From contig JAFGFE010000031.1 of the NCBI GenBank assembly GCA_016931225.1, positions 72,746 to 136,745 on the forward strand: 64,000 bases of DNA. Direction: 5' to 3'. Source of the stretch: Candidatus Zymogenaceae bacterium (GTDB taxonomy: Bacteria; Desulfobacterota; Zymogenia; Zymogenales; Zymogenaceae). The notes beneath the pieces were generated by a model, which did no database searches, was not told where the DNA came from, and worked only from the letters and a program-made list of their open reading frames with translations. The first letter of the stretch is position 1. Each line of letters starts with the position of its first letter. This document shows positions 1 through 64,000 of this stretch, piece by piece. Made by a program: the position numbers and the translations under genes.

Positions 1-251
1 GCAAGCGCCTGGGCGTGATTGCCGCTGGAATGGGTGACCACGCCCCGATTTTTTTCCTCATCGGTCAAGAGAGAAAGGGTATTCATCGCCCCCCGTGCCT
101 TGAATGCCCCCGCCCTTTGTAAGTTCTCACACTTGAAGAAGAGAGACGCATCACACATTTCATCGATCGTCCGGGACGTCATGATCGGCGTTCGGTTGAT
201 GAAATTTTTAATGCGCGTGTGGGCGTCCCGAATATCCGCAAACGTGATCAT
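1..251 (-). CDS. PLP-dependent threonine/serine dehydratase (serine-racemase-like) family, N-terminal fragment running off the left edge
   Basis: Hand translation of the minus strand from ATG at 251: MITFADIRDAHTRIKNFINRTPIMTSRTIDEMCDASLFFKCENLQRAGAFKARGAMN...VVTHSSGNHAQALA. FKARGA carries the PLP lysine and SSGNHAQA is a family motif. Absent from the ORF track because no stop lies in the window. Confidence 0.8.
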   Translation of the reverse strand, partial: MITFADIRDAHTRIKNFINRTPIMTSRTIDEMCDASLFFKCENLQRAGAFKARGAMNTLSLLTDEEKNRGVVTHSSGNHAQAL

Positions 252-418
252 GGATTTTCACTTATCATAATATCAGTATGACACACATGATATGTTTCTT
301 TACAAAACGATAGCCACAATCTGCATTGATTGTCAAGCTCAAAACCACGCAGCCCTTTTACTTGCGTCTGTATGCCCGCCCATGGTATAGTTCCTCACCT
401 TTGAAAAGGAGTGATCTC

Positions 419-1243
419 GTGGATACCCACACATCATCGGCTCCAACATCGAAAGCCGTGACGATTGCGCTCGTGCAGTCGAAACCACTCTTACTCGATA
501 CGGAACAGAACGCCGAGCGGGCGATCGATCTGATTTCCGGCGTCGATGCCGATATATTCATCTTTCCGGAGCTCTTCCTCTCCGGGTACACCTTCAAGGA
601 TATCTCAGAGGTCAAAAAAGCCGCCCTCCGTCTCGACGACGACCCGGTGCTCTCTCGGTTTCTTCGCCTCACAAAGGAGAGAAACATCGGGATATGCGGC
701 GGGTACGCGGAGGAATCGAACGGGCGGTATTACAACTCGTCTTTCTTCCTGGGCTACGGCGAGGTGATCTCCAACTATCGCAAGACGCACCTGTTTTTTC
801 ACGAAAAGGACTTCTTCTCACCGGGCGACACCGGTTTTTCGGTATTCGAGTATCACGGCGTATGCTTTGGCATGATGATCTGCTTCGACTGGGCGTTTCC
901 CGAGTCCGCCCGCACCCTTGCCCTCCGCGGCGCCCAGGTGATCCTGCACCCGGCGAACCTGGTGCTCCCCTACTGCCAGCAGGCGATGTTCGCCCGAGCG
1001 CTGGAGAACAGGGTCTATATCGTCACCACCAACCGCGTCGGCAGGGAGATTAACGGTGAGTTCGACAATACCTTCACCGGAGGCTCCCAGGTCGTCTCTC
1101 CGACGGGGGAATACCTGATCACCTTCGGTGAGACCGAGGAAGCCGTCTCGACCGTGACGATTGACCCGCGGGCGGCTGACGATAAAAACATCACCGAAAA
1201 AAACCACATCTTCGACGACCGGCGGCCCGAGATGTACGAATAG
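419..1243 (+). CDS. Carbon-nitrogen hydrolase (nitrilase superfamily) protein
   Basis: FPELFLSGY (Glu), YRKTHLF (Lys) and MMICFDWAFPE (Cys) match the CN-hydrolase triad context. Start moved to GTG 419, which sits 7 nt after AAGGAG (406-411). The track start 326 is a TTG with no SD. Confidence 0.8.
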   Translation: MDTHTSSAPTSKAVTIALVQSKPLLLDTEQNAERAIDLISGVDADIFIFPELFLSGYTFKDISEVKKAALRLDDDPVLSRFLRLTKERNIGICGGYAEESNGRYYNSSFFLGYGEVISNYRKTHLFFHEKDFFSPGDTGFSVFEYHGVCFGMMICFDWAFPESARTLALRGAQVILHPANLVLPYCQQAMFARALENRVYIVTTNRVGREINGEFDNTFTGGSQVVSPTGEYLITFGETEEAVSTVTIDPRAADDKNITEKNHIFDDRRPEMYE

Positions 1244-1481
1244 ATACCGGCCTGTGAAAAAAAAGACGACCTGTATATCGCGCACCCGGCCAGTCCACCT
1301 TTTCCAATATTGTCCGAGGAATACCGAAAGCGCCCGGCGTTTCGCTTCGGGCGCTTTTTGATTCTGATTGGATGTACCGATAAGTGGAGACGGCCGCCGT
1401 GAGCTGCATCGTGACAATCCACAAAAAGAGTCCTGATGCGTCCGTATGTCTCGTCTCTTTACCGGCTTGGAAGAGTTGGAC

Positions 1482-3173
1482 TCAGAGAAAATCCATATCG
1501 CACCCCAGGTGCGCCTGTTCCACGTGCAGGGCGAAGAGCCGCCGCCACCCCCGCTCCGGCGTGTCCGGAGGCACAAATGATTTCCTGCGGCGATCGAGTT
1601 CCCCCCCGTCCACAAGAATATCGATACGTCTTTTTTCCACATCGAGTGTAATCATATCGCCGTTTTTGACCAGGGCCAGCGGCCCGCCGACGGCGGCCTC
1701 GGGGGAGCAGTGGAGCACCACCGTGCCGTATGAGGTGCCGCTCATCCGCCCGTCGGAAATTCGCACCATGTCCGTTACCCCACGTCTGGCCAGGTATTTC
1801 GGGATGGGGAGAGATCCCGCCTCGGGCATGCCGGAAGCGACCGGCCCTGAGTTCCTGAGCACCATGACGTGATCCGGGGTAATCTTCAGGGACTCGTCAT
1901 CAACGCGGAGTGCCGCGTCCTCCGGTGATTCAAAGACCACGGCGGGTCCTGTGTGGGAAAAGAGCCTCCCGTCCGCCGCACCGGCCTTCAGGACGGCGCC
2001 GTTTGGGGCGAGGCTCCCGGAGAGAACCACAAGCGCCCCGGGACCCTGCACCGGGTCGTCCGTTGTCCTGATCACCCGCTGCCAGTCCCCGGGGAGCGAT
2101 ACATCACGCAGGAGATCGCGGAGCGTCTTGCCGGTAATCCCACGTACATCGGTATCCAGAAAGCCCTCCAGTGCCTTCAGGAGCACAGGCACGCCGCCTG
2201 CCAGGTGAAAATCCTCGGCGTATTCCGTGCCAACGGGCTTACAGTTTACCAGGACCGGAATCATCCTGGATATTTCATCGAACTCCGAAAGCGAGAGCGT
2301 TATCCCCGCCCTCCTGGCGACGGCGATGAGGTGTATGACGGCGTTTGTGGAACCGGAGATGGCCGCAAGCACCGTCACTGCGTTTTTGAAGGATGAGCCC
2401 GTCAGAAAGCTCATCGGCGTGATGTCCTCTTGTATCATTTCAACGGCCCGGCGACCCGACGCCGCAGCGATCTTTAACCTCTCACCCGACGCATGTGGTG
2501 CAACCGCCGCGCCGGGAAGAGAGAATCCCAGGACCTCCACCACAGAGGCCATGGTTGTGGCCGTCCCCATTACCATGCAGGAGCCGCCCGTAAAGCAGAG
2601 CGCCCCCTCTATCTCCTCGATCTCTGCATCGGTCAGCTCCCCCGCCCGGTACTTCGCCCAGAGCCTCCTGCAGTCTGTGCACGCCCCCAGACGCTCGCCC
2701 CTCCAGGAGCCGGTCATCATGGGGCCGGTGGGAACGAAAACGGCGGGGATGTCCGTCGAGATGGCCGCCATGATCTGCGCCGGGACCGTCTTATCGCAGC
2801 CGCCCAGGAGTACCACGGCGTCCATCGGCTGGGCGCGGATCATCTCCTCGGTCTCCATCGCCATGAGATTGCGATAGAGCATGGTCGTGGGATGTGTATA
2901 GATTTCGTTGAGGGAGATGGTCGGGAAGGAGAGCGGCAGGCCCCCGGCCTCCAGAACACCCCTTTTGACGGCGGCGACCATCTCCGGCATCTGGCGGTGG
3001 CAAGTGTTGTAATCCGAGGAGGTGTCAACCACGCCGACGATGGGGCGGTTGAGGTCTTCGCGGTCGTATCCCGCCGACGCGAAAAATGCGCGCCTCATGT
3101 ATGCGCTGAATTCCCTGTCGCCGTAGTTGGTAAGATTTTTCAGAATACCTTCAAACGGTTTCTTTTTCGCCAT
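1482..3173 (-). CDS. IlvD/Edd family dehydratase (dihydroxy-acid / sugar-acid dehydratase)
   Basis: Full-length family-like sequence with Fe-S Cys context (TCHRQM, GGCDKTVPA, GTATTMA, SDGRMSG). Start set to ATG 3173 (MAKKKPFEG), preceded by GGAGG. Confidence 0.85.
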   Translation of the reverse strand: MAKKKPFEGILKNLTNYGDREFSAYMRRAFFASAGYDREDLNRPIVGVVDTSSDYNTCHRQMPEMVAAVKRGVLEAGGLPLSFPTISLNEIYTHPTTMLYRNLMAMETEEMIRAQPMDAVVLLGGCDKTVPAQIMAAISTDIPAVFVPTGPMMTGSWRGERLGACTDCRRLWAKYRAGELTDAEIEEIEGALCFTGGSCMVMGTATTMASVVEVLGFSLPGAAVAPHASGERLKIAAASGRRAVEMIQEDITPMSFLTGSSFKNAVTVLAAISGSTNAVIHLIAVARRAGITLSLSEFDEISRMIPVLVNCKPVGTEYAEDFHLAGGVPVLLKALEGFLDTDVRGITGKTLRDLLRDVSLPGDWQRVIRTTDDPVQGPGALVVLSGSLAPNGAVLKAGAADGRLFSHTGPAVVFESPEDAALRVDDESLKITPDHVMVLRNSGPVASGMPEAGSLPIPKYLARRGVTDMVRISDGRMSGTSYGTVVLHCSPEAAVGGPLALVKNGDMITLDVEKRRIDILVDGGELDRRRKSFVPPDTPERGWRRLFALHVEQAHLGCDMDFL

Positions 3174-3406
3174 GAACACCTGCCTCCCCGTGACAAACGG
3201 CGGTAACGGCAGAGTATATTTCCCGCCGACCCGCCGCCGGTTCGTTCGCACGGAAACGGTATACAGCCATACCGATCACCGCGCACTGTATGTCCCTCAA
3301 TCCTCCCTCACCACCGAAGACCCGCTCGACGGCTTTTCCCTCCACCCCCTCATCCCGTGACTTCACCGCTCTCCATGCCAAACGGACACGACCGTGCTAT
3401 TGTCTC

Positions 3407-5296
3407 TTACAGCCCTATCTCCCTCCGGAGAGACTGGGTTTTCACGCACCAATTGCCCACGTTCCATCTCCCGAACACCCCCATCCCCCCCAATGGATCC
3501 GTGCCGTAATAGACCGGTACATGGATCAACGATACGCCGTCATGGGCCTTCGCTTCATCCAGCGCCGCGATGAGCGACTCGGTCGTGTATCCCCCAAAGA
3601 GCGCTTTCACCCCCTTCACGGCATTCGCCAGTGCGACATAGTCGACCTCAACGGAATCCCCCGTGGCGTAGACCTCTCCGTATTGATCCTGCTGCAGACC
3701 GGAAATCGCACCCATCCTCCGGTTGTCCAGAACCACGATGCATCCCTTTGCGCCGTGCTCCACCCCGTCGATGAGTATCTGTGGATTCATGACGAAGGAG
3801 CCGTCCCCCGAAAGCGCCAGGGCGTAAAACGGAGTATCCGAGAGTGCCGTGGCCAACAGCGCCGACGAGGCGAATCCCATGTAACTGGCCCCGGTCTCCG
3901 TGAACGTCCGTCCCGGTCGATCGTCCTCAACGATCTGAAATCCGTTCGCTTGGACGTCGCCGGCGTCATAAAACGATACGGCGTCGTTCTTTCTCGCCCA
4001 GTCCGACGCCGCCTTTATGACCGCCGGCTGTGTCATGACTTCCCGCTTCCATGTCTCATCGTAGATCTCCGGGGTATCGTAGCGCTGTTCTCGAAATCGA
4101 TCCCACTCCTCCCGCTTCTTTCGACAGTTCTTGAACCACTCGGAGGCTCCCTTCTGTGAGGATACGCCTTTTTTCTTCAGGGCCTCGTTCAGTTTTTTCA
4201 GGGTTGCTTTGATGTCCCCGATCATTGCGGTGGTCTTCGTGTAGTGGGTTGCAGCACTCACATCGCCGTTGATATTGATGACATGCTGAACCTTCGGATA
4301 GCCGGTGCGTGAGCAGTCGGACTGACAGACGAATCTGCTGCCGACGACGATCAAGAGATCCGCCTGTTCCATGGCGTAGTTGCCCGAAATGGATCCCTTG
4401 GAACCGCCGACGGTCATGTTCCGCTCGTGCCAAAACGGGATAACCCCCGAGACCAGGGGGCTGGTCACCGCCACGCCGTCTATTCGGTCAAGAAGCTCGA
4501 TCAGCTCGTCTCCGGCTTCCCGTGCCCCCCCGCCGACCTTGACCACCACCTTTTTCGCCGCGATGATCGCCTCGGTGGCCGCATCATAGAGATGATCGGC
4601 CGCCGGACCCAACGGCGGCGGCGGGTTTTTGGGAAGCATTCGGATATTGAAATCGTTGATGATCATCGGCTGGGTGTTCATGGGGAGCAACAGGTAAAAC
4701 GGCCCCCGACGGTAGGGATGATCAACGGTGTTCAGCCCCCTCCGTAAGGCCACACTCACCGCCGCCGGTGTATGCAGCATGTATGAATTTCCCATGACGC
4801 CGAAAAGCTGGAGAAACAGGTTCTGTTCGTGACCCGGTATCTGCTGCATGTTCGGACCCTCGTCCTCGGTTGTTTCATCCCCCAACAGAAACCAGACGCC
4901 CAGCCCGTCGCTGAGGGGCGCAAGAGAGCCGGCCAGGGCGTGCATGGCGCCGGGGCCGATGGACGTGAAGACGCACGCCTTCTTGCCGGTCACCCACCTC
5001 AGCGCCGTCGCCGCGTGTACCGCCTCGGTCTCGTGTCTGACCGGGTAGGTCCTGACAAGTCCCTCCCCTTCATAGACTCTCAGAACTTCACCTATTTCCG
5101 TTGAGCCGTGCCCGAATATGCCCAGAAACGTGGTCACATCCTGGCGAATGAGTCCAAGGACTATTGCTTCAGAGAGGGTGATATCCGCGTATTGCGGGAG
5201 CGTGCCCGCATCAAGGGCTTCATCAATTCCCCCCGCCTCTTGTATGGCCCGCGCCCTAAGCGTTCTTTCCCGAGTGATTTTTTCCTGATCGGACAT
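3407..5296 (-). CDS. Thiamine-diphosphate enzyme of the acetolactate-synthase superfamily, IolD-like
   Basis: ThDP motif GDGSFVMNPQ...VLDNRRMG. The N-terminal Pyr domain (IFGHGSTEIG...HETEAVHAATA...TSIGPGA) resembles B. subtilis IolD as I recall it. Confidence 0.75.
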   Translation of the reverse strand: MSDQEKITRERTLRARAIQEAGGIDEALDAGTLPQYADITLSEAIVLGLIRQDVTTFLGIFGHGSTEIGEVLRVYEGEGLVRTYPVRHETEAVHAATALRWVTGKKACVFTSIGPGAMHALAGSLAPLSDGLGVWFLLGDETTEDEGPNMQQIPGHEQNLFLQLFGVMGNSYMLHTPAAVSVALRRGLNTVDHPYRRGPFYLLLPMNTQPMIINDFNIRMLPKNPPPPLGPAADHLYDAATEAIIAAKKVVVKVGGGAREAGDELIELLDRIDGVAVTSPLVSGVIPFWHERNMTVGGSKGSISGNYAMEQADLLIVVGSRFVCQSDCSRTGYPKVQHVININGDVSAATHYTKTTAMIGDIKATLKKLNEALKKKGVSSQKGASEWFKNCRKKREEWDRFREQRYDTPEIYDETWKREVMTQPAVIKAASDWARKNDAVSFYDAGDVQANGFQIVEDDRPGRTFTETGASYMGFASSALLATALSDTPFYALALSGDGSFVMNPQILIDGVEHGAKGCIVVLDNRRMGAISGLQQDQYGEVYATGDSVEVDYVALANAVKGVKALFGGYTTESLIAALDEAKAHDGVSLIHVPVYYGTDPLGGMGVFGRWNVGNWCVKTQSLRREIGL

Positions 5297-5350
5297 GGAT
5301 CCCCCGATGTTTTTTTATTTTTTCAAGACTGCCGGAACCTGGCGGTCCAC

Positions 5351-5378
5351 ATTATACCGGAAATAAACATAGCGTAAA
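5351..5378 (-). promoter_or_regulatory. Candidate sigma70-type promoter for the ThDP-enzyme/IlvD-family operon
   Basis: The minus strand reads TTTACG-N16-TATAAT, about 50 nt upstream of ATG 5296. Confidence 0.4.
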
Positions 5379-5532
5379 TGCAGTGCCATTTCAAGCAGAA
5401 AAATAGTTACAATCGAGCCGAGCAGATTACAGATCCAATCGACTCCGGATACGCATCTCGAGAAGGAATGTATTTCACGTTTTTTTCATGTTTTTGTCGT
5501 TCAATCCCGTGTCAGACGGAAGAAAATGTTGA

Positions 5533-5561
5533 TTGACAACGGCCGAAAAAAACGGTATGAC
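5533..5561 (+). promoter_or_regulatory. Candidate promoter for the XRE gene
   Basis: TTGACA (5533-5538), a 17-nt spacer, then TATGAC (5556-5561). Confidence 0.35.
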
Positions 5562-5599
5562 ATTACTACAAAAAAACTCACAAATGCGAGGAGTCGCCC

Positions 5600-5971
5600 G
5601 TGACCGGGAGAGGCGTCAGGACGGAAAAAACCATGAAACATTTCCGAGAATCCCTCAATATGACACTTCAAGAACTCGCCCTGAGAACGGGAATCGCCGA
5701 ACAACGCATCCGGAGTCTGGAAATCCGCACCGAACGACCGAATCCCGAAGAGGCATCCAAAATCGCCGATGCGCTGAACATTTCAACTGATGAATTGTTC
5801 GAGATCGTCTCCATTCACCCCGATCCCCTCAGAAGTACCGACCTCTCCGCCCTGCTCGATACCATAGACGGTAACGCCCGGAGATTCATTTCGGATAAGG
5901 AGATACAACAGCTTGAAAACGCCCTACGCCTGTCCATCGATGCGGTGGACCGACTGAAAAACGGTCGATGA
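5600..5971 (+). CDS. XRE-family helix-turn-helix transcriptional regulator
   Basis: HTH_3-type segment LNMTLQELALRTGIAEQRIRSLEIRTERPNPEEASKIADALNISTDELF. GTG 5600 follows GAGGAG (5587-5592). An alternative ATG lies at 5633. Confidence 0.8.
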   Translation: MTGRGVRTEKTMKHFRESLNMTLQELALRTGIAEQRIRSLEIRTERPNPEEASKIADALNISTDELFEIVSIHPDPLRSTDLSALLDTIDGNARRFISDKEIQQLENALRLSIDAVDRLKNGR

Positions 5972-6041
5972 CGGAACGCTTTAGCAACGTATGCACCACT
6001 CCGGCGCATTTTTGGTCCCGATCAACAGGAAAAAGTTTTTC

Positions 6042-6071
6042 TTGACATCGGCATTTCCGATTGTTTATGCT
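6042..6071 (+). promoter_or_regulatory. Candidate promoter for the ImmA-like gene
   Basis: TTGACA (6042-6047), an 18-nt spacer, then TATGCT (6066-6071). Confidence 0.35.
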
Positions 6072-6109
6072 ATGCTATTGTAAAGAAATAACCGTCTGAG
6101 TTTGTACTG

Positions 6110-6607
6110 ATGGAAAAACACGCCGATAGTCATGACGCCGAGCGTTCATACGCCGACAACAGCATCCTCACGTATGAAGAATTTCTCGACATCTTGGATC
6201 TCTACAATGTCCCCCTGGTCGTCTGTGATTTGTTCTGTGCCGGATTTCTGCATTATGTTGACGGCGTGCCGGTGATCGTTCTCAGCAGCCGCCTCGACGA
6301 TCGGTACAAGACATTCTACGGCCTGGCATTTTTTCTCAGGGATCGTTTCAATCGGGATAATTCCCCATTTCTGTACCTCTCGGACATCCCGGATGATGAC
6401 GTATTCCTCAATCTTTCCATTTCCATTATGCTGCCGGATCGGATCGTGAATTATTATATAGATCAATTCACCTCTAACAAGGTCAAGAATTTTCATGATG
6501 TTCTCATGATGTATCGACTTTCCACATACGGGAACCAGAACAGCATCAGAGAGGTCTACGATCGAATTTTTAAGAGTATCGGCGCCTCCTGGCTGAAGGA
6601 GAAGTAA
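6110..6607 (+). CDS. ImmA/IrrE (COG2856)-like protein lacking the HEXXH zinc motif
   Basis: The layout NVPLVVCDL..AGFLHYVDGVPVIVLSSRLDDRYKTFYGLAFFLRDRF...DDDVFLNLSISIMLPDRIV follows the ImmA fold order. AFFLR sits where HEXXH is expected. The gene is visibly more AT-rich than its neighbours. Confidence 0.5.
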   Translation: MEKHADSHDAERSYADNSILTYEEFLDILDLYNVPLVVCDLFCAGFLHYVDGVPVIVLSSRLDDRYKTFYGLAFFLRDRFNRDNSPFLYLSDIPDDDVFLNLSISIMLPDRIVNYYIDQFTSNKVKNFHDVLMMYRLSTYGNQNSIREVYDRIFKSIGASWLKEK

Positions 6608-6743
6608 TACAATATACTTTTTCTCCGACACATCTGCTGCCGATACGCACTGGTGTGAAGCAGGTATCTATACATTACATACATATACGTACTTCAATAC
6701 GCACCCATGCTTTACCGATACATACATACGATAAGGATATACC

Positions 6744-7580
6744 GTGAAAGATGTGATGAAGAAAGTGGTTTTTGTGACCGGCGGCTCCAAGGGGATCGGC
6801 GGGGCCATCGCCTGTGAGTTCGCATCACGAGGCGCCGATGTGGCGATCTTCGCCCGAGGGCAAAAAGATCTTGATTCCGCGCTGGCTCGTTTGCAAGATA
6901 TAAAAATCCTGGACGACCAGAAGTTCGCGGCATTCCGGATGGACGTGACCGACCCGAAGTCTGTGGACTCATCCATCGCCGACGCTATAAAAGAGCTGGA
7001 AGTCCCCGACGTGCTGGTCAACAACGCCGGTCTCGCCAGACCCCGCTACTTCGAGGACATCACCATAGAACAATTCGACCGAACGATACGGACCAACCTC
7101 TGCGGCGTGTGGTATGTGACGTCCTCTGTTGTCCCCCATATGAAAGAACGTGGCGGCTATATCGTGAATGTGTCGTCCCTGGCGGGTTTCATGGGTGTGT
7201 TCGGGTATTCCGACTACGCTGCCTCCAAGTTCGGGGTCATGGGACTCACCCTCTCGCTTCGGAGCGAGCTGAAATCCCACGGCATTACGGTCAGCGCATT
7301 ATGCCCCCCGGATACGGATACCCCCGGCTTTGAGGAGGAGAACAAGGAAAAACCGGTGGAAACAAAGGCCCTTTCGGAAAACGCCAAGGTCATGGACGCC
7401 CAAGACGTCGCACGGTCGCTCATTTCCGGTATGCGCCGGAAAAAACCGGTCATCATCACCGGATTCGACGGCAACATGATCTATCTTGCCAACCGTGTCT
7501 TTCCCCGACTCGTTGAATTCATCATGGACATGACGATTCGGAAGGTCCAAAAAAAGAAAGAGGCTCACCTCACGGGGTAA
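6744..7580 (+). CDS. Short-chain dehydrogenase/reductase, 3-ketodihydrosphingosine-reductase (KDSR)-like
   Basis: TGGSKGIGG, NNAG and S...YAASK are SDR motifs. The C-terminal CPPDTDTPGFEEENKEKPVETKALSE and GFDGNMIYL parallel eukaryotic KDSR as I recall it. GTG 6744 follows AAGGA. Confidence 0.75.
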   Translation: MKDVMKKVVFVTGGSKGIGGAIACEFASRGADVAIFARGQKDLDSALARLQDIKILDDQKFAAFRMDVTDPKSVDSSIADAIKELEVPDVLVNNAGLARPRYFEDITIEQFDRTIRTNLCGVWYVTSSVVPHMKERGGYIVNVSSLAGFMGVFGYSDYAASKFGVMGLTLSLRSELKSHGITVSALCPPDTDTPGFEEENKEKPVETKALSENAKVMDAQDVARSLISGMRRKKPVIITGFDGNMIYLANRVFPRLVEFIMDMTIRKVQKKKEAHLTG

Positions 7581-7611
7581 TCCCGCCTCTCGGTAAAAAG
7601 CGGAGGTTGTG

Positions 7612-8025
7612 ATGGATATACAGATAAAGGGACGCCTGCCGATCGCCTGGCTTGAGATCATCACCGGCGTCGGCATTATCCTGTTCTGGATCGGATTTTT
7701 CACCGTCGGCCTGGCGCCTGAAACGCCGCCCGAAGGATATTTCGTGTTCGAGCACTCCTTCCCGCCCCCGGACTGCATCCTCTCCATCGTGCTGATTATT
7801 GCGGGAGTGCTGCTTATAAAGGAACGATACGGCGGCATCGTCCTCTCCCTGGTGGCGTCCGGCGGACTGATGTTTCTTGGGATTCTGGATGCCAGTTTCA
7901 ACATTCAGAACGGAATGTATTCCATCACCCCGCTGGATACTGTCCTGAACGCCTTCATCAACCTATGGTGCTTCGGCTTCGGACTGGTGACGGCATGTAT
8001 CATGGGAAAACAGACATCACCCTGA
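7612..8025 (+). CDS. Small integral membrane protein (about four hydrophobic segments), function unknown
   Basis: Hydrophobic helices (ITGVGIILFWIGFF, ILSIVLIIAGVLLI, IVLSLVASGGLMFLGIL, FINLWCFGFGLV). ATG 7612 lies 5 nt after GGAGG. Confidence 0.6.
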   Translation: MDIQIKGRLPIAWLEIITGVGIILFWIGFFTVGLAPETPPEGYFVFEHSFPPPDCILSIVLIIAGVLLIKERYGGIVLSLVASGGLMFLGILDASFNIQNGMYSITPLDTVLNAFINLWCFGFGLVTACIMGKQTSP

Positions 8026-8055
8026 CGACGCAGTCCAGCCTCCTCTTCCCATGCG

Positions 8056-8346
8056 TCACAGGGACGCGAGCTCTTCAAATAATTCCACCGCAGGAGGGCC
8101 GTCTAGGAGAGAGGCCGTAATCCCCATCAACTCCTTGAAGTGGGAGGTCTCGCTGTGTCGGCTGAATGCGTCCTGATCCGTATATTTCTCGTATAGAAGA
8201 AACTCCGTACCGTCGCTCATCGACCTGTGCAGCGTGTAGGCGAGGGTCCCCTCCTCCGACGCCACCTTCGCGACCATATCCTTCAGAGCCGCCTCAAGTT
8301 TTCCTTCGCTCCCCTTCTTCGCCTTCATTTTCGCAATAACAACCAT
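8056..8346 (-). CDS. Antibiotic-biosynthesis-monooxygenase (ABM) domain protein
   Basis: About 96 aa with the ferredoxin-like ABM pattern (VVIAKMKAKKG...YTLHRS...FLLYEKYTDQDAFSRHSETSHFKE). AAGGA SD present. Confidence 0.7.
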   Translation of the reverse strand: MVVIAKMKAKKGSEGKLEAALKDMVAKVASEEGTLAYTLHRSMSDGTEFLLYEKYTDQDAFSRHSETSHFKELMGITASLLDGPPAVELFEELASL

Positions 8347-8377
8347 CTGTCAATCCTTGAGAATGTAGAGAACAATA

Positions 8378-8911
8378 TTATCTCTTGAGTTCCATCTTCT
8401 GCTGCAAAAGCTCCCTCCCCCACTCCACCACCCGCTCCTGGTGAATCACCTCGAATCCGAAACGATCGTACATATTTCGGGCGGACAAAAGCCCTTCGAA
8501 GGTCCACAGGTACACCCGTCCGTATCCCTTGTTTGCAGCGTGTGAAAGCGCCGTCTGCATCAGCCTCGTACCGACGCCCAGGCCCTGGGCTTCGGTACGG
8601 ACGATGAACCAGCGAAGCCGCACCCCTTCATCCCGGTCGTCTCGTGCGTCCAGGGAGATGGAACCCAGAAATCCATCGTTCCCCGTCGCCGCCCAGAACC
8701 CGTCCCGATTGCCGTCGAACCGGCACATGAAATCCGAGAGCTCTCGCGCCACCTCCACCTCGAAGGTTTTATCGAGGTCCCAGTGTTCATGATAATAGGC
8801 GCCGTGGAGCTTCACTATCTCGCCGATCACGCCGGGATAATACCCGGTGATTGTCACATGATGGTTCTGTACGGATTGTTTTCCGTTATCCATACGTGTT
8901 CTCAAGATCAT
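8378..8911 (-). CDS. GNAT family N-acetyltransferase
   Basis: Acetyl-CoA binding motif RTEAQGLGVGTRLMQ plus the terminal NMYDRFGFE. The start is uncertain, with an alternative ATG at 8893. Confidence 0.75.
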   Translation of the reverse strand: MILRTRMDNGKQSVQNHHVTITGYYPGVIGEIVKLHGAYYHEHWDLDKTFEVEVARELSDFMCRFDGNRDGFWAATGNDGFLGSISLDARDDRDEGVRLRWFIVRTEAQGLGVGTRLMQTALSHAANKGYGRVYLWTFEGLLSARNMYDRFGFEVIHQERVVEWGRELLQQKMELKR

Positions 8912-9216
8912 TGAATGAGTCGCGATGGGAGGTTTCTCGTCATCTGGACGCTCCCGCCTGAAAAATCACGGTTCTCCACGTTTTTGGCCGCCGGCTTTTT
9001 AAACAGACGCTTGTGGAAGGGTACGTTCGATGTCGGATATGTGAGGTGGGAAAAGCCCGGTCTTCACTGTCGTCGACACACCGTGGGTGCACATCCGGTC
9101 ATCCGTCGGTTGAAAACCACGAGGGAAGTGCACATACGTGCGAAACGGATATTATCTTTTCTTTTTGAACCCCGCTTCCCCGAATCGTTCTTGCATGGCC
9201 CTTGTATACGCTCGTG

Positions 9217-9666
9217 CTACTCCGACGCCCGAACGGTCAAAACCGGCACACGAATGTGCCTGACCACCTTTTCCGCCACGGATCCAAATACCAGGTGGCG
9301 TACGCCGGTCTCGCCGTGAGTGGCGATGACGAGGATATCGGGCTTTTGCTCATCGGAAACCGCCACGATTTCATCCGCTGCCTTGCCCACGGTGATGACC
9401 GGATGCGCCTCAACGCCCTTTGGAATCCTGCTCTTGATTATCTCCGAGATTTTTTGAAATGAAATCTCCTCCAGCTGTTTCTGATATTTCGGGATATCAA
9501 CGCCCGTGATGGTCGTCGATCCGGAGAGATACGGAATCTCGGCGACGACATGCAGAATCACGAGCCGGGCGTCGAAGTGCGCCGCCAGCTCTCCGGCGAT
9601 ATCAAGCGCCCCATATGACGGCTCGGAAAAGTCAATAGGGCAGAGTATCTTTTTTATCGGCAGCAT
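9217..9666 (-). CDS. Universal stress protein (UspA family)
   Basis: ILCPIDFSE...LVILHVV...VIATHGETGVRHLVFGSVAEKVVRH..PVLTV. Confidence 0.85.
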   Translation of the reverse strand: MLPIKKILCPIDFSEPSYGALDIAGELAAHFDARLVILHVVAEIPYLSGSTTITGVDIPKYQKQLEEISFQKISEIIKSRIPKGVEAHPVITVGKAADEIVAVSDEQKPDILVIATHGETGVRHLVFGSVAEKVVRHIRVPVLTVRASE

Positions 9667-9713
9667 CGGTTATTCCTTATCTATTATGTTGCTATGAAAT
9701 ATTTTTTGACCAG

Positions 9714-9743
9714 AAAAATCGATAGAAGCTCGCTTCTTTCGAT
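9714..9743 (-). terminator. Intrinsic terminator after the second USP gene
   Basis: An 11-bp stem with one mismatch (9718-9728 with 9733-9743) and loop CTCG, followed on the minus strand by a U-run (A-run 9714-9718 on plus). Confidence 0.5.
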
Positions 9744-9754
9744 ACGGTGAGAAA

Positions 9755-10216
9755 TCAAGGGATCTCCGTGCCGTCGGTTTGTACGGTCAGTACAGGACAG
9801 GACGCATGCCGGATCACCTTTTCCGCCACCGATCCGAAAAAGAGGTGTGTCACACCGGACTCCCCGTGAGTGGATATGACGAGGAAATCCGGTTTGATCT
9901 CATCGGCCACATCGATGATGACATCGGCGGGTCTGCCGCTTTTTATCGCAGACTCGACCTGGACGATCGATGATATCTTCTCCTGTATTGTCGTCTCCAG
10001 GGCGATTCTCCCCGCCTCCTCAAGCTTTTCCTGGTATTCCGGCACGTCTATCGATGGATTCGTGGGAAGCGCGGGCAAAACCGGTATATCCTGCACCACA
10101 TGCAGCACCGTCAGCTTCGCGTTGAAATGGACGGCCAGCTCCTCCGCGGTTTCCAGGGCCTTATACGATGACTCGGAAAAGTCAATGGGACATAAAATAT
10201 GTGTAACTGGAAGCAT
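9755..10216 (-). CDS. Universal stress protein (UspA family), tandem paralog
   Basis: Same motif set (ILCPIDFSE, VISTHGESGVTHLFFGSVAEKVIRH, PVLTV). Start set to the ATG giving MLPVTHIL, by analogy with the neighbour. Confidence 0.8.
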   Translation of the reverse strand: MLPVTHILCPIDFSESSYKALETAEELAVHFNAKLTVLHVVQDIPVLPALPTNPSIDVPEYQEKLEEAGRIALETTIQEKISSIVQVESAIKSGRPADVIIDVADEIKPDFLVISTHGESGVTHLFFGSVAEKVIRHASCPVLTVQTDGTEIP

Positions 10217-10403
10217 TACGTAAATCCGTTTCGTGAAAGTGTTGATAATCAATCGACCGGGGGTGTACCCGGTGTCTATTACTGTATAATCAGAGGTCGC
10301 CTCCCGTCAAGGATAATCCGTCGGATATCAATTTCGCCATCGGGATCGATTGCGCCGTATCGTGATCAATCGCGTGGTTCGATGTCACTTCTCACACGAC
10401 TTC

Positions 10404-11135
10404 CTAATGAAAAAAGAGCGCCGCCGACACGATCATCAACAGGGTGAATACAATTCTCTTGAATGTTTCTTGCTTGATGCGGCTGAAGAAATAGGTCCCG
10501 ATAAATACTCCCACCAGTGAAAACGGAATAACAATTCCCACACACTTCAGCACTTCTACGGTTATCAGTCCGTTGATCGAATGCATGACGATGATGAGGA
10601 GAGCGGTCACCATGAAATAAGATTGCAGGGTAATGGTTGCTTCATTTTTGTCCCAGTCCTGAAGCGACGTATAGATGATCGCCGGCGGACCGCTGGTATT
10701 GTAGGCCCCACCCAGGCAGCCGGAGACGAATCCGAACACGTATCCCCACGTTTTTGAGAGAGAAAATGAGGGCTCCCTTCCCACAAGGGAATAGAGAGCA
10801 TAGAGAAACAGGCACACAGCAAACGTCCGAATGATAACGACCTCGTTGAGATGAATCAGTCCGAACACGCCCAGGGGAATGCCGAAGAGTGCGCCGATAA
10901 GAAGGGGAGAGAGCTTTTTTATATCAAAATGGGATCTCAGTGTTAAAAAGACATAAAACGTCACCAGGGCGGCCTCCAGGGCGACCAGGGGCGTGACGAA
11001 CGTGATGGGGAAAAAAAGCGGCAAGAGAGACATGGAGACCAGGGCGAATCCGAAACCGGAGAGCCCCTGCACACCCGAGGCGAGAAAGATTATCGCCGCA
11101 AGCAAAGCGTAATCCCAGAAGGATGTTATGCACAT
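10404..11135 (-). CDS. TauE/SafE family (sulfite-exporter-like) membrane protein
   Basis: Multi-pass protein with a repeated Gly-rich pattern (SGVQGLSGFGF, GFVSGCLGGAYNTSGPP). The start is uncertain and the track ORF extends to 11246. Confidence 0.65.
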   Translation of the reverse strand: MCITSFWDYALLAAIIFLASGVQGLSGFGFALVSMSLLPLFFPITFVTPLVALEAALVTFYVFLTLRSHFDIKKLSPLLIGALFGIPLGVFGLIHLNEVVIIRTFAVCLFLYALYSLVGREPSFSLSKTWGYVFGFVSGCLGGAYNTSGPPAIIYTSLQDWDKNEATITLQSYFMVTALLIIVMHSINGLITVEVLKCVGIVIPFSLVGVFIGTYFFSRIKQETFKRIVFTLLMIVSAALFFH

Positions 11136-11310
11136 GATAGTCCGAACATGAGGTGACACGCATGCATATCCGAATCGGATATATTCATTCAATATATTCC
11201 CGCGTGGTCTCTTCCGATATCGACAGATAAAACAAGCATCATACAAGACGATATCAACGCGTTCGTTCCTTATAGCGTATCGTTATGCAAATATCAAACA
11301 CATTCTTCAA

Positions 11311-12096
11311 TCATTTTCCCTGATAAAGCCGCTGTCCCAAAAACGGATTCAGTCCCTGCCTGCTCAGCTCCGTCACCACCGATTCGATATCATACCTGAA
11401 GCGATGAAACTTCACCCGTTTTTCATCTTCATCAAATATCAGAAATGAGGCCATGCTGTCTCCGTCTCTCGGCTGTCCGATACTACCCGGATTAATCAGG
11501 TAGGTGAGATCAGCATCCAGGGACAGATCCGGAGGGGCCTGGGACAGATAGAAAGTTCCATTTGATAAAAAGCACGACACCACATGAGAATGCCCGAAAA
11601 AACAGAGTGTCACATCGGTTGATTCCTGCAGTACCGCGATATTGTGAGCCGCGGCATCCGGTGAAAGAATATACTCATCCGGATCTATAGCCGATCCATG
11701 AACCAGAAGATACTTCTTATCTACGGTCATTTGGGAGGGAAGCGTCCTGAGATATTCCCGGTTTTTCTCCGTCAGCACCTCCCTGGTCCAGAGTATCGCT
11801 TCCCGGGCGATGTCGTTGAAGACGATCGGCTCCTGAATGCCTGCGGCCACGCGGTCGTGATTTCCCATGATCGTGGGGATGCCGCACCTTCGTAATATAT
11901 CAATGCACTCATTCGGCCAGGGATTGTAGCCGACGACATCCCCGAGGCAGACGGTACGATCGACACCAAGAAGTTTTGTCACGGCGAAGAACGCCTCAAG
12001 GGCGATGAGGTTCCCGTGAATATCGGAAATGACTGCTGTTTTCACGTAATAATCCCATGTATACTCCCGCGTGATCCCGTCCCCATTTCCTCTCAT
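11311..12096 (-). CDS. Metallophosphoesterase (calcineurin-like, YfcE/MJ0936-type)
   Basis: ISDIHGN, GDVVGY, GNHD and GHSH motifs occur in the canonical order. Confidence 0.8.
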   Translation of the reverse strand: MRGNGDGITREYTWDYYVKTAVISDIHGNLIALEAFFAVTKLLGVDRTVCLGDVVGYNPWPNECIDILRRCGIPTIMGNHDRVAAGIQEPIVFNDIAREAILWTREVLTEKNREYLRTLPSQMTVDKKYLLVHGSAIDPDEYILSPDAAAHNIAVLQESTDVTLCFFGHSHVVSCFLSNGTFYLSQAPPDLSLDADLTYLINPGSIGQPRDGDSMASFLIFDEDEKRVKFHRFRYDIESVVTELSRQGLNPFLGQRLYQGK

Positions 12097-12117
12097 CCAT
12101 CACCGGGAGGATCTCGG

Positions 12118-13206
12118 TTACCGTATCGGTTCGTGCATTATCTGCGTCAACGGCCCGTTTTCCACAGGCAGGTCGAATAAACGGTCGGTCACACATCTCA
12201 GGCGTGAAAAGAGCTTGTAGAACCAGTAGGAAGGATCGAAGGGATAAAGCGTCACGGCATAATCGAAATCCAAAAAAGCCTCTTCGTATTTTTCCATATC
12301 GAACAGGACAAGACCTCTCAAGTAGTATGCAACGGAGTCGTTCGGATCGAGCCAGATGGCGGTGGATAAATCCTGGAGGGCGTACATCAGATCACCTTCG
12401 CTGTAGTACCATCCACCCCTGTTGCAGTACAGGAGCGGATCTTTCGGATACATCTCCAACGCACGATCGTAATGATTCAGTGCGGCGGAATAGTCTCCGT
12501 TGAGCTCGTGGTATATGGCGATGTTGTTGTGGGCGGACGATATCAGCTCGTCATACGTCAGGTTGTAGAGAAATACACCGTTCATCAGAGATGAGGGATT
12601 GATGTTGTAATCCCATTCGCATTCCGCATCGGTAAATACCAGCGGGTCCGTGGCTTCCCAATTGACGTCGCCCTTGTTGACGGGATTATCGGGATTGATC
12701 GGATCGTGTCTGCCGTCGGCGTCCCAGCGGACGAAGGCGTGTTCCGGGGCGCTCACGCCGTACAGGGGAAGATTGAGAGCTTTACCGATACTGACATACG
12801 TGACGGTGTAGTGAAAGCAGTCAAGTTTCCGGTCTCTCAGACCGTCATGAAACAGCTCCGGCATACCGTAGCTAAATCCCAGGTCGTCAAGGGTATCGTC
12901 AATGGCCCGGAGTACGACCACCGGGTCCGGATTTTGTCCCGACCGATCGTGTGAAATTCTTCTCGCCGCCTCATCGATGATGGAATCGAGCATCAGATAG
13001 TCGGATTCTTCAGAACCCAGGGCTCGTTCCATATCGAGAATCACGTGGGCCGGCGTGTGGTAGCGTCGGTTGAAGGAAGCACCGTCGGAACTTTCTCCGG
13101 CAACCGATCCACACATCGTGAAAATCAGCACGACGGTGCCGATGACGGCTGTGAGGTTTTTTCGAAAACATCCCGTCACAATACGCCTCTTCCTTTGAGG
13201 GCACAT
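12118..13206 (-). CDS. Secreted or membrane-anchored transglutaminase-like (SirB1-type) domain plus TPR repeat protein
   Basis: N-terminal hydrophobic anchor and a SirB1-like segment (LNLPLYGVSAPEHAFVRWD). The C-terminal TPR repeats are AALNHYDRALEMYP, YALQDLSTAIWLDP and EAFLDFDYAVTLYP. Confidence 0.55.
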   Translation of the reverse strand: MCPQRKRRIVTGCFRKNLTAVIGTVVLIFTMCGSVAGESSDGASFNRRYHTPAHVILDMERALGSEESDYLMLDSIIDEAARRISHDRSGQNPDPVVVLRAIDDTLDDLGFSYGMPELFHDGLRDRKLDCFHYTVTYVSIGKALNLPLYGVSAPEHAFVRWDADGRHDPINPDNPVNKGDVNWEATDPLVFTDAECEWDYNINPSSLMNGVFLYNLTYDELISSAHNNIAIYHELNGDYSAALNHYDRALEMYPKDPLLYCNRGGWYYSEGDLMYALQDLSTAIWLDPNDSVAYYLRGLVLFDMEKYEEAFLDFDYAVTLYPFDPSYWFYKLFSRLRCVTDRLFDLPVENGPLTQIMHEPIR

Positions 13207-13218
13207 TCCACTTTCGGC

Positions 13219-15123
13219 TTAAAGAAACTCCACCAACCCCAGCTCGTTGATATGCGTATCCGTTGGATATGCGGTCTCGACACTCCACCCCATGAGCCGG
13301 TAGTAATGATCCCGATACCGATAAAATTTCTCGGGATCAATAGCCAGTGTACCCTCAAAGGGACCTTCTACCATATTCTCGGTGTATTTATCGGGAAGGC
13401 AGTCATCCTCTTTTGAAAAACCTTCACGGAAATTGTATATGCGCGAAAGCACAATGCTCCGATCACCCGCCCTCAGAAGCTCATGTATGGTCACTTCCCA
13501 GCCGGTGATCGACTTAATCATATCCAGCATGGTATCCACCGACATCGGGCCGCGCGGCGCAAAACCGAAAAAACACCCCCCGATGACATCGAGCATCCGG
13601 GCATACCTGCTGATAATTACGTAATTTTTTGCCTTTTGCTCCGAGAGATCAAGCGCATCAACGGCCACCGTCAACCCCAGTTTTCTCGCTTCACCGAAGC
13701 TCCAGGTATCATCGACGGTAAAGAACGAATCGTGAGGCGCAACCAGATGATCCGCACCGATATCTGACACCACATATCCCAGTCCAACCCCGGTTTTCGT
13801 CCGGATGTCGTGCATGGGTACTTCCTGTCCCTTGATGGTGATGGTATATTTTTCCGATCCCTTCCCGATTTTCTTCGCCATCCGCGCCTGCCCCTCCGCA
13901 AGGAGGTCCCCGATCCCATCGCGGTGCGCCGTCATTTCGATCAGTTTCAGCAGCATCTCACCGTCCCCGAAGGAGAGCTCCATGCCGCCGGTATCCTTGT
14001 CGGTCAGGATTTCCTCTTCATAGCACTTAATCGCAAAAGAGATTGCCATTCCCAGGGAGATGGAATCTATACCGAAGTGGTTTGCGAGCTCGTTCGCCTT
14101 GGCGACGACAGCCAGGTCGTTGATGCCGACGTTCGAGCCCAGTGCGGCGATGGTTTCGTATTCCGGCCCGCCGTACTCCGAATCGACACTGATATCCCCC
14201 CTGGTCACCTCTATGACCCGCTTACAGCGAATCGGACATGCGAAGCACCCTTTTCTGTCTTTGAGGATTTCCTCATTGTACTTGTTGCAGAAGAGATTTT
14301 CGCCTCCTTCAAGGATCCCCCTGTCCCAGTTGTTGGTGGGCAATGCCCCCCCCGCCATCATGGCGTTGACGCCGATGGTCGTGCCGTATTCGAACAGAGA
14401 ATTGCCGATGGGATTGTCCTTGAAGGTTTGTGCGAACTCCTTTGCGATGTTCTTCAGTGCTTTCGGATCGGCAAGCGGGAGTTTTTTTGAACCCTTTACC
14501 GCCACCGCCTTCAGGTTCTTGCTCCCCATGACCGCCCCGAGGCCGTTCCTTCCGTTGAAATGGCCCAGGTCGTTTCCGAGATTGGCGTATCGAACAAGGT
14601 TCTCGCCCGCCTGTCCGATTATCAGTACCCTGGCGCGCTGTTCGCCCACTTCCTCCCTGATGGCCTCCTGTGCCGGCTTTGCGCCTGTTCCCCAGATGGA
14701 ATCCGCCGGCCTGATCTCCACGGCCGTGTCGGTTATCCAGAGATACACCGGGCTCTTGGATTTTCCCTCGACGATCAGGGCGTCGTATCCGGCGAACTTC
14801 AGCTCAGGGCCCCAGAATCCGCCGGCCTCGGAAGCGGCAAGGCCGCCGGTCAGAGGCGATTTTGCAACCGCGGTAAATCGGGGAATCGCCGGACCGGGCG
14901 CGCCGGTTACGGCGCCGTTCGCCAGAATAAGGAGATTCTCCTCAGACAGCGGATCGATATTCGGAGCGGTCTCCTTCAGGAGGAAGAAAAGCCCCAGTGA
15001 TCGTCCCCCCAGGTATGTCCGCATGAAGCCGTCATCCAGCTCTTCAACCCGATGAGAGCCTTCGGTCAGATTTACCCTCAGAATTCTATTCCAATACCCG
15101 CCGCGGGTTGTTTCTTCCGCCAT
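13219..15123 (-). CDS. aor: Tungsten-containing aldehyde:ferredoxin oxidoreductase
   Basis: Hallmarks of the AOR family include GGRSLG, GCFACPIRC (4Fe-4S Cys), EYGGPEYETIAALG, DGIGDLLAEG and DHLVAPHD. GGAGG SD present. Confidence 0.9.
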   Translation of the reverse strand: MAEETTRGGYWNRILRVNLTEGSHRVEELDDGFMRTYLGGRSLGLFFLLKETAPNIDPLSEENLLILANGAVTGAPGPAIPRFTAVAKSPLTGGLAASEAGGFWGPELKFAGYDALIVEGKSKSPVYLWITDTAVEIRPADSIWGTGAKPAQEAIREEVGEQRARVLIIGQAGENLVRYANLGNDLGHFNGRNGLGAVMGSKNLKAVAVKGSKKLPLADPKALKNIAKEFAQTFKDNPIGNSLFEYGTTIGVNAMMAGGALPTNNWDRGILEGGENLFCNKYNEEILKDRKGCFACPIRCKRVIEVTRGDISVDSEYGGPEYETIAALGSNVGINDLAVVAKANELANHFGIDSISLGMAISFAIKCYEEEILTDKDTGGMELSFGDGEMLLKLIEMTAHRDGIGDLLAEGQARMAKKIGKGSEKYTITIKGQEVPMHDIRTKTGVGLGYVVSDIGADHLVAPHDSFFTVDDTWSFGEARKLGLTVAVDALDLSEQKAKNYVIISRYARMLDVIGGCFFGFAPRGPMSVDTMLDMIKSITGWEVTIHELLRAGDRSIVLSRIYNFREGFSKEDDCLPDKYTENMVEGPFEGTLAIDPEKFYRYRDHYYRLMGWSVETAYPTDTHINELGLVEFL

Positions 15124-15126
15124 CCG

Positions 15127-15357
15127 TTAACCTCCTCCAAAGATCGGATATATATCAACGATATCATCGTCAAACAGGCGAAGATCCCTCCTCTCTTTCC
15201 CGGAGATCGGCCTGTCATTGACCAGTACTATTCCTATTTCGTCCTTTTTTATACGAAGTCTTTCAATGGCATTGATAAAGCTGTCGGCTTCGACATAAAT
15301 CTCCTCCCTCCCCTCGAAGTGATGTCTCAAGCCGACGGCAAGTCTGATCGTTACCAT
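15127..15357 (-). CDS. MoaD/ThiS-family ubiquitin-like small protein
   Basis: 76 aa ending in ...IFGGG-stop (C-terminal di-glycine). Its stop lies 3 nt from the aor start. Confidence 0.65.
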   Translation of the reverse strand: MVTIRLAVGLRHHFEGREEIYVEADSFINAIERLRIKKDEIGIVLVNDRPISGKERRDLRLFDDDIVDIYPIFGGG

Positions 15358-15420
15358 ATATACCGGATTACATATTGCAATTGCTGCGAAATGCGCACAA
15401 GGCGTGAACGAGAACTGTTA

Positions 15421-16668
15421 TTACTGTCTCTTGGACTCCAGCGTCTCGATAAACGCCTCAATCCTGGTTTTCGCCTGGGCCTCGGAATATACCCGTTCGT
15501 CGGTCATGTCCGCTTCGATGACGAGCGTGGGTATCCCGGTATCTTCCTGGATCATCCGTGCGATATCGTATTGGCCCAGAGAGTAGGGCTTGCAGGAGCG
15601 GTTTGAGTGAAGCACGAAGCCATCCGCTTTGTAACGGGAAATAAGACCCTTGATCTCTTCCGCCATGATCTCGATATCGATATTGAGGTAGATCTGGGTG
15701 TAACACTCCGCCAGGCTTTCCAGCGGATTATCCGGGTCTATTCGCTGTCTCGCCCAGGCGTTTGTGTAGGTGTCTGCCACCAGGCACGCCCCATAGGATG
15801 AGAACAGCTCCGACAGCGGCCTCAGTTGATACCATATCGGCAGGTTGTCCCACAGCAGTCGATACTTCTCGTTATCGACCGCGGCGATGCCCTCGGCGAC
15901 ACGCTCCTCAAGCTCTGCAAGCAGACCACGGTAGAACTCGTTGTTTTCCTCCGTGCCCCGAAGCGTCACGATGGGTCCCAAAAAGAAAAATGCGTCAAAA
16001 CAGCTAATTGGTGAGGGGCTGTTTTCACACGTCGAAAGCACCTTGTTCCAGAGCCGTACCCCTTCCATGGAAAGTTGTGCGACTTCTCCGAATCTGTCCA
16101 TGTCAAATGGCGTGCCGCATTGCTGCTCCAGAAAATCAACATATTCCTGCATCTGTGCGGTCACATACGCGGCGCTTTGTGTGGTTTTTGTCTGGTGGAT
16201 AAAGGGCGTATCAATCAGAAACATCGGAACGTCGAAAAAGCGGGAGAGCACTTCGTACCATTTTGTAACGGTGCCGCAGATGTTGTTGCATGCAATGAGG
16301 AAGTCGGGCTTGGGCAGTCCCCCGGGAATTGGACTTTGTTTGGTGACGGCGCTGCCGATGTCCCCCCGAAAATACGAGCAGAGATCCCGGGCATACCCCA
16401 TGTCTTCAGCGACCTGGCACATATCGACACTCATCCTCGACGCCCCCAGCATGGCCCCGTGATTCTCCGGATATATCGGGATAACATCCATGGCGTGAAG
16501 CGGCTCCACCGGGCCGCCGCTGGTAATCCATGCGATTTTCTTGGAGCCGTCGGCCTCGGCTATTTTCGCGCCTGTGTAATAATCGGTCATGAGCTGGCGC
16601 ATGGCCTTGGCGGAGCGCATTTTCTTTTTTTCCTTCCCGGAATCGGCACCCTTTTTTTCCTCTGACAC
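15421..16668 (-). CDS. 2-hydroxyacyl-CoA dehydratase family protein, HgdA/LcdA-like subunit
   Basis: Family signatures include DLCSYFRGD, ACNNICGT and HSNRSCKPYS. GTG 16668 lies 5 nt after AAGGAGA. Confidence 0.8.
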   Translation of the reverse strand: MSEEKKGADSGKEKKKMRSAKAMRQLMTDYYTGAKIAEADGSKKIAWITSGGPVEPLHAMDVIPIYPENHGAMLGASRMSVDMCQVAEDMGYARDLCSYFRGDIGSAVTKQSPIPGGLPKPDFLIACNNICGTVTKWYEVLSRFFDVPMFLIDTPFIHQTKTTQSAAYVTAQMQEYVDFLEQQCGTPFDMDRFGEVAQLSMEGVRLWNKVLSTCENSPSPISCFDAFFFLGPIVTLRGTEENNEFYRGLLAELEERVAEGIAAVDNEKYRLLWDNLPIWYQLRPLSELFSSYGACLVADTYTNAWARQRIDPDNPLESLAECYTQIYLNIDIEIMAEEIKGLISRYKADGFVLHSNRSCKPYSLGQYDIARMIQEDTGIPTLVIEADMTDERVYSEAQAKTRIEAFIETLESKRQ

Positions 16669-16726
16669 CGTTCTCTCCTTGAGCTATACGTCAAACAAGT
16701 CGCGTTTTTTATGAAATTATATCACA

Positions 16727-17860
16727 TCATCCCTGGGCGAGCATTTCGATGAACGCCTCGATCCGTGTCCTGATCTGCCCCGGGCTCGGATTATCCATTT
16801 CCATCTCTATCAGCATGTGGGGAAGTCCCTTTTCCTCGACCGCGTTCTTCAGGTGTGGGTAATCAAATGAGTGGGGATCGCAGAACTTGATGAGAAGAAA
16901 GATGACCCCCTTCGCATTCGCATTGTCGATGATGCTCTTAAGATACATTCCCCGGTCAAAATCGAGGCTGTGCTTCGCCGCACACAGGGGTCGTTGAATA
17001 ATGCGGTCGGCCAGGGCTTCGATGGGATCCTTCTTTTTCACATCGACGTTGAGGGAATAATACCGTGAACCGGTACATATATCATCACCCGACACGGAGG
17101 CGCCGGCATTTTCGATACAATCATATATATCGGTGAATACACACATATTCCCGACGACGACCACCCGTATCGGATCGTATGGATCTTCTTTTCCCTCAAG
17201 CTCGGACAGCAACTCCTCTATCAGGCGATTGTGCTCCTGTACCGGCATATACATGGCCGCCTGGACGCAGTCATCGGTGATTTTCGACCCAACGATGCCC
17301 GGGTGTTTTCTCTTGATATCATGAAGGCGATTGAGGTTATCGCGCATTCGGTTATACATTCTGATGCTGTCCCACAGGGAGTCATCCGTGATTTCTCCGT
17401 CGACAAACTCCTCCAGAGACGCACGAAACGCGGAAAGCTCCTCGATGACATAGGTTCGGGCGCTCTCCGTGTGGAGCTTGACCGGCAGCACGATATCCGC
17501 ATGATAAGAGAAGCCCGCGTTTATACGCCAGATGTCCGACAGGCGTTGTATGGAGTCGCAGGTGTGGGGGAACACCGTCCCATCAATGAAACTAAGATCT
17601 CCGGAGAGCGCCGTGTCCAGAGCGGTCCGCACCAGCGAGCATGAATAGCTCTGGAGATGCCTGTCTGCGAATTCCACCTGTTTTTTTCTTCCCATAATGC
17701 GGTACGGCACACAACCCGCAGCATGGATCATCTCTTCCGGTGTGTAGGTACAAAAATACCCGATGATCGGCTTTTGTAACGTATCCTTGAATCGTTTCCC
17801 CGCCGTCACCGGGTCCTCCACGATCCGCCGTATTTCCTGCAACACCTCAGCGGCATCCAT
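16727..17860 (-). CDS. 2-hydroxyacyl-CoA dehydratase family protein, HgdB/LcdB-like subunit
   Basis: GYFCTYTPEEMIHAAGCVP, FPHTCDS, LIKFCDPHSFDY and the terminal RTRIEAFIEML, as in BcrC/BadD/HgdB-family proteins. Confidence 0.8.
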   Translation of the reverse strand: MDAAEVLQEIRRIVEDPVTAGKRFKDTLQKPIIGYFCTYTPEEMIHAAGCVPYRIMGRKKQVEFADRHLQSYSCSLVRTALDTALSGDLSFIDGTVFPHTCDSIQRLSDIWRINAGFSYHADIVLPVKLHTESARTYVIEELSAFRASLEEFVDGEITDDSLWDSIRMYNRMRDNLNRLHDIKRKHPGIVGSKITDDCVQAAMYMPVQEHNRLIEELLSELEGKEDPYDPIRVVVVGNMCVFTDIYDCIENAGASVSGDDICTGSRYYSLNVDVKKKDPIEALADRIIQRPLCAAKHSLDFDRGMYLKSIIDNANAKGVIFLLIKFCDPHSFDYPHLKNAVEEKGLPHMLIEMEMDNPSPGQIRTRIEAFIEMLAQG

Positions 17861-17912
17861 TCAGCACCCCTTGTGAATCAACAGATATTAGGCATACATA
17901 ATATTTTATATG

Positions 17913-18833
17913 TCAGTTCAGCGTTCTCAATTTGATTCTTCCGAACTCGTCGCTTCCCACCTGAAAATGGGCACCGCCCGTTTCCTCAGACAGGATACGA
18001 AGAATCTCCGGAGATTCCTTCTTTCCGATGTAGATGGAGTGTACCGCGATATTATCCCGTTTTGCAAGCTCTATCTCCCGGGCGATTTCCCGGTCTCCCT
18101 CCGTCGGTCGGCCGTCGGTGATGAACACAACGTGCTTGATCTTGTCATACACGATGTTGAACTCCCGGATGACATCCAGCAGCGGAAGCTGATAGTTTGT
18201 AAATCCACTGCAGAGACAGCGGGACGCCATCTCGCCGATCCTGTTATACGATCGGGTGAAAAACGATTGATCCTTGAGATATTTTGTAGACTGATGGTTG
18301 AACTCTATGTAACCCAGGCGCATCCTGCGGCGCCTGGTCATGCGGATGAGGCCCAGAATCAGCATGGACGACCACTGCGCCCGTGAGCCGGTCATGGATG
18401 AGCTGATGTCCCTGATGATCGCCAGCGCCCCGCCCTTGATCTTTTTCGATCGCATCATGGCCCTGGGAAGCTTCGGATTGAGCATATCCAGCCAGATGGT
18501 CGATTCCACCGGATCGAGGTCGTCGAATTGGGAAAAATCCTCAAGATTCGTCCACGACCTGGGAGAGCCGCCGTAATCACGCATGAGTTCTTCGGTTTTT
18601 TGAATGATGTTTCCCTCAATGACCTTGAGGATGGGACGAACGTCCTTGAGAGTCTCCCGGTTTACTTCATCCTCGTCACGGACCGGCGCCTCCTCACCCC
18701 GCTTTTCCCTGGAGGGGAGGAGTTCCTTTACATTGAAGGATTCTTCGGGAAAACTGTCGAAATCCTTGTCGGAGATTTCGGCCGGTTCGGTGTTGCCCTC
18801 TTTTGTCTCTTCTGGGCGAAACTCCTCTGTCAA
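17913..18833 (-). CDS. von Willebrand factor A (VWA) domain protein with an acidic N-terminal region
   Basis: MIDAS motif DISSSMTG with a later ITDGRPTEGD. The N-terminal ~80 aa are E/D-rich. The TTG start overlaps the moxR stop (TTGA). Confidence 0.75.
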   Translation of the reverse strand: MTEEFRPEETKEGNTEPAEISDKDFDSFPEESFNVKELLPSREKRGEEAPVRDEDEVNRETLKDVRPILKVIEGNIIQKTEELMRDYGGSPRSWTNLEDFSQFDDLDPVESTIWLDMLNPKLPRAMMRSKKIKGGALAIIRDISSSMTGSRAQWSSMLILGLIRMTRRRRMRLGYIEFNHQSTKYLKDQSFFTRSYNRIGEMASRCLCSGFTNYQLPLLDVIREFNIVYDKIKHVVFITDGRPTEGDREIAREIELAKRDNIAVHSIYIGKKESPEILRILSEETGGAHFQVGSDEFGRIKLRTLN

Positions 18834-19807
18834 TTCCTCATGTTCTGGAAGCTCAGCTTTTTTTTTTCAATGATGTCAGAGAGGATCTCTTCCATCCGTT
18901 GATGCACATCCTCGGGGACCCGAAATGTGGTCATGTATTTGAGCACAATGAGGTCCGAGGGGATAACCTCATTTCTCCCCTCGATAATCGCCTTGGACTT
19001 GAGCACGTTCACCGCCTTGACGAGAAACGTTCGATCGGTCAGAAGCGAATTGGATTCATTCAGGTGAAACTCGTCCACGAGCCGATTCAAAAAGGCCATC
19101 AATCTCCTCTTCACGTCGTCAGGAACGTGAATCTTGAGCAGATAGTCGATGGGCCGATCGAACGTGTCGGTGTGGTATCCTTCGACGGAGTCCTTATCAT
19201 AGATGTGATCGATATAGTAATTCATCACATCCATGGCCTCGTCCCAGCTCGATTGGGTAATCAATCCGCCGGTCCTGAGCTGAATGGCGAACCGATCCAG
19301 GTTCGCAAGATCCAAAGGCTCGTTGTAATAATCGTCCTGGGTTGGATTGCTGGTGGCGATCGCAGTAATCAGGGGCAGGCTGATGCCCTTGTATTCCCGC
19401 TCGTTCAGGAGCCGAAGCAGGATATTCAGGGCTTCACCGGGCGCCCGGGTGATATCATCCAGAACCGCGATTTGTGTGGTCAGGATGCCGCCGGGAACGA
19501 GCTTTTGCCGTATCAGCTCACCGTCCCCCGAATTGCCGTCGGATCCCTTTTCCTTCTCACGGGTGATGATGTAGTCCCCGATGAGCTCGGAGAGCTTTGT
19601 GTCCCGGTGAAACTGATAGAAATAGAAACTCAGGTCCGCCGCCTTTGCCGTCAGCTCTGCGAGCATGGTCTTGGCGGTTCCCGGAGATCCTTCTATATAC
19701 ACATGCTCCCTGGCAATCAGTGCAAGGAGGATCCCCTCCTTTATATCTTCGTGACCGATAACATATCGATCCAGTACGTCTTTGATCTGTGCTGCAGTTT
19801 TGAGCAT
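18830..19807 (-). CDS. MoxR-family AAA+ ATPase
   Basis: Walker A GSPGTAKT and a Walker-B region AVLDDITRAPGEALNILLRLLNEREY. The family normally has DE and this protein has DD. Start is ATG 19807 or TTG 19819. Confidence 0.8.
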   Translation of the reverse strand: MLKTAAQIKDVLDRYVIGHEDIKEGILLALIAREHVYIEGSPGTAKTMLAELTAKAADLSFYFYQFHRDTKLSELIGDYIITREKEKGSDGNSGDGELIRQKLVPGGILTTQIAVLDDITRAPGEALNILLRLLNEREYKGISLPLITAIATSNPTQDDYYNEPLDLANLDRFAIQLRTGGLITQSSWDEAMDVMNYYIDHIYDKDSVEGYHTDTFDRPIDYLLKIHVPDDVKRRLMAFLNRLVDEFHLNESNSLLTDRTFLVKAVNVLKSKAIIEGRNEVIPSDLIVLKYMTTFRVPEDVHQRMEEILSDIIEKKKLSFQNMRN

Positions 19808-19872
19808 TTCAGAAACCAACTCCTCAGCGTCAGTAGAGTAACCCGATCACCACTTCAATTGATCGAATTTTT

Positions 19873-19901
19873 ATTATAACAAGTATCCATCGCCAGCGCA
19901 A
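19873..19901 (-). promoter_or_regulatory. Candidate internal promoter in front of moxR
   Basis: The minus strand reads TTGCGC-N17-TATAAT immediately downstream of the ald stop. Confidence 0.45.
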
Positions 19902-19909
19902 GTGAATTT

Positions 19910-21007
19910 TCAAATCTCTATGCAATCCATGCCGAAGGCCTCTGCCACCGCCTTGCAGCTGAGCTTTTTATTGATGATATTCACTCCCTTCTTCAGGTCC
20001 GGATCGTCCTCAACGGCCTTCTCTACCCCCTTATCGGCGATATTCAGCCCGTAGGAAAGGGTTGCATTCGTCAGGGCGAAGGTCGATGTCCGGGGTACAG
20101 CCCCAGGCATATTCGCAACGGCGTAATGCACCACTCCGTCGACGACATAGGTCGGATTTGCATGCGTCGTCGGTTTCGTGGTCTCGATACATCCTCCCTG
20201 GTCCACGGCGATATCCACAATGGCCGAGCCCTTCCTCATCCGGGAGATCATATCCCTGGTGACGAGACTCGGAGCCTTCGCGCCGGGGATCAATACCGCT
20301 CCCACCACCAGGTCCGCAGAGAGGACTTCCTCTTCGATATTGGCCCGGTTGGACATGACGGTTACCACGTGTCCTCCCATGACGTCATGAATGTACCTGA
20401 GCTTCGCCGGATTTACATCGAGGATGCTCACCCGTGCACCCATGCCCACGGCGACGAAACATGCGTTCGCCCCCGCGATTCCCGCACCGATGATCACCAC
20501 CTTCGCCGGGGGCACGCCGGATACACCTGAGAGTAAAATTCCCATGCCGCCGCCTATGGCCTCCAGACAGCGGGCGCCCATCTGGATGGAGAGCCGTCCC
20601 GCAACCTCACTCATAGGCGCCAGAAGCGGCAACGAGCCGTCGGAAAGCTGAATCGTCTCGTAGGCGATGCCCGTAATGTTTTTCCCTAAAAGCTTTTTGG
20701 TCAACTCCTCGTCGGCCGCCAGGTGCAGGTAGGTGAAGAGAATGTGATCGTTCATCAGGTCGAATTCCGGACCCAGCGGCTCCTTGACCTTTATGATCAT
20801 CTCGGCTTCACCCCAGACATCCTCCTTCGTGGGAAGGATTTTCGCTCCGGCGGCGATGTATTCCTCATCGGTCAGTCCGCTCCCCAGGCCCGCCCCCTTT
20901 TCGATGAATACATCATGGCCGTGAGAGACAAACGCAGATGCGCCGGCGGGGGTCAGGGCGACCCGATTTTCCTCCGACTTTATTTCCTTCGGTATGCCCA
21001 CTTTCAT
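19910..21007 (-). CDS. ald: Alanine dehydrogenase
   Basis: MKVGIPKEIKSEENRVALTPAG, the Rossmann motif VVIIGAGIAGANA and DIAVDQGGC. AGGAGG SD present. Confidence 0.9.
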   Translation of the reverse strand: MKVGIPKEIKSEENRVALTPAGASAFVSHGHDVFIEKGAGLGSGLTDEEYIAAGAKILPTKEDVWGEAEMIIKVKEPLGPEFDLMNDHILFTYLHLAADEELTKKLLGKNITGIAYETIQLSDGSLPLLAPMSEVAGRLSIQMGARCLEAIGGGMGILLSGVSGVPPAKVVIIGAGIAGANACFVAVGMGARVSILDVNPAKLRYIHDVMGGHVVTVMSNRANIEEEVLSADLVVGAVLIPGAKAPSLVTRDMISRMRKGSAIVDIAVDQGGCIETTKPTTHANPTYVVDGVVHYAVANMPGAVPRTSTFALTNATLSYGLNIADKGVEKAVEDDPDLKKGVNIINKKLSCKAVAEAFGMDCIEI

Positions 21008-21059
21008 GATACTCCTCCTGTGTGTGGGATATTTAAGATCTGGTTAAAAAACGAATGTG

Positions 21060-22412
21060 TCATTTCCCGCCGGTATCGGTCGGTCTTCTCCTGCGCGGCT
21101 GCCGTGCGGCTATGCGCGCCCGGTGTGCGGCGCGAAGCCTTGGAACCGCTGTCAGGGTGTAGAGCAGACACACAGCAAACACCCCGATCATGATATACAA
21201 CACAATAATATCCTGGGCGTAAATGCCCACAAGAAGCACGAGAAAAAATATCACGGCGATCGCCGGAATAATCAGGCCGCCGGGGACCCGATAGGATCTC
21301 TCGGTTTCCGGAAGCTTGTAGCGTAATCGGATAACCGAAAGGGCCATGACAAGATATATGATCACCTCGATGGCCGCCGATACCATGATCAAGCGTATGT
21401 AGCGGCCGCTGAACATGATGTATACCGATATGGCAAGAGAAATGGTGAAACAAAAGAGAATCGAAAACCAGGGAGTGGCGTATCTGCTGATGCTGGAGAA
21501 CACCCGCGGCAGTACGTTGTCCCGCCCCATGGCGTACATATATCTTGAAAAATTTAAAAAGCCCGCGTTGTACGACGTCATCGACGCCAGTATGCTCATG
21601 ATGATGAAGATAATGAGTCCGATTTCTCCAAACAGCTTTCTTCCCACCTCGATATGCGGAATGGGGGATTCGGCGAGTATTTCCTTCGGTATGACCGCCG
21701 TCATACCGGTCGTAAATACCGCGTAGACAATACATAAGATGCCCACGGCGACGAGCATTCCCCGGGCGATCATTGACGAATCGGTCACCTCTTCGGCCAG
21801 GGGGGTCACCCACTCGAATCCCACATAGAGAAACACCCCCACCGCGGCGGCCTCGAACACGTTTACGGCACCACCGGTGTGAAACAGTTCTCCGGCGGTG
21901 ATCCCCGAGATCGAGATGGCGTAAAAACCGACCAGGAGCATAAAGGTTATCATCGAATAAGAAAGAATATCCTGTACGATCCCGGTAATGACCACACCCC
22001 GGTAGTTTATCAGTGCGATGACGCCGAGAAACAACACGACCCATATTAGATGGTGCACCGAGGGGAAGATCACGTGTATGACATTGCTGAGAATATATGT
22101 CTCCGGTCCGACCATCGCAAGGGCGCATCCCACATAGAAGGCGCCGATGGTGAGGGCCGCCTTCTCCCCGAAGGCCCGCTCAATAAAGAGGCGGATACCC
22201 GCAGCCGAGGGATACATGCCGTTGAGTTCCGCAAAACACATCGCGGAAAACGTACACATGATACCTGCAACCAGTATCGCAATCCACGCGGATTGACCAG
22301 CCACCATATTCGCGACCTCAATCCCCGCCGCATAACACGAGGTCGCCATCGCCATGCCAGCACTCGTGGAGACGACGGTGCGAAACGTGACGACCTTCTT
22401 CAATTGTGACAT
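21060..22412 (-). CDS. APC-superfamily amino acid/amine permease (paralog 1)
   Basis: About 12 TM segments with an N-terminal FRTVVSTSAGMAMATS...FAELNGMYPSAAG. Start set to ATG 22412, which is 7 nt after GAGG. Confidence 0.8.
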   Translation of the reverse strand: MSQLKKVVTFRTVVSTSAGMAMATSCYAAGIEVANMVAGQSAWIAILVAGIMCTFSAMCFAELNGMYPSAAGIRLFIERAFGEKAALTIGAFYVGCALAMVGPETYILSNVIHVIFPSVHHLIWVVLFLGVIALINYRGVVITGIVQDILSYSMITFMLLVGFYAISISGITAGELFHTGGAVNVFEAAAVGVFLYVGFEWVTPLAEEVTDSSMIARGMLVAVGILCIVYAVFTTGMTAVIPKEILAESPIPHIEVGRKLFGEIGLIIFIIMSILASMTSYNAGFLNFSRYMYAMGRDNVLPRVFSSISRYATPWFSILFCFTISLAISVYIMFSGRYIRLIMVSAAIEVIIYLVMALSVIRLRYKLPETERSYRVPGGLIIPAIAVIFFLVLLVGIYAQDIIVLYIMIGVFAVCLLYTLTAVPRLRAAHRARIAARQPRRRRPTDTGGK

Positions 22413-22492
22413 ACGCATACCTCACAATTCCCGCCCGGGCGGTGTCCCGCCCGGGCGTTTTTTGTGTATCTATCGTCTCTCTCTTTTATCGC

Positions 22493-23275
22493 TCATGCCT
22501 CCTGAATCCACTTGTCGATTTTGAGCATGTATGAGCCGAGCTTCGCGCCGTATTCCGGCGAACCGAGCTGTGTCAAGTGTCCGTATCTGACCGCGTCCAC
22601 CAGATCCAGCTCGTTTGTCAGCACCTTGATCGCCGACTCAACGCCTCCAAACTGCATGTCGATGAACGGCTTTTTCCTGGTATACAATCCCCTGCCCGCC
22701 TTGGATTTGCCGTATTTGATACGCAGGTAGGCATACGGACCGTCCGGGGGGCAGGACCACTGGATGATGCGGTCCGGCATCTTTTTACAGAACTCGACGA
22801 ACTCCTCGTCGCCCGCCTTGTTCATTTGAGACAGCGCCGAGCTGAGCATGTAGAACAACAGCTTCACCTTCAGGTACTGTTTCGCGGGGTCCTTGGGCTT
22901 CTTGCTGGGCAACAGCAGCGTCAATCCGAGCAGCAGCGGCACCACCCTCAGGACGATGCCGAGCTTGAACATCCCTTTGATGACCGGCATGGCGACCTTG
23001 CCGCCAAAGAACTTGTTGAGCTGTCCCGGGTCTTTGAACACGAAATTGACGTCCGGATTTTCATGACGGGTAAACGAAAATTCGAGGTTTCCATCCGTAA
23101 AGTGCATCACGGTGACCAGATCGTCATATCCCTTGACCTCGAACTGCACCACCGCGTTGAAACCTTTCATTTTCTTTTTTATTTTCGGGTCGTCTTCAAT
23201 GAGGACTTTCGCCAGTGGGAGGGCGGCCCGCATCATGATTCTGGCCAGCACATATTTGTCTTTATCGTCAGGCAT
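22493..23275 (-). CDS. Hypothetical protein with two SCP2-like halves and a central hydrophobic segment
   Basis: First half VVQFEVKG...VNFVFKDPGQLNKFFGGK, then LGIVLRVVPLLLGLTLLLP. The second half is IDMQFGGVESAIKVLTNELDLVDAVRYGHLTQLG. The SCP2 similarity is by eye only. Confidence 0.4.
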   Translation of the reverse strand: MPDDKDKYVLARIMMRAALPLAKVLIEDDPKIKKKMKGFNAVVQFEVKGYDDLVTVMHFTDGNLEFSFTRHENPDVNFVFKDPGQLNKFFGGKVAMPVIKGMFKLGIVLRVVPLLLGLTLLLPSKKPKDPAKQYLKVKLLFYMLSSALSQMNKAGDEEFVEFCKKMPDRIIQWSCPPDGPYAYLRIKYGKSKAGRGLYTRKKPFIDMQFGGVESAIKVLTNELDLVDAVRYGHLTQLGSPEYGAKLGSYMLKIDKWIQEA

Positions 23276-23296
23276 ATCGCCTCCTTGTTTCTGAGA

Positions 23297-24310
23297 TTAT
23301 ATCTCGTCTTCCCAGTCCTCGTCTTCCTCGAACTCCTTGCCCATAACCTCACGGACCGTCTCGATGACGCCGTCGGTATCGAGCTTGAAATGATTGTAGA
23401 GGTCTTCCGGATAGCCGACGATGGAGTACTCGTCCGGTATGCCCACCCTCTTGAATGCGCAGCCCTTACCGGACTCGACGATGACCTCGCTGACGGCGCT
23501 GCCGAGGCCGCCGATGATGTTGTGATCCTCGAAGGTCACGATACGGCGGGTCTCCTCCACGGCCTTCATGATGATATCCCGGTCGATGGGCTTGATGGTG
23601 TGCATATCGATGACCCGTACCGACAACCCGTCCTCTTTCTCCAGCACTTCCGCGGCGTCCACGGCCGCGTATACCGACGTGCCGCAGGCGATGACGGTGA
23701 TGTCGCTGCCGGGATGCATCTCTATGCCCTTACCGATCTCGAAGGCGTAATTGGCATCCTTGTGCACCCAGGGCTCGAATCCCCGCCCGATCCTGATGTA
23801 CACCGGACCCTTCCAGTCCACACACGCCTCCACCGCCTTTGAGGTCTCAATGCCGTCGGCGGGGACGATCACCGTCATATTCGCGAACGAGCGCATCACG
23901 GACAAATCCTCGGTACAATGGTGGGTCGTTCCCGCCTGGCCGAACGATACGCCGGAATGGGTGGCGATGATCTTGCAGTTGAGGTTCTGGTAGCAGATAT
24001 CGGTTCTGACCTGCTCACCGGCCCTCAGGGATGCGAACACCGCAAAGGTCGAGATGAAGGGGGTAAATCCGGCCAGCGCCAATCCCGCGCCGATGCCGAA
24101 CAGGTTCTGCTCCGCGATGCCGACGTTTATGAATCGATCCGGGAATCGTGTCTCGAATTTTCCTATCTTGGTGGACTTGGCCAGGTCCGCCGTCAGGGCG
24201 ACGATATCCTCACGCTCTTCGCCCAGATGTACCAGTGTTTCACCATATATCTCAGCCGCCGTCATATGATCGGCGTCCTGCAGACTCCACGTAACACTTC
24301 CTTCCGCCAT
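23297..24310 (-). CDS. Transketolase, C-terminal (pyrimidine-binding) subunit
   Basis: Split-TK B subunit pattern with INVGIAEQN, FISTFAVF, THHCTEDL and VYIRIGR. AGGAGG SD present. Confidence 0.85.
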   Translation of the reverse strand: MAEGSVTWSLQDADHMTAAEIYGETLVHLGEEREDIVALTADLAKSTKIGKFETRFPDRFINVGIAEQNLFGIGAGLALAGFTPFISTFAVFASLRAGEQVRTDICYQNLNCKIIATHSGVSFGQAGTTHHCTEDLSVMRSFANMTVIVPADGIETSKAVEACVDWKGPVYIRIGRGFEPWVHKDANYAFEIGKGIEMHPGSDITVIACGTSVYAAVDAAEVLEKEDGLSVRVIDMHTIKPIDRDIIMKAVEETRRIVTFEDHNIIGGLGSAVSEVIVESGKGCAFKRVGIPDEYSIVGYPEDLYNHFKLDTDGVIETVREVMGKEFEEDEDWEDEI

Positions 24311-24322
24311 GGTTTCCTCCTG

Positions 24323-25165
24323 TTATTTACCCGCATACATGCGGTCGATGGATTCCAGGGCCTTTCTGGTCATTTCACCGTCAAGCCCGCCGTAATGCCA
24401 TTCTTTGGCGCCTTCCATGTAATCAACGCCCTTGCCCTTTACGGTCTGGGCGATGATGATAAACGGACCGCCCGAGAATGCCTGGGCCTCTTCAATGGCA
24501 TCGCAGATATCATTGAAGTTATGTCCGTCGATAATTCTGACCTTCCAGCCGAACGCCTCCCACTTCTTGTCCAGGGGGCTGACGTTCATGATCTCGTTCA
24601 ATGGACCGTCGATACACAGTTTGTTGTTATCGATTATCCCGATGAGATTATCGAGCTTGTAATGGGCGGCGGACATTGCAGCCTCCCAGATCGATCCCTC
24701 GTGCTGTTCCCCGTCTCCCATAATACAGTAGGTCAGCCATTTTTTCCCGGAAAACTTCGCACCAAGGGCCAGGCCGACGGCGATGGAGAGACCGTGTCCC
24801 AATGAGCCTGTTGACGCATCCACTCCGGGCACCTTGTTTTTATCCAGGTGCATGCCGAAGCTGGAGCCTGTGTGATTGAACGTCTGGAGCAGTTCTTTTT
24901 TGAAATATCCCTTGTCCGCCAGGACCGGAGCATATCCCACACCGCCGTGCCCCTTTGAGAGGACGAGTCTATCCCGATCCGCCTTTTCCGGGTTGCTTGG
25001 ATCGATATTGAGATATTTGTAATAGAGCGCTACCAACAGGTCAAGCTGTGACAGTGCTCCGCCGGCGTGACCGCCGCCTGACCAGGCCACCGTCTGGATG
25101 ACGTCTTTCCTGAGCTGGTGGGCCTTTTCGGTCAGAGCCTTCAATTCACTTTCTGACAGGGCCAT
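24323..25165 (-). CDS. Transketolase, N-terminal (ThDP-binding) subunit
   Basis: GGHAGGALS, SKGHG and the ThDP motif GDGEQHEGSIWEA...IIDNN. GGAGG SD present. Confidence 0.85.
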   Translation of the reverse strand: MALSESELKALTEKAHQLRKDVIQTVAWSGGGHAGGALSQLDLLVALYYKYLNIDPSNPEKADRDRLVLSKGHGGVGYAPVLADKGYFKKELLQTFNHTGSSFGMHLDKNKVPGVDASTGSLGHGLSIAVGLALGAKFSGKKWLTYCIMGDGEQHEGSIWEAAMSAAHYKLDNLIGIIDNNKLCIDGPLNEIMNVSPLDKKWEAFGWKVRIIDGHNFNDICDAIEEAQAFSGGPFIIIAQTVKGKGVDYMEGAKEWHYGGLDGEMTRKALESIDRMYAGK

Positions 25166-25263
25166 TATGTGCCTCCTCTTACAATGGGTGACGTATATAT
25201 TTTATTTTCTTGAGTTTTTCGATTTAAACATACCATTATTATCAATATTTTTCCAATGTAATT

Positions 25264-26685
25264 CTAATCCACCGCCTTTTTTTCATCGCTCTCCTCAGGG
25301 CCTGGACGTCGTCTGCGCCGGGGCGCCCTCTGGGCCGCAAGCCGCTCGTATTTGGCCCTGATCTTCGGAAGCAGGAAAAAGACATATCCCGCATTGATGA
25401 TGAGAACGCCCACGATGAAGCCGAGAGCGATGCGCTGATCAACGACGTCTTCGGGCTGCATGGGGCCGAAGAGGATGAATCCCGCGACGATCCCATATAT
25501 CAGAATAACAATGACCGGTATTGTAATTCCTCCCTTTATCTTGAAATCCCGCTCGGCGTCCCGATTCTTAAACCGAAGCCGAATGACGGACATCGCCATG
25601 ACCATGTAGATCATGCACTCCGTTGCGGCAATGATCAGTATCATGGAAAGAATGAAATGGGTCGCAAATCCGTACACGGTCACCAGGACACAATACACCG
25701 TCACCACCACCATCGCCACCCAGGGAGTCGCGTGTTTCGGGTGGAGCCTGGCGATGAACCTCGGCAGCGACCAGTCCCGGGCCATGGCATAGATGAAACG
25801 GGATGACGTGAGGATCCCGGCGTTGAGAGACGTCAGCGACGCCAGAAGCGCCATACCGATCATGAAGTAGAGGCCGAAGCCCCCCAGCAGGGTCTCGCCG
25901 TATAGGACATGGGGAATGGGAAGTCCCTCCGGATCGAGGACCCAGGCCAGGGTCTCGGCAGGAAGCACGGCCGTCATCGCCGTCGAAAACAGGGCGTAGA
26001 CGATGGCGAGGATCCCCAGGGCGATCATCATTCCTTTGGGCACCAGCTTCACGTCGGTGACCTCTTCTGATATGGTCACGACCCATTCAAACGCGATAAA
26101 GCACGAGATGCCGATGGCCACCGCCTGGATAAAGCCATCGAGGCTCCCCACTTGGATGGGATTCTCTATATGAAAACCGGTTGATGAAAGCCCATATATG
26201 GAAATGAGGATCAGGCCGATAAACATGGTGTAGGCGATGATATCCTGGGTTGTCCCGGCGATGCGGATCCCCCGGTAGTTGAGAAACCAGAGCACCGCAC
26301 CGAAGGCGACGGCCCAGATGACCGGATGCACGAAGGTGACGCCCTGGGACAGGGCCTGGGAGAGTATATATACCTCGGCGCCCACGATGGAGAGCTGTCC
26401 CATTACATAGACACCGGCGATGATGATCGCCGTTTTCTCCCCGAAGGCCTTTTCGATGTATATCTTGATGCCCGCCGAGGTGGGATACATGGAGTTGAGT
26501 TCACAAAAACAAGAGCCGGCCATGACCGCCATGACGCCGGCGGTGAGAATTGCTATCCATGCCGAATGTCCGGTCAGGTAGCTTGCAAGCTCGATAAACG
26601 ATACGTAGGTGACCGTCGCCAGGGCCATGCCCGCGCCGGTGGATATCACCGTGCGTAGTCCCACAGCCCGCCTGAGTTGAGTCAT
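25264..26685 (-). CDS. APC-superfamily amino acid/amine permease (paralog 2)
   Basis: Collinear with 21060-22412 (LRTVISTGAGMALATV...FCELNSMYPTSAG). Start set to ATG 26685, which is 7 nt after GAGGAG. Confidence 0.8.
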   Translation of the reverse strand: MTQLRRAVGLRTVISTGAGMALATVTYVSFIELASYLTGHSAWIAILTAGVMAVMAGSCFCELNSMYPTSAGIKIYIEKAFGEKTAIIIAGVYVMGQLSIVGAEVYILSQALSQGVTFVHPVIWAVAFGAVLWFLNYRGIRIAGTTQDIIAYTMFIGLILISIYGLSSTGFHIENPIQVGSLDGFIQAVAIGISCFIAFEWVVTISEEVTDVKLVPKGMMIALGILAIVYALFSTAMTAVLPAETLAWVLDPEGLPIPHVLYGETLLGGFGLYFMIGMALLASLTSLNAGILTSSRFIYAMARDWSLPRFIARLHPKHATPWVAMVVVTVYCVLVTVYGFATHFILSMILIIAATECMIYMVMAMSVIRLRFKNRDAERDFKIKGGITIPVIVILIYGIVAGFILFGPMQPEDVVDQRIALGFIVGVLIINAGYVFFLLPKIRAKYERLAAQRAPRRRRRPGPEESDEKKAVD

Positions 26686-26710
26686 AGATTTTCTCCTCAA
26701 TCAATTCGAA

Positions 26711-28000
26711 TCATTTTTTCAGTTTATCTTCCTGAGCCTGAATCTCCTTGAGAGACGCATCAAAGGCCTTCATCACAAAATCCACCTCGTCCGGGGTGAT
26801 GACCAGGGTCGGCATAATCCGTATGATACGGGGGTTGTTGAAGGTGTATATAGAGATGACGCCGTTCTGCCTGAGCTGATACGCCATCCGGGGGCCGATG
26901 CTGTCTTCCGGGAACTCCATGCCCAGCATCAAGCCCTTCCCTCGAACGTCCAGCACCAGCTCCGGGTACTTCTCCTTTAATTTTGAAAGCCCCTTCATGA
27001 ACCGGGCGCCCATCTTTTCCGCATGACCGGGAAGATCGTTCTCTTCGATGTACTCTATCGCGGCCAGCGCGACAAGACAGGCAAGAGATGTACCGCCGAA
27101 CGAGTTGATGATGATAAAGGGATGGGCCATGAGAAAATCGCTGATCTCCTCGGTGAAGATCGCGCATGATATGGGATAAAGCCCTCCCGACAGGGATTTT
27201 GCGAACACCATGATGTCCGGCGTCACGCCGCTGTGCTCGGCGCAGAACATCTTTCCGGTACGGCCGAAGCCGGTTTGAACCTCGTCGAAGATAAGGAGCA
27301 TCTCGTTCTCGTCGCAGATCGCCCGAAGCTCCCTGAGGTAGTCGTCGTCGGCGGGGACGATGCCCCCCTCCCCCTGAATCGGCTCTAGCATGATCGCCGC
27401 GCTCTCCTCCGTGACGGCTTCCTTTACCGCCTTAATATCGTTGATGGGCACATGCTTGTACCCCGGCGCCAGGGGCGCGAAGGGTTTTCGATACACCTCC
27501 CTGCCGGTTGCGGGAAGGGCGAAGCCGGTCACCCCGTGGTAGCCGTTATCCATGCAGATGACTTCCGGTCGATCGGTGTGCCCCCGGGCCAGCTTGATGG
27601 CCACCTCGATGGCCTCCCCGCCGCCACAGCAAAAGAGGGAATACTTCAGATCGCCCGGTGTGATCTCCGCCAGCTTCTTCGCCAACAGGCCCCGCTCCCT
27701 GACGATGGATATCCACCCGCCCATGTCGTAGGTATCCAGGGCCTTCTTCAGCGCGTCGACCACATCCGGGTTGTGACGGCCCACATTGAATATTCCCGCG
27801 CCGGTGACGCAGTCGATGTATTTTTCTCCGGAGATATCCCAGACGCTGGCGCCCTCCCTCTTTCCCTCGATGATGTCGAGACTGGCGTTCTTGAACATCC
27901 TCAGCGCGAAGGGGTTGACGTACTCCCTGTAATTATGCTCGGTTTCTTTCCGTATTTGTTCCGCATCCGTTTGAGAAAGGATTTCATCTATGATGGACAT
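26711..28000 (-). CDS. Class-III (omega) aminotransferase, YgjG/putrescine-aminotransferase-like (copy 1)
   Basis: EYVNP...GKREGASVWD..GEKYIDC..GAGIFNVGRHNP, LKYSLFCCGGGEAIE, EPIQGEGG and [14 protein letters not shown]...AKSL (PLP Lys). ATG 28000 lies 6 nt after GGAGG. Confidence 0.85.
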   Translation of the reverse strand: MSIIDEILSQTDAEQIRKETEHNYREYVNPFALRMFKNASLDIIEGKREGASVWDISGEKYIDCVTGAGIFNVGRHNPDVVDALKKALDTYDMGGWISIVRERGLLAKKLAEITPGDLKYSLFCCGGGEAIEVAIKLARGHTDRPEVICMDNGYHGVTGFALPATGREVYRKPFAPLAPGYKHVPINDIKAVKEAVTEESAAIMLEPIQGEGGIVPADDDYLRELRAICDENEMLLIFDEVQTGFGRTGKMFCAEHSGVTPDIMVFAKSLSGGLYPISCAIFTEEISDFLMAHPFIIINSFGGTSLACLVALAAIEYIEENDLPGHAEKMGARFMKGLSKLKEKYPELVLDVRGKGLMLGMEFPEDSIGPRMAYQLRQNGVISIYTFNNPRIIRIMPTLVITPDEVDFVMKAFDASLKEIQAQEDKLKK

Positions 28001-28001
28001 A

Positions 28002-28361
28002 TCATACCTCCGGCCAGATGACGGCGGTAATGGCGTCGATGCGCATGACATCTTCCTGGGTGCCCTTCACCTTGATCTCTCCCCTGAGGTATTTCTGTGT
28101 CGGGTTCAGGTCGCCCCAGAACATGTCGCACATGGTCTCGCTGTCTGTCTCGACGACGACGTCGGGTGTGCCGTTGGTGCCGGCCTCGTTTTTGATGATC
28201 TCCCCCTCGATAACCTCCATTGTGAAAGAATCACCGGTATCTGTCGCCACATAATGCAACAGTTTCGTCCAGTCCCGCTGCATGCGTCTGAGCCGTTTGT
28301 TGGTGTTGCATTGCTCGGTAAAATCCGTCAAGGCCTCCATAATTTCTTCAGATGTCGCCAT
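28002..28361 (-). CDS. SCP2 (sterol-carrier-protein-2) domain protein
   Basis: 119 aa ending in MFWGDLNPTQKYLRGEIKVKGTQEDVMRI, the typical SCP2 C-terminal signature. AAGGAG SD present. Confidence 0.7.
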   Translation of the reverse strand: MATSEEIMEALTDFTEQCNTNKRLRRMQRDWTKLLHYVATDTGDSFTMEVIEGEIIKNEAGTNGTPDVVVETDSETMCDMFWGDLNPTQKYLRGEIKVKGTQEDVMRIDAITAVIWPEV

Positions 28362-28410
28362 AGATACTTCTCCTTCTCATGTATATCACTATTTAAAATT
28401 CGTTTTTCGA

Positions 28411-29691
28411 TCAATACTTCTCAATACCGCCTTGCTTCATAATCCCGGCCATCGATGTATCGAGGGCCTCGAGCACGAAATCCACCTCCTCGGGTGTGAT
28501 GACCAAAGACGGCATCAGGCGCATGACGGACGGCTCGTTGCCGGTATAGATGGCCATGACGCCGTTTTGCGCAAGCTGATAGCTCATCCGCGGACCGATG
28601 CTGTCGTTGGTGTACTGAAGCCCCATCATCAGGCCCTTTCTCCGCACCTCCAGGAAAAGCTCCGGGTAGCGGGTCAAGAGATCGTCAAAACCCTTTTGAA
28701 ACCGCTCGCCCATTTTCGCCGCATGCTCCGGAATCTTGTTTTCGATCAGCCAGTCGATCACCGCCAATCCCACGATGCATCCAAGGTCGGACCCGCCGAA
28801 GGTCGAGAGGTGGGTGAATGGATGGGTCATCACGAAATCGCCCAGCTCCTCGCGATAGATGGTGGCGGAGATCGGGTACAGGGCGCCGCCAAGGGATTTT
28901 GCGACGGTCATGATGTCGGGGGTGACGCCGAAATGGTCGACGCAGAACATCTTGCCTGTGCGGCCGAACCCGGTCTGGATTTCATCGGCGATAAACAGCA
29001 CCTCGTTGTCGTCGCACAGCTTCCTGACCCCTTCCACGTACTCGGCGGTGGCGGGGTAAATGCCGCCCTCTCCCTGTACCAGCTCCAGCATGATCGCCGC
29101 CGTGTCCTCCGTAATCGCCTCCTCCATGGCCGCCACATCGTTGAACGGAACCTGGACATAGCCGGGCACCATTGGATAGAACGGCTTCTTGTATTCCTCC
29201 CTGCCGATGGCCGCCAGAGAAAAACCGGTGTGTCCGTGATACGCCTTGATGGTGGAGATGATTTCAGACTTCATGGTGAAGCCCCGGGCCAGCTTGATGG
29301 CGAAGTCGTTTGCCTCGCCCCCCCCGCATCCGTACATGGTGTACTGGAGGTCTCCCGGCGTGATCTCGGCGAACTTCTTGGCCAGGTCGGCCTTCGGCTT
29401 GCTGCACATTAAAAAAACGCCCAGATCGTATTCATCGAGGGCGTCCTTGAGGACCTGTATGATCTCCGGATTTCTCCTGCCGACGTTGAAAGATCCGGCC
29501 GAAGTAATACAGTCGATATATTTCGTGCCGGTGATATCCCATACTGTCGCCCCTTCCCGCCTCCCCTCGATGATATCCAATCCCGAATTCGTGAGAACTC
29601 TCGCCTTCTGCGGATTGACGTACTCCGAAAAATCAGCCAACACCTGTTTTTTTACGCTCTCCGCATCCGCCTTACTGAGTGTTTTTGCCAT
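28411..29691 (-). CDS. Class-III (omega) aminotransferase, YgjG-like (copy 2)
   Basis: Collinear paralog of 26711-28000 (EYVNP...[46 protein letters not shown]...AKSL). Start set to ATG 29691. Confidence 0.85.
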
Positions 29692-29817
29692 GAGTCCCCC
29701 TTTTTCATATGATAGTAAATATTCATGCAATATACATATATGTCGCCTGTTTCATCCTGATTTCATCAAAACGTTCGGACCGATGGATTCGATATTCGTT
29801 ACCGGCATCATCCGCCG

Positions 29818-30471
29818 CTACTTCTTATCTTCAAAGACCGAAATCCCCAACAGCAATATCTCCAGTTGGTTTAAAACCAGCTCGTCGAGATCAAATTCAA
29901 ACCCCCTGGCGCGAAGATATCCCATCATGTCCAAAAGCAGGATTCCTTCAAGGCCCGCCCAGAGGTTGAAGCTCGCCTTGAGGCTGTCGAACGTATCCGA
30001 GAATTCCCCCGACTCGATCGCCTCGGCGACCACATCATGAATGATCGAAATGGCCTGGGCGGTTAATTCCTTGAGACGATCGGACAGCTCTTCCGATTGT
30101 CCCCGACGGGTAAAACCGAGATCGTGGAACGTCAGCATCTCGAAATACTCGGTGTAGTCGGTATAGAATGAATAGTATTCCCTGCAGATGGCCCTCAGGC
30201 GATCTTTGGGCGTCCCCGGTGTCTCCGCGGCCTTTTTAATCAATCCGATAACGACGAGAAAAGCCTCCTCGCATACTTTTGCGTATATTTCGTCTTTCCC
30301 CGAAAAATAGACGTATATGGCGCCGGTGGAGAGCTCCGCCTCCAGGGCGATATCCCGCATGGTCGCGCCGAGATATCCCTTTTGCACAAAGAGGGTGCGC
30401 GCGGCTTTCAGTATTTGTTCGATGCGTTCCTGTTTTTCTGTTTCTATGCGTTTCGCAATAACGTCTTGCAT
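29818..30471 (-). CDS. TetR/AcrR-family transcriptional regulator
   Basis: N-terminal HTH ILKAARTLFVQKGYLGATMRDIALEAELSTGAIYVYF. First gene of the one-directional cluster. Confidence 0.85.
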   Translation of the reverse strand: MQDVIAKRIETEKQERIEQILKAARTLFVQKGYLGATMRDIALEAELSTGAIYVYFSGKDEIYAKVCEEAFLVVIGLIKKAAETPGTPKDRLRAICREYYSFYTDYTEYFEMLTFHDLGFTRRGQSEELSDRLKELTAQAISIIHDVVAEAIESGEFSDTFDSLKASFNLWAGLEGILLLDMMGYLRARGFEFDLDELVLNQLEILLLGISVFEDKK

Positions 30472-30506
30472 GTGGTAGGACCCTTGCGTGGTACCGTGTC
30501 TGGAAT

Positions 30507-30545
30507 GAACAATGTTATGCTACTGAACATCGTTCTTTCTGTCAA
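30507..30545 (-). promoter_or_regulatory. Candidate tetR promoter with two GAACA-N-TGTTC-like operator boxes
   Basis: The minus strand has TTGACA (30540-30545), a 17-nt spacer and TAGCAT (30517-30522). The imperfect 11-bp palindromes are GAACATCGTTC (30525-30535, in the spacer) and GAACAATGTTA (30507-30517, abutting -10). Confidence 0.5.
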
Positions 30546-30618
30546 GAAAAAATCACGACAATGTGAGTTCTCTTTGTGATACGATCTTCACCCAACGTTT
30601 CACTTTCCCCTTCGTATT

Positions 30619-30648
30619 AAAAAAAAGAACCCTCCGTTTGGAGGGTTC
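30619..30648 (-). terminator. Intrinsic terminator after tsaC
   Basis: Perfect 9-bp stem GAACCCTCC/GGAGGGTTC (30627-30635 with 30640-30648) with a 4-nt loop. An 8-nt A-run on plus gives the U-run on the minus transcript. Confidence 0.8.
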
Positions 30649-30717
30649 TCACATCGTCGATCAGTATATCAGCTGAATGAATCTTTTCACCATATACGGA
30701 CTTGTACGTCCAGATAC

Positions 30718-31332
30718 CTATTCCATCAGAAATGAGACGTCCCCCTTTCCCTCCCGCTCAATGACCGGTTCTTTTCCGGTTAGATCAAGTATCGTGGAAT
30801 GATGGGGCGATATACGCCCGCCGTCCACCACCAGATCGATTTTCCCACTCAGCCGATCCGCAATTTCTTCCGCATCATTGAAAAGCTCGTTCGCGGGATT
30901 CCTGACACTGGTGGTGATAATCGGGTTTCCCAGCGTCTGGGCCATGGCGATGCAGATATTGTTGTCAGGTATGCGAATGCCGACGGTTTTGCGTTTTGAG
31001 AGTATGTCCTTCGGAACCTTTCGCGACGCCTCAAGAATAAACGTATATGGACCCGGCGTCAGCGTTTTCATCAGTTGAAACGCCTCGTTTGTCATTGTGC
31101 CGTAGTTGCTAATGTCCTTAAAATCCGCAACGATCAGGCTCAGGGGTTTATTCGGGTCTTTCCCCTTTATCTGATACAGGCGTTCGAGGGCCCCTTTCTG
31201 AAAAATGTCACACCCGATCCCATAGATGGTGTCTGTGGGATACGCAACAACGCCTCCGTCCTTAAACGCCTCGACTACCAGATTGACGAGGCGCTGTTGC
31301 GGATTATCCGGATTAATTTTGAGAATTTGCAT
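30718..31332 (-). CDS. tsaC: L-threonylcarbamoyladenylate synthase (YrdC/TsaC family)
   Basis: VVAYPTDTIYGIGCD, KGKDPNKPLSL, PGPYTFIL and VGIRIP. Start set to ATG 31332 (MQILKIN). Confidence 0.8.
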   Translation of the reverse strand: MQILKINPDNPQQRLVNLVVEAFKDGGVVAYPTDTIYGIGCDIFQKGALERLYQIKGKDPNKPLSLIVADFKDISNYGTMTNEAFQLMKTLTPGPYTFILEASRKVPKDILSKRKTVGIRIPDNNICIAMAQTLGNPIITTSVRNPANELFNDAEEIADRLSGKIDLVVDGGRISPHHSTILDLTGKEPVIEREGKGDVSFLME

Positions 31333-31455
31333 ATTGTATGTACCTCCACCTTCCATCTAACACGACGCGCGATGTATTGTCAATGCCAAGATGCATCATG
31401 GATGTGAAAAAAGAGAGTGAGAGGGCATCGGTTCCATGACTGTGTCCTATAAAGC

Positions 31456-31485
31456 TTGACAAGAATGTGCACAGAGGAATATAAT
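31456..31485 (+). promoter_or_regulatory. Consensus-hexamer promoter for the zinc-ribbon response regulator
   Basis: TTGACA (31456-31461), an 18-nt spacer and TATAAT (31480-31485). The implied leader is very short. Confidence 0.5.
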
Positions 31486-31499
31486 TTAAAAGGATATCT

Positions 31500-32300
31500 A
31501 TGGGTTACCCTATGTCTCTGATCGAAACTCGATGCCCGAAATGCAATAAGAAGATATTTCTCGATTTGGAGGAAATCGTTACCACCAGCAGTTCGTCTCC
31601 AATCAAGTGCTCTCAATGCGGCAACGAGTTTATCTTCGGATTCGACTCCGACGCCATTGTGATTTCCGACGAGAGCGCTGTGTTAGACAATGGTGAAACT
31701 CCCGTGATCGGTGCGGTTTCACACGACGATACGACATCCAATATTGTATATATTGATACGTCCGATACGTCATCGACTGCCGCGAACACCGTCGATGCCG
31801 AGAGGTTTTCAGAGGAACCGGAAGTCATATCCGAGGAAGTCATCACCGAACCATCCGTTGATCCGACCGGTAAGAAAAAACTGGTTAAAAAGGTGATCGT
31901 CAAAAAAGTCAAGAAGCAAAAACCAAAAGCCAACAAAAAGGTCCTCATTATCGAGGACTCAACGCTCACCAGACTGCAAATCGCGGAAATGTTCTCCGAA
32001 TTGGTAACCGATGTGATTGAGGCGGGGAGCGCCGAAGACGGCCTTGTGGAATTGAAAAAGGGAAAACCTGATCTCCTCATAGTCGACCTCTTGCTTCCCC
32101 GCATGTCCGGACTTGAGCTGGTCAACAGAATCAAAAAATATATCCCCGCAGACAGGATAATTATCTTTACCGGAGCCCAGGATATGTTTCTCGATATCTT
32201 CAACGAAGGCATGGAAGGGCTGAACCTGATACAGAAAGGCGGTCCCGACACGTATGAAACACTCAGGGAAAAGGGATCGGATATTCTTCAAATTCAGTAG
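31500..32300 (+). CDS. Orphan response regulator with an N-terminal zinc ribbon, a charged linker and a REC domain
   Basis: CPKCNKK...CSQCGNEF (MJ0042-like ribbon), an acidic S/T-rich stretch and KKKLVKKVIVKKVKKQKPKANKK. The receiver follows (VLIIEDS...DLLIVDLLLPRMSG...IIIFTG). An alternative ATG lies at 31512. Confidence 0.75.
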   Translation: MGYPMSLIETRCPKCNKKIFLDLEEIVTTSSSSPIKCSQCGNEFIFGFDSDAIVISDESAVLDNGETPVIGAVSHDDTTSNIVYIDTSDTSSTAANTVDAERFSEEPEVISEEVITEPSVDPTGKKKLVKKVIVKKVKKQKPKANKKVLIIEDSTLTRLQIAEMFSELVTDVIEAGSAEDGLVELKKGKPDLLIVDLLLPRMSGLELVNRIKKYIPADRIIIFTGAQDMFLDIFNEGMEGLNLIQKGGPDTYETLREKGSDILQIQ

Positions 32301-32331
32301 TAATTATGGCATACGACCCTTACAATAAATC

Positions 32332-32369
32332 ATGCCGATGGATTCAGAGTGAATCCATCGGCATTTTTT
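32332..32369. terminator. Strong hairpin terminator between convergent genes (response regulator and nikMN)
   Basis: A 14-15 bp perfect stem ATGCCGATGGATTC/GAATCCATCGGCAT is followed by TTTTTT on plus. The minus side is U-rich. Confidence 0.8.
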
Positions 32370-32399
32370 CGGCCGTCGAGATATTTTGTCTTTTCCCTT

Positions 32400-32726
32400 C
32401 TACTTCTCACTCTTTCTGAAAATCAACGCCAAACCAAATCCCAGGCCGAACATAACCAGTGTTCCGATGATCCCGGCAACCCGTACCGATATATTCGCTT
32501 CTTCTCCCAGTGCGGGAACGGTATAATCGGGGAGCGGGCTCCCCTCCCATACTGCCTCTTCGCCCTTATCGATAAAGGTTAGATCTTCCGGCACTCCGAA
32601 TTCCGCCACCCATTCCAAACCGTCCGGATCGCTGGAGGCATACGGTGACAGGAAGAAGGCGACGGCCGCCGCCACGATCAAAAGGATAACCACCAAAGCA
32701 GAAAATCTCTTAGTCTTCTTATCCAT
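32400..32726 (-). CDS. PDGLE-domain small membrane protein (NikN/CbiN-type ECF accessory component)
   Basis: N-terminal TM followed by SSDPDGLEWV and a C-terminal TM. Overlaps the nikM stop by 8 nt. Confidence 0.7.
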   Translation of the reverse strand: MDKKTKRFSALVVILLIVAAAVAFFLSPYASSDPDGLEWVAEFGVPEDLTFIDKGEEAVWEGSPLPDYTVPALGEEANISVRVAGIIGTLVMFGLGFGLALIFRKSEK

Positions 32727-33399
32727 CCGCCAGCACCTCCTTGCTCAGTCCAAGTGACGGCTCTTCCGACCATGCGAACACCATATCAGGCCTGGCGCTC
32801 AGGACAGTCGCCGTAACCGCAGTGGTGATGAGAGCTTCGCCGATGCCGATGAGCGCATGCGTCGTCGTCATGACCGGGAACACAACTCCGAAGGGGATGG
32901 TGCCGGATATGGACAGTTCAAGGCTGCACGTCGCTGCGGCCAATACCACCGACAACCACGACGCGACGGCGACAGCGCTGATGAATGATTTCTTATTTTT
33001 GGGTAACAGCTTCAGTATCCCGATCAGTATAAAATACACAAGTACTCCGCCGATTAAACCCATGTTCATGACATTCGCTCCCAGTGCGGTGATGCCGCCG
33101 TCCGCGAATAACAGGGCTTGTACAGCCAATACGAGGGTCATTACCCAAAAGCCCGCCGACGGGCCCAATAGGACGCAGGCGAGGATCGCTCCGAGAAAAT
33201 GACCGCTCGTTCCGCCGCCGATGGGAAAATTCATCATCTGTGCTGCGAAGATGAATGCGGCGCACACACCGGCCATCGGGACGAGCCGGTCGGCAAAATA
33301 TTTTTTTGCCCGATACACCGCGAATCCACCCGTTACGGCACTCACCGCATACGTAGCGACGCTTACCGGTGTGGATAGGAATCCATCTGGGATATGCAT
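32719..33399 (-). CDS. nikM: CbiM/NikM substrate-capture component of an ECF metal transporter
   Basis: Start set to ATG 33399, giving the N-terminus MHIPDGFLS. AAGGAG lies 8 nt upstream. The protein is a multi-pass membrane protein. Confidence 0.8.
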   Translation of the reverse strand: MHIPDGFLSTPVSVATYAVSAVTGGFAVYRAKKYFADRLVPMAGVCAAFIFAAQMMNFPIGGGTSGHFLGAILACVLLGPSAGFWVMTLVLAVQALLFADGGITALGANVMNMGLIGGVLVYFILIGILKLLPKNKKSFISAVAVASWLSVVLAAATCSLELSISGTIPFGVVFPVMTTTHALIGIGEALITTAVTATVLSARPDMVFAWSEEPSLGLSKEVLADG

Positions 33400-33424
33400 G
33401 CTTTTCTCTCCTTTCACTCTATTA

Positions 33425-33850
33425 TCAAGTCAAATCCGATCCTGTTGTCGTCAAAACAAGTTTTCCATGTTTTACACCCTTGGTGCTTATCAGGTTCTCT
33501 CCCACCTGAATGATTTGTTTGGCGCTCCCCTTGAGAACGATGATCTCCATGCAATTGTGGTGATCAAGGTGTATGTGAAGCGACGAGTGAACAATATTGT
33601 GACTCTCGTGCTGAATGTCCGTCAATTTCATCTGAAGATCGGGCCTGTGATGATCATACACCATGGTCAGAACCGCCATCTTACTCCGGTTGCCGTCTTC
33701 CTCCTCCCATTCCCTCCGGACAAGACGATCACGGATGAGATCGCGTATCGCCTCCGACCTGTTCTGATAGCCCTTCTTTTCGATATATTCATCAAATTTA
33801 TCGAGCAGCTCACCGTCAAGTGATACACCAAAACGTTTCGTGTTACTCAT
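33425..33850 (-). CDS. nikR: Nickel-responsive regulator NikR (ribbon-helix-helix plus ACT-like metal domain)
   Basis: RFGVSLDGELLDKFDEYIEKKGYQNRSEAIRDLIRD (CopG RHH) followed by a His-rich metal domain (YDHH...HESH..VH..LHIHLDHHNC). Confidence 0.85.
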   Translation of the reverse strand: MSNTKRFGVSLDGELLDKFDEYIEKKGYQNRSEAIRDLIRDRLVRREWEEEDGNRSKMAVLTMVYDHHRPDLQMKLTDIQHESHNIVHSSLHIHLDHHNCMEIIVLKGSAKQIIQVGENLISTKGVKHGKLVLTTTGSDLT

Positions 33851-33881
33851 GGCAATAAATCGTGCTACTATTTATAAATAC

Positions 33882-33906
33882 GTGTTATCTTTATACCATG
33901 TACCAC
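33882..33906. promoter_or_regulatory. Candidate NikR operator in the nikR/ATPase divergent region
   Basis: GTGTTAT-N11-GTACCAC is an imperfect dyad. It resembles the GTGTTAC...GTAACAC NikR box I recall for delta-proteobacteria and archaea, and lies 32-56 nt upstream of the nikR ATG. A second dyad ACTGTCAA-N14-TTGTCAGT lies at 33918-33947. Confidence 0.3.
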
Positions 33907-33995
33907 GCTCTCATAATACTGTCAAGGAAATTTTTATGGTTGTCAGTGTTTCTTTTTTGATATACAGTATCCGACACAATGCAAAATACGGTATT

Positions 33996-34961
33996 ATGGA
34001 ATCAATCCTCTCCATCTCACATCTCACAACCGGTTTTCTGACCGACTCCGGCTTTCTCAAGGCCGTGGACGGCGTCGATTTTTCCATCGGCAGGGGCGAA
34101 ACGATAGGCCTGGTCGGAGAAAGCGGGTGCGGCAAGAGCGTGACGGCACTGTCAATCATGCGGCTTATTCCCTCCCCTCCCGGCAGAATCGTGTCGGGAG
34201 ACATCACCTTTGAGGGAACAAACCTCACCACCCTCTCCGAGAAAGAAATGCGGGTAATCCGCGGTGATCATATCTCGATGATCTTCCAGGAACCGATGAC
34301 GTCCTTGAACCCGGTATTCACCATCGGAGACCAGATCGGAGAGATGTTCGCTTTTCACCGGAAACTTTCCAAAAAGGAAATCCTGGAGGCGACCCTTCAC
34401 CTCCTCTCCCAGGTGGGCATGGCGGCTCCCAGAAGGGTGGTGTCGTCCTACCCGCATCAGCTTTCCGGCGGGCAGAGACAGAGGGTGATGATCGCAATGG
34501 CCCTCGCCCTGTCCCCGTCTTTGATGATAGCGGATGAGCCCACCACCGCCCTGGACGTGACCATCCAGGCGGCGATATTGGAGCTTCTCGTTTCCCTGAA
34601 GGTCGAGCGCCGGATGTCCTTGATTCTCATTACCCACGATCTGGGCGTGGTATCCGAAGTCGCCCAACGGGTATCGGTGATGTACGCCGGGCAGATCGTT
34701 GAGGAATCCCGTGTATCCGATCTCTTCAGTGAACCGCTGCATCCCTACACCCAGGGACTCATTCGATCACTGCCGCAGACAAAAGCTTCACACAATCGCC
34801 TCTATACCATCCCGGGCGCGGTGCCGAAGCTCTCGGCGATTCCCCCCGGCTGCAGGTTTCACCCTCGATGCGATCGAGTTATGGACATCTGCCGCCGGGA
34901 GGCGCCGGGCATGTTTTCCCCCGACAACACACGAAAGGTGCGATGCTGGCTCTATGGGTGA
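33996..34961 (+). CDS. Opp/Dpp/Nik-type ABC transporter ATP-binding protein (OppD/NikD-like)
   Basis: GESGCGKS, LSGGQRQR, IADEPTTALD and a C-terminal Cys motif CRFHPRCDRVMDIC. An alternative start ATG 33936 has an AAGGA SD but adds 20 atypical residues. Confidence 0.8.
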   Translation: MESILSISHLTTGFLTDSGFLKAVDGVDFSIGRGETIGLVGESGCGKSVTALSIMRLIPSPPGRIVSGDITFEGTNLTTLSEKEMRVIRGDHISMIFQEPMTSLNPVFTIGDQIGEMFAFHRKLSKKEILEATLHLLSQVGMAAPRRVVSSYPHQLSGGQRQRVMIAMALALSPSLMIADEPTTALDVTIQAAILELLVSLKVERRMSLILITHDLGVVSEVAQRVSVMYAGQIVEESRVSDLFSEPLHPYTQGLIRSLPQTKASHNRLYTIPGAVPKLSAIPPGCRFHPRCDRVMDICRREAPGMFSPDNTRKVRCWLYG

Positions 34962-35925
34962 TTCACAGACGCTTCTTTCAATAGATCATGTCACGAAGCA
35001 TTACCCGGTGGGAAGTGAGCAGTTCGGTAAGCAGAAACTCATGGTCCGGGCGGTTGACGACGTGACGTTCACCATACGCCGTGGAGAGACCCTGGGGCTG
35101 GTAGGGGAAAGCGGCTGCGGAAAGAGCACCATCGGGAGGATCATTCTCAACCTCGAGAAACCGACCGACGGCACCGTCTGGTTCGACGGCCGGGACATTT
35201 CCCTGTTGAGCAGGCGTGAGACACAGGCGTTCAGATCGAAGCTGCAGATTATCTTTCAGGACCCCTACTCGTCCCTCAATCCGAGAAAATCGGTGGCCTC
35301 TATTATCGGCGAGGGGATGATTATTCACGGCAAGACCACACGTCGCGAGCGGGACGATCGGGTGCGGGAATACTTACAGCTGGTGGGGCTCTCAGAAGAC
35401 CACCTGACCCGGTATCCCCACGAGTTCAGCGGCGGCCAGCGTCAGCGTATCGGCGTCGCCCGGGCCCTGGCCCTCGATCCCGACCTCATCGTGGCCGACG
35501 AGCCGGTTTCCGCCCTCGACGTCTCCATCCAGGCCCAGATACTCAATCTGATGATCGACCTGAAAGAGAAGCTCGGCCTGACATACCTGTTCATCTCCCA
35601 CGATCTGTCTGTGGTGGAGTACATCAGTGACCGTGTGGCGGTGATGTATTTGGGAAAGATTGTGGAATTTTCCGAGAAGACCCTTCTCTATGCCGACCCC
35701 CTGCATCCGTACACGACGGCGCTCCTTTCGGCGGTTCCCGCGGTGGGGGCGTCGAAAAAAACAGAGCGCATCGTCCTTTCGGGAGACATCCCCAATCCTA
35801 TATTCCCCCCGCCGGGTTGTCGGTTTCATACCCGATGTCCGGAGGCCCAGGACGTCTGTAAAAAAGAAGAGCCGCCGCTCGAAGAAAAGAGCGGCGGCCG
35901 CTGGTGCGCCTGTCACTTTCGATAG
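34954..35925 (+). CDS. Opp/Dpp/Nik-type ABC transporter ATP-binding protein (OppF/NikE-like)
   Basis: GESGCGKST, FSGGQRQR, VADEPVSALD and CRFHTRCPEAQDVC. ATG 34954 overlaps the upstream stop by 8 nt. Confidence 0.8.
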   Translation: MGDSQTLLSIDHVTKHYPVGSEQFGKQKLMVRAVDDVTFTIRRGETLGLVGESGCGKSTIGRIILNLEKPTDGTVWFDGRDISLLSRRETQAFRSKLQIIFQDPYSSLNPRKSVASIIGEGMIIHGKTTRRERDDRVREYLQLVGLSEDHLTRYPHEFSGGQRQRIGVARALALDPDLIVADEPVSALDVSIQAQILNLMIDLKEKLGLTYLFISHDLSVVEYISDRVAVMYLGKIVEFSEKTLLYADPLHPYTTALLSAVPAVGASKKTERIVLSGDIPNPIFPPPGCRFHTRCPEAQDVCKKEEPPLEEKSGGRWCACHFR

Positions 35926-35975
35926 AACGAACGACTCGTTCTCATACCGTCGGTTTCATCACACGTGACGGCTGT

Positions 35976-36911
35976 TTATTTCGGCATGTGTGCGTTCAGC
36001 CAACCGATGACGTCGCTGAACACCTCTTTACGGTTCGTCTCGTTGAGCATTTCATGACGGCCGTTCTCATACAACTTGATGCTGACGTCCTCTATCCCGG
36101 CCTTCTTGTAGAGATTATAGACCTCCCGGACACCCTTGCCGTTGTTGCCCACCGGGTCCTTTTCCCCGGAAAAGAGATAGATCGGCAGGGTCTTGGGCAT
36201 CCGGGCCACGCCCTCCGGCTTGAACAGCAGGGGCATGGCGGTAAGCATGTCCAGAAAGCCGCCCGCGCTGAATACAAATCCGCAGTAGGGATCATCGACA
36301 TACTTATCCACTTCAGCCTCATCCCGGCTGAGCCAGTCGAATTCCGTACGGGCCGGCTTGAAGGCGTTGTTGAACTTTCCGAAGGAGAGCTTCGCCAGCA
36401 ACTCGCTTGGGGTGTTCCTCCCCTTTTTTTTACACTCCCTCTTTGCCACGAGAACCCCCAGTTTTCCCAGAAGCCCGGGATCGCCCATGGTTCCAGAGAG
36501 AATCGCACCGGACAGTCTCTTTCCATGCTGTAGGAGGTATGTTCTTCCCAGCATGGAGCCCATGCTGTGTCCGAAGAAAAAGACAGGCGCTTTCGGATAT
36601 TCTTTCTCCATATGATCGGTAATCATGGCAAGGTCATCGACGACCTTCTGCCAACCGTCTTCGTCCGCGAAGAAACCGGCACGATCCAGCGACCCGGCCG
36701 TCTTTCCGTGTCCCCGGTGGTCGTCGGCGTATACCGCAAATCCCTCATCAACCAGGGCATTTGCGAATCGTTCATACCGGGCCGCGTGTTCCGCCATACC
36801 GTGGGCTATCTGGATAACAGCCTTGACGTCCTTTTCATCATCGGGCTTCCAGGTATACACGAATATCTCGGCCCCGTCCCGTGCCTTCAACGTGATGGTT
36901 CCAGATTTCAT
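35976..36911 (-). CDS. Alpha/beta hydrolase, lysophospholipase/monoacylglycerol-lipase-like
   Basis: HGMAEHAARY, DHRGHGKT and the nucleophile elbow GHSMGS. Confidence 0.75.
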   Translation of the reverse strand: MKSGTITLKARDGAEIFVYTWKPDDEKDVKAVIQIAHGMAEHAARYERFANALVDEGFAVYADDHRGHGKTAGSLDRAGFFADEDGWQKVVDDLAMITDHMEKEYPKAPVFFFGHSMGSMLGRTYLLQHGKRLSGAILSGTMGDPGLLGKLGVLVAKRECKKKGRNTPSELLAKLSFGKFNNAFKPARTEFDWLSRDEAEVDKYVDDPYCGFVFSAGGFLDMLTAMPLLFKPEGVARMPKTLPIYLFSGEKDPVGNNGKGVREVYNLYKKAGIEDVSIKLYENGRHEMLNETNRKEVFSDVIGWLNAHMPK

Positions 36912-36937
36912 ATATGCCCCCTTTTAAATAAGTGTTC

Positions 36938-37786
36938 TCATGCGAGCAACATCGGCTCGAGCCAGGTCTCCATTTCCTGAAAGACCCGGATTCTGTCGAC
37001 CTCGTTCACCAGATCGTGATAGAATCCCTCGAACACGGCAAGTTTTTTATCTTCAGATCCCAACTCCTGGAAAAATCGACGGCTTCCATTCAGAGAGATC
37101 AGGTGATCATCACCGGCGTGCATCACCAGCACAGGGATGCGTACTTCCGACGCCTTCTCGAACACCGTCTTCATGTCATGCGCCATTTCCGTTAAAAGCC
37201 GGGCCGAGATTTTGTTATGGACCAGCCTGTCCTCCGTGTAGCGCTTTATCACCGTCTTGTCGTGGCTCAGGAAGACCGGGTCGATCTCGTTTGTCATGGT
37301 AAATTTCGGGATATGCTTCGATAGAAACGCACCCATACGTGCGGTCATCGGGGGCGGCTCACGATTAGGCTCCAGGGCCGCCGATGACAGTATCAGCCCC
37401 CGGACCATTTGGGGATATTCCTCGACGAAGCGCGCGGCGATTAATCCGCCCATGCTGTGTCCAAAGAGGAATAACGCCTTGCCTGTTCCCTCCCTCTTCC
37501 TGACGATGCTCACAAACGTCCTCAGATCGTCAATATATTGGGAAAACCTGTCCACATGACCCCGCTTACCGTCAGATTTCCCATGCCCCCGATGATCCAA
37601 TCCATAAAAGGCGATGCCGTGATCTATGAGGTACTCGATCGGATAGACGTATCTTCCGCTGTGATCACCCAGACCGTGAACATATATAATAACATTCTTA
37701 TATTCCTTCGGCTTGTAAAACCGGTAAAACAGATGCACGCCGCCGGCACCTTCAAAACCGGCCTCATCGTGTACATATGTCGACAT
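36938..37786 (-). CDS. Alpha/beta hydrolase, lysophospholipase-like (tandem paralog)
   Basis: HGLGDHSGRY, DHRGHGKSDG and GHSMGG. Confidence 0.75.
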   Translation of the reverse strand: MSTYVHDEAGFEGAGGVHLFYRFYKPKEYKNVIIYVHGLGDHSGRYVYPIEYLIDHGIAFYGLDHRGHGKSDGKRGHVDRFSQYIDDLRTFVSIVRKREGTGKALFLFGHSMGGLIAARFVEEYPQMVRGLILSSAALEPNREPPPMTARMGAFLSKHIPKFTMTNEIDPVFLSHDKTVIKRYTEDRLVHNKISARLLTEMAHDMKTVFEKASEVRIPVLVMHAGDDHLISLNGSRRFFQELGSEDKKLAVFEGFYHDLVNEVDRIRVFQEMETWLEPMLLA

Positions 37787-37883
37787 AACACCTCCTGTTG
37801 TAGAAAATCATGCGATGCATGATGCGCGGCATTATAGCACACATAGCCGATTCATTTCCATATGAATACCTCCCCAACCGTCA

Positions 37884-38822
37884 TTAAAATTCGATAATGA
37901 CCGGACGAGGTATAAACGTCAGGATGAACAGGACCAGCGACGCATATCCGACAATCCGATGAAACGTCCCCAGCGGTATCACATCATCGGCCACCGGTGG
38001 GTGGTCCAGCCCGATAATGAGTACCAGAAGCGCCCACAAAAGCCACCCCGGATACGCGATCGCTCCGAGCAGGACAAGAAAAACGACAAACAGACGGGAG
38101 ACGATCCGATGTCTCCTCCCGAAAAGCGCGTAGGATATATGCCCGCCGTCAAGCTGGCCGATGGGCATTAGATTGAGCGACGTCACCAGAAAGCCGACCC
38201 AGCCTGCAAATCCCACCGGATGGAGCAGGATGTCGTATCCCTCGGGAACGCCGCCGACCGTCAACTTTGTCAGAATCAGAAACATGAGTGAATCGCCGAA
38301 CACGATATAGTCGGTCCCCTGTTCGGCAACAGGGATGATCTCCGAATGATTCAACCCCCACACGACCAGGGGGAGCGCTACGATTATGCCGGCGAACGGC
38401 CCCGCCGCCCCGATCTCCATGAGTATGTGTTTTTTCCCGATCCGGGATTTCATCTTGATGACCGCGCCCAGGGTGCCGATGAGCGTGGGGGCGGGGATGA
38501 AATAAGGAAGCGTGACATTCACACGATATAGGCGGGATGTCACATAATGGCCCATCTCGTGGGCCGTCAGTATGGAGAGAATCGACGCCGAAAAGGGAAG
38601 TCCGTACCTGATCAGGGAGGGATCGCTGAGAAGCTCGGTCGGCGCGACATAGAACGACACTCCCGCAATGAGCGTTGTGAGAATCGTCAGCAGAAACAGG
38701 ATAAGCTGAAGGCGCCACCCGTTTTCCCGTGGCGCCTTCTTTTTGAGCGCCCGGCCTCGAGGTTCATACTCCACGTGGGACGGCCGTACCTCGATGACCG
38801 GATATCGATTTTCTTGTGACAT
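37884..38822 (-). CDS. M50 family (site-2-protease-like) intramembrane metalloprotease
   Basis: HEMGHYV zinc motif within a multi-pass membrane protein, with a later LDGGH motif. Confidence 0.8.
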   Translation of the reverse strand: MSQENRYPVIEVRPSHVEYEPRGRALKKKAPRENGWRLQLILFLLTILTTLIAGVSFYVAPTELLSDPSLIRYGLPFSASILSILTAHEMGHYVTSRLYRVNVTLPYFIPAPTLIGTLGAVIKMKSRIGKKHILMEIGAAGPFAGIIVALPLVVWGLNHSEIIPVAEQGTDYIVFGDSLMFLILTKLTVGGVPEGYDILLHPVGFAGWVGFLVTSLNLMPIGQLDGGHISYALFGRRHRIVSRLFVVFLVLLGAIAYPGWLLWALLVLIIGLDHPPVADDVIPLGTFHRIVGYASLVLFILTFIPRPVIIEF

Positions 38823-38834
38823 GCGGTGAGTGAT

Positions 38835-39365
38835 TCAGCGATCGAAATAGATATTTTTACCGGTGGCCGACAGGGGAATGCCCATCACGTAATCCCAGTC
38901 CACCACCCCCGAACGCCGCGCCAGTACTCCGGCGCGCTGCATGATCCGGTTATCGACGTTGAGCATCGCCGCCGTCTTGACCGCCGATCCCAGGGCGATT
39001 CCCATGTCCATGAGCCTGAAGGCGCAGTGAGGTCCCGTAAACTGGGGCCCCGTCCTCTGTTTCAATTCGGCGCACGTATCGAATCCGCAGGCACCGCAAT
39101 TCAGACCCAGGGGATCTGCGTTCTTGATGCCGATGAGCAGCATGACGGGCGTATTTCGAATGTTCGCCGCATCGCGATCGTAATTCGGCCTGTTCGTCTC
39201 ACGCCCGTATTTCTCCATCTCCACCGCCAGGGGCTCCAGGTCGTCGCCCTCGAGTATCTTCGTCAGCACGAAATCCTCGCCCTTCGATTTCGGCGCGGTG
39301 CGGGCGGATACCGCCATCAGCCGTGCGGCGATGTTGAGTCCCTCTCTCTCTTCCGGACGGGTCAT
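38835..39365 (-). CDS. DUF2148-like Cys-motif protein
   Basis: About 176 aa with LNCGACGFDTC. The family assignment is from memory. The start overlaps the upstream stop (TAATG). Confidence 0.5.
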   Translation of the reverse strand: MTRPEEREGLNIAARLMAVSARTAPKSKGEDFVLTKILEGDDLEPLAVEMEKYGRETNRPNYDRDAANIRNTPVMLLIGIKNADPLGLNCGACGFDTCAELKQRTGPQFTGPHCAFRLMDMGIALGSAVKTAAMLNVDNRIMQRAGVLARRSGVVDWDYVMGIPLSATGKNIYFDR

Positions 39366-40120
39366 TATTCCTTCCGTTTCGCTTGGATGTAGGGTTCAAA
39401 GAAATCGATGGGCACCGGGAAGAGCGTCGTCGAGTTGTTCTCGGTGGCAATTTCCGCCAGTGTTTGCAGGTATCGGAGCTGGATGGTGATGGGGCTCTCT
39501 CCCATGATCTTCGCCGCCTCCACCAGCATCTTCGAGGCCTGGAGCTCGCCCTCGGCGTTGATGACCTTGGCCCGCCTGATTCGCTCGGCCTCGGCCTGCC
39601 GGGCGATGGCCCGCTGCATATCTGTGGGAATATCGATGTGTTTGACCTCCACATGGGATACCTTGACACCCCAGGGATCGGTCTGCTTGTCCAGGATGTC
39701 CTGGAGCTGGTTGTTGATGCGCTCCCGCTCGGCCAGCATTTCGTCCAGCTCCACCTCGCCCAGGACGCTCCTGAGGGTGGTCTGGGCAAGCTGTGAGGTG
39801 GCGTAGATGTAGTTTTCCACCTCGATAATGGCCCTGTTCGGGTCCATGACCCTGAAATAAATCACCGCGTTGACCTTCACCGAAACGTTGTCCCGGGTGA
39901 TGACGTCCTGGGGCGGAACGTCCATGGTGACGGTCCTGAGGGAGACCTTCATCATTTTATCGATGACCGGTATCAAGAGGATCAATCCCGGCCCCTTCGT
40001 GTCGATGATGCGTCCCAGTCGGAAGATGACTCCCCGCTCGTATTCATTGAGAATGCGGATCGCCGACATCAAGATGCCGATAAATATGACGACCAGTATT
40101 ACTATACCGATTCCTGACAT
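39365..40120 (-). CDS. SPFH/band-7 (stomatin-like) protein
   Basis: An N-terminal TM is followed by [12 protein letters not shown] and a coiled-coil [17 protein letters not shown]. Start moved to ATG 40120, 7 nt after AAGGAG. The track start 40195 is a TTG without an SD. Confidence 0.85.
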
Positions 40121-40305
40121 TGATATACTCCTTTTGGATAATTGTTTGCTGTCGTGCATTTCGTTCATTATAAGCGTGCCGAGAGACCGCGTCAACCGAA
40201 ATAACGAGAACGGACGTATTGCGTGAGCTTTTGAATCAGGAATGCAGCAATCGTCGTCGTTGCCGGGCGGTTTTCACCTCTCACGTATTCGTTCTCCTGC
40301 TGCAC

Positions 40306-40338
40306 AAAAAAAGCCGCGGATTGTATTATCCGCGGCTT
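40306..40338 (-). terminator. Intrinsic terminator after kce
   Basis: Perfect 10-bp stem AAGCCGCGGA/TCCGCGGCTT (40311-40320 with 40329-40338). An A-run on plus gives the U-run on the minus transcript. Confidence 0.8.
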
Positions 40339-40368
40339 GTTCTCTCGATGTGCTATATAGATACGATT

Positions 40369-41229
40369 TTAGTTTTTCAACTTGAGCATCTTTCGCGCTT
40401 CGTCCGGTGTTGCAATCTCCCGTCCCGCCAGCTTCGCAACCTCAACACACCACTCCACCTGCTCCCAGCTTCCCTTGGCGAGTTCACCGTTGGGCATACG
40501 GGTGTTGTCTTCAAGGCCGACCCGCATGTGTCCGCCGTTCACCACGGAGGTCATATTGGCGGGGAACTGGTTCGGTCCCACACCGCAGACGCTGAAGGTG
40601 GCGTTTTCAGGCAGGCGGTCCTTCATGGCGGCGAATATGCCCGGCTCGTAGGGAACACCGCCGGCGACTCCGAAGACCATCTGGAAATGCATCGGCTCTT
40701 CAAAGATGCCCTGCTTTCTGACAAGGAGCACATTGTAGAGACCGCCCATGTCGTACACTTCCAATTCCGGCTTAACGCCGTTCGCCTTCATCTGAGCATT
40801 GAAGTCGATCAGCATGGCGAATGTGTTTTCAAACACGATCTCCATCGGCACTTCGCCGGTCTTCCAGTTGGCGATACCGAAATTCATGGAGTTCGTATTG
40901 AGGCTCGCCATGGGCGGCTTGATGGCGACGATTGGTGCGATGCGCTGCTCCTGGGTGACCCAGGGGCCGATGGCCGAACTCATGTTGATGATGATCTCGG
41001 GACACTTCGCCTTGATGGCGTCGATTGTCGTCTTGATCTTGTCAATCTCGTGGGTCGGCGCGCCATGCTCCGGATCCCGGACATGGACGTGCACAATGGA
41101 CCCCCCGGAATTGTACACCCTGTAAGCATCCTCGGCGAACTCCTCTGGGGTATAGGGAACCGCCGGATTCTGCTCCTTCCTCGTTGCGGCTCCGGTGAGG
41201 GCCGCAGTTATGATAACCTTGTCTGACAT
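40369..41229 (-). CDS. kce: Beta-keto acid cleavage enzyme (BKACE/DUF849; 3-keto-5-aminohexanoate cleavage enzyme family)
   Basis: VIITAALTGA...PYTPEE...GGSIVHVHVRDP..G.PT, typical of BKACE TIM-barrel Zn enzymes. Confidence 0.8.
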   Translation of the reverse strand: MSDKVIITAALTGAATRKEQNPAVPYTPEEFAEDAYRVYNSGGSIVHVHVRDPEHGAPTHEIDKIKTTIDAIKAKCPEIIINMSSAIGPWVTQEQRIAPIVAIKPPMASLNTNSMNFGIANWKTGEVPMEIVFENTFAMLIDFNAQMKANGVKPELEVYDMGGLYNVLLVRKQGIFEEPMHFQMVFGVAGGVPYEPGIFAAMKDRLPENATFSVCGVGPNQFPANMTSVVNGGHMRVGLEDNTRMPNGELAKGSWEQVEWCVEVAKLAGREIATPDEARKMLKLKN

Positions 41230-41290
41230 GCTTCCTCCTGTACGCAGTCGTGTTGCTATAAATACCCGCCGTACGGCGGTTATGTGGCGG

Positions 41291-42061
41291 CTATCGTCCG
41301 ATGATCAATTTGTTTGGATCAACCTCATCCCTGAGAATATGCAGTTCCTCATCGGTGGGCGGTTTCGTATCGGCCACCTTGGGCGCAGTAAGAAGCTCGA
41401 AACCGCAGTTCTCCCGAACATCCTTTTCCGAGTAACCCGGATTGATCGATGCAATGCGCATTCTTTTCGATTCAGGTTCGAAATCGAGAATCGACATGTT
41501 CGTGATGATCTTGTACGGTCCCGATCCCTTGGGCAAACCCGCCTTGTCTCGGGAGTCTCCTCCCTCGAGGTATCCGGGTGTGGTGACAAAGTCCAGCTTC
41601 TCCGAAAATCTTCGGGCGTCCTGTGGGGTGATGACCATCATCTTCCAGCAGAACGAGGCGAAGTCGTTGGCTCCACCGCTGCCCGGGAAACGCACCTTCG
41701 GGCTTTTATAATCCCCACCGATCATGGTGGAATTGAGGTTTCCGTACATATCTATCTGGGCGCCGCCCAGGAAGGTATAATCGACCATTCCCCGGCAGCA
41801 GGTTTCCATGACGTCGGCCATACCGCTGGCCATGTTCGCCTTCCAGGTGGTGCGGGTGTCGCCCACGGAGATGGGCATGGTCGGAATCAGCGGCGCCACG
41901 CCCCCGGCCTCGAAGAAGATGACCAGGTTCGGGGAGCTGGTCTTTTGGGCGAGCATGGCGGCGGCGCACGGTGCGCCCGTCCCAACACCCACCGTTGCGC
42001 CGTCTTCCAGTTCCCTGGCGGCGCAGCATATCATCAGTTCCATGGTGTTGTAATCAGACAT
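41291..42061 (-). CDS. CoA-transferase family I, subunit B
   Basis: GVGTGAP...FFEAGGV...PGSGGANDFA, as in glutaconate/3-oxoacid CoA-transferase beta subunits. Confidence 0.75.
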   Translation of the reverse strand: MSDYNTMELMICCAARELEDGATVGVGTGAPCAAAMLAQKTSSPNLVIFFEAGGVAPLIPTMPISVGDTRTTWKANMASGMADVMETCCRGMVDYTFLGGAQIDMYGNLNSTMIGGDYKSPKVRFPGSGGANDFASFCWKMMVITPQDARRFSEKLDFVTTPGYLEGGDSRDKAGLPKGSGPYKIITNMSILDFEPESKRMRIASINPGYSEKDVRENCGFELLTAPKVADTKPPTDEELHILRDEVDPNKLIIGR

Positions 42062-42071
42062 GATCGCCCTC

Positions 42072-43067
42072 CTATTTGCTACTATTCGCTGTAACGAGAA
42101 ATTCCTGATCCCTCAGCTCCTGCATCTTCTTGATCCCGCCGTTTAACTCGACATACTCGGTGAAATCCGACACGTTGTAGATGTTTTTGTCCAGGAACTT
42201 CTTGAACTCGTCCGGGTCCTTCTCCACCGTCAGCCACTCCCTCAGATGCCCCTCATCGGAGAAATACTCATAGGGCATGTTGCCCGGGTAGCTGCCGTAG
42301 GGAACCTCGCAGACCGCGTCGACCAAATAGAAGGGGATAACGGTCCGGGTCGGATCGCTCCTGATCTCGTCGTTGGAGATGATGCGCTCTGCGGTGATGA
42401 TGAGGCGTTTCGACGCCCGTGCAAGCTCGAGGTCGGCGATGGAAATGCCCCTGATCCGACAGTTGCCGTAGACGTCCGCCTCATGCACATGGATGGCCGA
42501 TACGTCCGGGTAGAGGGCTGGGGCAAGAACGTAGTTCTCCCCGGTGAACGGACACTTGGCGATCTTAGCGGCGCTTTGCTTGACGGTATCGGTTCCCATC
42601 ATGTTGCGAATCGGCACGAACGACACGCCCATCGCAGCGGCCTTAATGCGGGCCGCCATTGCGTAGTTTGTCCACTCACAGGTCTCCACTTCGCCGCTCT
42701 GCATGTATGCCCTGGCGTTGGGAGAAAGTCCCCTCGCCTCAAGGCCGATGATATAGGCGATGTCAAGCTTATTGAAAACCTTACCCGCCGACAGAATCTG
42801 GAAGTCATGGGTGGACGTATGCCCGCAAAAGATAAGGTTTTTCTTTTTCTGTCGGACGAGTTCATGGCAGACGGCCGACGGGAACCGAATGGCCCCGAAA
42901 CCGCCGATGGCAAGATAATCACCCTCGTTGATATACTTTTTTACCGCATCCTTGACGTTTGTCAGCTTGTTGGACAGGGCGCGGGATTTTTCCTTGAAAA
43001 ACGCTCGTGCCTTGTCCGGATCAGGATCCATAAAAAGCGGTCCCGTTCCCTGTGATATCACTTCCAC
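42072..43067 (-). CDS. CoA-transferase family I, subunit A
   Basis: GDYLAIGGFG and the collinear length match GctA/AtoD-like subunits. GTG 43067 lies 5 nt after GGAGGG. Confidence 0.75.
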   Translation of the reverse strand: MEVISQGTGPLFMDPDPDKARAFFKEKSRALSNKLTNVKDAVKKYINEGDYLAIGGFGAIRFPSAVCHELVRQKKKNLIFCGHTSTHDFQILSAGKVFNKLDIAYIIGLEARGLSPNARAYMQSGEVETCEWTNYAMAARIKAAAMGVSFVPIRNMMGTDTVKQSAAKIAKCPFTGENYVLAPALYPDVSAIHVHEADVYGNCRIRGISIADLELARASKRLIITAERIISNDEIRSDPTRTVIPFYLVDAVCEVPYGSYPGNMPYEYFSDEGHLREWLTVEKDPDEFKKFLDKNIYNVSDFTEYVELNGGIKKMQELRDQEFLVTANSSK

Positions 43068-43306
43068 GTATCCCTCCTCTAAGTGCTGTATCGGAAAAAC
43101 GTTATACCCTTTGTGATCAAATGGTTACCCGAGTGTGTATAACATAATCTGACTCGTTTTGCCATACTCGATTGCGCCCTCCGGCTTCCCGTATCATTCC
43201 TGTTTCCCCGCATCGTTCACGCCCCGCTTTTGGGATGATCCCCGTCACCATCGGCGCTGAATCATGCCGGCACACGCAATACCTCCCACCGTTCGCATAT
43301 ACTTAG

Positions 43307-43357
43307 ATTGACTTGTCAATCAACGCGAATTGTATCGATATGCCGATTGAATGTCAA
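43307..43357 (-). promoter_or_regulatory. Near-consensus promoter plus palindromic operator for the CoA-transferase/kce operon
   Basis: The minus strand has TTGACA (43352-43357), a 17-nt spacer and TACAAT (43329-43334). The perfect palindrome ATTGAC-TT-GTCAAT (43307-43320) sits at about +2 to +15. A related ATTGAATGTCAAG (43346-43358) overlaps -35. Confidence 0.6.
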
Positions 43358-43426
43358 GCCAATTTCCTTTCGGCTTCTAAAATTGATTCGTTTAAAATGA
43401 TCATTATCGAACCATTACACCTTCCG

Positions 43427-45205
43427 CTATTCCCTCACCATTCGTCGAATTATGTCTCCGATCACGGCGTGTGCGATCCTGATGAATCGAAATCCCGAGG
43501 TGAAAACCGGCCACTTGATCTCCTCGTTGTCGCAGATTACGCCCGCGGTGAGGGACATGTCCGTTATCATCATCTTCTTCAGTTTTTCTCCGGCCGCCGC
43601 CCCCTTTGGATTCCCATCCGTGTCCACCAAGAGATCCACCTCTTTCATCAGCAACACGTTCTCCTCGATGCGCCGGGCCACCGTCTCGTGGGTTCTCACG
43701 TCTATGTGGCCCGTCTCCCGCTTCAGGTCGTTGAGCCGTCTTCCCGCCTCGTAGGTGACCCTGACGATGTCGTCTCGGGAGAGATGCTCCGTCTCGTAAT
43801 TGAGCATGTATTTCCACGACGGCTTCTCCAACGCCTCCAGGTGTTTTTTAAACGTGCGAAAGAGTACCGTATATCCGTACCTGTCCGAGTGCTCGAAGGC
43901 GAGGCTTCCCGGATCGAGGAAAGGCGCCAGCGGCGCGATGAATGGCATCACCCGCGTGCCGAATCGTCTCATCAGCAATCCTGCATATTCCACCGTCTCC
44001 ATCACCGACGCCTCGTCCTGGCCCGGAATGCCGATCATGAAAAACACGTCGAACTTCTCTATGCCGTTTTCCAACGCCCAGGTGATGTTGTCCTCTATTT
44101 GTTGCGTGGTATACGGCTTCCCCGATCGCTTCCTGAGGGCGTCGTCGTGGGTCTCCGGCGATATCTCGAAATTCACATGCGCGAGACTCCCCAGCGCCTC
44201 GAAGTACGCCTTTGGCGCCGCGTTGAACAGCTCCAGTACCAGGTGGTTTTGTACTCTTCCCTCGACCAATCGATCAATAATGGTCCGGGCGTAGGCGTCC
44301 GACGCATGTCTGAGGTCCCCCACGATAAAGATGGGCGCCGTGGTAAATTGGGAGAGATCCTTCACATCCCGCGCCACCCGTTCCGGGTCCCGAAAAGCGA
44401 CATCCCGTCGGTCGAGGAAGCGCTTCATGGCGAAGTTCGACCCACCGCAGAACGCGCAGTTGTTTTTACACCCCCGGCAGGTCACCATCATGGTAATCGG
44501 ATAACGCCACCAGTCATGTATGGGGGTCATGGCGACGGGCGAGCAGTATTTGACCGCCTTTCGAAACATGGTGCGGTAGTCGTTGGTAAAATCGTTGAGG
44601 TGCGTCTCCACGATCATCCGATCGTTGACGATGATTCGTCCGTTCTTCTTCCAGGTGAGGTTCGACACCTGAGAGAAATCTCCACCGTTTCTGATGGCTT
44701 CGACCAGTTTGAGCGTCGCCCGCTCGGTGGAGTCGCCCCTCAGGATAAAATCGACGAATGGATATGAGATGATTTCACGGTGAAAATAGGTGGAGGAGTA
44801 GCCGCCAAAAATCACCGGGACGTCAGGCTGTACTTCCTTGAGCATGCGGGCAAGCGTCACGGCCCCGTGGGCGTGGGGGAGCCAATGAAGGGATATGCCG
44901 AAGGCCCGGGCCCTGAGCCGTCTCAGGAACCGCCGCACATCCATGTTCGGCCGCTTAAGTATCAGATAGGCCAGATTGATGATACGGACGGAGGCGCCGT
45001 TTTTGGAGAGGTGCTCCGCGATGGACGAAAATCCTATCGGATACATCTCGAAAAGCGGGGTTGACGGCACGACATCGCTGATGGGACCGAGGAACGCCTT
45101 ACGATCGGCGTAATCGAAGGTACTGGGGGGATGGATAAGGACCAGGTCCGCTTTCGGAACAAATCGTTGTATCATCTGAGTCGTGTTTCCTGGTGTCTCC
45201 TGCAC
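43427..45205 (-). CDS. Class-B (B12-binding domain) radical SAM protein, function unknown
   Basis: N-terminal Rossmann-like B12 domain (DLVLIHPP...FGISLHW...VIFGGYSST) followed by the CKNNCAFC (CX3CX2C) radical-SAM cluster. Start is GTG 45205 or ATG 45175. Confidence 0.8.
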   Translation of the reverse strand: MQETPGNTTQMIQRFVPKADLVLIHPPSTFDYADRKAFLGPISDVVPSTPLFEMYPIGFSSIAEHLSKNGASVRIINLAYLILKRPNMDVRRFLRRLRARAFGISLHWLPHAHGAVTLARMLKEVQPDVPVIFGGYSSTYFHREIISYPFVDFILRGDSTERATLKLVEAIRNGGDFSQVSNLTWKKNGRIIVNDRMIVETHLNDFTNDYRTMFRKAVKYCSPVAMTPIHDWWRYPITMMVTCRGCKNNCAFCGGSNFAMKRFLDRRDVAFRDPERVARDVKDLSQFTTAPIFIVGDLRHASDAYARTIIDRLVEGRVQNHLVLELFNAAPKAYFEALGSLAHVNFEISPETHDDALRKRSGKPYTTQQIEDNITWALENGIEKFDVFFMIGIPGQDEASVMETVEYAGLLMRRFGTRVMPFIAPLAPFLDPGSLAFEHSDRYGYTVLFRTFKKHLEALEKPSWKYMLNYETEHLSRDDIVRVTYEAGRRLNDLKRETGHIDVRTHETVARRIEENVLLMKEVDLLVDTDGNPKGAAAGEKLKKMMITDMSLTAGVICDNEEIKWPVFTSGFRFIRIAHAVIGDIIRRMVRE

Positions 45206-45368
45206 TGCTCAATCAGTCAAACCCGCCCTTTGTATCATCATTCTCCCACACCTGAATAAAAAATTCAATAAAAACCTGTCACCGAATATCCAATATTGAT
45301 ATCGGCCTCGGTGTATATACAGAGGAAATGACACATTGATCCTCCCTCGGTTTCCGACGAGAAAAGGC

Positions 45369-45398
45369 TTGCCAGCATCACCGGCTATTCTGTATACT
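45369..45398 (+). promoter_or_regulatory. Candidate promoter for cbiQ-cbiO
   Basis: TTGCCA-N18-TATACT. This leaves only about a 13-nt leader before ATG 45419. Confidence 0.35.
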
Positions 45399-45418
45399 AT
45401 TCTTTCTCGGATTTTATC

Positions 45419-46195
45419 ATGAAACACCATTTTCTCGACCACGAAAGCGAGATTCCAAGCCCCATTCGGGGATTGAATCCGAAGACGAAGTTCATCGCTC
45501 TCGTCGGTATCGTCTTTTTGATCGTCAGCACCTCGCCGGAGGATATGGTGAAGTTCGCCCTCTACTCTCTTTTGGTCCTGGTGCTGCTTTTCATGTCGAA
45601 CATCGGCCCGAGGCTTTATATCAAGCGTCTTTTGGTCATCACCCCCTTTGTGCTGGTTGCCCTTATCGCCGTTCCCTTCGTCACTCCGGACCCGAACGTA
45701 CCGCCGGTCCCCCTCGGCATATGGGGCCTCTCGGTATCCCGTGCGGGGCTTTTCGTGCTCTTCGGCGTGACCGCCAAGGCGACGCTCGCCATCCTGCTGA
45801 TGACGCTTCTTCTTTCCTCCACCCCCTTCACCGACCTTTTGACGGGGCTCAGGGAGATGAAAATCCCCTCCGTAATGACCGACACCCTCTCGTTCATGTA
45901 CCACTACCAATTTCTCCTTATCGACGAGATGGAACGCATTTCCCGGGCGAGGGACGCCCGGATGTACGGCGGGAGGTGGATATGGCACGCGCCGATTATC
46001 GGCTATGTGATCGGGGCGCTGTTTTTGAGAAGCCTTGAGCGGGGCGAGCGGACCTATCTCGCCATGAAGGCTCGGGGGTATGACAGCAGCTATATCATGA
46101 CCGGCACCGAGCGCCTCACGGTATTCGACTATCTTTTTCTATTGCTGACACTGCCGGCGGCCGCCGCCATCCGTCTGTGGGGGAATATCCTGTAA
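45419..46195 (+). CDS. cbiQ: ECF transporter transmembrane (T) component, CbiQ/NikQ family
   Basis: Multi-pass protein with LNPKTKF at the N-terminus and the conserved ARDARMYGG / ERTYLAMKARGY C-terminal region. Confidence 0.8.
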   Translation: MKHHFLDHESEIPSPIRGLNPKTKFIALVGIVFLIVSTSPEDMVKFALYSLLVLVLLFMSNIGPRLYIKRLLVITPFVLVALIAVPFVTPDPNVPPVPLGIWGLSVSRAGLFVLFGVTAKATLAILLMTLLLSSTPFTDLLTGLREMKIPSVMTDTLSFMYHYQFLLIDEMERISRARDARMYGGRWIWHAPIIGYVIGALFLRSLERGERTYLAMKARGYDSSYIMTGTERLTVFDYLFLLLTLPAAAAIRLWGNIL

Positions 46196-46911
46196 TGAAC
46201 GCCACACCGGCCATCGACATCAAAGACGTTTTCTACACCTACCCCGACGGATCGGAGGCCCTCAGGGGCGTAAGCCTCCGGATCGACCCCGGTGAATCCG
46301 TGGCGGTCATGGGCGCCAACGGTGCGGGGAAATCCACGCTGATACTGACGCTTCCCGGTCTCGTCGAGGCAAGCGGAACCATTACCGTATCCGGTATACG
46401 ACTCTCCAGAAAAACGGCCCGCGACATACGGAAAAAAATCGGTATTGTCTTTCAGAATCCCGAGGACCAGCTTTTCTGTCCCACGGTGTTTGACGACGTG
46501 GCCTTCGGCCCGAAGAATATGGGGCTTGACGATGACGCTGTGAATCTTCTGGTCACATCCGCCCTGTCATCCATGATGCTGGACGGATTCGACCATCGAA
46601 GCGCCCATCACCTCAGCTTCGGCGAAAAAAAGCGCGCGGCCATCGCGACGATACTCTCCATGGAGCCGGACATCATCGTTTTCGACGAGCCGACCGCGAA
46701 TCTCGATCCCGAAGGCGTCTTTGAACTGAAGCGCATCATCAGATCTATCGAAAAGACCAAGCTGATCGTCACCCATGACATCACTCTTGCGGCAGCGCTG
46801 ACGGAGAGATCTGTGGTCATGTCCGACGGTATGGTGGCATGCGACATGCCCACCGAACACTTATTGGCCGACACATCGCTTCTAAAAAAGCTTCGGCTGG
46901 TGTTTGACTGA
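46195..46911 (+). CDS. cbiO: ECF transporter ATPase, CbiO/NikO family
   Basis: GANGAGKST, LSFGEKKR and IVFDEPTANLD. The start is taken at the TAATG overlap with the cbiQ stop. Confidence 0.8.
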   Translation: MNATPAIDIKDVFYTYPDGSEALRGVSLRIDPGESVAVMGANGAGKSTLILTLPGLVEASGTITVSGIRLSRKTARDIRKKIGIVFQNPEDQLFCPTVFDDVAFGPKNMGLDDDAVNLLVTSALSSMMLDGFDHRSAHHLSFGEKKRAAIATILSMEPDIIVFDEPTANLDPEGVFELKRIIRSIEKTKLIVTHDITLAAALTERSVVMSDGMVACDMPTEHLLADTSLLKKLRLVFD

Positions 46912-46982
46912 TCCATTTGATACAATCAGGTACACATACGCTGTATTAATGGAGGATCTTTTTATCCTTCCGGGAGGTTGTC

Positions 46983-47759
46983 ATGCCTAAAACAAAAATC
47001 ATATATCATGATCGATTCCTCACCGATTACCCCACCGCCTCGGTGGAACGACCCGAGCGTGTCAAGAACATCCACGCGGTCCTTTCGGAAAACGGTTATC
47101 GATTCACAAAGCCTGCGCCCGCCACCGAAAACGACATCGCCCGGGTTCATGTTCCCTCCCTCATCGATGCGGAGCGGCGTGATCCGGGGCGGTTTGAAAC
47201 GGCGCTCCTCTCAGCCGGGGGGGCGATCATGACCGCCGAGACCGCCATGACCGGAACCCCCGCCTTCGGCCTCATCCGACCGCCGGGACACCACGCGAGC
47301 CCCGGAAGCAACTGGGGATTTTGTTTCTTCAATAACATGGCCGTGGCGCTGACGAAGCTCATCGATGAGGGAAAAATCAATCGCGCCGTGGTCCTCGATA
47401 TCGATCTCCATTTCGGCGACGGCACGGATAATTTCTTCTCCGGCAGAAAATACCACGGAGGGGAAGTAACGGTGATCAACATCCAGTCGTCCAACCGCAT
47501 GGAGTTCCTCGCCCTGTGTCACCAGGAGCTGAAGGAGGCGGCCCCCTATGACATCATCGGCGTATCCGCCGGTTTCGATACCTATATAAAAGACTGGGGC
47601 GGCACCCTGATGACCGAGGACTACAAAACCATCGGTGAGACGGTGAAGGAGGCGGCGGAAAAATACGCCTCTGGACGGCGATTCGCCCTCCTCGAGGGGG
47701 GGTATTACCTGAAGGACCTGGGCATCAACGCCAAAAGCCTCATCGAGGGAATGGAATAA
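46983..47759 (+). CDS. Compact histone-deacetylase-family amidohydrolase
   Basis: RPPGHHA, DIDLHFGDG, SAGFD and EGGY are all present in only 258 aa. GGGAGG SD present. Confidence 0.75.
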   Translation: MPKTKIIYHDRFLTDYPTASVERPERVKNIHAVLSENGYRFTKPAPATENDIARVHVPSLIDAERRDPGRFETALLSAGGAIMTAETAMTGTPAFGLIRPPGHHASPGSNWGFCFFNNMAVALTKLIDEGKINRAVVLDIDLHFGDGTDNFFSGRKYHGGEVTVINIQSSNRMEFLALCHQELKEAAPYDIIGVSAGFDTYIKDWGGTLMTEDYKTIGETVKEAAEKYASGRRFALLEGGYYLKDLGINAKSLIEGME

Positions 47760-47775
47760 CCGAAGCGACACACGC

Positions 47776-48975
47776 ATGACTTCCAGAAAAGACTCAAAAA
47801 GTCCGTACTCGTACCTGCATCTTCTGATGGATGTGGTGCGTGCCGGAAGCTGTGAGGAGGGGGTTCGGTCTCACGACCTGAAGCTTCAGGGCTTGCGGGA
47901 TCGCCCGGATCCCAAACCGGGAACCTGGGGCCGCAATGACGACGGAAGCCCCATGACACGGGAGCAGTACGAGGATCGTCTGACCTCATTCAGCACTGAA
48001 TTTCCCGAAAATATCTTTCCCGACCCACGCACCCCTTTCGTCCTTGAGACCGAGGACGGCCGGGAGACGACCTTCGACGATCTCATCGAATCAAAAAAGA
48101 CCGGCTTGGTGACATTTCCCAGCAGGATCACATCCCCCTCCCCCGTCAACAACCGGGTTAGGGCATGGCTCTACCCCGGGGGGAGAGAAAAAGGGGTTAT
48201 CATCCTCTCAAATCTCAGGGCCGAAGAGCGGGCCTTCAATCGTTTGGGAACGCTGCTTGCGAAATTCGGCTATACAAGCCTTGAGATGGTGCATCCATAT
48301 CACGGCGGTCGCTACGATCCACAGGACACGGAGAGCGTACCCGGGGAGCGGGTCTTTTCCGCCAATATGTACGAGACACTCGTCTCTTTCTCCCAGGGCA
48401 TCGCCGATGTGTTGGGCGGCCTTCTCTTTTTCCTCTCCCGTGGCATCACCAGGATCGGGGGGGTCGGCACCAGCATCGGGGCGACGTTTCTCGTCATGGC
48501 CCTGGCTCACACCTCCCGGTATTATCGGTTTCTGAAAAAGCATACTCCCGATCTGATTGACGGCGCCCCGGACGACATCCTCAGCGCCGCGGTGCTCAAT
48601 CTTTCGGGAGGATACCTGAGGGATTTCGTGACCGATCCGAAAAACATCGAGGCTGGTTTCGCGAGGAAGGGACTGGTGGAAGACCTGGGGCTCACCGGGG
48701 AGGAAATCGAGGCGCTGTGGCCGGCGGTCAACCCGATGAAATATGTCAACCGCATTACGATCCCTATCCTTTCGGTAAAGGCCAAACAGGACCCGGTGGT
48801 GCGCTATGAATTCGCCCGACGTCAAAGGGAGTTCTTCGCTGAAAATCGGCTCAAAGGCGGAAACTTCCGGGAGTTCTACTTCCCCTTCCCCTCGGGGCAC
48901 TACAGCGCAACCTACTTTCTGCCCAAGATGACCATCGGGTTGTGCGATCTGTTGTTCATCAGGAAACACGTCTGA
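47776..48975 (+). CDS. Alpha/beta-hydrolase-fold protein, function unknown
   Basis: Candidate Ser elbow GVGTSIGA, Asp in KAKQDPVV and His in PSGHYS. The N-terminus and start are uncertain. Confidence 0.5.
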   Translation: MTSRKDSKSPYSYLHLLMDVVRAGSCEEGVRSHDLKLQGLRDRPDPKPGTWGRNDDGSPMTREQYEDRLTSFSTEFPENIFPDPRTPFVLETEDGRETTFDDLIESKKTGLVTFPSRITSPSPVNNRVRAWLYPGGREKGVIILSNLRAEERAFNRLGTLLAKFGYTSLEMVHPYHGGRYDPQDTESVPGERVFSANMYETLVSFSQGIADVLGGLLFFLSRGITRIGGVGTSIGATFLVMALAHTSRYYRFLKKHTPDLIDGAPDDILSAAVLNLSGGYLRDFVTDPKNIEAGFARKGLVEDLGLTGEEIEALWPAVNPMKYVNRITIPILSVKAKQDPVVRYEFARRQREFFAENRLKGGNFREFYFPFPSGHYSATYFLPKMTIGLCDLLFIRKHV

Positions 48976-48989
48976 ACGGGGAACCCGTC

Positions 48990-50150
48990 CTACCGTGCCG
49001 TCAGAGTGAAGATCACAACCTCCGATTCACTCCCCACCCTGATGGGCGGCCCCCAGGTGCCGGCGCCGCTGGAGACATAGAGGTGCATCCCATCCACTTC
49101 CGCCCGTCCATATGCCACCCGGAACATGCGATTCGTGATCATATTCACGGGGAAGAACTGTCCGTTGTGGGTGTGTCCCGAAAGCATCAGGTCGACGGCC
49201 CCCGATGCTGCGATTTCTTCGATGCGCACCGGCGAGTGATACAGGAGTACGGTCGGGAGCGTTTCGTCTCTCTCCTCCATCATCCGCCGAAACGCGTCCC
49301 GGGAACCAAGCCCCGCCCTGTTTCCCGAGGGATCCACCAGGCCCGCCACGTTTAAAAGTCCCTCTATCGTCTTCACCTCATCGATGAGGAGACGTATTCC
49401 CGCACGATTCATGAAATCCCTCCCGGCGGAAAGACCCGTATAGAATTCATGATTGCCCGCGGTCGCATACACGCCGTACGGCGCGTTTAGGAGAGACAGG
49501 GTATCGAGCATATCCTCGATGAGTACCGGAGGCTCCTCCAAGAGATCACCCCCGATAAGTATCAGGTCCGGATCGGCCCCGTTGACCTTTTCCACGATAT
49601 CCGCAAGATGGCGCTCCCCCACCTCGTATCCGATGTGAACATCGGAGATGTACGCCACCGTCAGTGGATTTTTCACCTCCCCCAGCGACACGATGGCGAG
49701 GGGAATCGAGCGCACCCGCACGTTCTTTGCGTTGATATACCCCCAGACGAACGTGACGGTCAATGACGCGAAAACGAAGGCGGCGGCGATCCGACCGATA
49801 ACGATGCGGTTATTCTCGATAAAGGCGGGTATAAACGGAACAATGAAATTGGCGAATCTGAAGAGATCCACCACCAGCCCCAACAAAAAGAGATAGAACA
49901 CCACCGCCAGCCAGAACGATCCGATCCACGAGGTAATCATAGCGGGCTCACCCGGTGCGACGACCCTCAGAATGCGGCTTGCCGGAAAAACCAGCGCCAG
50001 CAGCACAAAAACGACCAGGTACACACGAAACCAGAGGCCTGTGAGGCTCAATGCAAGGTTTCCCTTCAAAAACACGTAGAGATTCAGCGGGATATATATT
50101 GCCAGCGTCGCAATCATCCAGAAGATGATGATATCCTTCATCGAGTTCAT
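48990..50150 (-). CDS. Membrane-anchored metallophosphoesterase (YkuE-like)
   Basis: Several N-terminal TM helices are followed by ISDVHIGY, GGDL, GNHEF and GHTHNGQ. Confidence 0.8.
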   Translation of the reverse strand: MNSMKDIIIFWMIATLAIYIPLNLYVFLKGNLALSLTGLWFRVYLVVFVLLALVFPASRILRVVAPGEPAMITSWIGSFWLAVVFYLFLLGLVVDLFRFANFIVPFIPAFIENNRIVIGRIAAAFVFASLTVTFVWGYINAKNVRVRSIPLAIVSLGEVKNPLTVAYISDVHIGYEVGERHLADIVEKVNGADPDLILIGGDLLEEPPVLIEDMLDTLSLLNAPYGVYATAGNHEFYTGLSAGRDFMNRAGIRLLIDEVKTIEGLLNVAGLVDPSGNRAGLGSRDAFRRMMEERDETLPTVLLYHSPVRIEEIAASGAVDLMLSGHTHNGQFFPVNMITNRMFRVAYGRAEVDGMHLYVSSGAGTWGPPIRVGSESEVVIFTLTAR

Positions 50151-50417
50151 GTCGGCTCCGGTTTCGATGCGTTTTCAACACTAAATTCTTATTATACTAT
50201 GATCCGTCACATTTATCGGAGAAAAACTGAAAAAGGTGATGGACATCGTGAGGATACCGGCTCCGCCGATCATGATCCATTTTGGAGTACAAAAGACGTG
50301 TGCGGTCCTCTCACCTTTCATATATCTCCGACGTATCGGGGTGATGGATATTTCATTTTCACACAAACATAATTCGGTCGAAACAGTTTTCCACCCAGGC
50401 ACCCAAAACGAAATACC

Positions 50418-50447
50418 TTGACAATCGAGTAATATTTCATCTATGAT
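50418..50447 (+). promoter_or_regulatory. Promoter of the tup operon leader
   Basis: TTGACA (50418-50423), an 18-nt spacer and TATGAT (50442-50447). The predicted TSS is a few nt before the riboswitch P1. Confidence 0.6.
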
Positions 50448-50460
50448 ATTTCCACATATT

Positions 50461-50636
50461 GTTCTCCGATCCTCTCGACCTACGGGAGGGGGCCATGCCT
50501 TTTTCGGGTATGTCCACCTGTTATGGTCGTGAGGACGATACGGTCCGACGGGAAACGGTCGGACCCCCCGTGCTTGGAAAGGAGAACGGCAGGTCGTCGG
50601 TGGTATTCCTCCACACGACCTATTCCGTAACGTATC
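50461..50636 (+). promoter_or_regulatory. Moco/Tuco (moaA-motif) riboswitch candidate
   Basis: P1 is GUUCUCC (50461-50467) paired with GGAGAAC (50581-50587). The internal perfect hairpin GGUCCGAC/GUCGGACC (50542-50565) is followed by CCCCGUGCUUGGAAAGG. This mirrors the hairpin plus CCCGUAUCUGGAAAGG core of the E. coli moaA leader as I recall it. A further hairpin lies at 50591-50621. Confidence 0.7.
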
Positions 50637-50662
50637 CGCACCAAGACATGGTGCGTTTTTTT
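50637..50662 (+). terminator. Leader terminator (expression platform of the riboswitch candidate)
   Basis: CGCACC-AAGACAT-GGUGCG followed by seven U, about 70 nt upstream of the tupA ATG. Confidence 0.6.
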
Positions 50663-50731
50663 GGCGGAAAATCGTTCGTTTCTTTCCTGCACTCAAAAAC
50701 GCTGGTTACCATTATTTATTCAGGAGGTATC

Positions 50732-51556
50732 ATGAAACGTGCGAAGCTTTTCTCGACCCTGATGCTTGCCGGCCTTCTCGTGGTGGGGCTTTTTGCAGCC
50801 CCCGCCCTGAGCGCCGACAGCATCAAGCTGGCCACAACCACCAGCACCTATAACTCTGGGCTGTTGGATTACCTGCTCCCGGAATTCACCGCCGACACCG
50901 GCGTCGAGGTGGAAATCATCTCCGTGGGCACCGGTAAGGCCCTGGAATTGGGCAGGAACGGCGACGTCGACGTGGTGCTGGTTCACGCCCGTCCGTCCGA
51001 GGATGAATACATGGCCGGCGGATACGGCACCGTCAGAAAAGACGTGATGTACAACGACTTCATCATCATCGGCCCCGCCGACGACCCGGCCGGCATTTCC
51101 GGACTGAGCGTTGTGGAAGCCATGAAGAAGATCGCCGAGACGGAATCCCTCTTCGTATCCCGGGGCGACGACTCCGGCACGCACAAGAAGGAGCTTATCC
51201 TCTGGAACGAGGCGGGAGTAACGCCCGATGGGAAATGGTACATGGAAGCGGGACAGGGCATGGGCGCCGTCCTTGTGATGGCCTTTGAACAGGGAGGCTA
51301 TACCATGACCGATCGCGGCACCTATATCGCCTATGTAGCCGACGGCAAGACCGACCAGCCGATCCTGGTTGAGGGAGACCCGATCCTCTTCAACCCCTAC
51401 GGCATTATGGACGTGAATCCGGAACTGCATCCTACCGTCAATCATGACGGGGCCATGGCTCTCATCGACTGGATGACCTCCGAAAAGGGACAGACCCTCA
51501 TCGGCGATTTCAGGCTCCAGGATAAGGTGCTGTTCTACCCGAGTGCGGGAGAATAA
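50732..51556 (+). CDS. tupA: Tungstate ABC transporter substrate-binding protein, TupA-like (copy 1)
   Basis: Signal peptide, ATTTSTYNSGLLDYL, GTGKALE...VLVHA, FVSRGDDSGTH and LFNPYG. ATG 50732 lies 4 nt after AGGAGG. The upstream part of the track ORF is the riboswitch leader. Confidence 0.8.
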   Translation: MKRAKLFSTLMLAGLLVVGLFAAPALSADSIKLATTTSTYNSGLLDYLLPEFTADTGVEVEIISVGTGKALELGRNGDVDVVLVHARPSEDEYMAGGYGTVRKDVMYNDFIIIGPADDPAGISGLSVVEAMKKIAETESLFVSRGDDSGTHKKELILWNEAGVTPDGKWYMEAGQGMGAVLVMAFEQGGYTMTDRGTYIAYVADGKTDQPILVEGDPILFNPYGIMDVNPELHPTVNHDGAMALIDWMTSEKGQTLIGDFRLQDKVLFYPSAGE

Positions 51557-51615
51557 TCCCCGCTCAGTACGGATAGCGGCTTACTTATGTAATATATTCC
51601 ACACGAGGAATCAAC

Positions 51616-52428
51616 ATGAAAAAATTTCTTAGAGTCAGTGTTTTACTGCTCTTCGCGCTGACGCTCCTTTTTGGGGTGGCATCGGCCGATGAGATTACGG
51701 TTGCGACAACCACCAGCACGGTCGATACCGGCCTGCTCGACTACCTCATCCCGATCTTCAAGGAAGATACGGGCATCGACCTGAAATATATCTATGCGGG
51801 CACCGGCAAGGCCCTGGAATACGCAAGAAACGGTGACGCCGACGCGGTGCTGGTTCATGCCAAATCCCTGGAGATGCAGTTCATCGACGAGGGATACGGC
51901 CTGGACAGAAAAGAGGTGATGTACAATAACTTCTACATCATCGGTCCCGCGGATGATCCGGCCGGTATAAAGGGTCTTGAGAGCGCCTCCGAGGCGTTCA
52001 CAAAGATCGCCGAGACGGAATCTTTGTTCGTCTCCCGGGGTGATAATTCCGGAACTCATGTGAAGGAGCTGTTGATCTGGGACGAGGCAGGCATTGCCCC
52101 CGAGGGCGACTGGTATATAGAGGCCGCCGCCGGTATCGGGCCGACGCTTCTGATGGCGAATGAGAAGAGGGGCTATGCCCTTGCCGACAATTCCACCTAT
52201 CTCTCCTACACCTTCGATGATAAAATCGATCTTGAGGTCATGGTCGAGGGAGATCCGATCCTGTTCAACCAGTACTCGGTGATCACCGTGAATCCGGAAA
52301 CCATCGACACCGTCAACTACGAGGGTGCGAAGGCGTTCCTGGAGTGGATCACGTCCGAAAAAGGCCAGCAGCTCATCGCCGACTACAAGAAATTTGATAC
52401 GCAGCTCTTTTACCCGAACGCGGAATAG
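51616..52428 (+). CDS. tupA: Tungstate ABC transporter substrate-binding protein, TupA-like (copy 2)
   Basis: Collinear paralog with ATTTSTVDTGLLDYL, FVSRGDNSGTH and LFNQYS. Confidence 0.8.
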   Translation: MKKFLRVSVLLLFALTLLFGVASADEITVATTTSTVDTGLLDYLIPIFKEDTGIDLKYIYAGTGKALEYARNGDADAVLVHAKSLEMQFIDEGYGLDRKEVMYNNFYIIGPADDPAGIKGLESASEAFTKIAETESLFVSRGDNSGTHVKELLIWDEAGIAPEGDWYIEAAAGIGPTLLMANEKRGYALADNSTYLSYTFDDKIDLEVMVEGDPILFNQYSVITVNPETIDTVNYEGAKAFLEWITSEKGQQLIADYKKFDTQLFYPNAE

Positions 52429-52505
52429 TCGTTCTTCTGTAATAAAACACGTAAAGGGAGGGGGGGGCACCCCCTCCTCCCTTTTTAACCGGATGCCCTC
52501 TCTCC

Positions 52506-53213
52506 ATGCACTTTGACACGATACGATACCTGACCGACGGTCTCTGGCAGGCCCTGATTCTGATCTTCTCCTTCGATCGGGAAGTATACCAAATCGTCCT
52601 GACGTCCCTCTACTGCTCCCTGACGGCGACGTTCCTCGGCTCCGCCATTGCCCTCCCCCTCGGCTTTTTCATCGGTGGTTTCGAATTCCGAGGAAAGGCG
52701 TCGCTGGTGACGTTATTCAATACCTTCATGGCGCTTCCCACCACCGTTGTGGGATTGATGGGCTATTCCTTTCTCTCACGTAAAGGTCCCCTCGGGTTTC
52801 TGGGCCTTCTCTTCACCCCCTGGGCAATCATTCTGGGAGAGACGATCCTGTGCATACCGATCATCACATCATTTGCGATTTCCGTCACCCAGGGCATCGA
52901 TACAAAGGTCAGGGATACCGCCCTGACACTGGGCGCATCCCCCATGCAGTCGTATCTTGCTGTTGTCAGGGAGGGACGCATCGGCTACCTTGTGGCCATC
53001 GTGGCCGGCTACGCCCGGGTTGTGGCGGAGGTGGGCGCCGCCATGATGCTGGGCGGCAACATAAAGGGATTCACCCGTACCATCCCCACGGCTATTATGC
53101 TTGAGACAAGCAAGGGCGAGTTCGCCCTGGGAATCGCCCTCGGAATTATTCTGATATTCCTCGCCTTTTCCGTAAACATCGTTTTGCACCGGCTCAGGGC
53201 GCTGGGAGAATAG
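52506..53213 (+). CDS. tupB: Tungstate ABC transporter permease, TupB-like
   Basis: About 235 aa and 5-6 TM segments, with the ABC permease EAA-like loop (DTALTLGASPMQ). Confidence 0.75.
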   Translation: MHFDTIRYLTDGLWQALILIFSFDREVYQIVLTSLYCSLTATFLGSAIALPLGFFIGGFEFRGKASLVTLFNTFMALPTTVVGLMGYSFLSRKGPLGFLGLLFTPWAIILGETILCIPIITSFAISVTQGIDTKVRDTALTLGASPMQSYLAVVREGRIGYLVAIVAGYARVVAEVGAAMMLGGNIKGFTRTIPTAIMLETSKGEFALGIALGIILIFLAFSVNIVLHRLRALGE

Positions 53214-53224
53214 GTGGGCCTTCG

Positions 53225-54232
53225 ATGAACAACGACGCCATCATCGAGATTTCCGAATTGAAGAAGGAATATAACGGCACAGTCGTCCTTGACATTCCGT
53301 CCTATTCGTTCAACGCCGGCGGCATCTACGCCCTTGTCGGTCCCAACGGCTCGGGCAAGACCACCCTGCTTCTCATCCTGTCGTTCCTCCTTGTAAAAAG
53401 CTCCGGCTCCCTCCGGTTTGACGGCATCGACCTGACCGATCACAATCTCTATAACTTGAGAAAGCACATCACTCTGGTGCACCAGGAACCGACGATGTTC
53501 CAGTCCACGGTCACAAAGAACGTCGCCATGGGGCTCGTGTACCGCGGCGCGTCAAAAGACGACATAATTCGTGAGGTCGACAGGGCCCTCGAAACCGTGG
53601 GGCTCCTTCACCTGAAAGATCGAAACGCCCGAACCCTCTCCGGCGGCGAGACGAAGCGCGTGGCCATCGCCCGGGCCCTGTCGATCCGTCCCCGGGTGCT
53701 GCTCCTCGACGAGCCGACGGCCAATGTCGACATCCATAATGTGGCGAAGATCGAACAGATCATTCGAGATATCAATCAACGGTACGATACGACCATCATT
53801 TTCTCCACCCATAACCTCCACCATGCATATCACCTGGCGGATTACGTCCTGACGCTGCTGGAGGGAAAGCCTCACGATTTCGGGTTGAAGAACCTATTTT
53901 CCGGCACCCCGAAAACACAAAACGGCGAGCCGATATTCGACACCGGCCGCATCGCCGTATCTCTCGCAAACCCCGTGAACTCCGCCCGTCATATCACCAT
54001 CGATCCGAAGGACATCATCGTTTCCAATAAGAGAATAGAAAGCAGCGCCAGAAACCAGTTCATCGGCGAGATCGTGGCCATTGAAAAAGAGGGACCCGCC
54101 GTCAGCCTCACCGTGGATGTCGGCGAGCGGTTCAGCATCCACATCACCATGAGATCACTGGAAGAGATGGGCCTGACAATTGGAAAATTGGTATATATCT
54201 CCTTCAAGGCCCAGTCGGTCGTCACATACTGA
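53225..54232 (+). CDS. tupC: Tungstate ABC transporter ATPase (TupC-like) with a C-terminal TOBE/Mop-like domain
   Basis: GPNGSGKTT, LSGGETKR and LLLDEPTANVD. The C-terminal ARNQFIGEIVAIEKEGPAVSLTVDVGERFSIHIT is a TOBE-type fold pattern. Confidence 0.8.
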   Translation: MNNDAIIEISELKKEYNGTVVLDIPSYSFNAGGIYALVGPNGSGKTTLLLILSFLLVKSSGSLRFDGIDLTDHNLYNLRKHITLVHQEPTMFQSTVTKNVAMGLVYRGASKDDIIREVDRALETVGLLHLKDRNARTLSGGETKRVAIARALSIRPRVLLLDEPTANVDIHNVAKIEQIIRDINQRYDTTIIFSTHNLHHAYHLADYVLTLLEGKPHDFGLKNLFSGTPKTQNGEPIFDTGRIAVSLANPVNSARHITIDPKDIIVSNKRIESSARNQFIGEIVAIEKEGPAVSLTVDVGERFSIHITMRSLEEMGLTIGKLVYISFKAQSVVTY

Positions 54233-54570
54233 AAAGGAACTTTTTTTGATATAATCCCGTGGAATCACACCGTTATGTGTGTTATATTGTAATATTATTT
54301 TGCGCCGGCACGCTGCGTATCTGCTCTGATTGACGGGTTTTATATTGACTGCGAGATATAGGAATTCTCCCAAAAGCCGCGGCGAATGATCGATAACCCG
54401 CCGACGTGCACGGTCTCTTTGAGATGCGCCGCTTATACGGGGAATAACCGATATTATATTTTTTCATGTGACCCGGGCTTTTATGCAACCCCCAAACACA
54501 TATAATAAATGTTGCAGAAGAGCCGGCACATAGAGAATGAACACATGTCATTTCAGGCGACGATTCATCG

Positions 54571-55833
54571 ATGACGATACGCAAGGATTTTCTCACCCTC
54601 ACCCCGGCGGACGAATTTGAGACGTTGCTGGGTCGATATATCGCCGTTACGGGGGTGGAAACGGTCGAAACGCTGAACGCGACAGGCAGGGTGGCCGCAC
54701 ATGACGTTCGCGCACCGGAACAGGTGCCCCGTTTTTTTCGCTCAACGGTGGACGGATACGCCGTCGTCAGCGGAGACACACACGGCGCCGGATCGTCCAT
54801 CCCGGTTTACCTCGACCTGACAGGCGACATCCCGGTGGGCACCCCTGCCCACATCTCCCTGGAATCCGGCCAGGCGGTCCGGGTCGTCACCGGCGGCAGC
54901 ATCCCAAAAGGGGCCGACGCCGTCGTCATGCAGGAGTATACCGATCTCATAGACGATTCGACCCTGGAAATCAGAAAGGGAGTCGGTCATCTTGAGAACC
55001 TGGTCGTCCCGGGCGAGGATATGAAAGATAATGACGTGCTGGTGAATGGGGGGGTGAGACTTCGCCCCCATGATATCGGCGCCCTGTATGCCGCGGGAGT
55101 CTGCAGCCTTCGCATTCATGAGCGGCCCCGAGTCGCCGTCTTTTCCACCGGCAACGAGATCGTCGAGCCAAGTCTGTCTCCCCCGGAAGGCTGCGTGCGG
55201 GACATCAATACATACATCCTGTCTGCGGCCGTGATGCAGGCGGGGGGGGTGCCGATTCGTTTGGAAAACGCCCCGGACGACCTTGCCGTGATACAGGACA
55301 CCATCGCACGGGGCATCAAGGAGGCCGACCTGGTCCTCCTCTCCGGGGGGAGTTCCGTGGGGGCGAAAGACTTCACCCTCTCTGCCATCGACTCCCTGGG
55401 GGGGCCGGGTGTGCTGGTGCACGGCGTGGCCGTCAAGCCGGGGAAACCCACCATCTTCGGTATTGTTGACGACACCCCCGTTGTGGGCCTCCCCGGACAT
55501 CCGATGGGGGCGCTCGTGGTATTCCTCGCCTTCATTGCGCCGTTTATCAGGGGTATCGGGGGAGAGAAACATCCCGTTCCCTTTCCATCCCAGGTATCTG
55601 CACAGCTTTCTCGGAGCGTTCCCGGCTCGCCGGGGAGGCGTACTTTTATCCCGATATCGCTGACAGACGATAACGGAACCGATCTCCCGACGGCGACGCC
55701 CATGCTCGGAAAGTCCGGCATCATTACCACGATGATCTCAAGCCACGGGCTTTTGATGATTCCCGAAAACCGTGAAGGCTACGCCGGCGGGGAAAAGGTC
55801 ACCATATTCCGCTATGCGGATATCATCGGATAG
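54571..55833 (+). CDS. moeA: Molybdopterin molybdenum/tungsten transferase MoeA
   Basis: STVDGYAV, VVTGGSIPKGADAV, FSTGNEI and LSGGSSVGAKDF...VAVKPGKP. Confidence 0.85.
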   Translation: MTIRKDFLTLTPADEFETLLGRYIAVTGVETVETLNATGRVAAHDVRAPEQVPRFFRSTVDGYAVVSGDTHGAGSSIPVYLDLTGDIPVGTPAHISLESGQAVRVVTGGSIPKGADAVVMQEYTDLIDDSTLEIRKGVGHLENLVVPGEDMKDNDVLVNGGVRLRPHDIGALYAAGVCSLRIHERPRVAVFSTGNEIVEPSLSPPEGCVRDINTYILSAAVMQAGGVPIRLENAPDDLAVIQDTIARGIKEADLVLLSGGSSVGAKDFTLSAIDSLGGPGVLVHGVAVKPGKPTIFGIVDDTPVVGLPGHPMGALVVFLAFIAPFIRGIGGEKHPVPFPSQVSAQLSRSVPGSPGRRTFIPISLTDDNGTDLPTATPMLGKSGIITTMISSHGLLMIPENREGYAGGEKVTIFRYADIIG

Positions 55834-55849
55834 CGAAAGACGACGCAAT

Positions 55850-57790
55850 ATGTCCAAGCCGAAAAGAGACATATACCTGGAAAAAACGCCTCTGGATGAG
55901 GCGTTGGATCTGCTCGTCTCACACATATGTGTTGATGATCTTCTGGGTGAAGAGACCATCCCGACGGGTGACGCCTCGGGGAGGGTCACATCCAAAACCC
56001 TGTTCGCGAAGATATCCTCACCGCACTATCACAGCGCCGCCATGGACGGTGTGGCCGTGGACGCAAAGGACACACTGGGCGCCACCGAGTCCTCGCCCCT
56101 CGTCCTGACCGCGGGGGACGGGAAGGATTACCAGGCCGTCTACATCAACACCGGGGCGCCCCTCCCTGAAGATAAAAACGCCGTCATCATGATCGAGGAC
56201 GTAGACGTATTGGAAGACGGCACGATCGAAATAGTCTCATCCGCACTCCCCTATCAGCACGTCCGGGCGGTTGGGGAGGATACCGTCGCCACGGAGCCGG
56301 TTGTGGGACAGGGACGGCGGCTGCGCCCCTATGACGTCGGCGCGCTCATCAGCGCCGGCCACGCAGAGATACCGGTCAAGAAACGCCCCGTCGTCACCCT
56401 CATTCCCACCGGGAGTGAAATCATCGAGCCGACCGACACACCCCCGCCCGTGGGAAAGGTGTTTGAATCGAACACTGCCGTGATCTCGGCTCTCCTCAAA
56501 GAGGACGGCGCCGATCCCAGGCGATGTGACATCACCCCCGACGATCCGGAGATGTTAAGAAACGCCGTCTTGACTGCGGCCGCGTCATCGGACATGGTCA
56601 TCGTCCTGGCCGGGTCTTCCGCGGGAAGCAGGGATTACACCCGCTCGATCATTGAATCTCTCGGAACCGTCATAGTTCACGGCATCGCCATGATGCCGGG
56701 CAAGCCGACGATCCTGGGCGCAATCGGCGGAAAACCGGTTATTGGGCTTCCCGGATACCCGGTATCGGCGATTCTCTCGTATCGGTTTGTGATTCGTCCC
56801 CTCATCCACCGGATGCTGGGGCTGCCTGTGCCCGTCGATGACACGGTACCGGTGACGGTGCTCCGGGATATCCCGAAAAAGACCGGGAACGAAGAGCTTC
56901 TGCGGGTGCATATCGCCGAAATAGACAAAAGACTCGTCGCATCTCCGCTTCCCCGGGGGGCGGGCAACATCACCACCATGGTCCGGGCCGACGGCATCAT
57001 CAGAACGGCCGCCATGAGCGAAGGCCTCAAGAAGGGAGACACGGCCCCCGCGATTCTTCTGAAGCCGAAAACGGACATCATGAACGCCGTCATGATCATC
57101 GGGAGCCACGATATCAGCCTCGACCTGCTGTCGTCCCTGATGGGAAGCTTTCGCCTTCCGGTATCCCTGGCATCGGTAAACGTGGGAAGCCTGGGCGGCA
57201 TTATGGCGCTGAAGAACAGCGAATGCCACATGGCGGGCTCCCACCTCTTGGACGAAAAGACCGGAGAATACAACATTCCGGCAATCAAAAAATACCTGAC
57301 AGGCCATGACATATCCCTCGTAACCCTGGCCCACCGGCAGCAGGGCCTTATCGTGAAGAAGAATAATCCCCTGGGTATCCGGGACATCGCGGATCTCTTA
57401 CGGGACGATGTGGTCTTTGTCAACCGACAGCGGGGATCCGGAACCCGCATCCTGCTCGATTATCTGCTCAAGGCGGGCGGCATGGATGCGTCTGATATCA
57501 CCGGCTACGATCGGGAGGAATTCACCCACATGAACGTGGCGGTCCGGATCGCGTCGGGACGGGCCGACTGCGGTCTCGGGATACAGGCGGCGGCCACGGC
57601 CCTCGATCTGGATTTCATCCCGGTGGAGGAAGAGCGTTACGACCTGGTAATCCCGAAGAGACACCTTTCGCACTCAGGTGTGGCCTCGCTTCTCGAGATC
57701 ATCGCCTCCCCCGACTTCATCACCCGCCTGGAAGCCCTGGGGGGATACAGCGGACGGGACACCGGAAAGGACGTACCCCTTGCATCGTGA
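55850..57790 (+). CDS. moeA: MoeA fused to a C-terminal periplasmic-binding-protein-like (molybdate/tungstate-binding-type) domain
   Basis: The MoeA core has SAAMDGVAV, IPTGSEI and LAGSSAGSRDY...IAMMPGKP. About 230 extra residues follow (IIGSHD...NRQRGSGTRILLD...ADCGLGI). Start set to ATG 55850. Confidence 0.8.
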   Translation: MSKPKRDIYLEKTPLDEALDLLVSHICVDDLLGEETIPTGDASGRVTSKTLFAKISSPHYHSAAMDGVAVDAKDTLGATESSPLVLTAGDGKDYQAVYINTGAPLPEDKNAVIMIEDVDVLEDGTIEIVSSALPYQHVRAVGEDTVATEPVVGQGRRLRPYDVGALISAGHAEIPVKKRPVVTLIPTGSEIIEPTDTPPPVGKVFESNTAVISALLKEDGADPRRCDITPDDPEMLRNAVLTAAASSDMVIVLAGSSAGSRDYTRSIIESLGTVIVHGIAMMPGKPTILGAIGGKPVIGLPGYPVSAILSYRFVIRPLIHRMLGLPVPVDDTVPVTVLRDIPKKTGNEELLRVHIAEIDKRLVASPLPRGAGNITTMVRADGIIRTAAMSEGLKKGDTAPAILLKPKTDIMNAVMIIGSHDISLDLLSSLMGSFRLPVSLASVNVGSLGGIMALKNSECHMAGSHLLDEKTGEYNIPAIKKYLTGHDISLVTLAHRQQGLIVKKNNPLGIRDIADLLRDDVVFVNRQRGSGTRILLDYLLKAGGMDASDITGYDREEFTHMNVAVRIASGRADCGLGIQAAATALDLDFIPVEEERYDLVIPKRHLSHSGVASLLEIIASPDFITRLEALGGYSGRDTGKDVPLAS

Positions 57791-58808
57791 CACGAAAGAG
57801 ACGAGCATCCCCGTCGCCGGGCACGCACCCACAGATGGGTACTCCCGCACCATCGATTACATGCGTCTGTCCGTCACCGACCGGTGCAACCTCCGCTGCC
57901 GTTACTGCATGCCCGAGGAGGGGGTCACTCAGATCGGCCACGACGAGGTTATGCGGTTCGAGGAGATCGTCACCCTCGTTCGAGCCGCGGCGAGTGTGGG
58001 ATTTCAGAGGATTCGCCTGACAGGCGGAGAACCGCTGATTCGCCGGGATATCACGGAGCTCGTCCGGATGATCGGGGATGTGAAGGGCCTTACCGACCTC
58101 TCCATGACCACAAACGGAGTGCTCCTGGAGGAGAAGGCCGAGGAACTTTTCAATGCAGGCATACGCCGGGTGAACATCAGCCTCGATACGCTGGTGAGGG
58201 AAAAGTTCCTCCAGATAACCCGCAGGGACGAGTTCGATGCCGTCATGAGGGGAATCGATGCCGCGCTTTCCGCGGGCATGGATCCGGTAAAAATCAACGT
58301 TGTCCTGATTAGGGATTTCAATGATGATGAAATCTTCGATTTCATCGAGCTGACGAAAGATCGTCCCCTCTCAGTCCGGTTCATTGAATACATGCCGATG
58401 AACGGGACAAAGGATTGGAATAAACAACTGGTTGTGCCCCTGGATGAACTCAGAGCCGTCATCAAGACCCGACACGAGCTTGATGCATTGGACACACGCT
58501 CCGGGGCGGGACCGTCCGTGGATTTTAAGATTCCGGGATTTTCCGGCACCCTGGGATTCATCACACCGGTCAGCTGTCACTTCTGCGATCGGTGTAACCG
58601 TATCCGTGTCACGGCCGACGGGCGCATCAGGAGCTGTCTCTTCTCCGACGACGAGGCGCACATCCTTCCGCTCATCAGGGGGGGAAACGATCTTGAGTCC
58701 ATCGGCGATTTCATCCTGGAAGTGCTCAAAAACAAGCCGAAGAGGCACCACATATCCTCGGGCCGAATCAGAACGTGCCAGCGCTCCATGTCCGAGATAG
58801 GGGGGTGA
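57780..58808 (+). CDS. moaA: GTP 3',8-cyclase MoaA (radical SAM)
   Basis: IDYMRLSVTDRCNLRCRYCMP, the GGEPL motif and a C-terminal CHFCDRCNRIRVTADG cluster. Start proposed at TTG 57780, 8 nt after AAAGGA. An ATG at 57861 would truncate conserved residues. Confidence 0.8.
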   Translation: MHRDTKETSIPVAGHAPTDGYSRTIDYMRLSVTDRCNLRCRYCMPEEGVTQIGHDEVMRFEEIVTLVRAAASVGFQRIRLTGGEPLIRRDITELVRMIGDVKGLTDLSMTTNGVLLEEKAEELFNAGIRRVNISLDTLVREKFLQITRRDEFDAVMRGIDAALSAGMDPVKINVVLIRDFNDDEIFDFIELTKDRPLSVRFIEYMPMNGTKDWNKQLVVPLDELRAVIKTRHELDALDTRSGAGPSVDFKIPGFSGTLGFITPVSCHFCDRCNRIRVTADGRIRSCLFSDDEAHILPLIRGGNDLESIGDFILEVLKNKPKRHHISSGRIRTCQRSMSEIGG

Positions 58809-58809
58809 T

Positions 58810-59295
58810 ATGAAACTGACTCATATCGACGATCACGGTTCGGCGAAGATGGTTGACGTATCAGAGAAACCCAAGACGGAAAGGATCGCCGTCGCCGCAG
58901 GCAGGGTCCTGGTAACGCCTGAAACCTTTGCGCTCATCCGGGAAAACCGCATCAAAAAGGGGGATGTGCTGGCGACGGCACGCATCGCCGCCGTTATGGC
59001 GGCAAAGAAAACACCGGAGCTCATTCCCCTTGCCCACCCGATACCGATCAGCGAGGTATCGGCGGATTTTGAGCTCGATGAGGAACACTACGCCGTCGAT
59101 ATCACGGTGACCGCCCGCGCGGTCTGGCGCACCGGTGTCGAGATGGAGGCGATCGTGGGCGTCGTGACTGCGGCGGCGACCATATACGACATGGTCAAGG
59201 CGGTCGACCGCACCGCCGTGATTACGGACGTGAGGCTTTTGGAAAAATCCGGCGGTAAAAGCGGGACATTTATCAGAGAGGAGAACCGACCATGA
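58810..59295 (+). CDS. moaC: Cyclic pyranopterin monophosphate synthase MoaC
   Basis: THIDDHGSAKMVDVSEK, LIPLAHP and MEAIVGV...IYDM. Confidence 0.9.
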   Translation: MKLTHIDDHGSAKMVDVSEKPKTERIAVAAGRVLVTPETFALIRENRIKKGDVLATARIAAVMAAKKTPELIPLAHPIPISEVSADFELDEEHYAVDITVTARAVWRTGVEMEAIVGVVTAAATIYDMVKAVDRTAVITDVRLLEKSGGKSGTFIREENRP

Positions 59296-59774
59296 CACGT
59301 ACCGGAACGATTCTTTCCATCAACGTATCGGAAACCACAGGCGTGGTAAAGAAACCGGTCAGTGAGGTTGAGTTGAAGGAACAGTGGGGCATCGTGGGCG
59401 ACGGCCACGCCGGCCTCACGGACAGCCCCAAATATGCCCACCGACAGGTGAGTATGCTGGCCCAGGAGAGCATCGATACGGTGATTGAAAATGGGTATGA
59501 TGTCTCCGCCGGCAGCTTTGCGGAAAACATCACGACCAAGGGGCTCGACCTGGTGTCCCTCCCGGTGGGGACGATCATCACCACTAAAGACGGTATCGTC
59601 CTTGAGGTATCCCAGATCGGAAAGGAATGCCACGCCCCCTGCGCCATCTTCCGCGCCGTGGGAGACTGCGTGATGCCGAGGGAGGGAATTTTCGTTCGGG
59701 TTCTGAAGGGAGGAGTCCTGCGGGTGGGGGACGTCCTGACGGTATCGGCATCTTCCGGTGAGTTTGCGCAATGA
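59292..59774 (+). CDS. MOSC-domain protein
   Basis: ILSINVSE..G.KKP...GIVGDGHAG...RQVSML...GSFAENITT.GLD. ATGA overlaps with both neighbours. Confidence 0.7.
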   Translation: MTRTGTILSINVSETTGVVKKPVSEVELKEQWGIVGDGHAGLTDSPKYAHRQVSMLAQESIDTVIENGYDVSAGSFAENITTKGLDLVSLPVGTIITTKDGIVLEVSQIGKECHAPCAIFRAVGDCVMPREGIFVRVLKGGVLRVGDVLTVSASSGEFAQ

Positions 59775-60280
59775 GCGACACGAAGACACCGGACATCATC
59801 GCCTGTGTGCTGACCGTCAGCGACAAGGCGTCGGTGGGCAAAAGAGAGGATACCAGCGGCGCGGCCATCGTGTTTTACCTCGAAAAGATGGGGGCGCGTG
59901 TCGCGGGCGTTGAAATAGTCCCCGATGAGGTGGACCGTATCGCATCCCGCCTCGTCCATTTCGCGGATGAAAGAGGGGCAAACCTGATCTTGACCACCGG
60001 CGGCACGGGGCTTTCGCCCCGGGACGTCACGCCCGAGGCGACCATGCGCGTGATCGATCGGGAGATTCCCGGCATCCCCGAGACCATGCGTGCCGAAAGC
60101 CTGAAAAAAACGCCCCATGCCATGATCTCCCGGGCCGTGGCGGGAATGCGGGGTGAAACGATTATCATCAACCTCCCCGGAAGCCCGAAGGCCGTGATTG
60201 AATGCTTGGAGATCATCGCCCCCGCCCTTCCCCACGCCGTAAAAAAGGCCGGGGGCGACCCGGAGGACTGCGCCCGGTGA
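59771..60280 (+). CDS. mogA: Molybdopterin adenylyltransferase (MogA/MoaB family)
   Basis: LTVSDK, LILTTGGTGLSPRDVTPEA and INLPGSPKA. Confidence 0.85.
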   Translation: MSDTKTPDIIACVLTVSDKASVGKREDTSGAAIVFYLEKMGARVAGVEIVPDEVDRIASRLVHFADERGANLILTTGGTGLSPRDVTPEATMRVIDREIPGIPETMRAESLKKTPHAMISRAVAGMRGETIIINLPGSPKAVIECLEIIAPALPHAVKKAGGDPEDCAR

Positions 60281-60347
60281 TGGAGACTGTCCTTCCCGTG
60301 CCCCTGAACGCAAACCGGCATGGTACACCCCGACACCTGAATATCAT

Positions 60348-61238
60348 ATGATCGATCTTCACATACATACCGACGCCTCGTCCGACGGCGTGCATTCTCC
60401 GGATGAGATATTCCGGATGATCACAGACACCTTCGGATCGGCGGCCGCCCTTTCCTTTGCCGATCACGACAGCGTCCAAAACGTCCCCCGGGGGATTTCT
60501 CTTTCACATGAAACCGGCATCCCCTTCGTCTCCGGCGTGGAGCTTTCGGCGACACACAGCTCGACCGATGTGCACATCCTGGGATACGGTATCGATCACG
60601 AATCGCGTGCGTTGGTCAACCTTCTGGACGGAATGCTGGACAGGGCCCTGACACAGACCGAGCGACGGGTCGAGCTCTTACGGGCTTTGGGATTCGCGCT
60701 TGACAGCGAGGACGTCTTCAGCGAATCGAAGGAGAGAGCACCCACGGGGAGGAGCTTTCTTGCCGCCCTGAAGAAACGCACGGAAAACAAGCACAATCGA
60801 AAGCTCGCCCGCTACGTGGACGGGGATCGTTCCGACTCGCCGTCCTTGAATTTTTACCAGGACTACCTCGCCGGGGGGAAGCCGGCGTATGCGCCAATCT
60901 CCGGGACCGAAGCCGCCCGGATTATCGGGGTCATCCGGGAGGCGTCCGGCGTCGCAATTCTCGCCCACCCGGGAGAGTATACCGACGAGACGATTCATGA
61001 CATGATCGATCTCGGCATCGACGGCCTCGAGGTATGGTCGGGGCACCATGACGCGTCAGATAGAAACAAGATTCTCGACCTCGCCCGGACACGCGGTCTT
61101 CTCATCACCGCCGGGAGCGACTTTCACGGTAAAGCGGTTAAACCGAATATAGAGCTGGGAGTGGAAACGGACAACGAGGCGGAAATATACTCAGCCCTCA
61201 TCACAGCCATACGGCACAGACGAACTGCAACGGAGTAG
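60348..61238 (+). CDS. PHP-domain phosphoesterase (TrpH/YciV-like)
   Basis: MIDLHIHTDASSDG, FADHDS, GVELS, AHPGEY and GSDFHG are the metal-ligand motifs of the PHP fold. Confidence 0.75.
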   Translation: MIDLHIHTDASSDGVHSPDEIFRMITDTFGSAAALSFADHDSVQNVPRGISLSHETGIPFVSGVELSATHSSTDVHILGYGIDHESRALVNLLDGMLDRALTQTERRVELLRALGFALDSEDVFSESKERAPTGRSFLAALKKRTENKHNRKLARYVDGDRSDSPSLNFYQDYLAGGKPAYAPISGTEAARIIGVIREASGVAILAHPGEYTDETIHDMIDLGIDGLEVWSGHHDASDRNKILDLARTRGLLITAGSDFHGKAVKPNIELGVETDNEAEIYSALITAIRHRRTATE

Positions 61239-61240
61239 AT

Positions 61241-62548
61241 ATGCTCTCTGAAACCCTCAAACATAAAACGCGACCCGTGGTGGCATGCGATTTCGACGGA
61301 ACCATCAGTGTTGGGGATGTCAGCTATCAGATGCTGCAGAAATTCTCCCACGGCGGGTGGGAGGACATCGACGTCAAATACATCAACGGCGAGATCGGCT
61401 CCCGGGAGGCGTTCTCCCGGATCCTCGAACGTCTCAACGCAACCAAGCAGGAGCTCGAGCGCTCCGTGCCCGAGATGATGACCATCGATCCGGGTTTCGG
61501 TGAATTTTATCGGATCATGAAGGAGCGGGGCGTCGATGTTGTCATCGTCAGCGACGGATTCAAATTCTACATCGATATACTCCTTGAACGGGAGGGGCTT
61601 TCCGACATCCCGATATATGCGAACGATATCGAGGACGGCCCGAACGGGAGGCTCGTGCCGCTCTTTCCCCATCACAACGATGAGTGCGACCGATGCGGCA
61701 ACTGCAAGCGGTGCGTCATCAAAGAGCTTCGAAACACATACGATTATGTCGTCTACGCAGGCGACGGTTATTCCGATCGCTGCCCCGCCCAGGACGCCGA
61801 TACCCTGTTCGCAAAGAAATATCTCTATCGATTTGCGGCAAAAAACAGGATTCCCGCATTTCACTTCAACGATTTTTCCGACGTCCTCAGGGGATGTACA
61901 AAGAGCATCAACGGCGTGATATTCGACCTGGATGAAACCCTGGTGAACTCCCTTGACGCCATACGCACCTCGTTCAACCACACCATCGACACCCTGGGAG
62001 TGGAGATCGACCGGGAGGCGGCGTTCAAGGAGATGATGCACTGGCCCCTGAACGTCTCCATGGAGAATATCTTCCCCAACATCGACGTCTCCCAGGCGGT
62101 GAAGATATTTCGAGAGAAATACTACGCCATCTACAAGGAGATGACCCCGGTAAAGAATGGGATCGGCGATATCCTCGAGGGGCTCAAGGCCCGCGGCATC
62201 GGGGCGGCGATCGCCACCAACAAGCACGGCCCCTATGCCCGGGAGCTGGTGAAGCATCTCGGCATCGACACCTATTTCGTCGACATCATCGGCGCGGGCG
62301 ACGTGAAGGAGCCCAAGCCCGCCCCGGACATGATCGAGGCGGCGCTCACTGCCCTGGGAACCGACCGGGAACATGCGGTCTTCGTGGGCGATTCCATCGT
62401 GGATGTGACCACGGCGAAACATTCGGATATCGATATCTACGCCCTGGCGGAATCCATCCACACGCCCGAGGAGCTGGCCCACCATACGCCCACGAAAATG
62501 TGCCACAATACCCTGCAGCTGAAAGAGGCCCTCCTGGGAGACGTATGA
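61241..62548 (+). CDS. Tandem HAD-superfamily fusion of an MtnX-like phosphatase domain and a Gph/PpaX-like phosphatase domain
   Basis: Domain 1 has VACDFDGTIS, SDG and a DECDRCGNCKRC Cys motif with AGDGYSD. Domain 2 has VIFDLDETLVNS, ATNK, KPAPD and FVGDSIVD. Confidence 0.7.
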   Translation: MLSETLKHKTRPVVACDFDGTISVGDVSYQMLQKFSHGGWEDIDVKYINGEIGSREAFSRILERLNATKQELERSVPEMMTIDPGFGEFYRIMKERGVDVVIVSDGFKFYIDILLEREGLSDIPIYANDIEDGPNGRLVPLFPHHNDECDRCGNCKRCVIKELRNTYDYVVYAGDGYSDRCPAQDADTLFAKKYLYRFAAKNRIPAFHFNDFSDVLRGCTKSINGVIFDLDETLVNSLDAIRTSFNHTIDTLGVEIDREAAFKEMMHWPLNVSMENIFPNIDVSQAVKIFREKYYAIYKEMTPVKNGIGDILEGLKARGIGAAIATNKHGPYARELVKHLGIDTYFVDIIGAGDVKEPKPAPDMIEAALTALGTDREHAVFVGDSIVDVTTAKHSDIDIYALAESIHTPEELAHHTPTKMCHNTLQLKEALLGDV

Positions 62549-63045
62549 AGGATTCACCCCGCACAGGCTCATTCGTGGCCGCCGCCGGGCGGGATGAACA
62601 CATCCTCTTCGCCTCGGCCTTTCCCGGATTCGTCCGCCCCCTGGATGACGATCTTCTGTTCATCAGGGATCACGGCGTGGGCGCCATCGTCACCCTGACC
62701 CAGGAATCGCTTCTCTTGCCGCTCAAGTTCCGCCCCTATTTCGTACAGCTGCACCTGCCGGTGGAAAACCTGGAGCCGCCGACCCAGTCCCAGCTGGATC
62801 GGTTCGTTGACTTTGTAGACGAGCAGTTCGACCGGGACGTCAACGTGGTCGCCCACTGTCTTCTGGGCGTCGGACGGACCGGCACCGCCATCGCCGCGTA
62901 CCGGGTCAGCCGTGGGGAGGACCCGGAAACGGCCATATCCGAACTGCGGCGGATCCGAAACTTCATCGAAACGCCCGAGCAGGAGGAAGCCGTCAATCGC
63001 TTTTACGATCGGCTCAAAAAGCGCGGCGCCCTGCCGAAGGAGTAA
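62545..63045 (+). CDS. Cys-based dual-specificity/protein-tyrosine-phosphatase-like protein
   Basis: P-loop VVAHCLLGVGRTGT (HCX5R). ATG 62545 overlaps the upstream stop (ATGA). Confidence 0.75.
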   Translation: MKDSPRTGSFVAAAGRDEHILFASAFPGFVRPLDDDLLFIRDHGVGAIVTLTQESLLLPLKFRPYFVQLHLPVENLEPPTQSQLDRFVDFVDEQFDRDVNVVAHCLLGVGRTGTAIAAYRVSRGEDPETAISELRRIRNFIETPEQEEAVNRFYDRLKKRGALPKE

Positions 63046-63096
63046 CATGGGCCGTTTCGCCCCTTCACTCATCCCGATGACGACGGAACGAGATAC

Positions 63097-63134
63097 AAAA
63101 AAACCCCGATGTCTTCACACGCCGGGGTTTTTTT
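63097..63134. terminator. Bidirectional terminator between convergent genes
   Basis: A7-CCCCG ... CGGGG-T7. The GC stem is extended by A/U pairing, and the 14-nt loop is rather large. Confidence 0.45.
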
Positions 63135-63152
63135 CACATATTGGGGGCGGCA

Positions 63153-63674
63153 TCAGGTCTTGCCCAGGTAGGTGGCCGCCTTCTCCGGTGTCTTTCCCTT
63201 GATGACCTCGTGGTAGTATTTGTAGGTCATGGGAGTGCCCTCTTTCAGGATCTCCGCATACTGCGGCTCTCCGATGAAGAGGGTATGGGTCTCAACCTCG
63301 ATGGAATCAACCACCTTCGCCTCAATATACGACAGGGCGTTTTCCGTGATCACCGGGCACCCGGTCTTGCCGATGATGTGTTCCGCCTTGGCGCATTTAT
63401 CCACATCGCGACCACACTTGAAGCCGAACAGCCCGATGAACGGAAAGGGCGTCTCCTGGTCCAGGATCGAAACGGCGAATAGACCGCTTGCGGTGATGAA
63501 TTCATGCGTGTAGTTTTCCCGGTTGATGGATGCCACGATCCGCGGCGGATCGGCGCTGACCTGAAATATGGTATTTGCTATCTGTCCGTTATACGCACCG
63601 TCTCTTACGGAGCTGACCACGTACAGACCGTAGCTCAACTGCCACAAGACCCGCTTATCGCCTTCCAGTGTCAT
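63153..63674 (-). CDS. Flavin reductase-like FMN-binding domain protein
   Basis: About 173 aa with the split-barrel pattern (LSYGLYVVSS...NGQIANT..QVS..PP). Sits downstream of a flavodiiron gene. AAGGA SD present. Confidence 0.65.
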   Translation of the reverse strand: MTLEGDKRVLWQLSYGLYVVSSVRDGAYNGQIANTIFQVSADPPRIVASINRENYTHEFITASGLFAVSILDQETPFPFIGLFGFKCGRDVDKCAKAEHIIGKTGCPVITENALSYIEAKVVDSIEVETHTLFIGEPQYAEILKEGTPMTYKYYHEVIKGKTPEKAATYLGKT

Positions 63675-63692
63675 GATACATCCTTTATTATA

Positions 63693-64000
63693 TTATTTCG
63701 TATACTGAGAAAGCCTTTCGGCGACGGCCCTGCCCAGGTCGTAACAGCGCCCGAGCGCCTCTTCATCCGGAACGAACAGTGTACCGATCCCCTCACCCAC
63801 CAGCTCGACGCCCATCTCCTCCAGTATCCGGCTCAAATCCTTCACCGATTCCCCGCTCCATCCATAGGAGCCGAAGGCGGCGCCGATGAGGTTTTTGGGC
63901 TTGAGCCCCTTCAGGTACGTCAGCGTATCCGCCAATGTCGGGAATATCTGATTGTTCATCGTGGGTGATCCCACCACCAACGCCCCGGCGTTGAGGATTT
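63693..64000 (-). CDS. Flavodiiron protein, C-terminal flavodoxin-like domain fragment (runs off the right edge)
   Basis: The reading frame stays open to position 64000 (..[20 protein letters not shown]...[11 protein letters not shown]). This is the typical FDP flavodoxin domain. Confidence 0.7.

Follow-up and report, generated by a model that had tools for sequence, protein, structure and literature searches.

The row of co-directional genes at 10404-30471 of the window (the whole 64,000-nucleotide stretch of Candidatus Zymogenaceae DNA analysed here) is a mosaic of separately portable modules. The conserved core among them, an atypical split transketolase with SCP2-type lipid carriers and usually an aminotransferase, points to an undescribed route for the breakdown of fatty amino-alcohols rather than to a diamine pathway. 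Our reading, offered tentatively, is that the modules were fused in this one lineage into a row that breaks down, under anoxic conditions, a lipophilic amino-alcohol resembling a sphingoid base or 2-amino-1,3-diol.

Gene Inventory of the Row

The row comprises 19 genes, all on the minus strand. Neighbours are -4 to 126 nt apart, and most starts are preceded by SD-like motifs. An earlier note on this DNA had described short gaps, SDs and a list of minus-strand genes; all of those genes are present in the order it gave, and every family call holds. The principal features are as follows.

30517-30545, minus: sigma-70-like promoter candidate upstream of tetR (TTGACA-17-TAGCAT, 10/12, consensus match only)
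29818-30471, minus: TetR-family regulator, tetR (PF00440, 57.6 bits)
28411-29691, minus: AT1, class-III aminotransferase, YgjG/PigE-like, 426 aa (PF00202, 305 bits)
28002-28361, minus: small SCP2 lipid-binding protein, 119 aa (PF02036, 29 bits)
26711-28000, minus: AT2, class-III aminotransferase, YgjG/PigE-like, 429 aa (PF00202, 324 bits)
25264-26700, minus: APC-family permease 1 (PF13520 and PF00324; NCBIfam matches generic only)
24323-25165, minus: TK-N, split transketolase N-terminal (ThDP-binding) subunit (PF00456)
23297-24310, minus: TK-C, split transketolase C-terminal subunit, non-canonical (GQAG replaces GEDG; Ala at the Arg358 equivalent)
22493-23275, minus: tandem-SCP2 protein (SCPL), 260 aa (without a Pfam match; AF2 model)
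21060-22418, minus: APC-family permease 2 (PF13520 and PF00324)
19910-21007, minus: alanine dehydrogenase, Ald (TIGR00518, 496 bits, passing the cut-off of 391.85)
18830-19819, minus: MoxR-type AAA+ ATPase (PF07728 and PF20030; Walker A GSPGTAKT)
17913-18833, minus: VWA protein with MIDAS motif (PF00092; DISSS)
16727-17860, minus: HGD-D family protein, beta-like subunit (PF06050, 284 bits)
15421-16668, minus: HGD-D family protein, alpha-like subunit (PF06050, 286 bits)
15127-15357, minus: MoaD/ThiS-like beta-grasp protein, 76 aa, C-terminal GGG
13219-15123, minus: tungsten-type aldehyde:ferredoxin oxidoreductase, single-subunit AOR type (PF02730 and PF01314)
12118-13206, minus: TPR/transglutaminase-like protein, after AOR
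11311-12096, minus: metallophosphoesterase, downstream of AOR in relatives too

A TauE gene after the metallophosphoesterase ends the row, and a hairpin terminator follows Sua5 at 30650-30625. The co-directional genes, short gaps and one promoter-like site upstream of tetR, with the order kept in relatives, speak for a joint pathway. Among NCBIfam models the TetR regulator comes nearest to two fatty-acid regulators, FadR and FasR, in each case far under cut-off. The AT2 start was moved 17 codons downstream of that of the longest ORF, following its own database entry (P0232), so that an apparent 50-nt overlap with the SCP2 gene vanishes. The MoaD-like ortholog in one relative (L001) matches PF14451 and PF02597. 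The ORFs scanned, from which several smaller ORFs of the window were left out, encode no NAD(P)-dependent aldehyde dehydrogenase, as the earlier note had said, and AOR is the only aldehyde oxidiser of the row. The row has no CoA ligase, CoA transferase or HgdC-type activator.

The Conserved Core and Its Distribution

The row divides into six modules.

tetR-AT-SCP2-AT-permease
split transketolase and tandem-SCP2 protein
permease-Ald
MoxR-VWA
HGD-D pair
MoaD-AOR

The complete row recurs only in MAGs of Ca. Zymogenaceae, a family of uncultured anaerobes, at six complete and two partial species-level MAG loci. The gene order is kept in the six complete relatives despite indels such as V4R insertions (four extra V4R genes in L001 and L007) and loss of the TPR gene. 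The synteny extends to the flank genes, the metallophosphoesterase and the housekeeping gene Sua5; conservation within Zymogenaceae may therefore stem from shared ancestry and not from selection. At about 60 loci in more than 10 other phyla, including those of the cultured Desulfatibacillum alkenivorans and Desulfosarcina widdelii, TK-N, TK-C and the tandem-SCP2 protein are all that is conserved of the row. At 60 of 66 non-Zymogenaceae loci the tandem-SCP2 gene comes immediately after TK-C, and TK-N was found at 55 of 60 core loci. SCPL is the marker of this core. Outside Zymogenaceae the core is usually accompanied by a FumI-type aminotransferase and, in Desulfobacterales, also by Ald. Both types of aminotransferase are found with both types of ThDP enzyme.

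FumI-like aminotransferase with split transketolase: many phyla
YgjG-like pair and SCP2 with split transketolase: the window
YgjG-like pair and SCP2 with fused E1 alpha/beta ThDP enzyme: L091
FumI-like aminotransferase with fused E1 alpha/beta: Agrobacterium and Shinella plasmids

The row holds three SCP2-fold units, the 119-aa protein and the two halves of SCPL. The AF2 model of SCPL (pLDDT 94) has two SCP2-like halves, forming a tandem SCP2 fold, and Foldseek returned only lipid- or alkyl-binding SCP2 domains for it.

The transketolase of the window belongs to a non-canonical subfamily. TK-N carries the GDG-x-N ThDP motif at residue 150, and its closest PDB entry is 6yak. The split transketolase of C. 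hydrogenoformans (6yaj/6yak, PMC7661550; 271-273 bits per subunit) has the same fold, alpha2beta2 split architecture, ThDP motif, catalytic Glu and His residues. The subfamily differs from it and from canonical transketolases in that GEDG has become GxAG in all 75 linked TK-C subunits, with the Asp equivalent to E. coli D469 replaced in every one, and that Ala occupies the Arg358-equivalent position in most of them. Its genetic ties are also different, being to tandem-SCP2 proteins and aminotransferases and not to pentose-phosphate genes, and the SCPL-linked enzymes separate by score from canonical split transketolases. In yeast transketolase, D477, the counterpart of D469, reads the hydroxyl adjoining the cleaved bond. 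Substitutions of D469 in the E. coli enzyme give activity on non-polar aldehydes (PMC5073344). The linked enzymes retain the ThDP motif, catalytic Glu and His residues along with the equivalents of S385, H461 and R520. Canonical transketolases bind phosphate through these last three, so the substrate may be anionic and not a lipid. By our stereochemical reasoning a further point against a sphingoid base is that the natural D-erythro forms would lead to a 3R ketol, and classical transketolases favour 3S.

The altered pocket bears also on the direction of the reaction. If the row were biosynthetic, transketolase would add a C2 ketol to a fatty aldehyde, and aminotransferase with Ald-supplied alanine would make a sphingoid-like 2-amino-1,3-diol lipid; it would then be nature's version of the synthetic transketolase-transaminase cascades. 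Those engineered cascades share with the window the enzyme pair and, in the D469 variants, the key active-site position, but they are man-made systems in which hydroxypyruvate is the donor and the reaction runs towards the amino-diol (PMC5073344). Both reactions are reversible, loss of the D469-equivalent Asp fits the pocket changes of variants evolved for non-polar aldehyde acceptors, SCP2 carriers are present, and many core loci are without a permease. In anisomycin biosynthesis, too, an aminotransferase works beside a TK-like enzyme. A ThDP enzyme of this kind is named for that pathway in PMC11387542. We nevertheless consider biosynthesis very unlikely: the TetR regulators, Ald, permeases and AOR look catabolic, the FumI family is known from catabolism, and acyl-reducing or lipid-assembly genes do not recur near the core.

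The Aminotransferases and the Suggested Diamine Route

AT1 and AT2 are paralogues, 57% identical, both with the PLP lysine. The EYVNP...YIDC motif and the YgjG-like character that the earlier note ascribed to both are confirmed, with ArgD and GSA enzymes more distant from both than YgjG and PigE. The closest PDB entry to AT2 is 4uox, the E. coli putrescine aminotransferase (E 6e-97), with 4ppm, which we take to be PigE, also matching. The best NCBIfam model for the pair, PRK11522, gives 358 bits for AT1 and 411 for AT2, well under the equivalog cut-off of 612. The E. coli YgjG (PatA) putrescine pathway is thus the best sequence match, down to the common N-terminal motif, but its partners differ. 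YgjG works with an NAD-dependent aminobutyraldehyde dehydrogenase and with 2-oxoglutarate as acceptor, whereas the aminotransferases of the window sit with an SCP2 protein, transketolase, Ald and AOR. The 119-aa SCP2 gene always adjoins the aminotransferase gene or genes in L091-L093, being between the two in L091 and L092 and before the single one in L093. A lipid-binding companion is odd for putrescine or GABA.

The earlier note had inferred that a diamine becomes an amino-aldehyde, an omega-amino acid, a semialdehyde and finally an acid. Putrescine, cadaverine, GABA or beta-alanine would be deaminated twice by AT1 and AT2, with both aldehyde oxidations by AOR and pyruvate recycled by Ald, while the transketolase, SCP2 and HGD-D genes would be bystanders. 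The putrescine aminotransferase match, the presence of two APC permeases, Ald and AOR with no NAD(P)-dependent aldehyde dehydrogenase, and the class-III aminotransferases found beside AOR at 4 of 78 metagenome loci elsewhere speak for it. It is nonetheless distinctly unlikely. The scores are far under the cut-off, AT1 and AT2 belong to a single subtype and no GabT-type enzyme is there to carry out the second step, an SCP2 protein always accompanies the module, and in L091 the same module is coupled with a different C-C-cleaving ThDP enzyme. Above all, the only genes conserved across phyla, transketolase and tandem-SCP2, are left without a role. Because these and the SCP2 gene stay unexplained, a putrescine-type route is unsupported. 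One property of the pair counts against the lipophilic amino-alcohol as well: YgjG/PigE-like enzymes usually act on terminal -CH2-NH2 groups, and such deamination gives an aldehyde, which is a transketolase acceptor and not a ketol donor.

Alanine Dehydrogenase, Permeases and the FumI-Type Link

A class-III aminotransferase lies within 5 kb of the core at 36 of 52 loci. Among solved structures this core aminotransferase is nearest to 6hbs, the "aminopentol aminotransferase" FumI (E 3.8e-98); the family after it reaches only 1e-46. FumI belongs to the pathway by which Sphingopyxis sp. MTA144 degrades fumonisin. Its substrate is a sphinganine analogue, a long-chain 2-amino-3-ol, which it deaminates at C2 with pyruvate as the preferred acceptor and without using 2-oxoglutarate (PMC3136697). 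That system differs in being aerobic, and the descriptions consulted name no transketolase, SCP2, Ald or AOR for it; no FumI-like aminotransferase is encoded in the window itself. Ald adjoins the transketolase/aminotransferase core at five Desulfobacterales loci, as in the D. alkenivorans operon TetR-Ald-SCPL'-AT-TKN-TKC-SCPL. With an aminotransferase there from the family of the pyruvate-preferring FumI, this makes the alanine/pyruvate couple of the earlier note plausible, and pyruvate would be the amino acceptor of AT1 and AT2. The logic is that of the Tpa-Ald system, where a class-III taurine:pyruvate aminotransferase uses pyruvate and Ald regenerates it; the aminotransferase clade and substrate differ, and Tpa-Ald has no ThDP cleavage step.

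APC permeases more typically carry soluble amines, which counts against a lipophilic substrate, and those of the row weakly resemble ethanolamine permease (TIGR00908, 57 and 77 bits). In aerobes, FumI-like aminotransferases neighbour sugar kinases and class II aldolases, which suggests hydrophilic aminopolyols as substrates there. These observations, with the phosphate-binding residues kept in the transketolase, would suit small hydrophilic amino-alcohols such as ethanolamine, serinol, aminopropanediol or aminopolyols: the aminotransferase would yield glycolaldehyde, dihydroxyacetone or a ketose, transketolase would pass it into sugar phosphates, and AOR would take overflow aldehyde. Such substrates are, to our mind, very unlikely, since they account neither for three SCP2-fold units per cluster, kept across phyla, nor for the V4R insertions or the missing D469-equivalent Asp.

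Proposed Route for a Lipophilic Amino-Alcohol

On the preferred reading, the amine would enter through the permeases, and SCP2-type proteins would hold the hydrophobic substrate or its intermediates. AT1 and AT2 would transfer the amino group to pyruvate, and Ald would convert the alanine to pyruvate, NH4+ and NADH. The split transketolase, with the tandem-SCP2 protein, would then cleave the resulting alpha-hydroxy-ketone (a 1,3-dihydroxy-2-ketone), handing its C2 ketol unit over to a sugar phosphate acceptor and setting free an aliphatic aldehyde. Finally, the W-type AOR, its cofactor matured by the MoaD-like protein, would oxidise the aldehyde to the acid and reduce ferredoxin. We assign no step to MoxR-VWA or the HGD-D pair. 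The gene families, modules, conservation pattern and changed transketolase residues are what the sequences show. We infer the lipophilic substrate class from family resemblance; the direction is probably catabolic, and AOR a putative participant.

AOR and the Downstream Modules

The AOR has 1aor as its closest PDB entry (E 2e-125). It resembles this Pyrococcus furiosus enzyme in being a single-subunit AOR-type sequence with the [4Fe-4S] Cys motif (CxxCxxxC, residues 293-300), a type that oxidises a broad range of aldehydes. The Aromatoleum AOR operon also has MoaD-like genes, aorD/aorE, but the window has no AorA or AorC subunits (PMC6365974). AOR, MoxR-VWA and HGD-D are tied to the remainder of the row only in this lineage. 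The "supercluster" of the earlier note is therefore a lineage-specific mosaic and not a conserved unit, and its aminotransferase/Ald/AOR logic stands only in part. MoxR-VWA and an HGD-D pair ahead of AOR were seen at no other AOR locus examined.

It is then to be asked whether the aminotransferase, SCP2, transketolase, SCPL and Ald genes form one pathway and MoxR-VWA, HGD-D and MoaD-AOR are simply unrelated units downstream. Among 78 AOR relatives of at most 50% identity there is not one with MoxR, VWA, HGD-D, transketolase, SCPL or Ald in its neighbourhood, AOR is missing from all 29 fully flanked core loci, the HGD-D pair occurs at 60-64% identity as a stand-alone two-gene unit in other Desulfobacterota, and the Zymogenaceae synteny covers Sua5 and the metallophosphoesterase as well. 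Set against this, the units from Ald to AOR are separated by gaps of only 52-90 nt with no minus-strand terminator-like site between, their order outlasts the indels in relatives, and the pathway would yield an aldehyde for which the row has no other oxidiser. We regard a row without common function as unlikely.

By solved structure and by NCBIfam model alike, the HGD-D pair comes closest to the 2-hydroxyisocaproyl-CoA dehydratase HadBC: 3o3m, its alpha subunit (HadB in NCBIfam naming), for the alpha-like protein, and the HadC model for the beta-like one (225 bits, under the cut-off of 700). The pair differs in scoring far under equivalog cut-offs, and no HadI/HgdC-type activator or CoA transferase is in the row. 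That it is a 2-hydroxyacyl-CoA dehydratase for 2-hydroxy acids is only a guess. The TPR gene is absent in Zymogenaceae relatives at 59-67% AOR identity and present in a near-identical contig (L099).

Organization of the gene row

Every gene named in the earlier note is present, in the order reported there and on the minus strand, as judged from the ORF listing and from Pfam and NCBIfam scans. The row begins, in the order of transcription, with tetR, a class-III aminotransferase (AT1), a 119-aa SCP2 protein, a second class-III aminotransferase (AT2), an APC permease, the two subunits of a split transketolase (TK-N and TK-C) and a 260-aa tandem-SCP2 protein, here called SCPL. It continues with another APC permease, Ald, an AAA+ ATPase of the MoxR type, a VWA protein and two HGD-D family proteins, and ends with a 76-aa beta-grasp protein with a C-terminal GGG, AOR, a TPR protein, a metallophosphoesterase and TauE. 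Intergenic distances in the row range from -4 to 126 nt, with SD-like motifs before most starts. The preceding gene, Sua5, ends in a hairpin terminator, and there are two further elements:

30545-30517, promoter-like site directly upstream of tetR
22432-22457, GC hairpin within the 74 nt that separate the tandem-SCP2 and second permease genes; perfect 11-bp all-GC stem, CGCCCGGGCGG...CCGCCCGGGCG

The hairpin was considered as an internal terminator. The coding (minus) strand has a run of A before it and no run of T after it, and therefore there is no classical terminator at this point; the hairpin may be an RNA-processing or stability element. Inside the cluster there is no Rfam match that would indicate riboswitch control. 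The genes that flank the row seem unrelated to it: one side has Usp, GNAT and SDR, and the other has Sua5, a response regulator, CbiM and NikR.

The aminotransferases and Ald

AT1 and AT2 are paralogs with 57% identity. Both have the class-III fold (PF00202 at 305 and 324 bits) and keep the PLP lysine, in VAKSL and FAKSL, together with the YgjG-type N-terminal EYVNP...YIDC motif. The true start of AT2 is 17 codons downstream of the longest-ORF start. Their best PDB match is 4uox, the E. coli putrescine aminotransferase, and PigE is the other best-matching enzyme. The usual substrates of YgjG/PigE-like aminotransferases are terminal amines. The earlier note had proposed a diamine or omega-amino-compound route built on these enzymes, Ald and AOR. 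That proposal is supported in part. The aminotransferase/Ald couple resembles the Tpa-Ald systems and the aminotransferases resemble YgjG, but YgjG membership does not hold. Against the YgjG/PatA models PRK11522 and TIGR03372, AT1 scores 358 and 306 bits and AT2 scores 411 and 348 bits, so neither reaches the NCBIfam equivalog cut-offs of 612 and 658.65 bits. Any activity on putrescine or cadaverine is putative. Ald scores 496 bits against TIGR00518, where the equivalog cut-off is 391.85, and has both AlaDh domains (PF05222 and PF01262).

A different aminotransferase is found in related loci of other phyla. Its closest solved relative is the aminopentol aminotransferase FumI (6hbs, E 3.8e-98), with GSA aminomutase the next family at 1e-46, and a FumI-like enzyme is found in 41 related loci. 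The window has none; by tblastn, the FumI-like aminotransferase of Desulfatibacillum alkenivorans matches only AT1 and AT2 there, at 21-25% identity. [quoted passage not shown] This preference agrees with the position of Ald next to the core aminotransferase.

A split transketolase without the GEDG aspartate

The nearest characterized relative of the window transketolase is the split transketolase of C. hydrogenoformans. The ThDP motif is kept (GDGEQ...NN at TK-N residue 150, in the GDG-x(25-30)-N pattern), as are the catalytic Glu (GIAEQN in TK-C) and the active-site His (GGGHAGG and EWH, aligned to 6yak). The two halves score 273.7 and 260.1 bits separately against NF004559, whose 488-bit cut-off belongs to a full-length fused-protein model. 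The main departure is in TK-C, where the GEDG of canonical transketolases is replaced by GQAG. This Asp (D469 in E. coli, D477 in yeast) binds the C2-OH of the acceptor and senses the hydroxyl beside the cleaved bond. All 75 of the 75 SCPL-linked TK-C orthologs have GxAG at this place. Among the phosphate-binding residues of the E. coli enzyme, R358 corresponds to Ala in the window sequence and most orthologs and to Arg in some phyla, and TK-C retains the equivalents of S385, H461 and R520. Judged by sequence, the window enzyme is predicted to stand outside the canonical transketolases on account of its missing GEDG Asp. A search of 1.8 billion representatives set this subfamily apart at 425, 383 and 328 bits, with canonical GEDG/GPDG split transketolases appearing from 309 bits; further Asp-less transketolase subfamilies exist in the same search. 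Substitution of D469 is the classical way in which the E. coli enzyme has been opened to non-polar aldehydes (PMC5073344).

SCP2-fold proteins

The 119-aa protein matches PF02036 (SCP2). SCPL has no Pfam match, and its AlphaFold model (pLDDT 94.4) consists of two SCP2-like halves. Foldseek against PDB returns solely SCP2 domains for it, with E down to 1.8e-5 and a target-normalized TM-score up to 0.71. These include the alkylsulfatase C-terminal domain, sterol carrier proteins and UbiJ, which bind lipids or alkyl chains. Hydrophobic-ligand binding by SCPL and the 119-aa protein is putative. The 111 SCPL homologs all come from uncultured or poorly studied anaerobes. Several from Planctomycetota/Phycisphaerae (L015, L019 and L039, also L014 and L020; 50-56% identity) have no transketolase within 10 kb where flanks are available, so the tandem-SCP2 protein can exist outside a transketolase context.

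Conservation of the row and of its core

With SCPL as the marker and one genome scanned per species, 80 loci were recovered and annotated by tblastn with the window proteins. The conservation in relatives that the earlier note looked for is found: the full row, with identical order and flanks, occurs at six complete and two partial Zymogenaceae MAG loci. The complete row is confined to MAGs of Ca. Zymogenaceae (Thermodesulfobacteriota), plus JGI/ENA contigs. Two close relatives (L001 and L007) have four V4R-domain genes inserted, at 5867-7991 and 12360-12902, after the first permease and before Ald; the window has no V4R genes.

The conserved part of the other 73 loci, which are from Desulfobacterales, Hydrogenedentota, Nitrospirota, Planctomycetota, Bacillota, Myxococcota, Spirochaetota, Verrucomicrobiota, Binatia and one Bathyarchaeia MAG, is only TK-N/TK-C/SCPL, which we call the core. 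Of the 66 that have room for TK-C, 60 contain it, and TK-N is present in 55 of 60. A second SCPL paralog (SCPL') and a class-III aminotransferase (36 of 52 loci) usually stand before the core, the aminotransferase having only 21-28% identity to AT1 and AT2. Ald adjoins the core in five Desulfobacterales loci, HGD-D pairs occur in three Bacillota core loci, and AOR occurs in three loci, at a distance and on the opposite strand. The cultured D. alkenivorans DSM 16219 has the operon TetR-Ald-SCPL'-AT-TKN-TKC-SCPL, and Desulfosarcina widdelii PP31 carries the core as well. All-vs-all clustering of ORFs from a crude caller, with many antisense shadow ORFs among them, was used to look for more genes that recur beside the core (for instance for a ligase, an aldehyde dehydrogenase or a ceramidase), and no added family appeared in at least 10 loci. 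On the contig binned as Bathyarchaeia (L034), a FumI-like AT-TKN-TKC-SCPL core has 44-66% identity to the window proteins, its aminotransferase being recognized as FumI-like because it matches that of D. alkenivorans. The finding reflects either an inter-domain transfer or a binning error.

Portable modules and their ThDP partners

The AT1-SCP2-AT2-permease segment is a portable module in itself. It is found alone in a Desulfobacterales MAG (L092), and it is reduced to SCP2-AT beside a ferredoxin and an AMP-binding ligase in another locus (L093). A Desulfatiglandaceae MAG (L091) has an 846-aa fused E1_dh/Transket_pyr/Transketolase_C protein (5643-8183) directly upstream of AT-SCP2-AT-permease. 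On plasmids of Agrobacterium and Shinella (L094, L096), FumI-like aminotransferases likewise adjoin a fused E1 alpha/beta "alpha-ketoacid dehydrogenase", and one on a Novosphingobium plasmid adjoins a class II aldolase and a sugar kinase. Each of the two aminotransferase types (FumI-like, or YgjG-like with SCP2) therefore occurs with each of the two ThDP enzyme types (split transketolase or fused E1). In our view, these pairings are the strongest argument for a coupling between deamination and the ThDP-dependent C-C cleavage of the alpha-hydroxy-ketone so formed.

A possible pathway

These relationships suggest the following scheme. A substrate, which would be a lipophilic amino-alcohol, would be carried by the SCP2-type proteins. 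Its amino group would be passed to pyruvate, as is shown for FumI and supposed for AT1 and AT2, and Ald would recycle the pyruvate. The Asp-less transketolase might then split the ketol, passing the C2 unit to a sugar-phosphate acceptor and freeing an aliphatic aldehyde. In Ca. Zymogenaceae, the position of AOR suggests that it would oxidize this aldehyde with ferredoxin. These organisms are predicted to be fermenters with Rnf and the Wood-Ljungdahl pathway (Zymogenia preprint), and reduced ferredoxin would therefore be useful to them.

A more specific reading is possible, but we think it rather unlikely: that the core (a FumI-like or YgjG-like aminotransferase, the non-canonical split transketolase, tandem-SCP2 proteins and sometimes Ald), which over 10 phyla carry, cultured sulfate reducers among them, performs an undescribed anaerobic degradation of sphingoid bases or long-chain 2-amino-1,3-diols by transamination and transketolase cleavage between C2 and C3, extended by AOR in Ca. 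Zymogenaceae. It would be a phosphorylation-independent alternative to the sphingosine kinase/S1P-lyase route, in which the tungsten AOR of Ca. Zymogenaceae would keep the aldehyde electrons as reduced ferredoxin. The general scheme, with its lipophilic amino-alcohol substrate, has its weak points. The terminal-amine habit of the YgjG/PigE-like enzymes argues against it, the APC permeases suggest soluble substrates, and three phosphate-binding residues are still in the transketolase. Also, the FumI-like contexts of aerobes resemble aminopolyol catabolism, and the Zymogenaceae synteny includes housekeeping genes. A sulfonate substrate (taurine or a sulfo-transketolase), brought to mind by TauE at 10404-11246, was discarded, with no sulfonate-specific gene found and TauE outside the conserved part.

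Transketolase-transaminase pairs are known from engineered cascades and from anisomycin biosynthesis. Literature searches on transketolase with aminotransferase, SCP2 and Ald, on sphingosine degradation with transketolase and on Desulfatibacillum with transketolase found no description of a catabolic aminotransferase/transketolase/SCP2 cluster. The genes of the row go unmentioned in the Zymogenia preprint. In the proposed route, amine catabolism through a pyruvate transaminase would be the known part and the ThDP cleavage step the novel part. If the reading is right, it gives transketolase a new catabolic use, in which a lipid-derived ketol is cleaved instead of a sugar phosphate. A widespread tandem-SCP2 family, and FumI-type aminotransferases outside the mycotoxin degraders, would then have a function, and the reading would suggest a route by which sediment and digester anaerobes recycle sphingoid and other amino-alcohol lipids. 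Since the core operon is in two cultured strains, D. alkenivorans DSM 16219 and D. widdelii PP31, the hypothesis is directly testable. Natural GxAG transketolases would also be of interest to biocatalysis, where D469 variants were engineered for the same purpose.

AOR and its neighbors

AOR (AFOR_N 243 bits, AFOR_C 383 bits) has the [4Fe-4S] Cys motif CxxCxxxC at residues 293-300. It is closest to the P. furiosus AOR (1aor, E 2e-125) and has no AorA or AorC partner; an exact-sequence lookup gave no match. MoaD-like genes beside aor genes are already known (PMC6365974). The enzyme is predicted to be of the tungsten rather than the molybdenum type, with a Moco/Wco riboswitch, a molybdate/tungstate-type ABC transporter and two MoeA genes at 50-58 kb as an indirect sign. 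The riboswitch (RF01055, 64 bits; 50452-50600, plus strand) precedes genes for a PBP_like_2 binding protein, a TOBE-domain ABC ATPase and two MoeA proteins, one of them fused to a PBP_like domain. The whole segment (50459-57790), about 35 kb from AOR, has the look of a locus for tungstate/molybdate uptake and cofactor insertion.

The HGD-D subunits (PF06050 at 284 and 286 bits) have HadBC as their nearest relatives and stay below the equivalog level, at 302 bits against 750 for the HadB model and 225 against 700 for the HadC model. Among the 41 larger ORFs scanned between 326 and 62572, there is no ASKHA-type activator and no CoA transferase or ligase, the sole exception being a CoA_trans gene (42072-43067) that lies 11.6 kb upstream of the row. 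That gene adjoins one for a B12-binding radical SAM protein (together 42072-45205, minus strand). MoxR (PF07728 and PF20030, Walker A GSPGTAKT) and VWA (PF00092, MIDAS motif DISSS) are encoded by genes that overlap by 4 nt.

We considered the HGD-D pair or MoxR-VWA as conserved AOR accessories and rejected both. In other Desulfobacterota, HGD-D pairs at 60-64% identity (L088-L090) are stand-alone two-gene units. MoxR, VWA, HGD-D, transketolase, SCPL or Ald is near AOR in 0 of 78 metagenome AOR relatives at 50% identity or less, and in the same survey the window order around AOR is repeated in only two near-identical contigs. None of the AOR relatives from outside the lineage has either pair, and the 2026 WOR classification paper is silent on neighbors of the MoxR, VWA, dehydratase or aminotransferase kind. 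The stand-alone HGD-D units are repeatedly near a GCV_T-SHMT fusion protein. Of the three loci, two also have a 381-386-aa metallophosphoesterase nearby, and two have a CoA-binding/Succ_CoA_lig protein.

Elsewhere in the window, there are two tandem alpha/beta hydrolases (Hydrolase_4, PF12146; 35976-37786, minus strand) 5.5 kb upstream of the cluster, and an ILVD/EDD-type dehydratase adjoins a 629-aa TPP_enzyme_N/M/C protein (1482-5296, minus strand).
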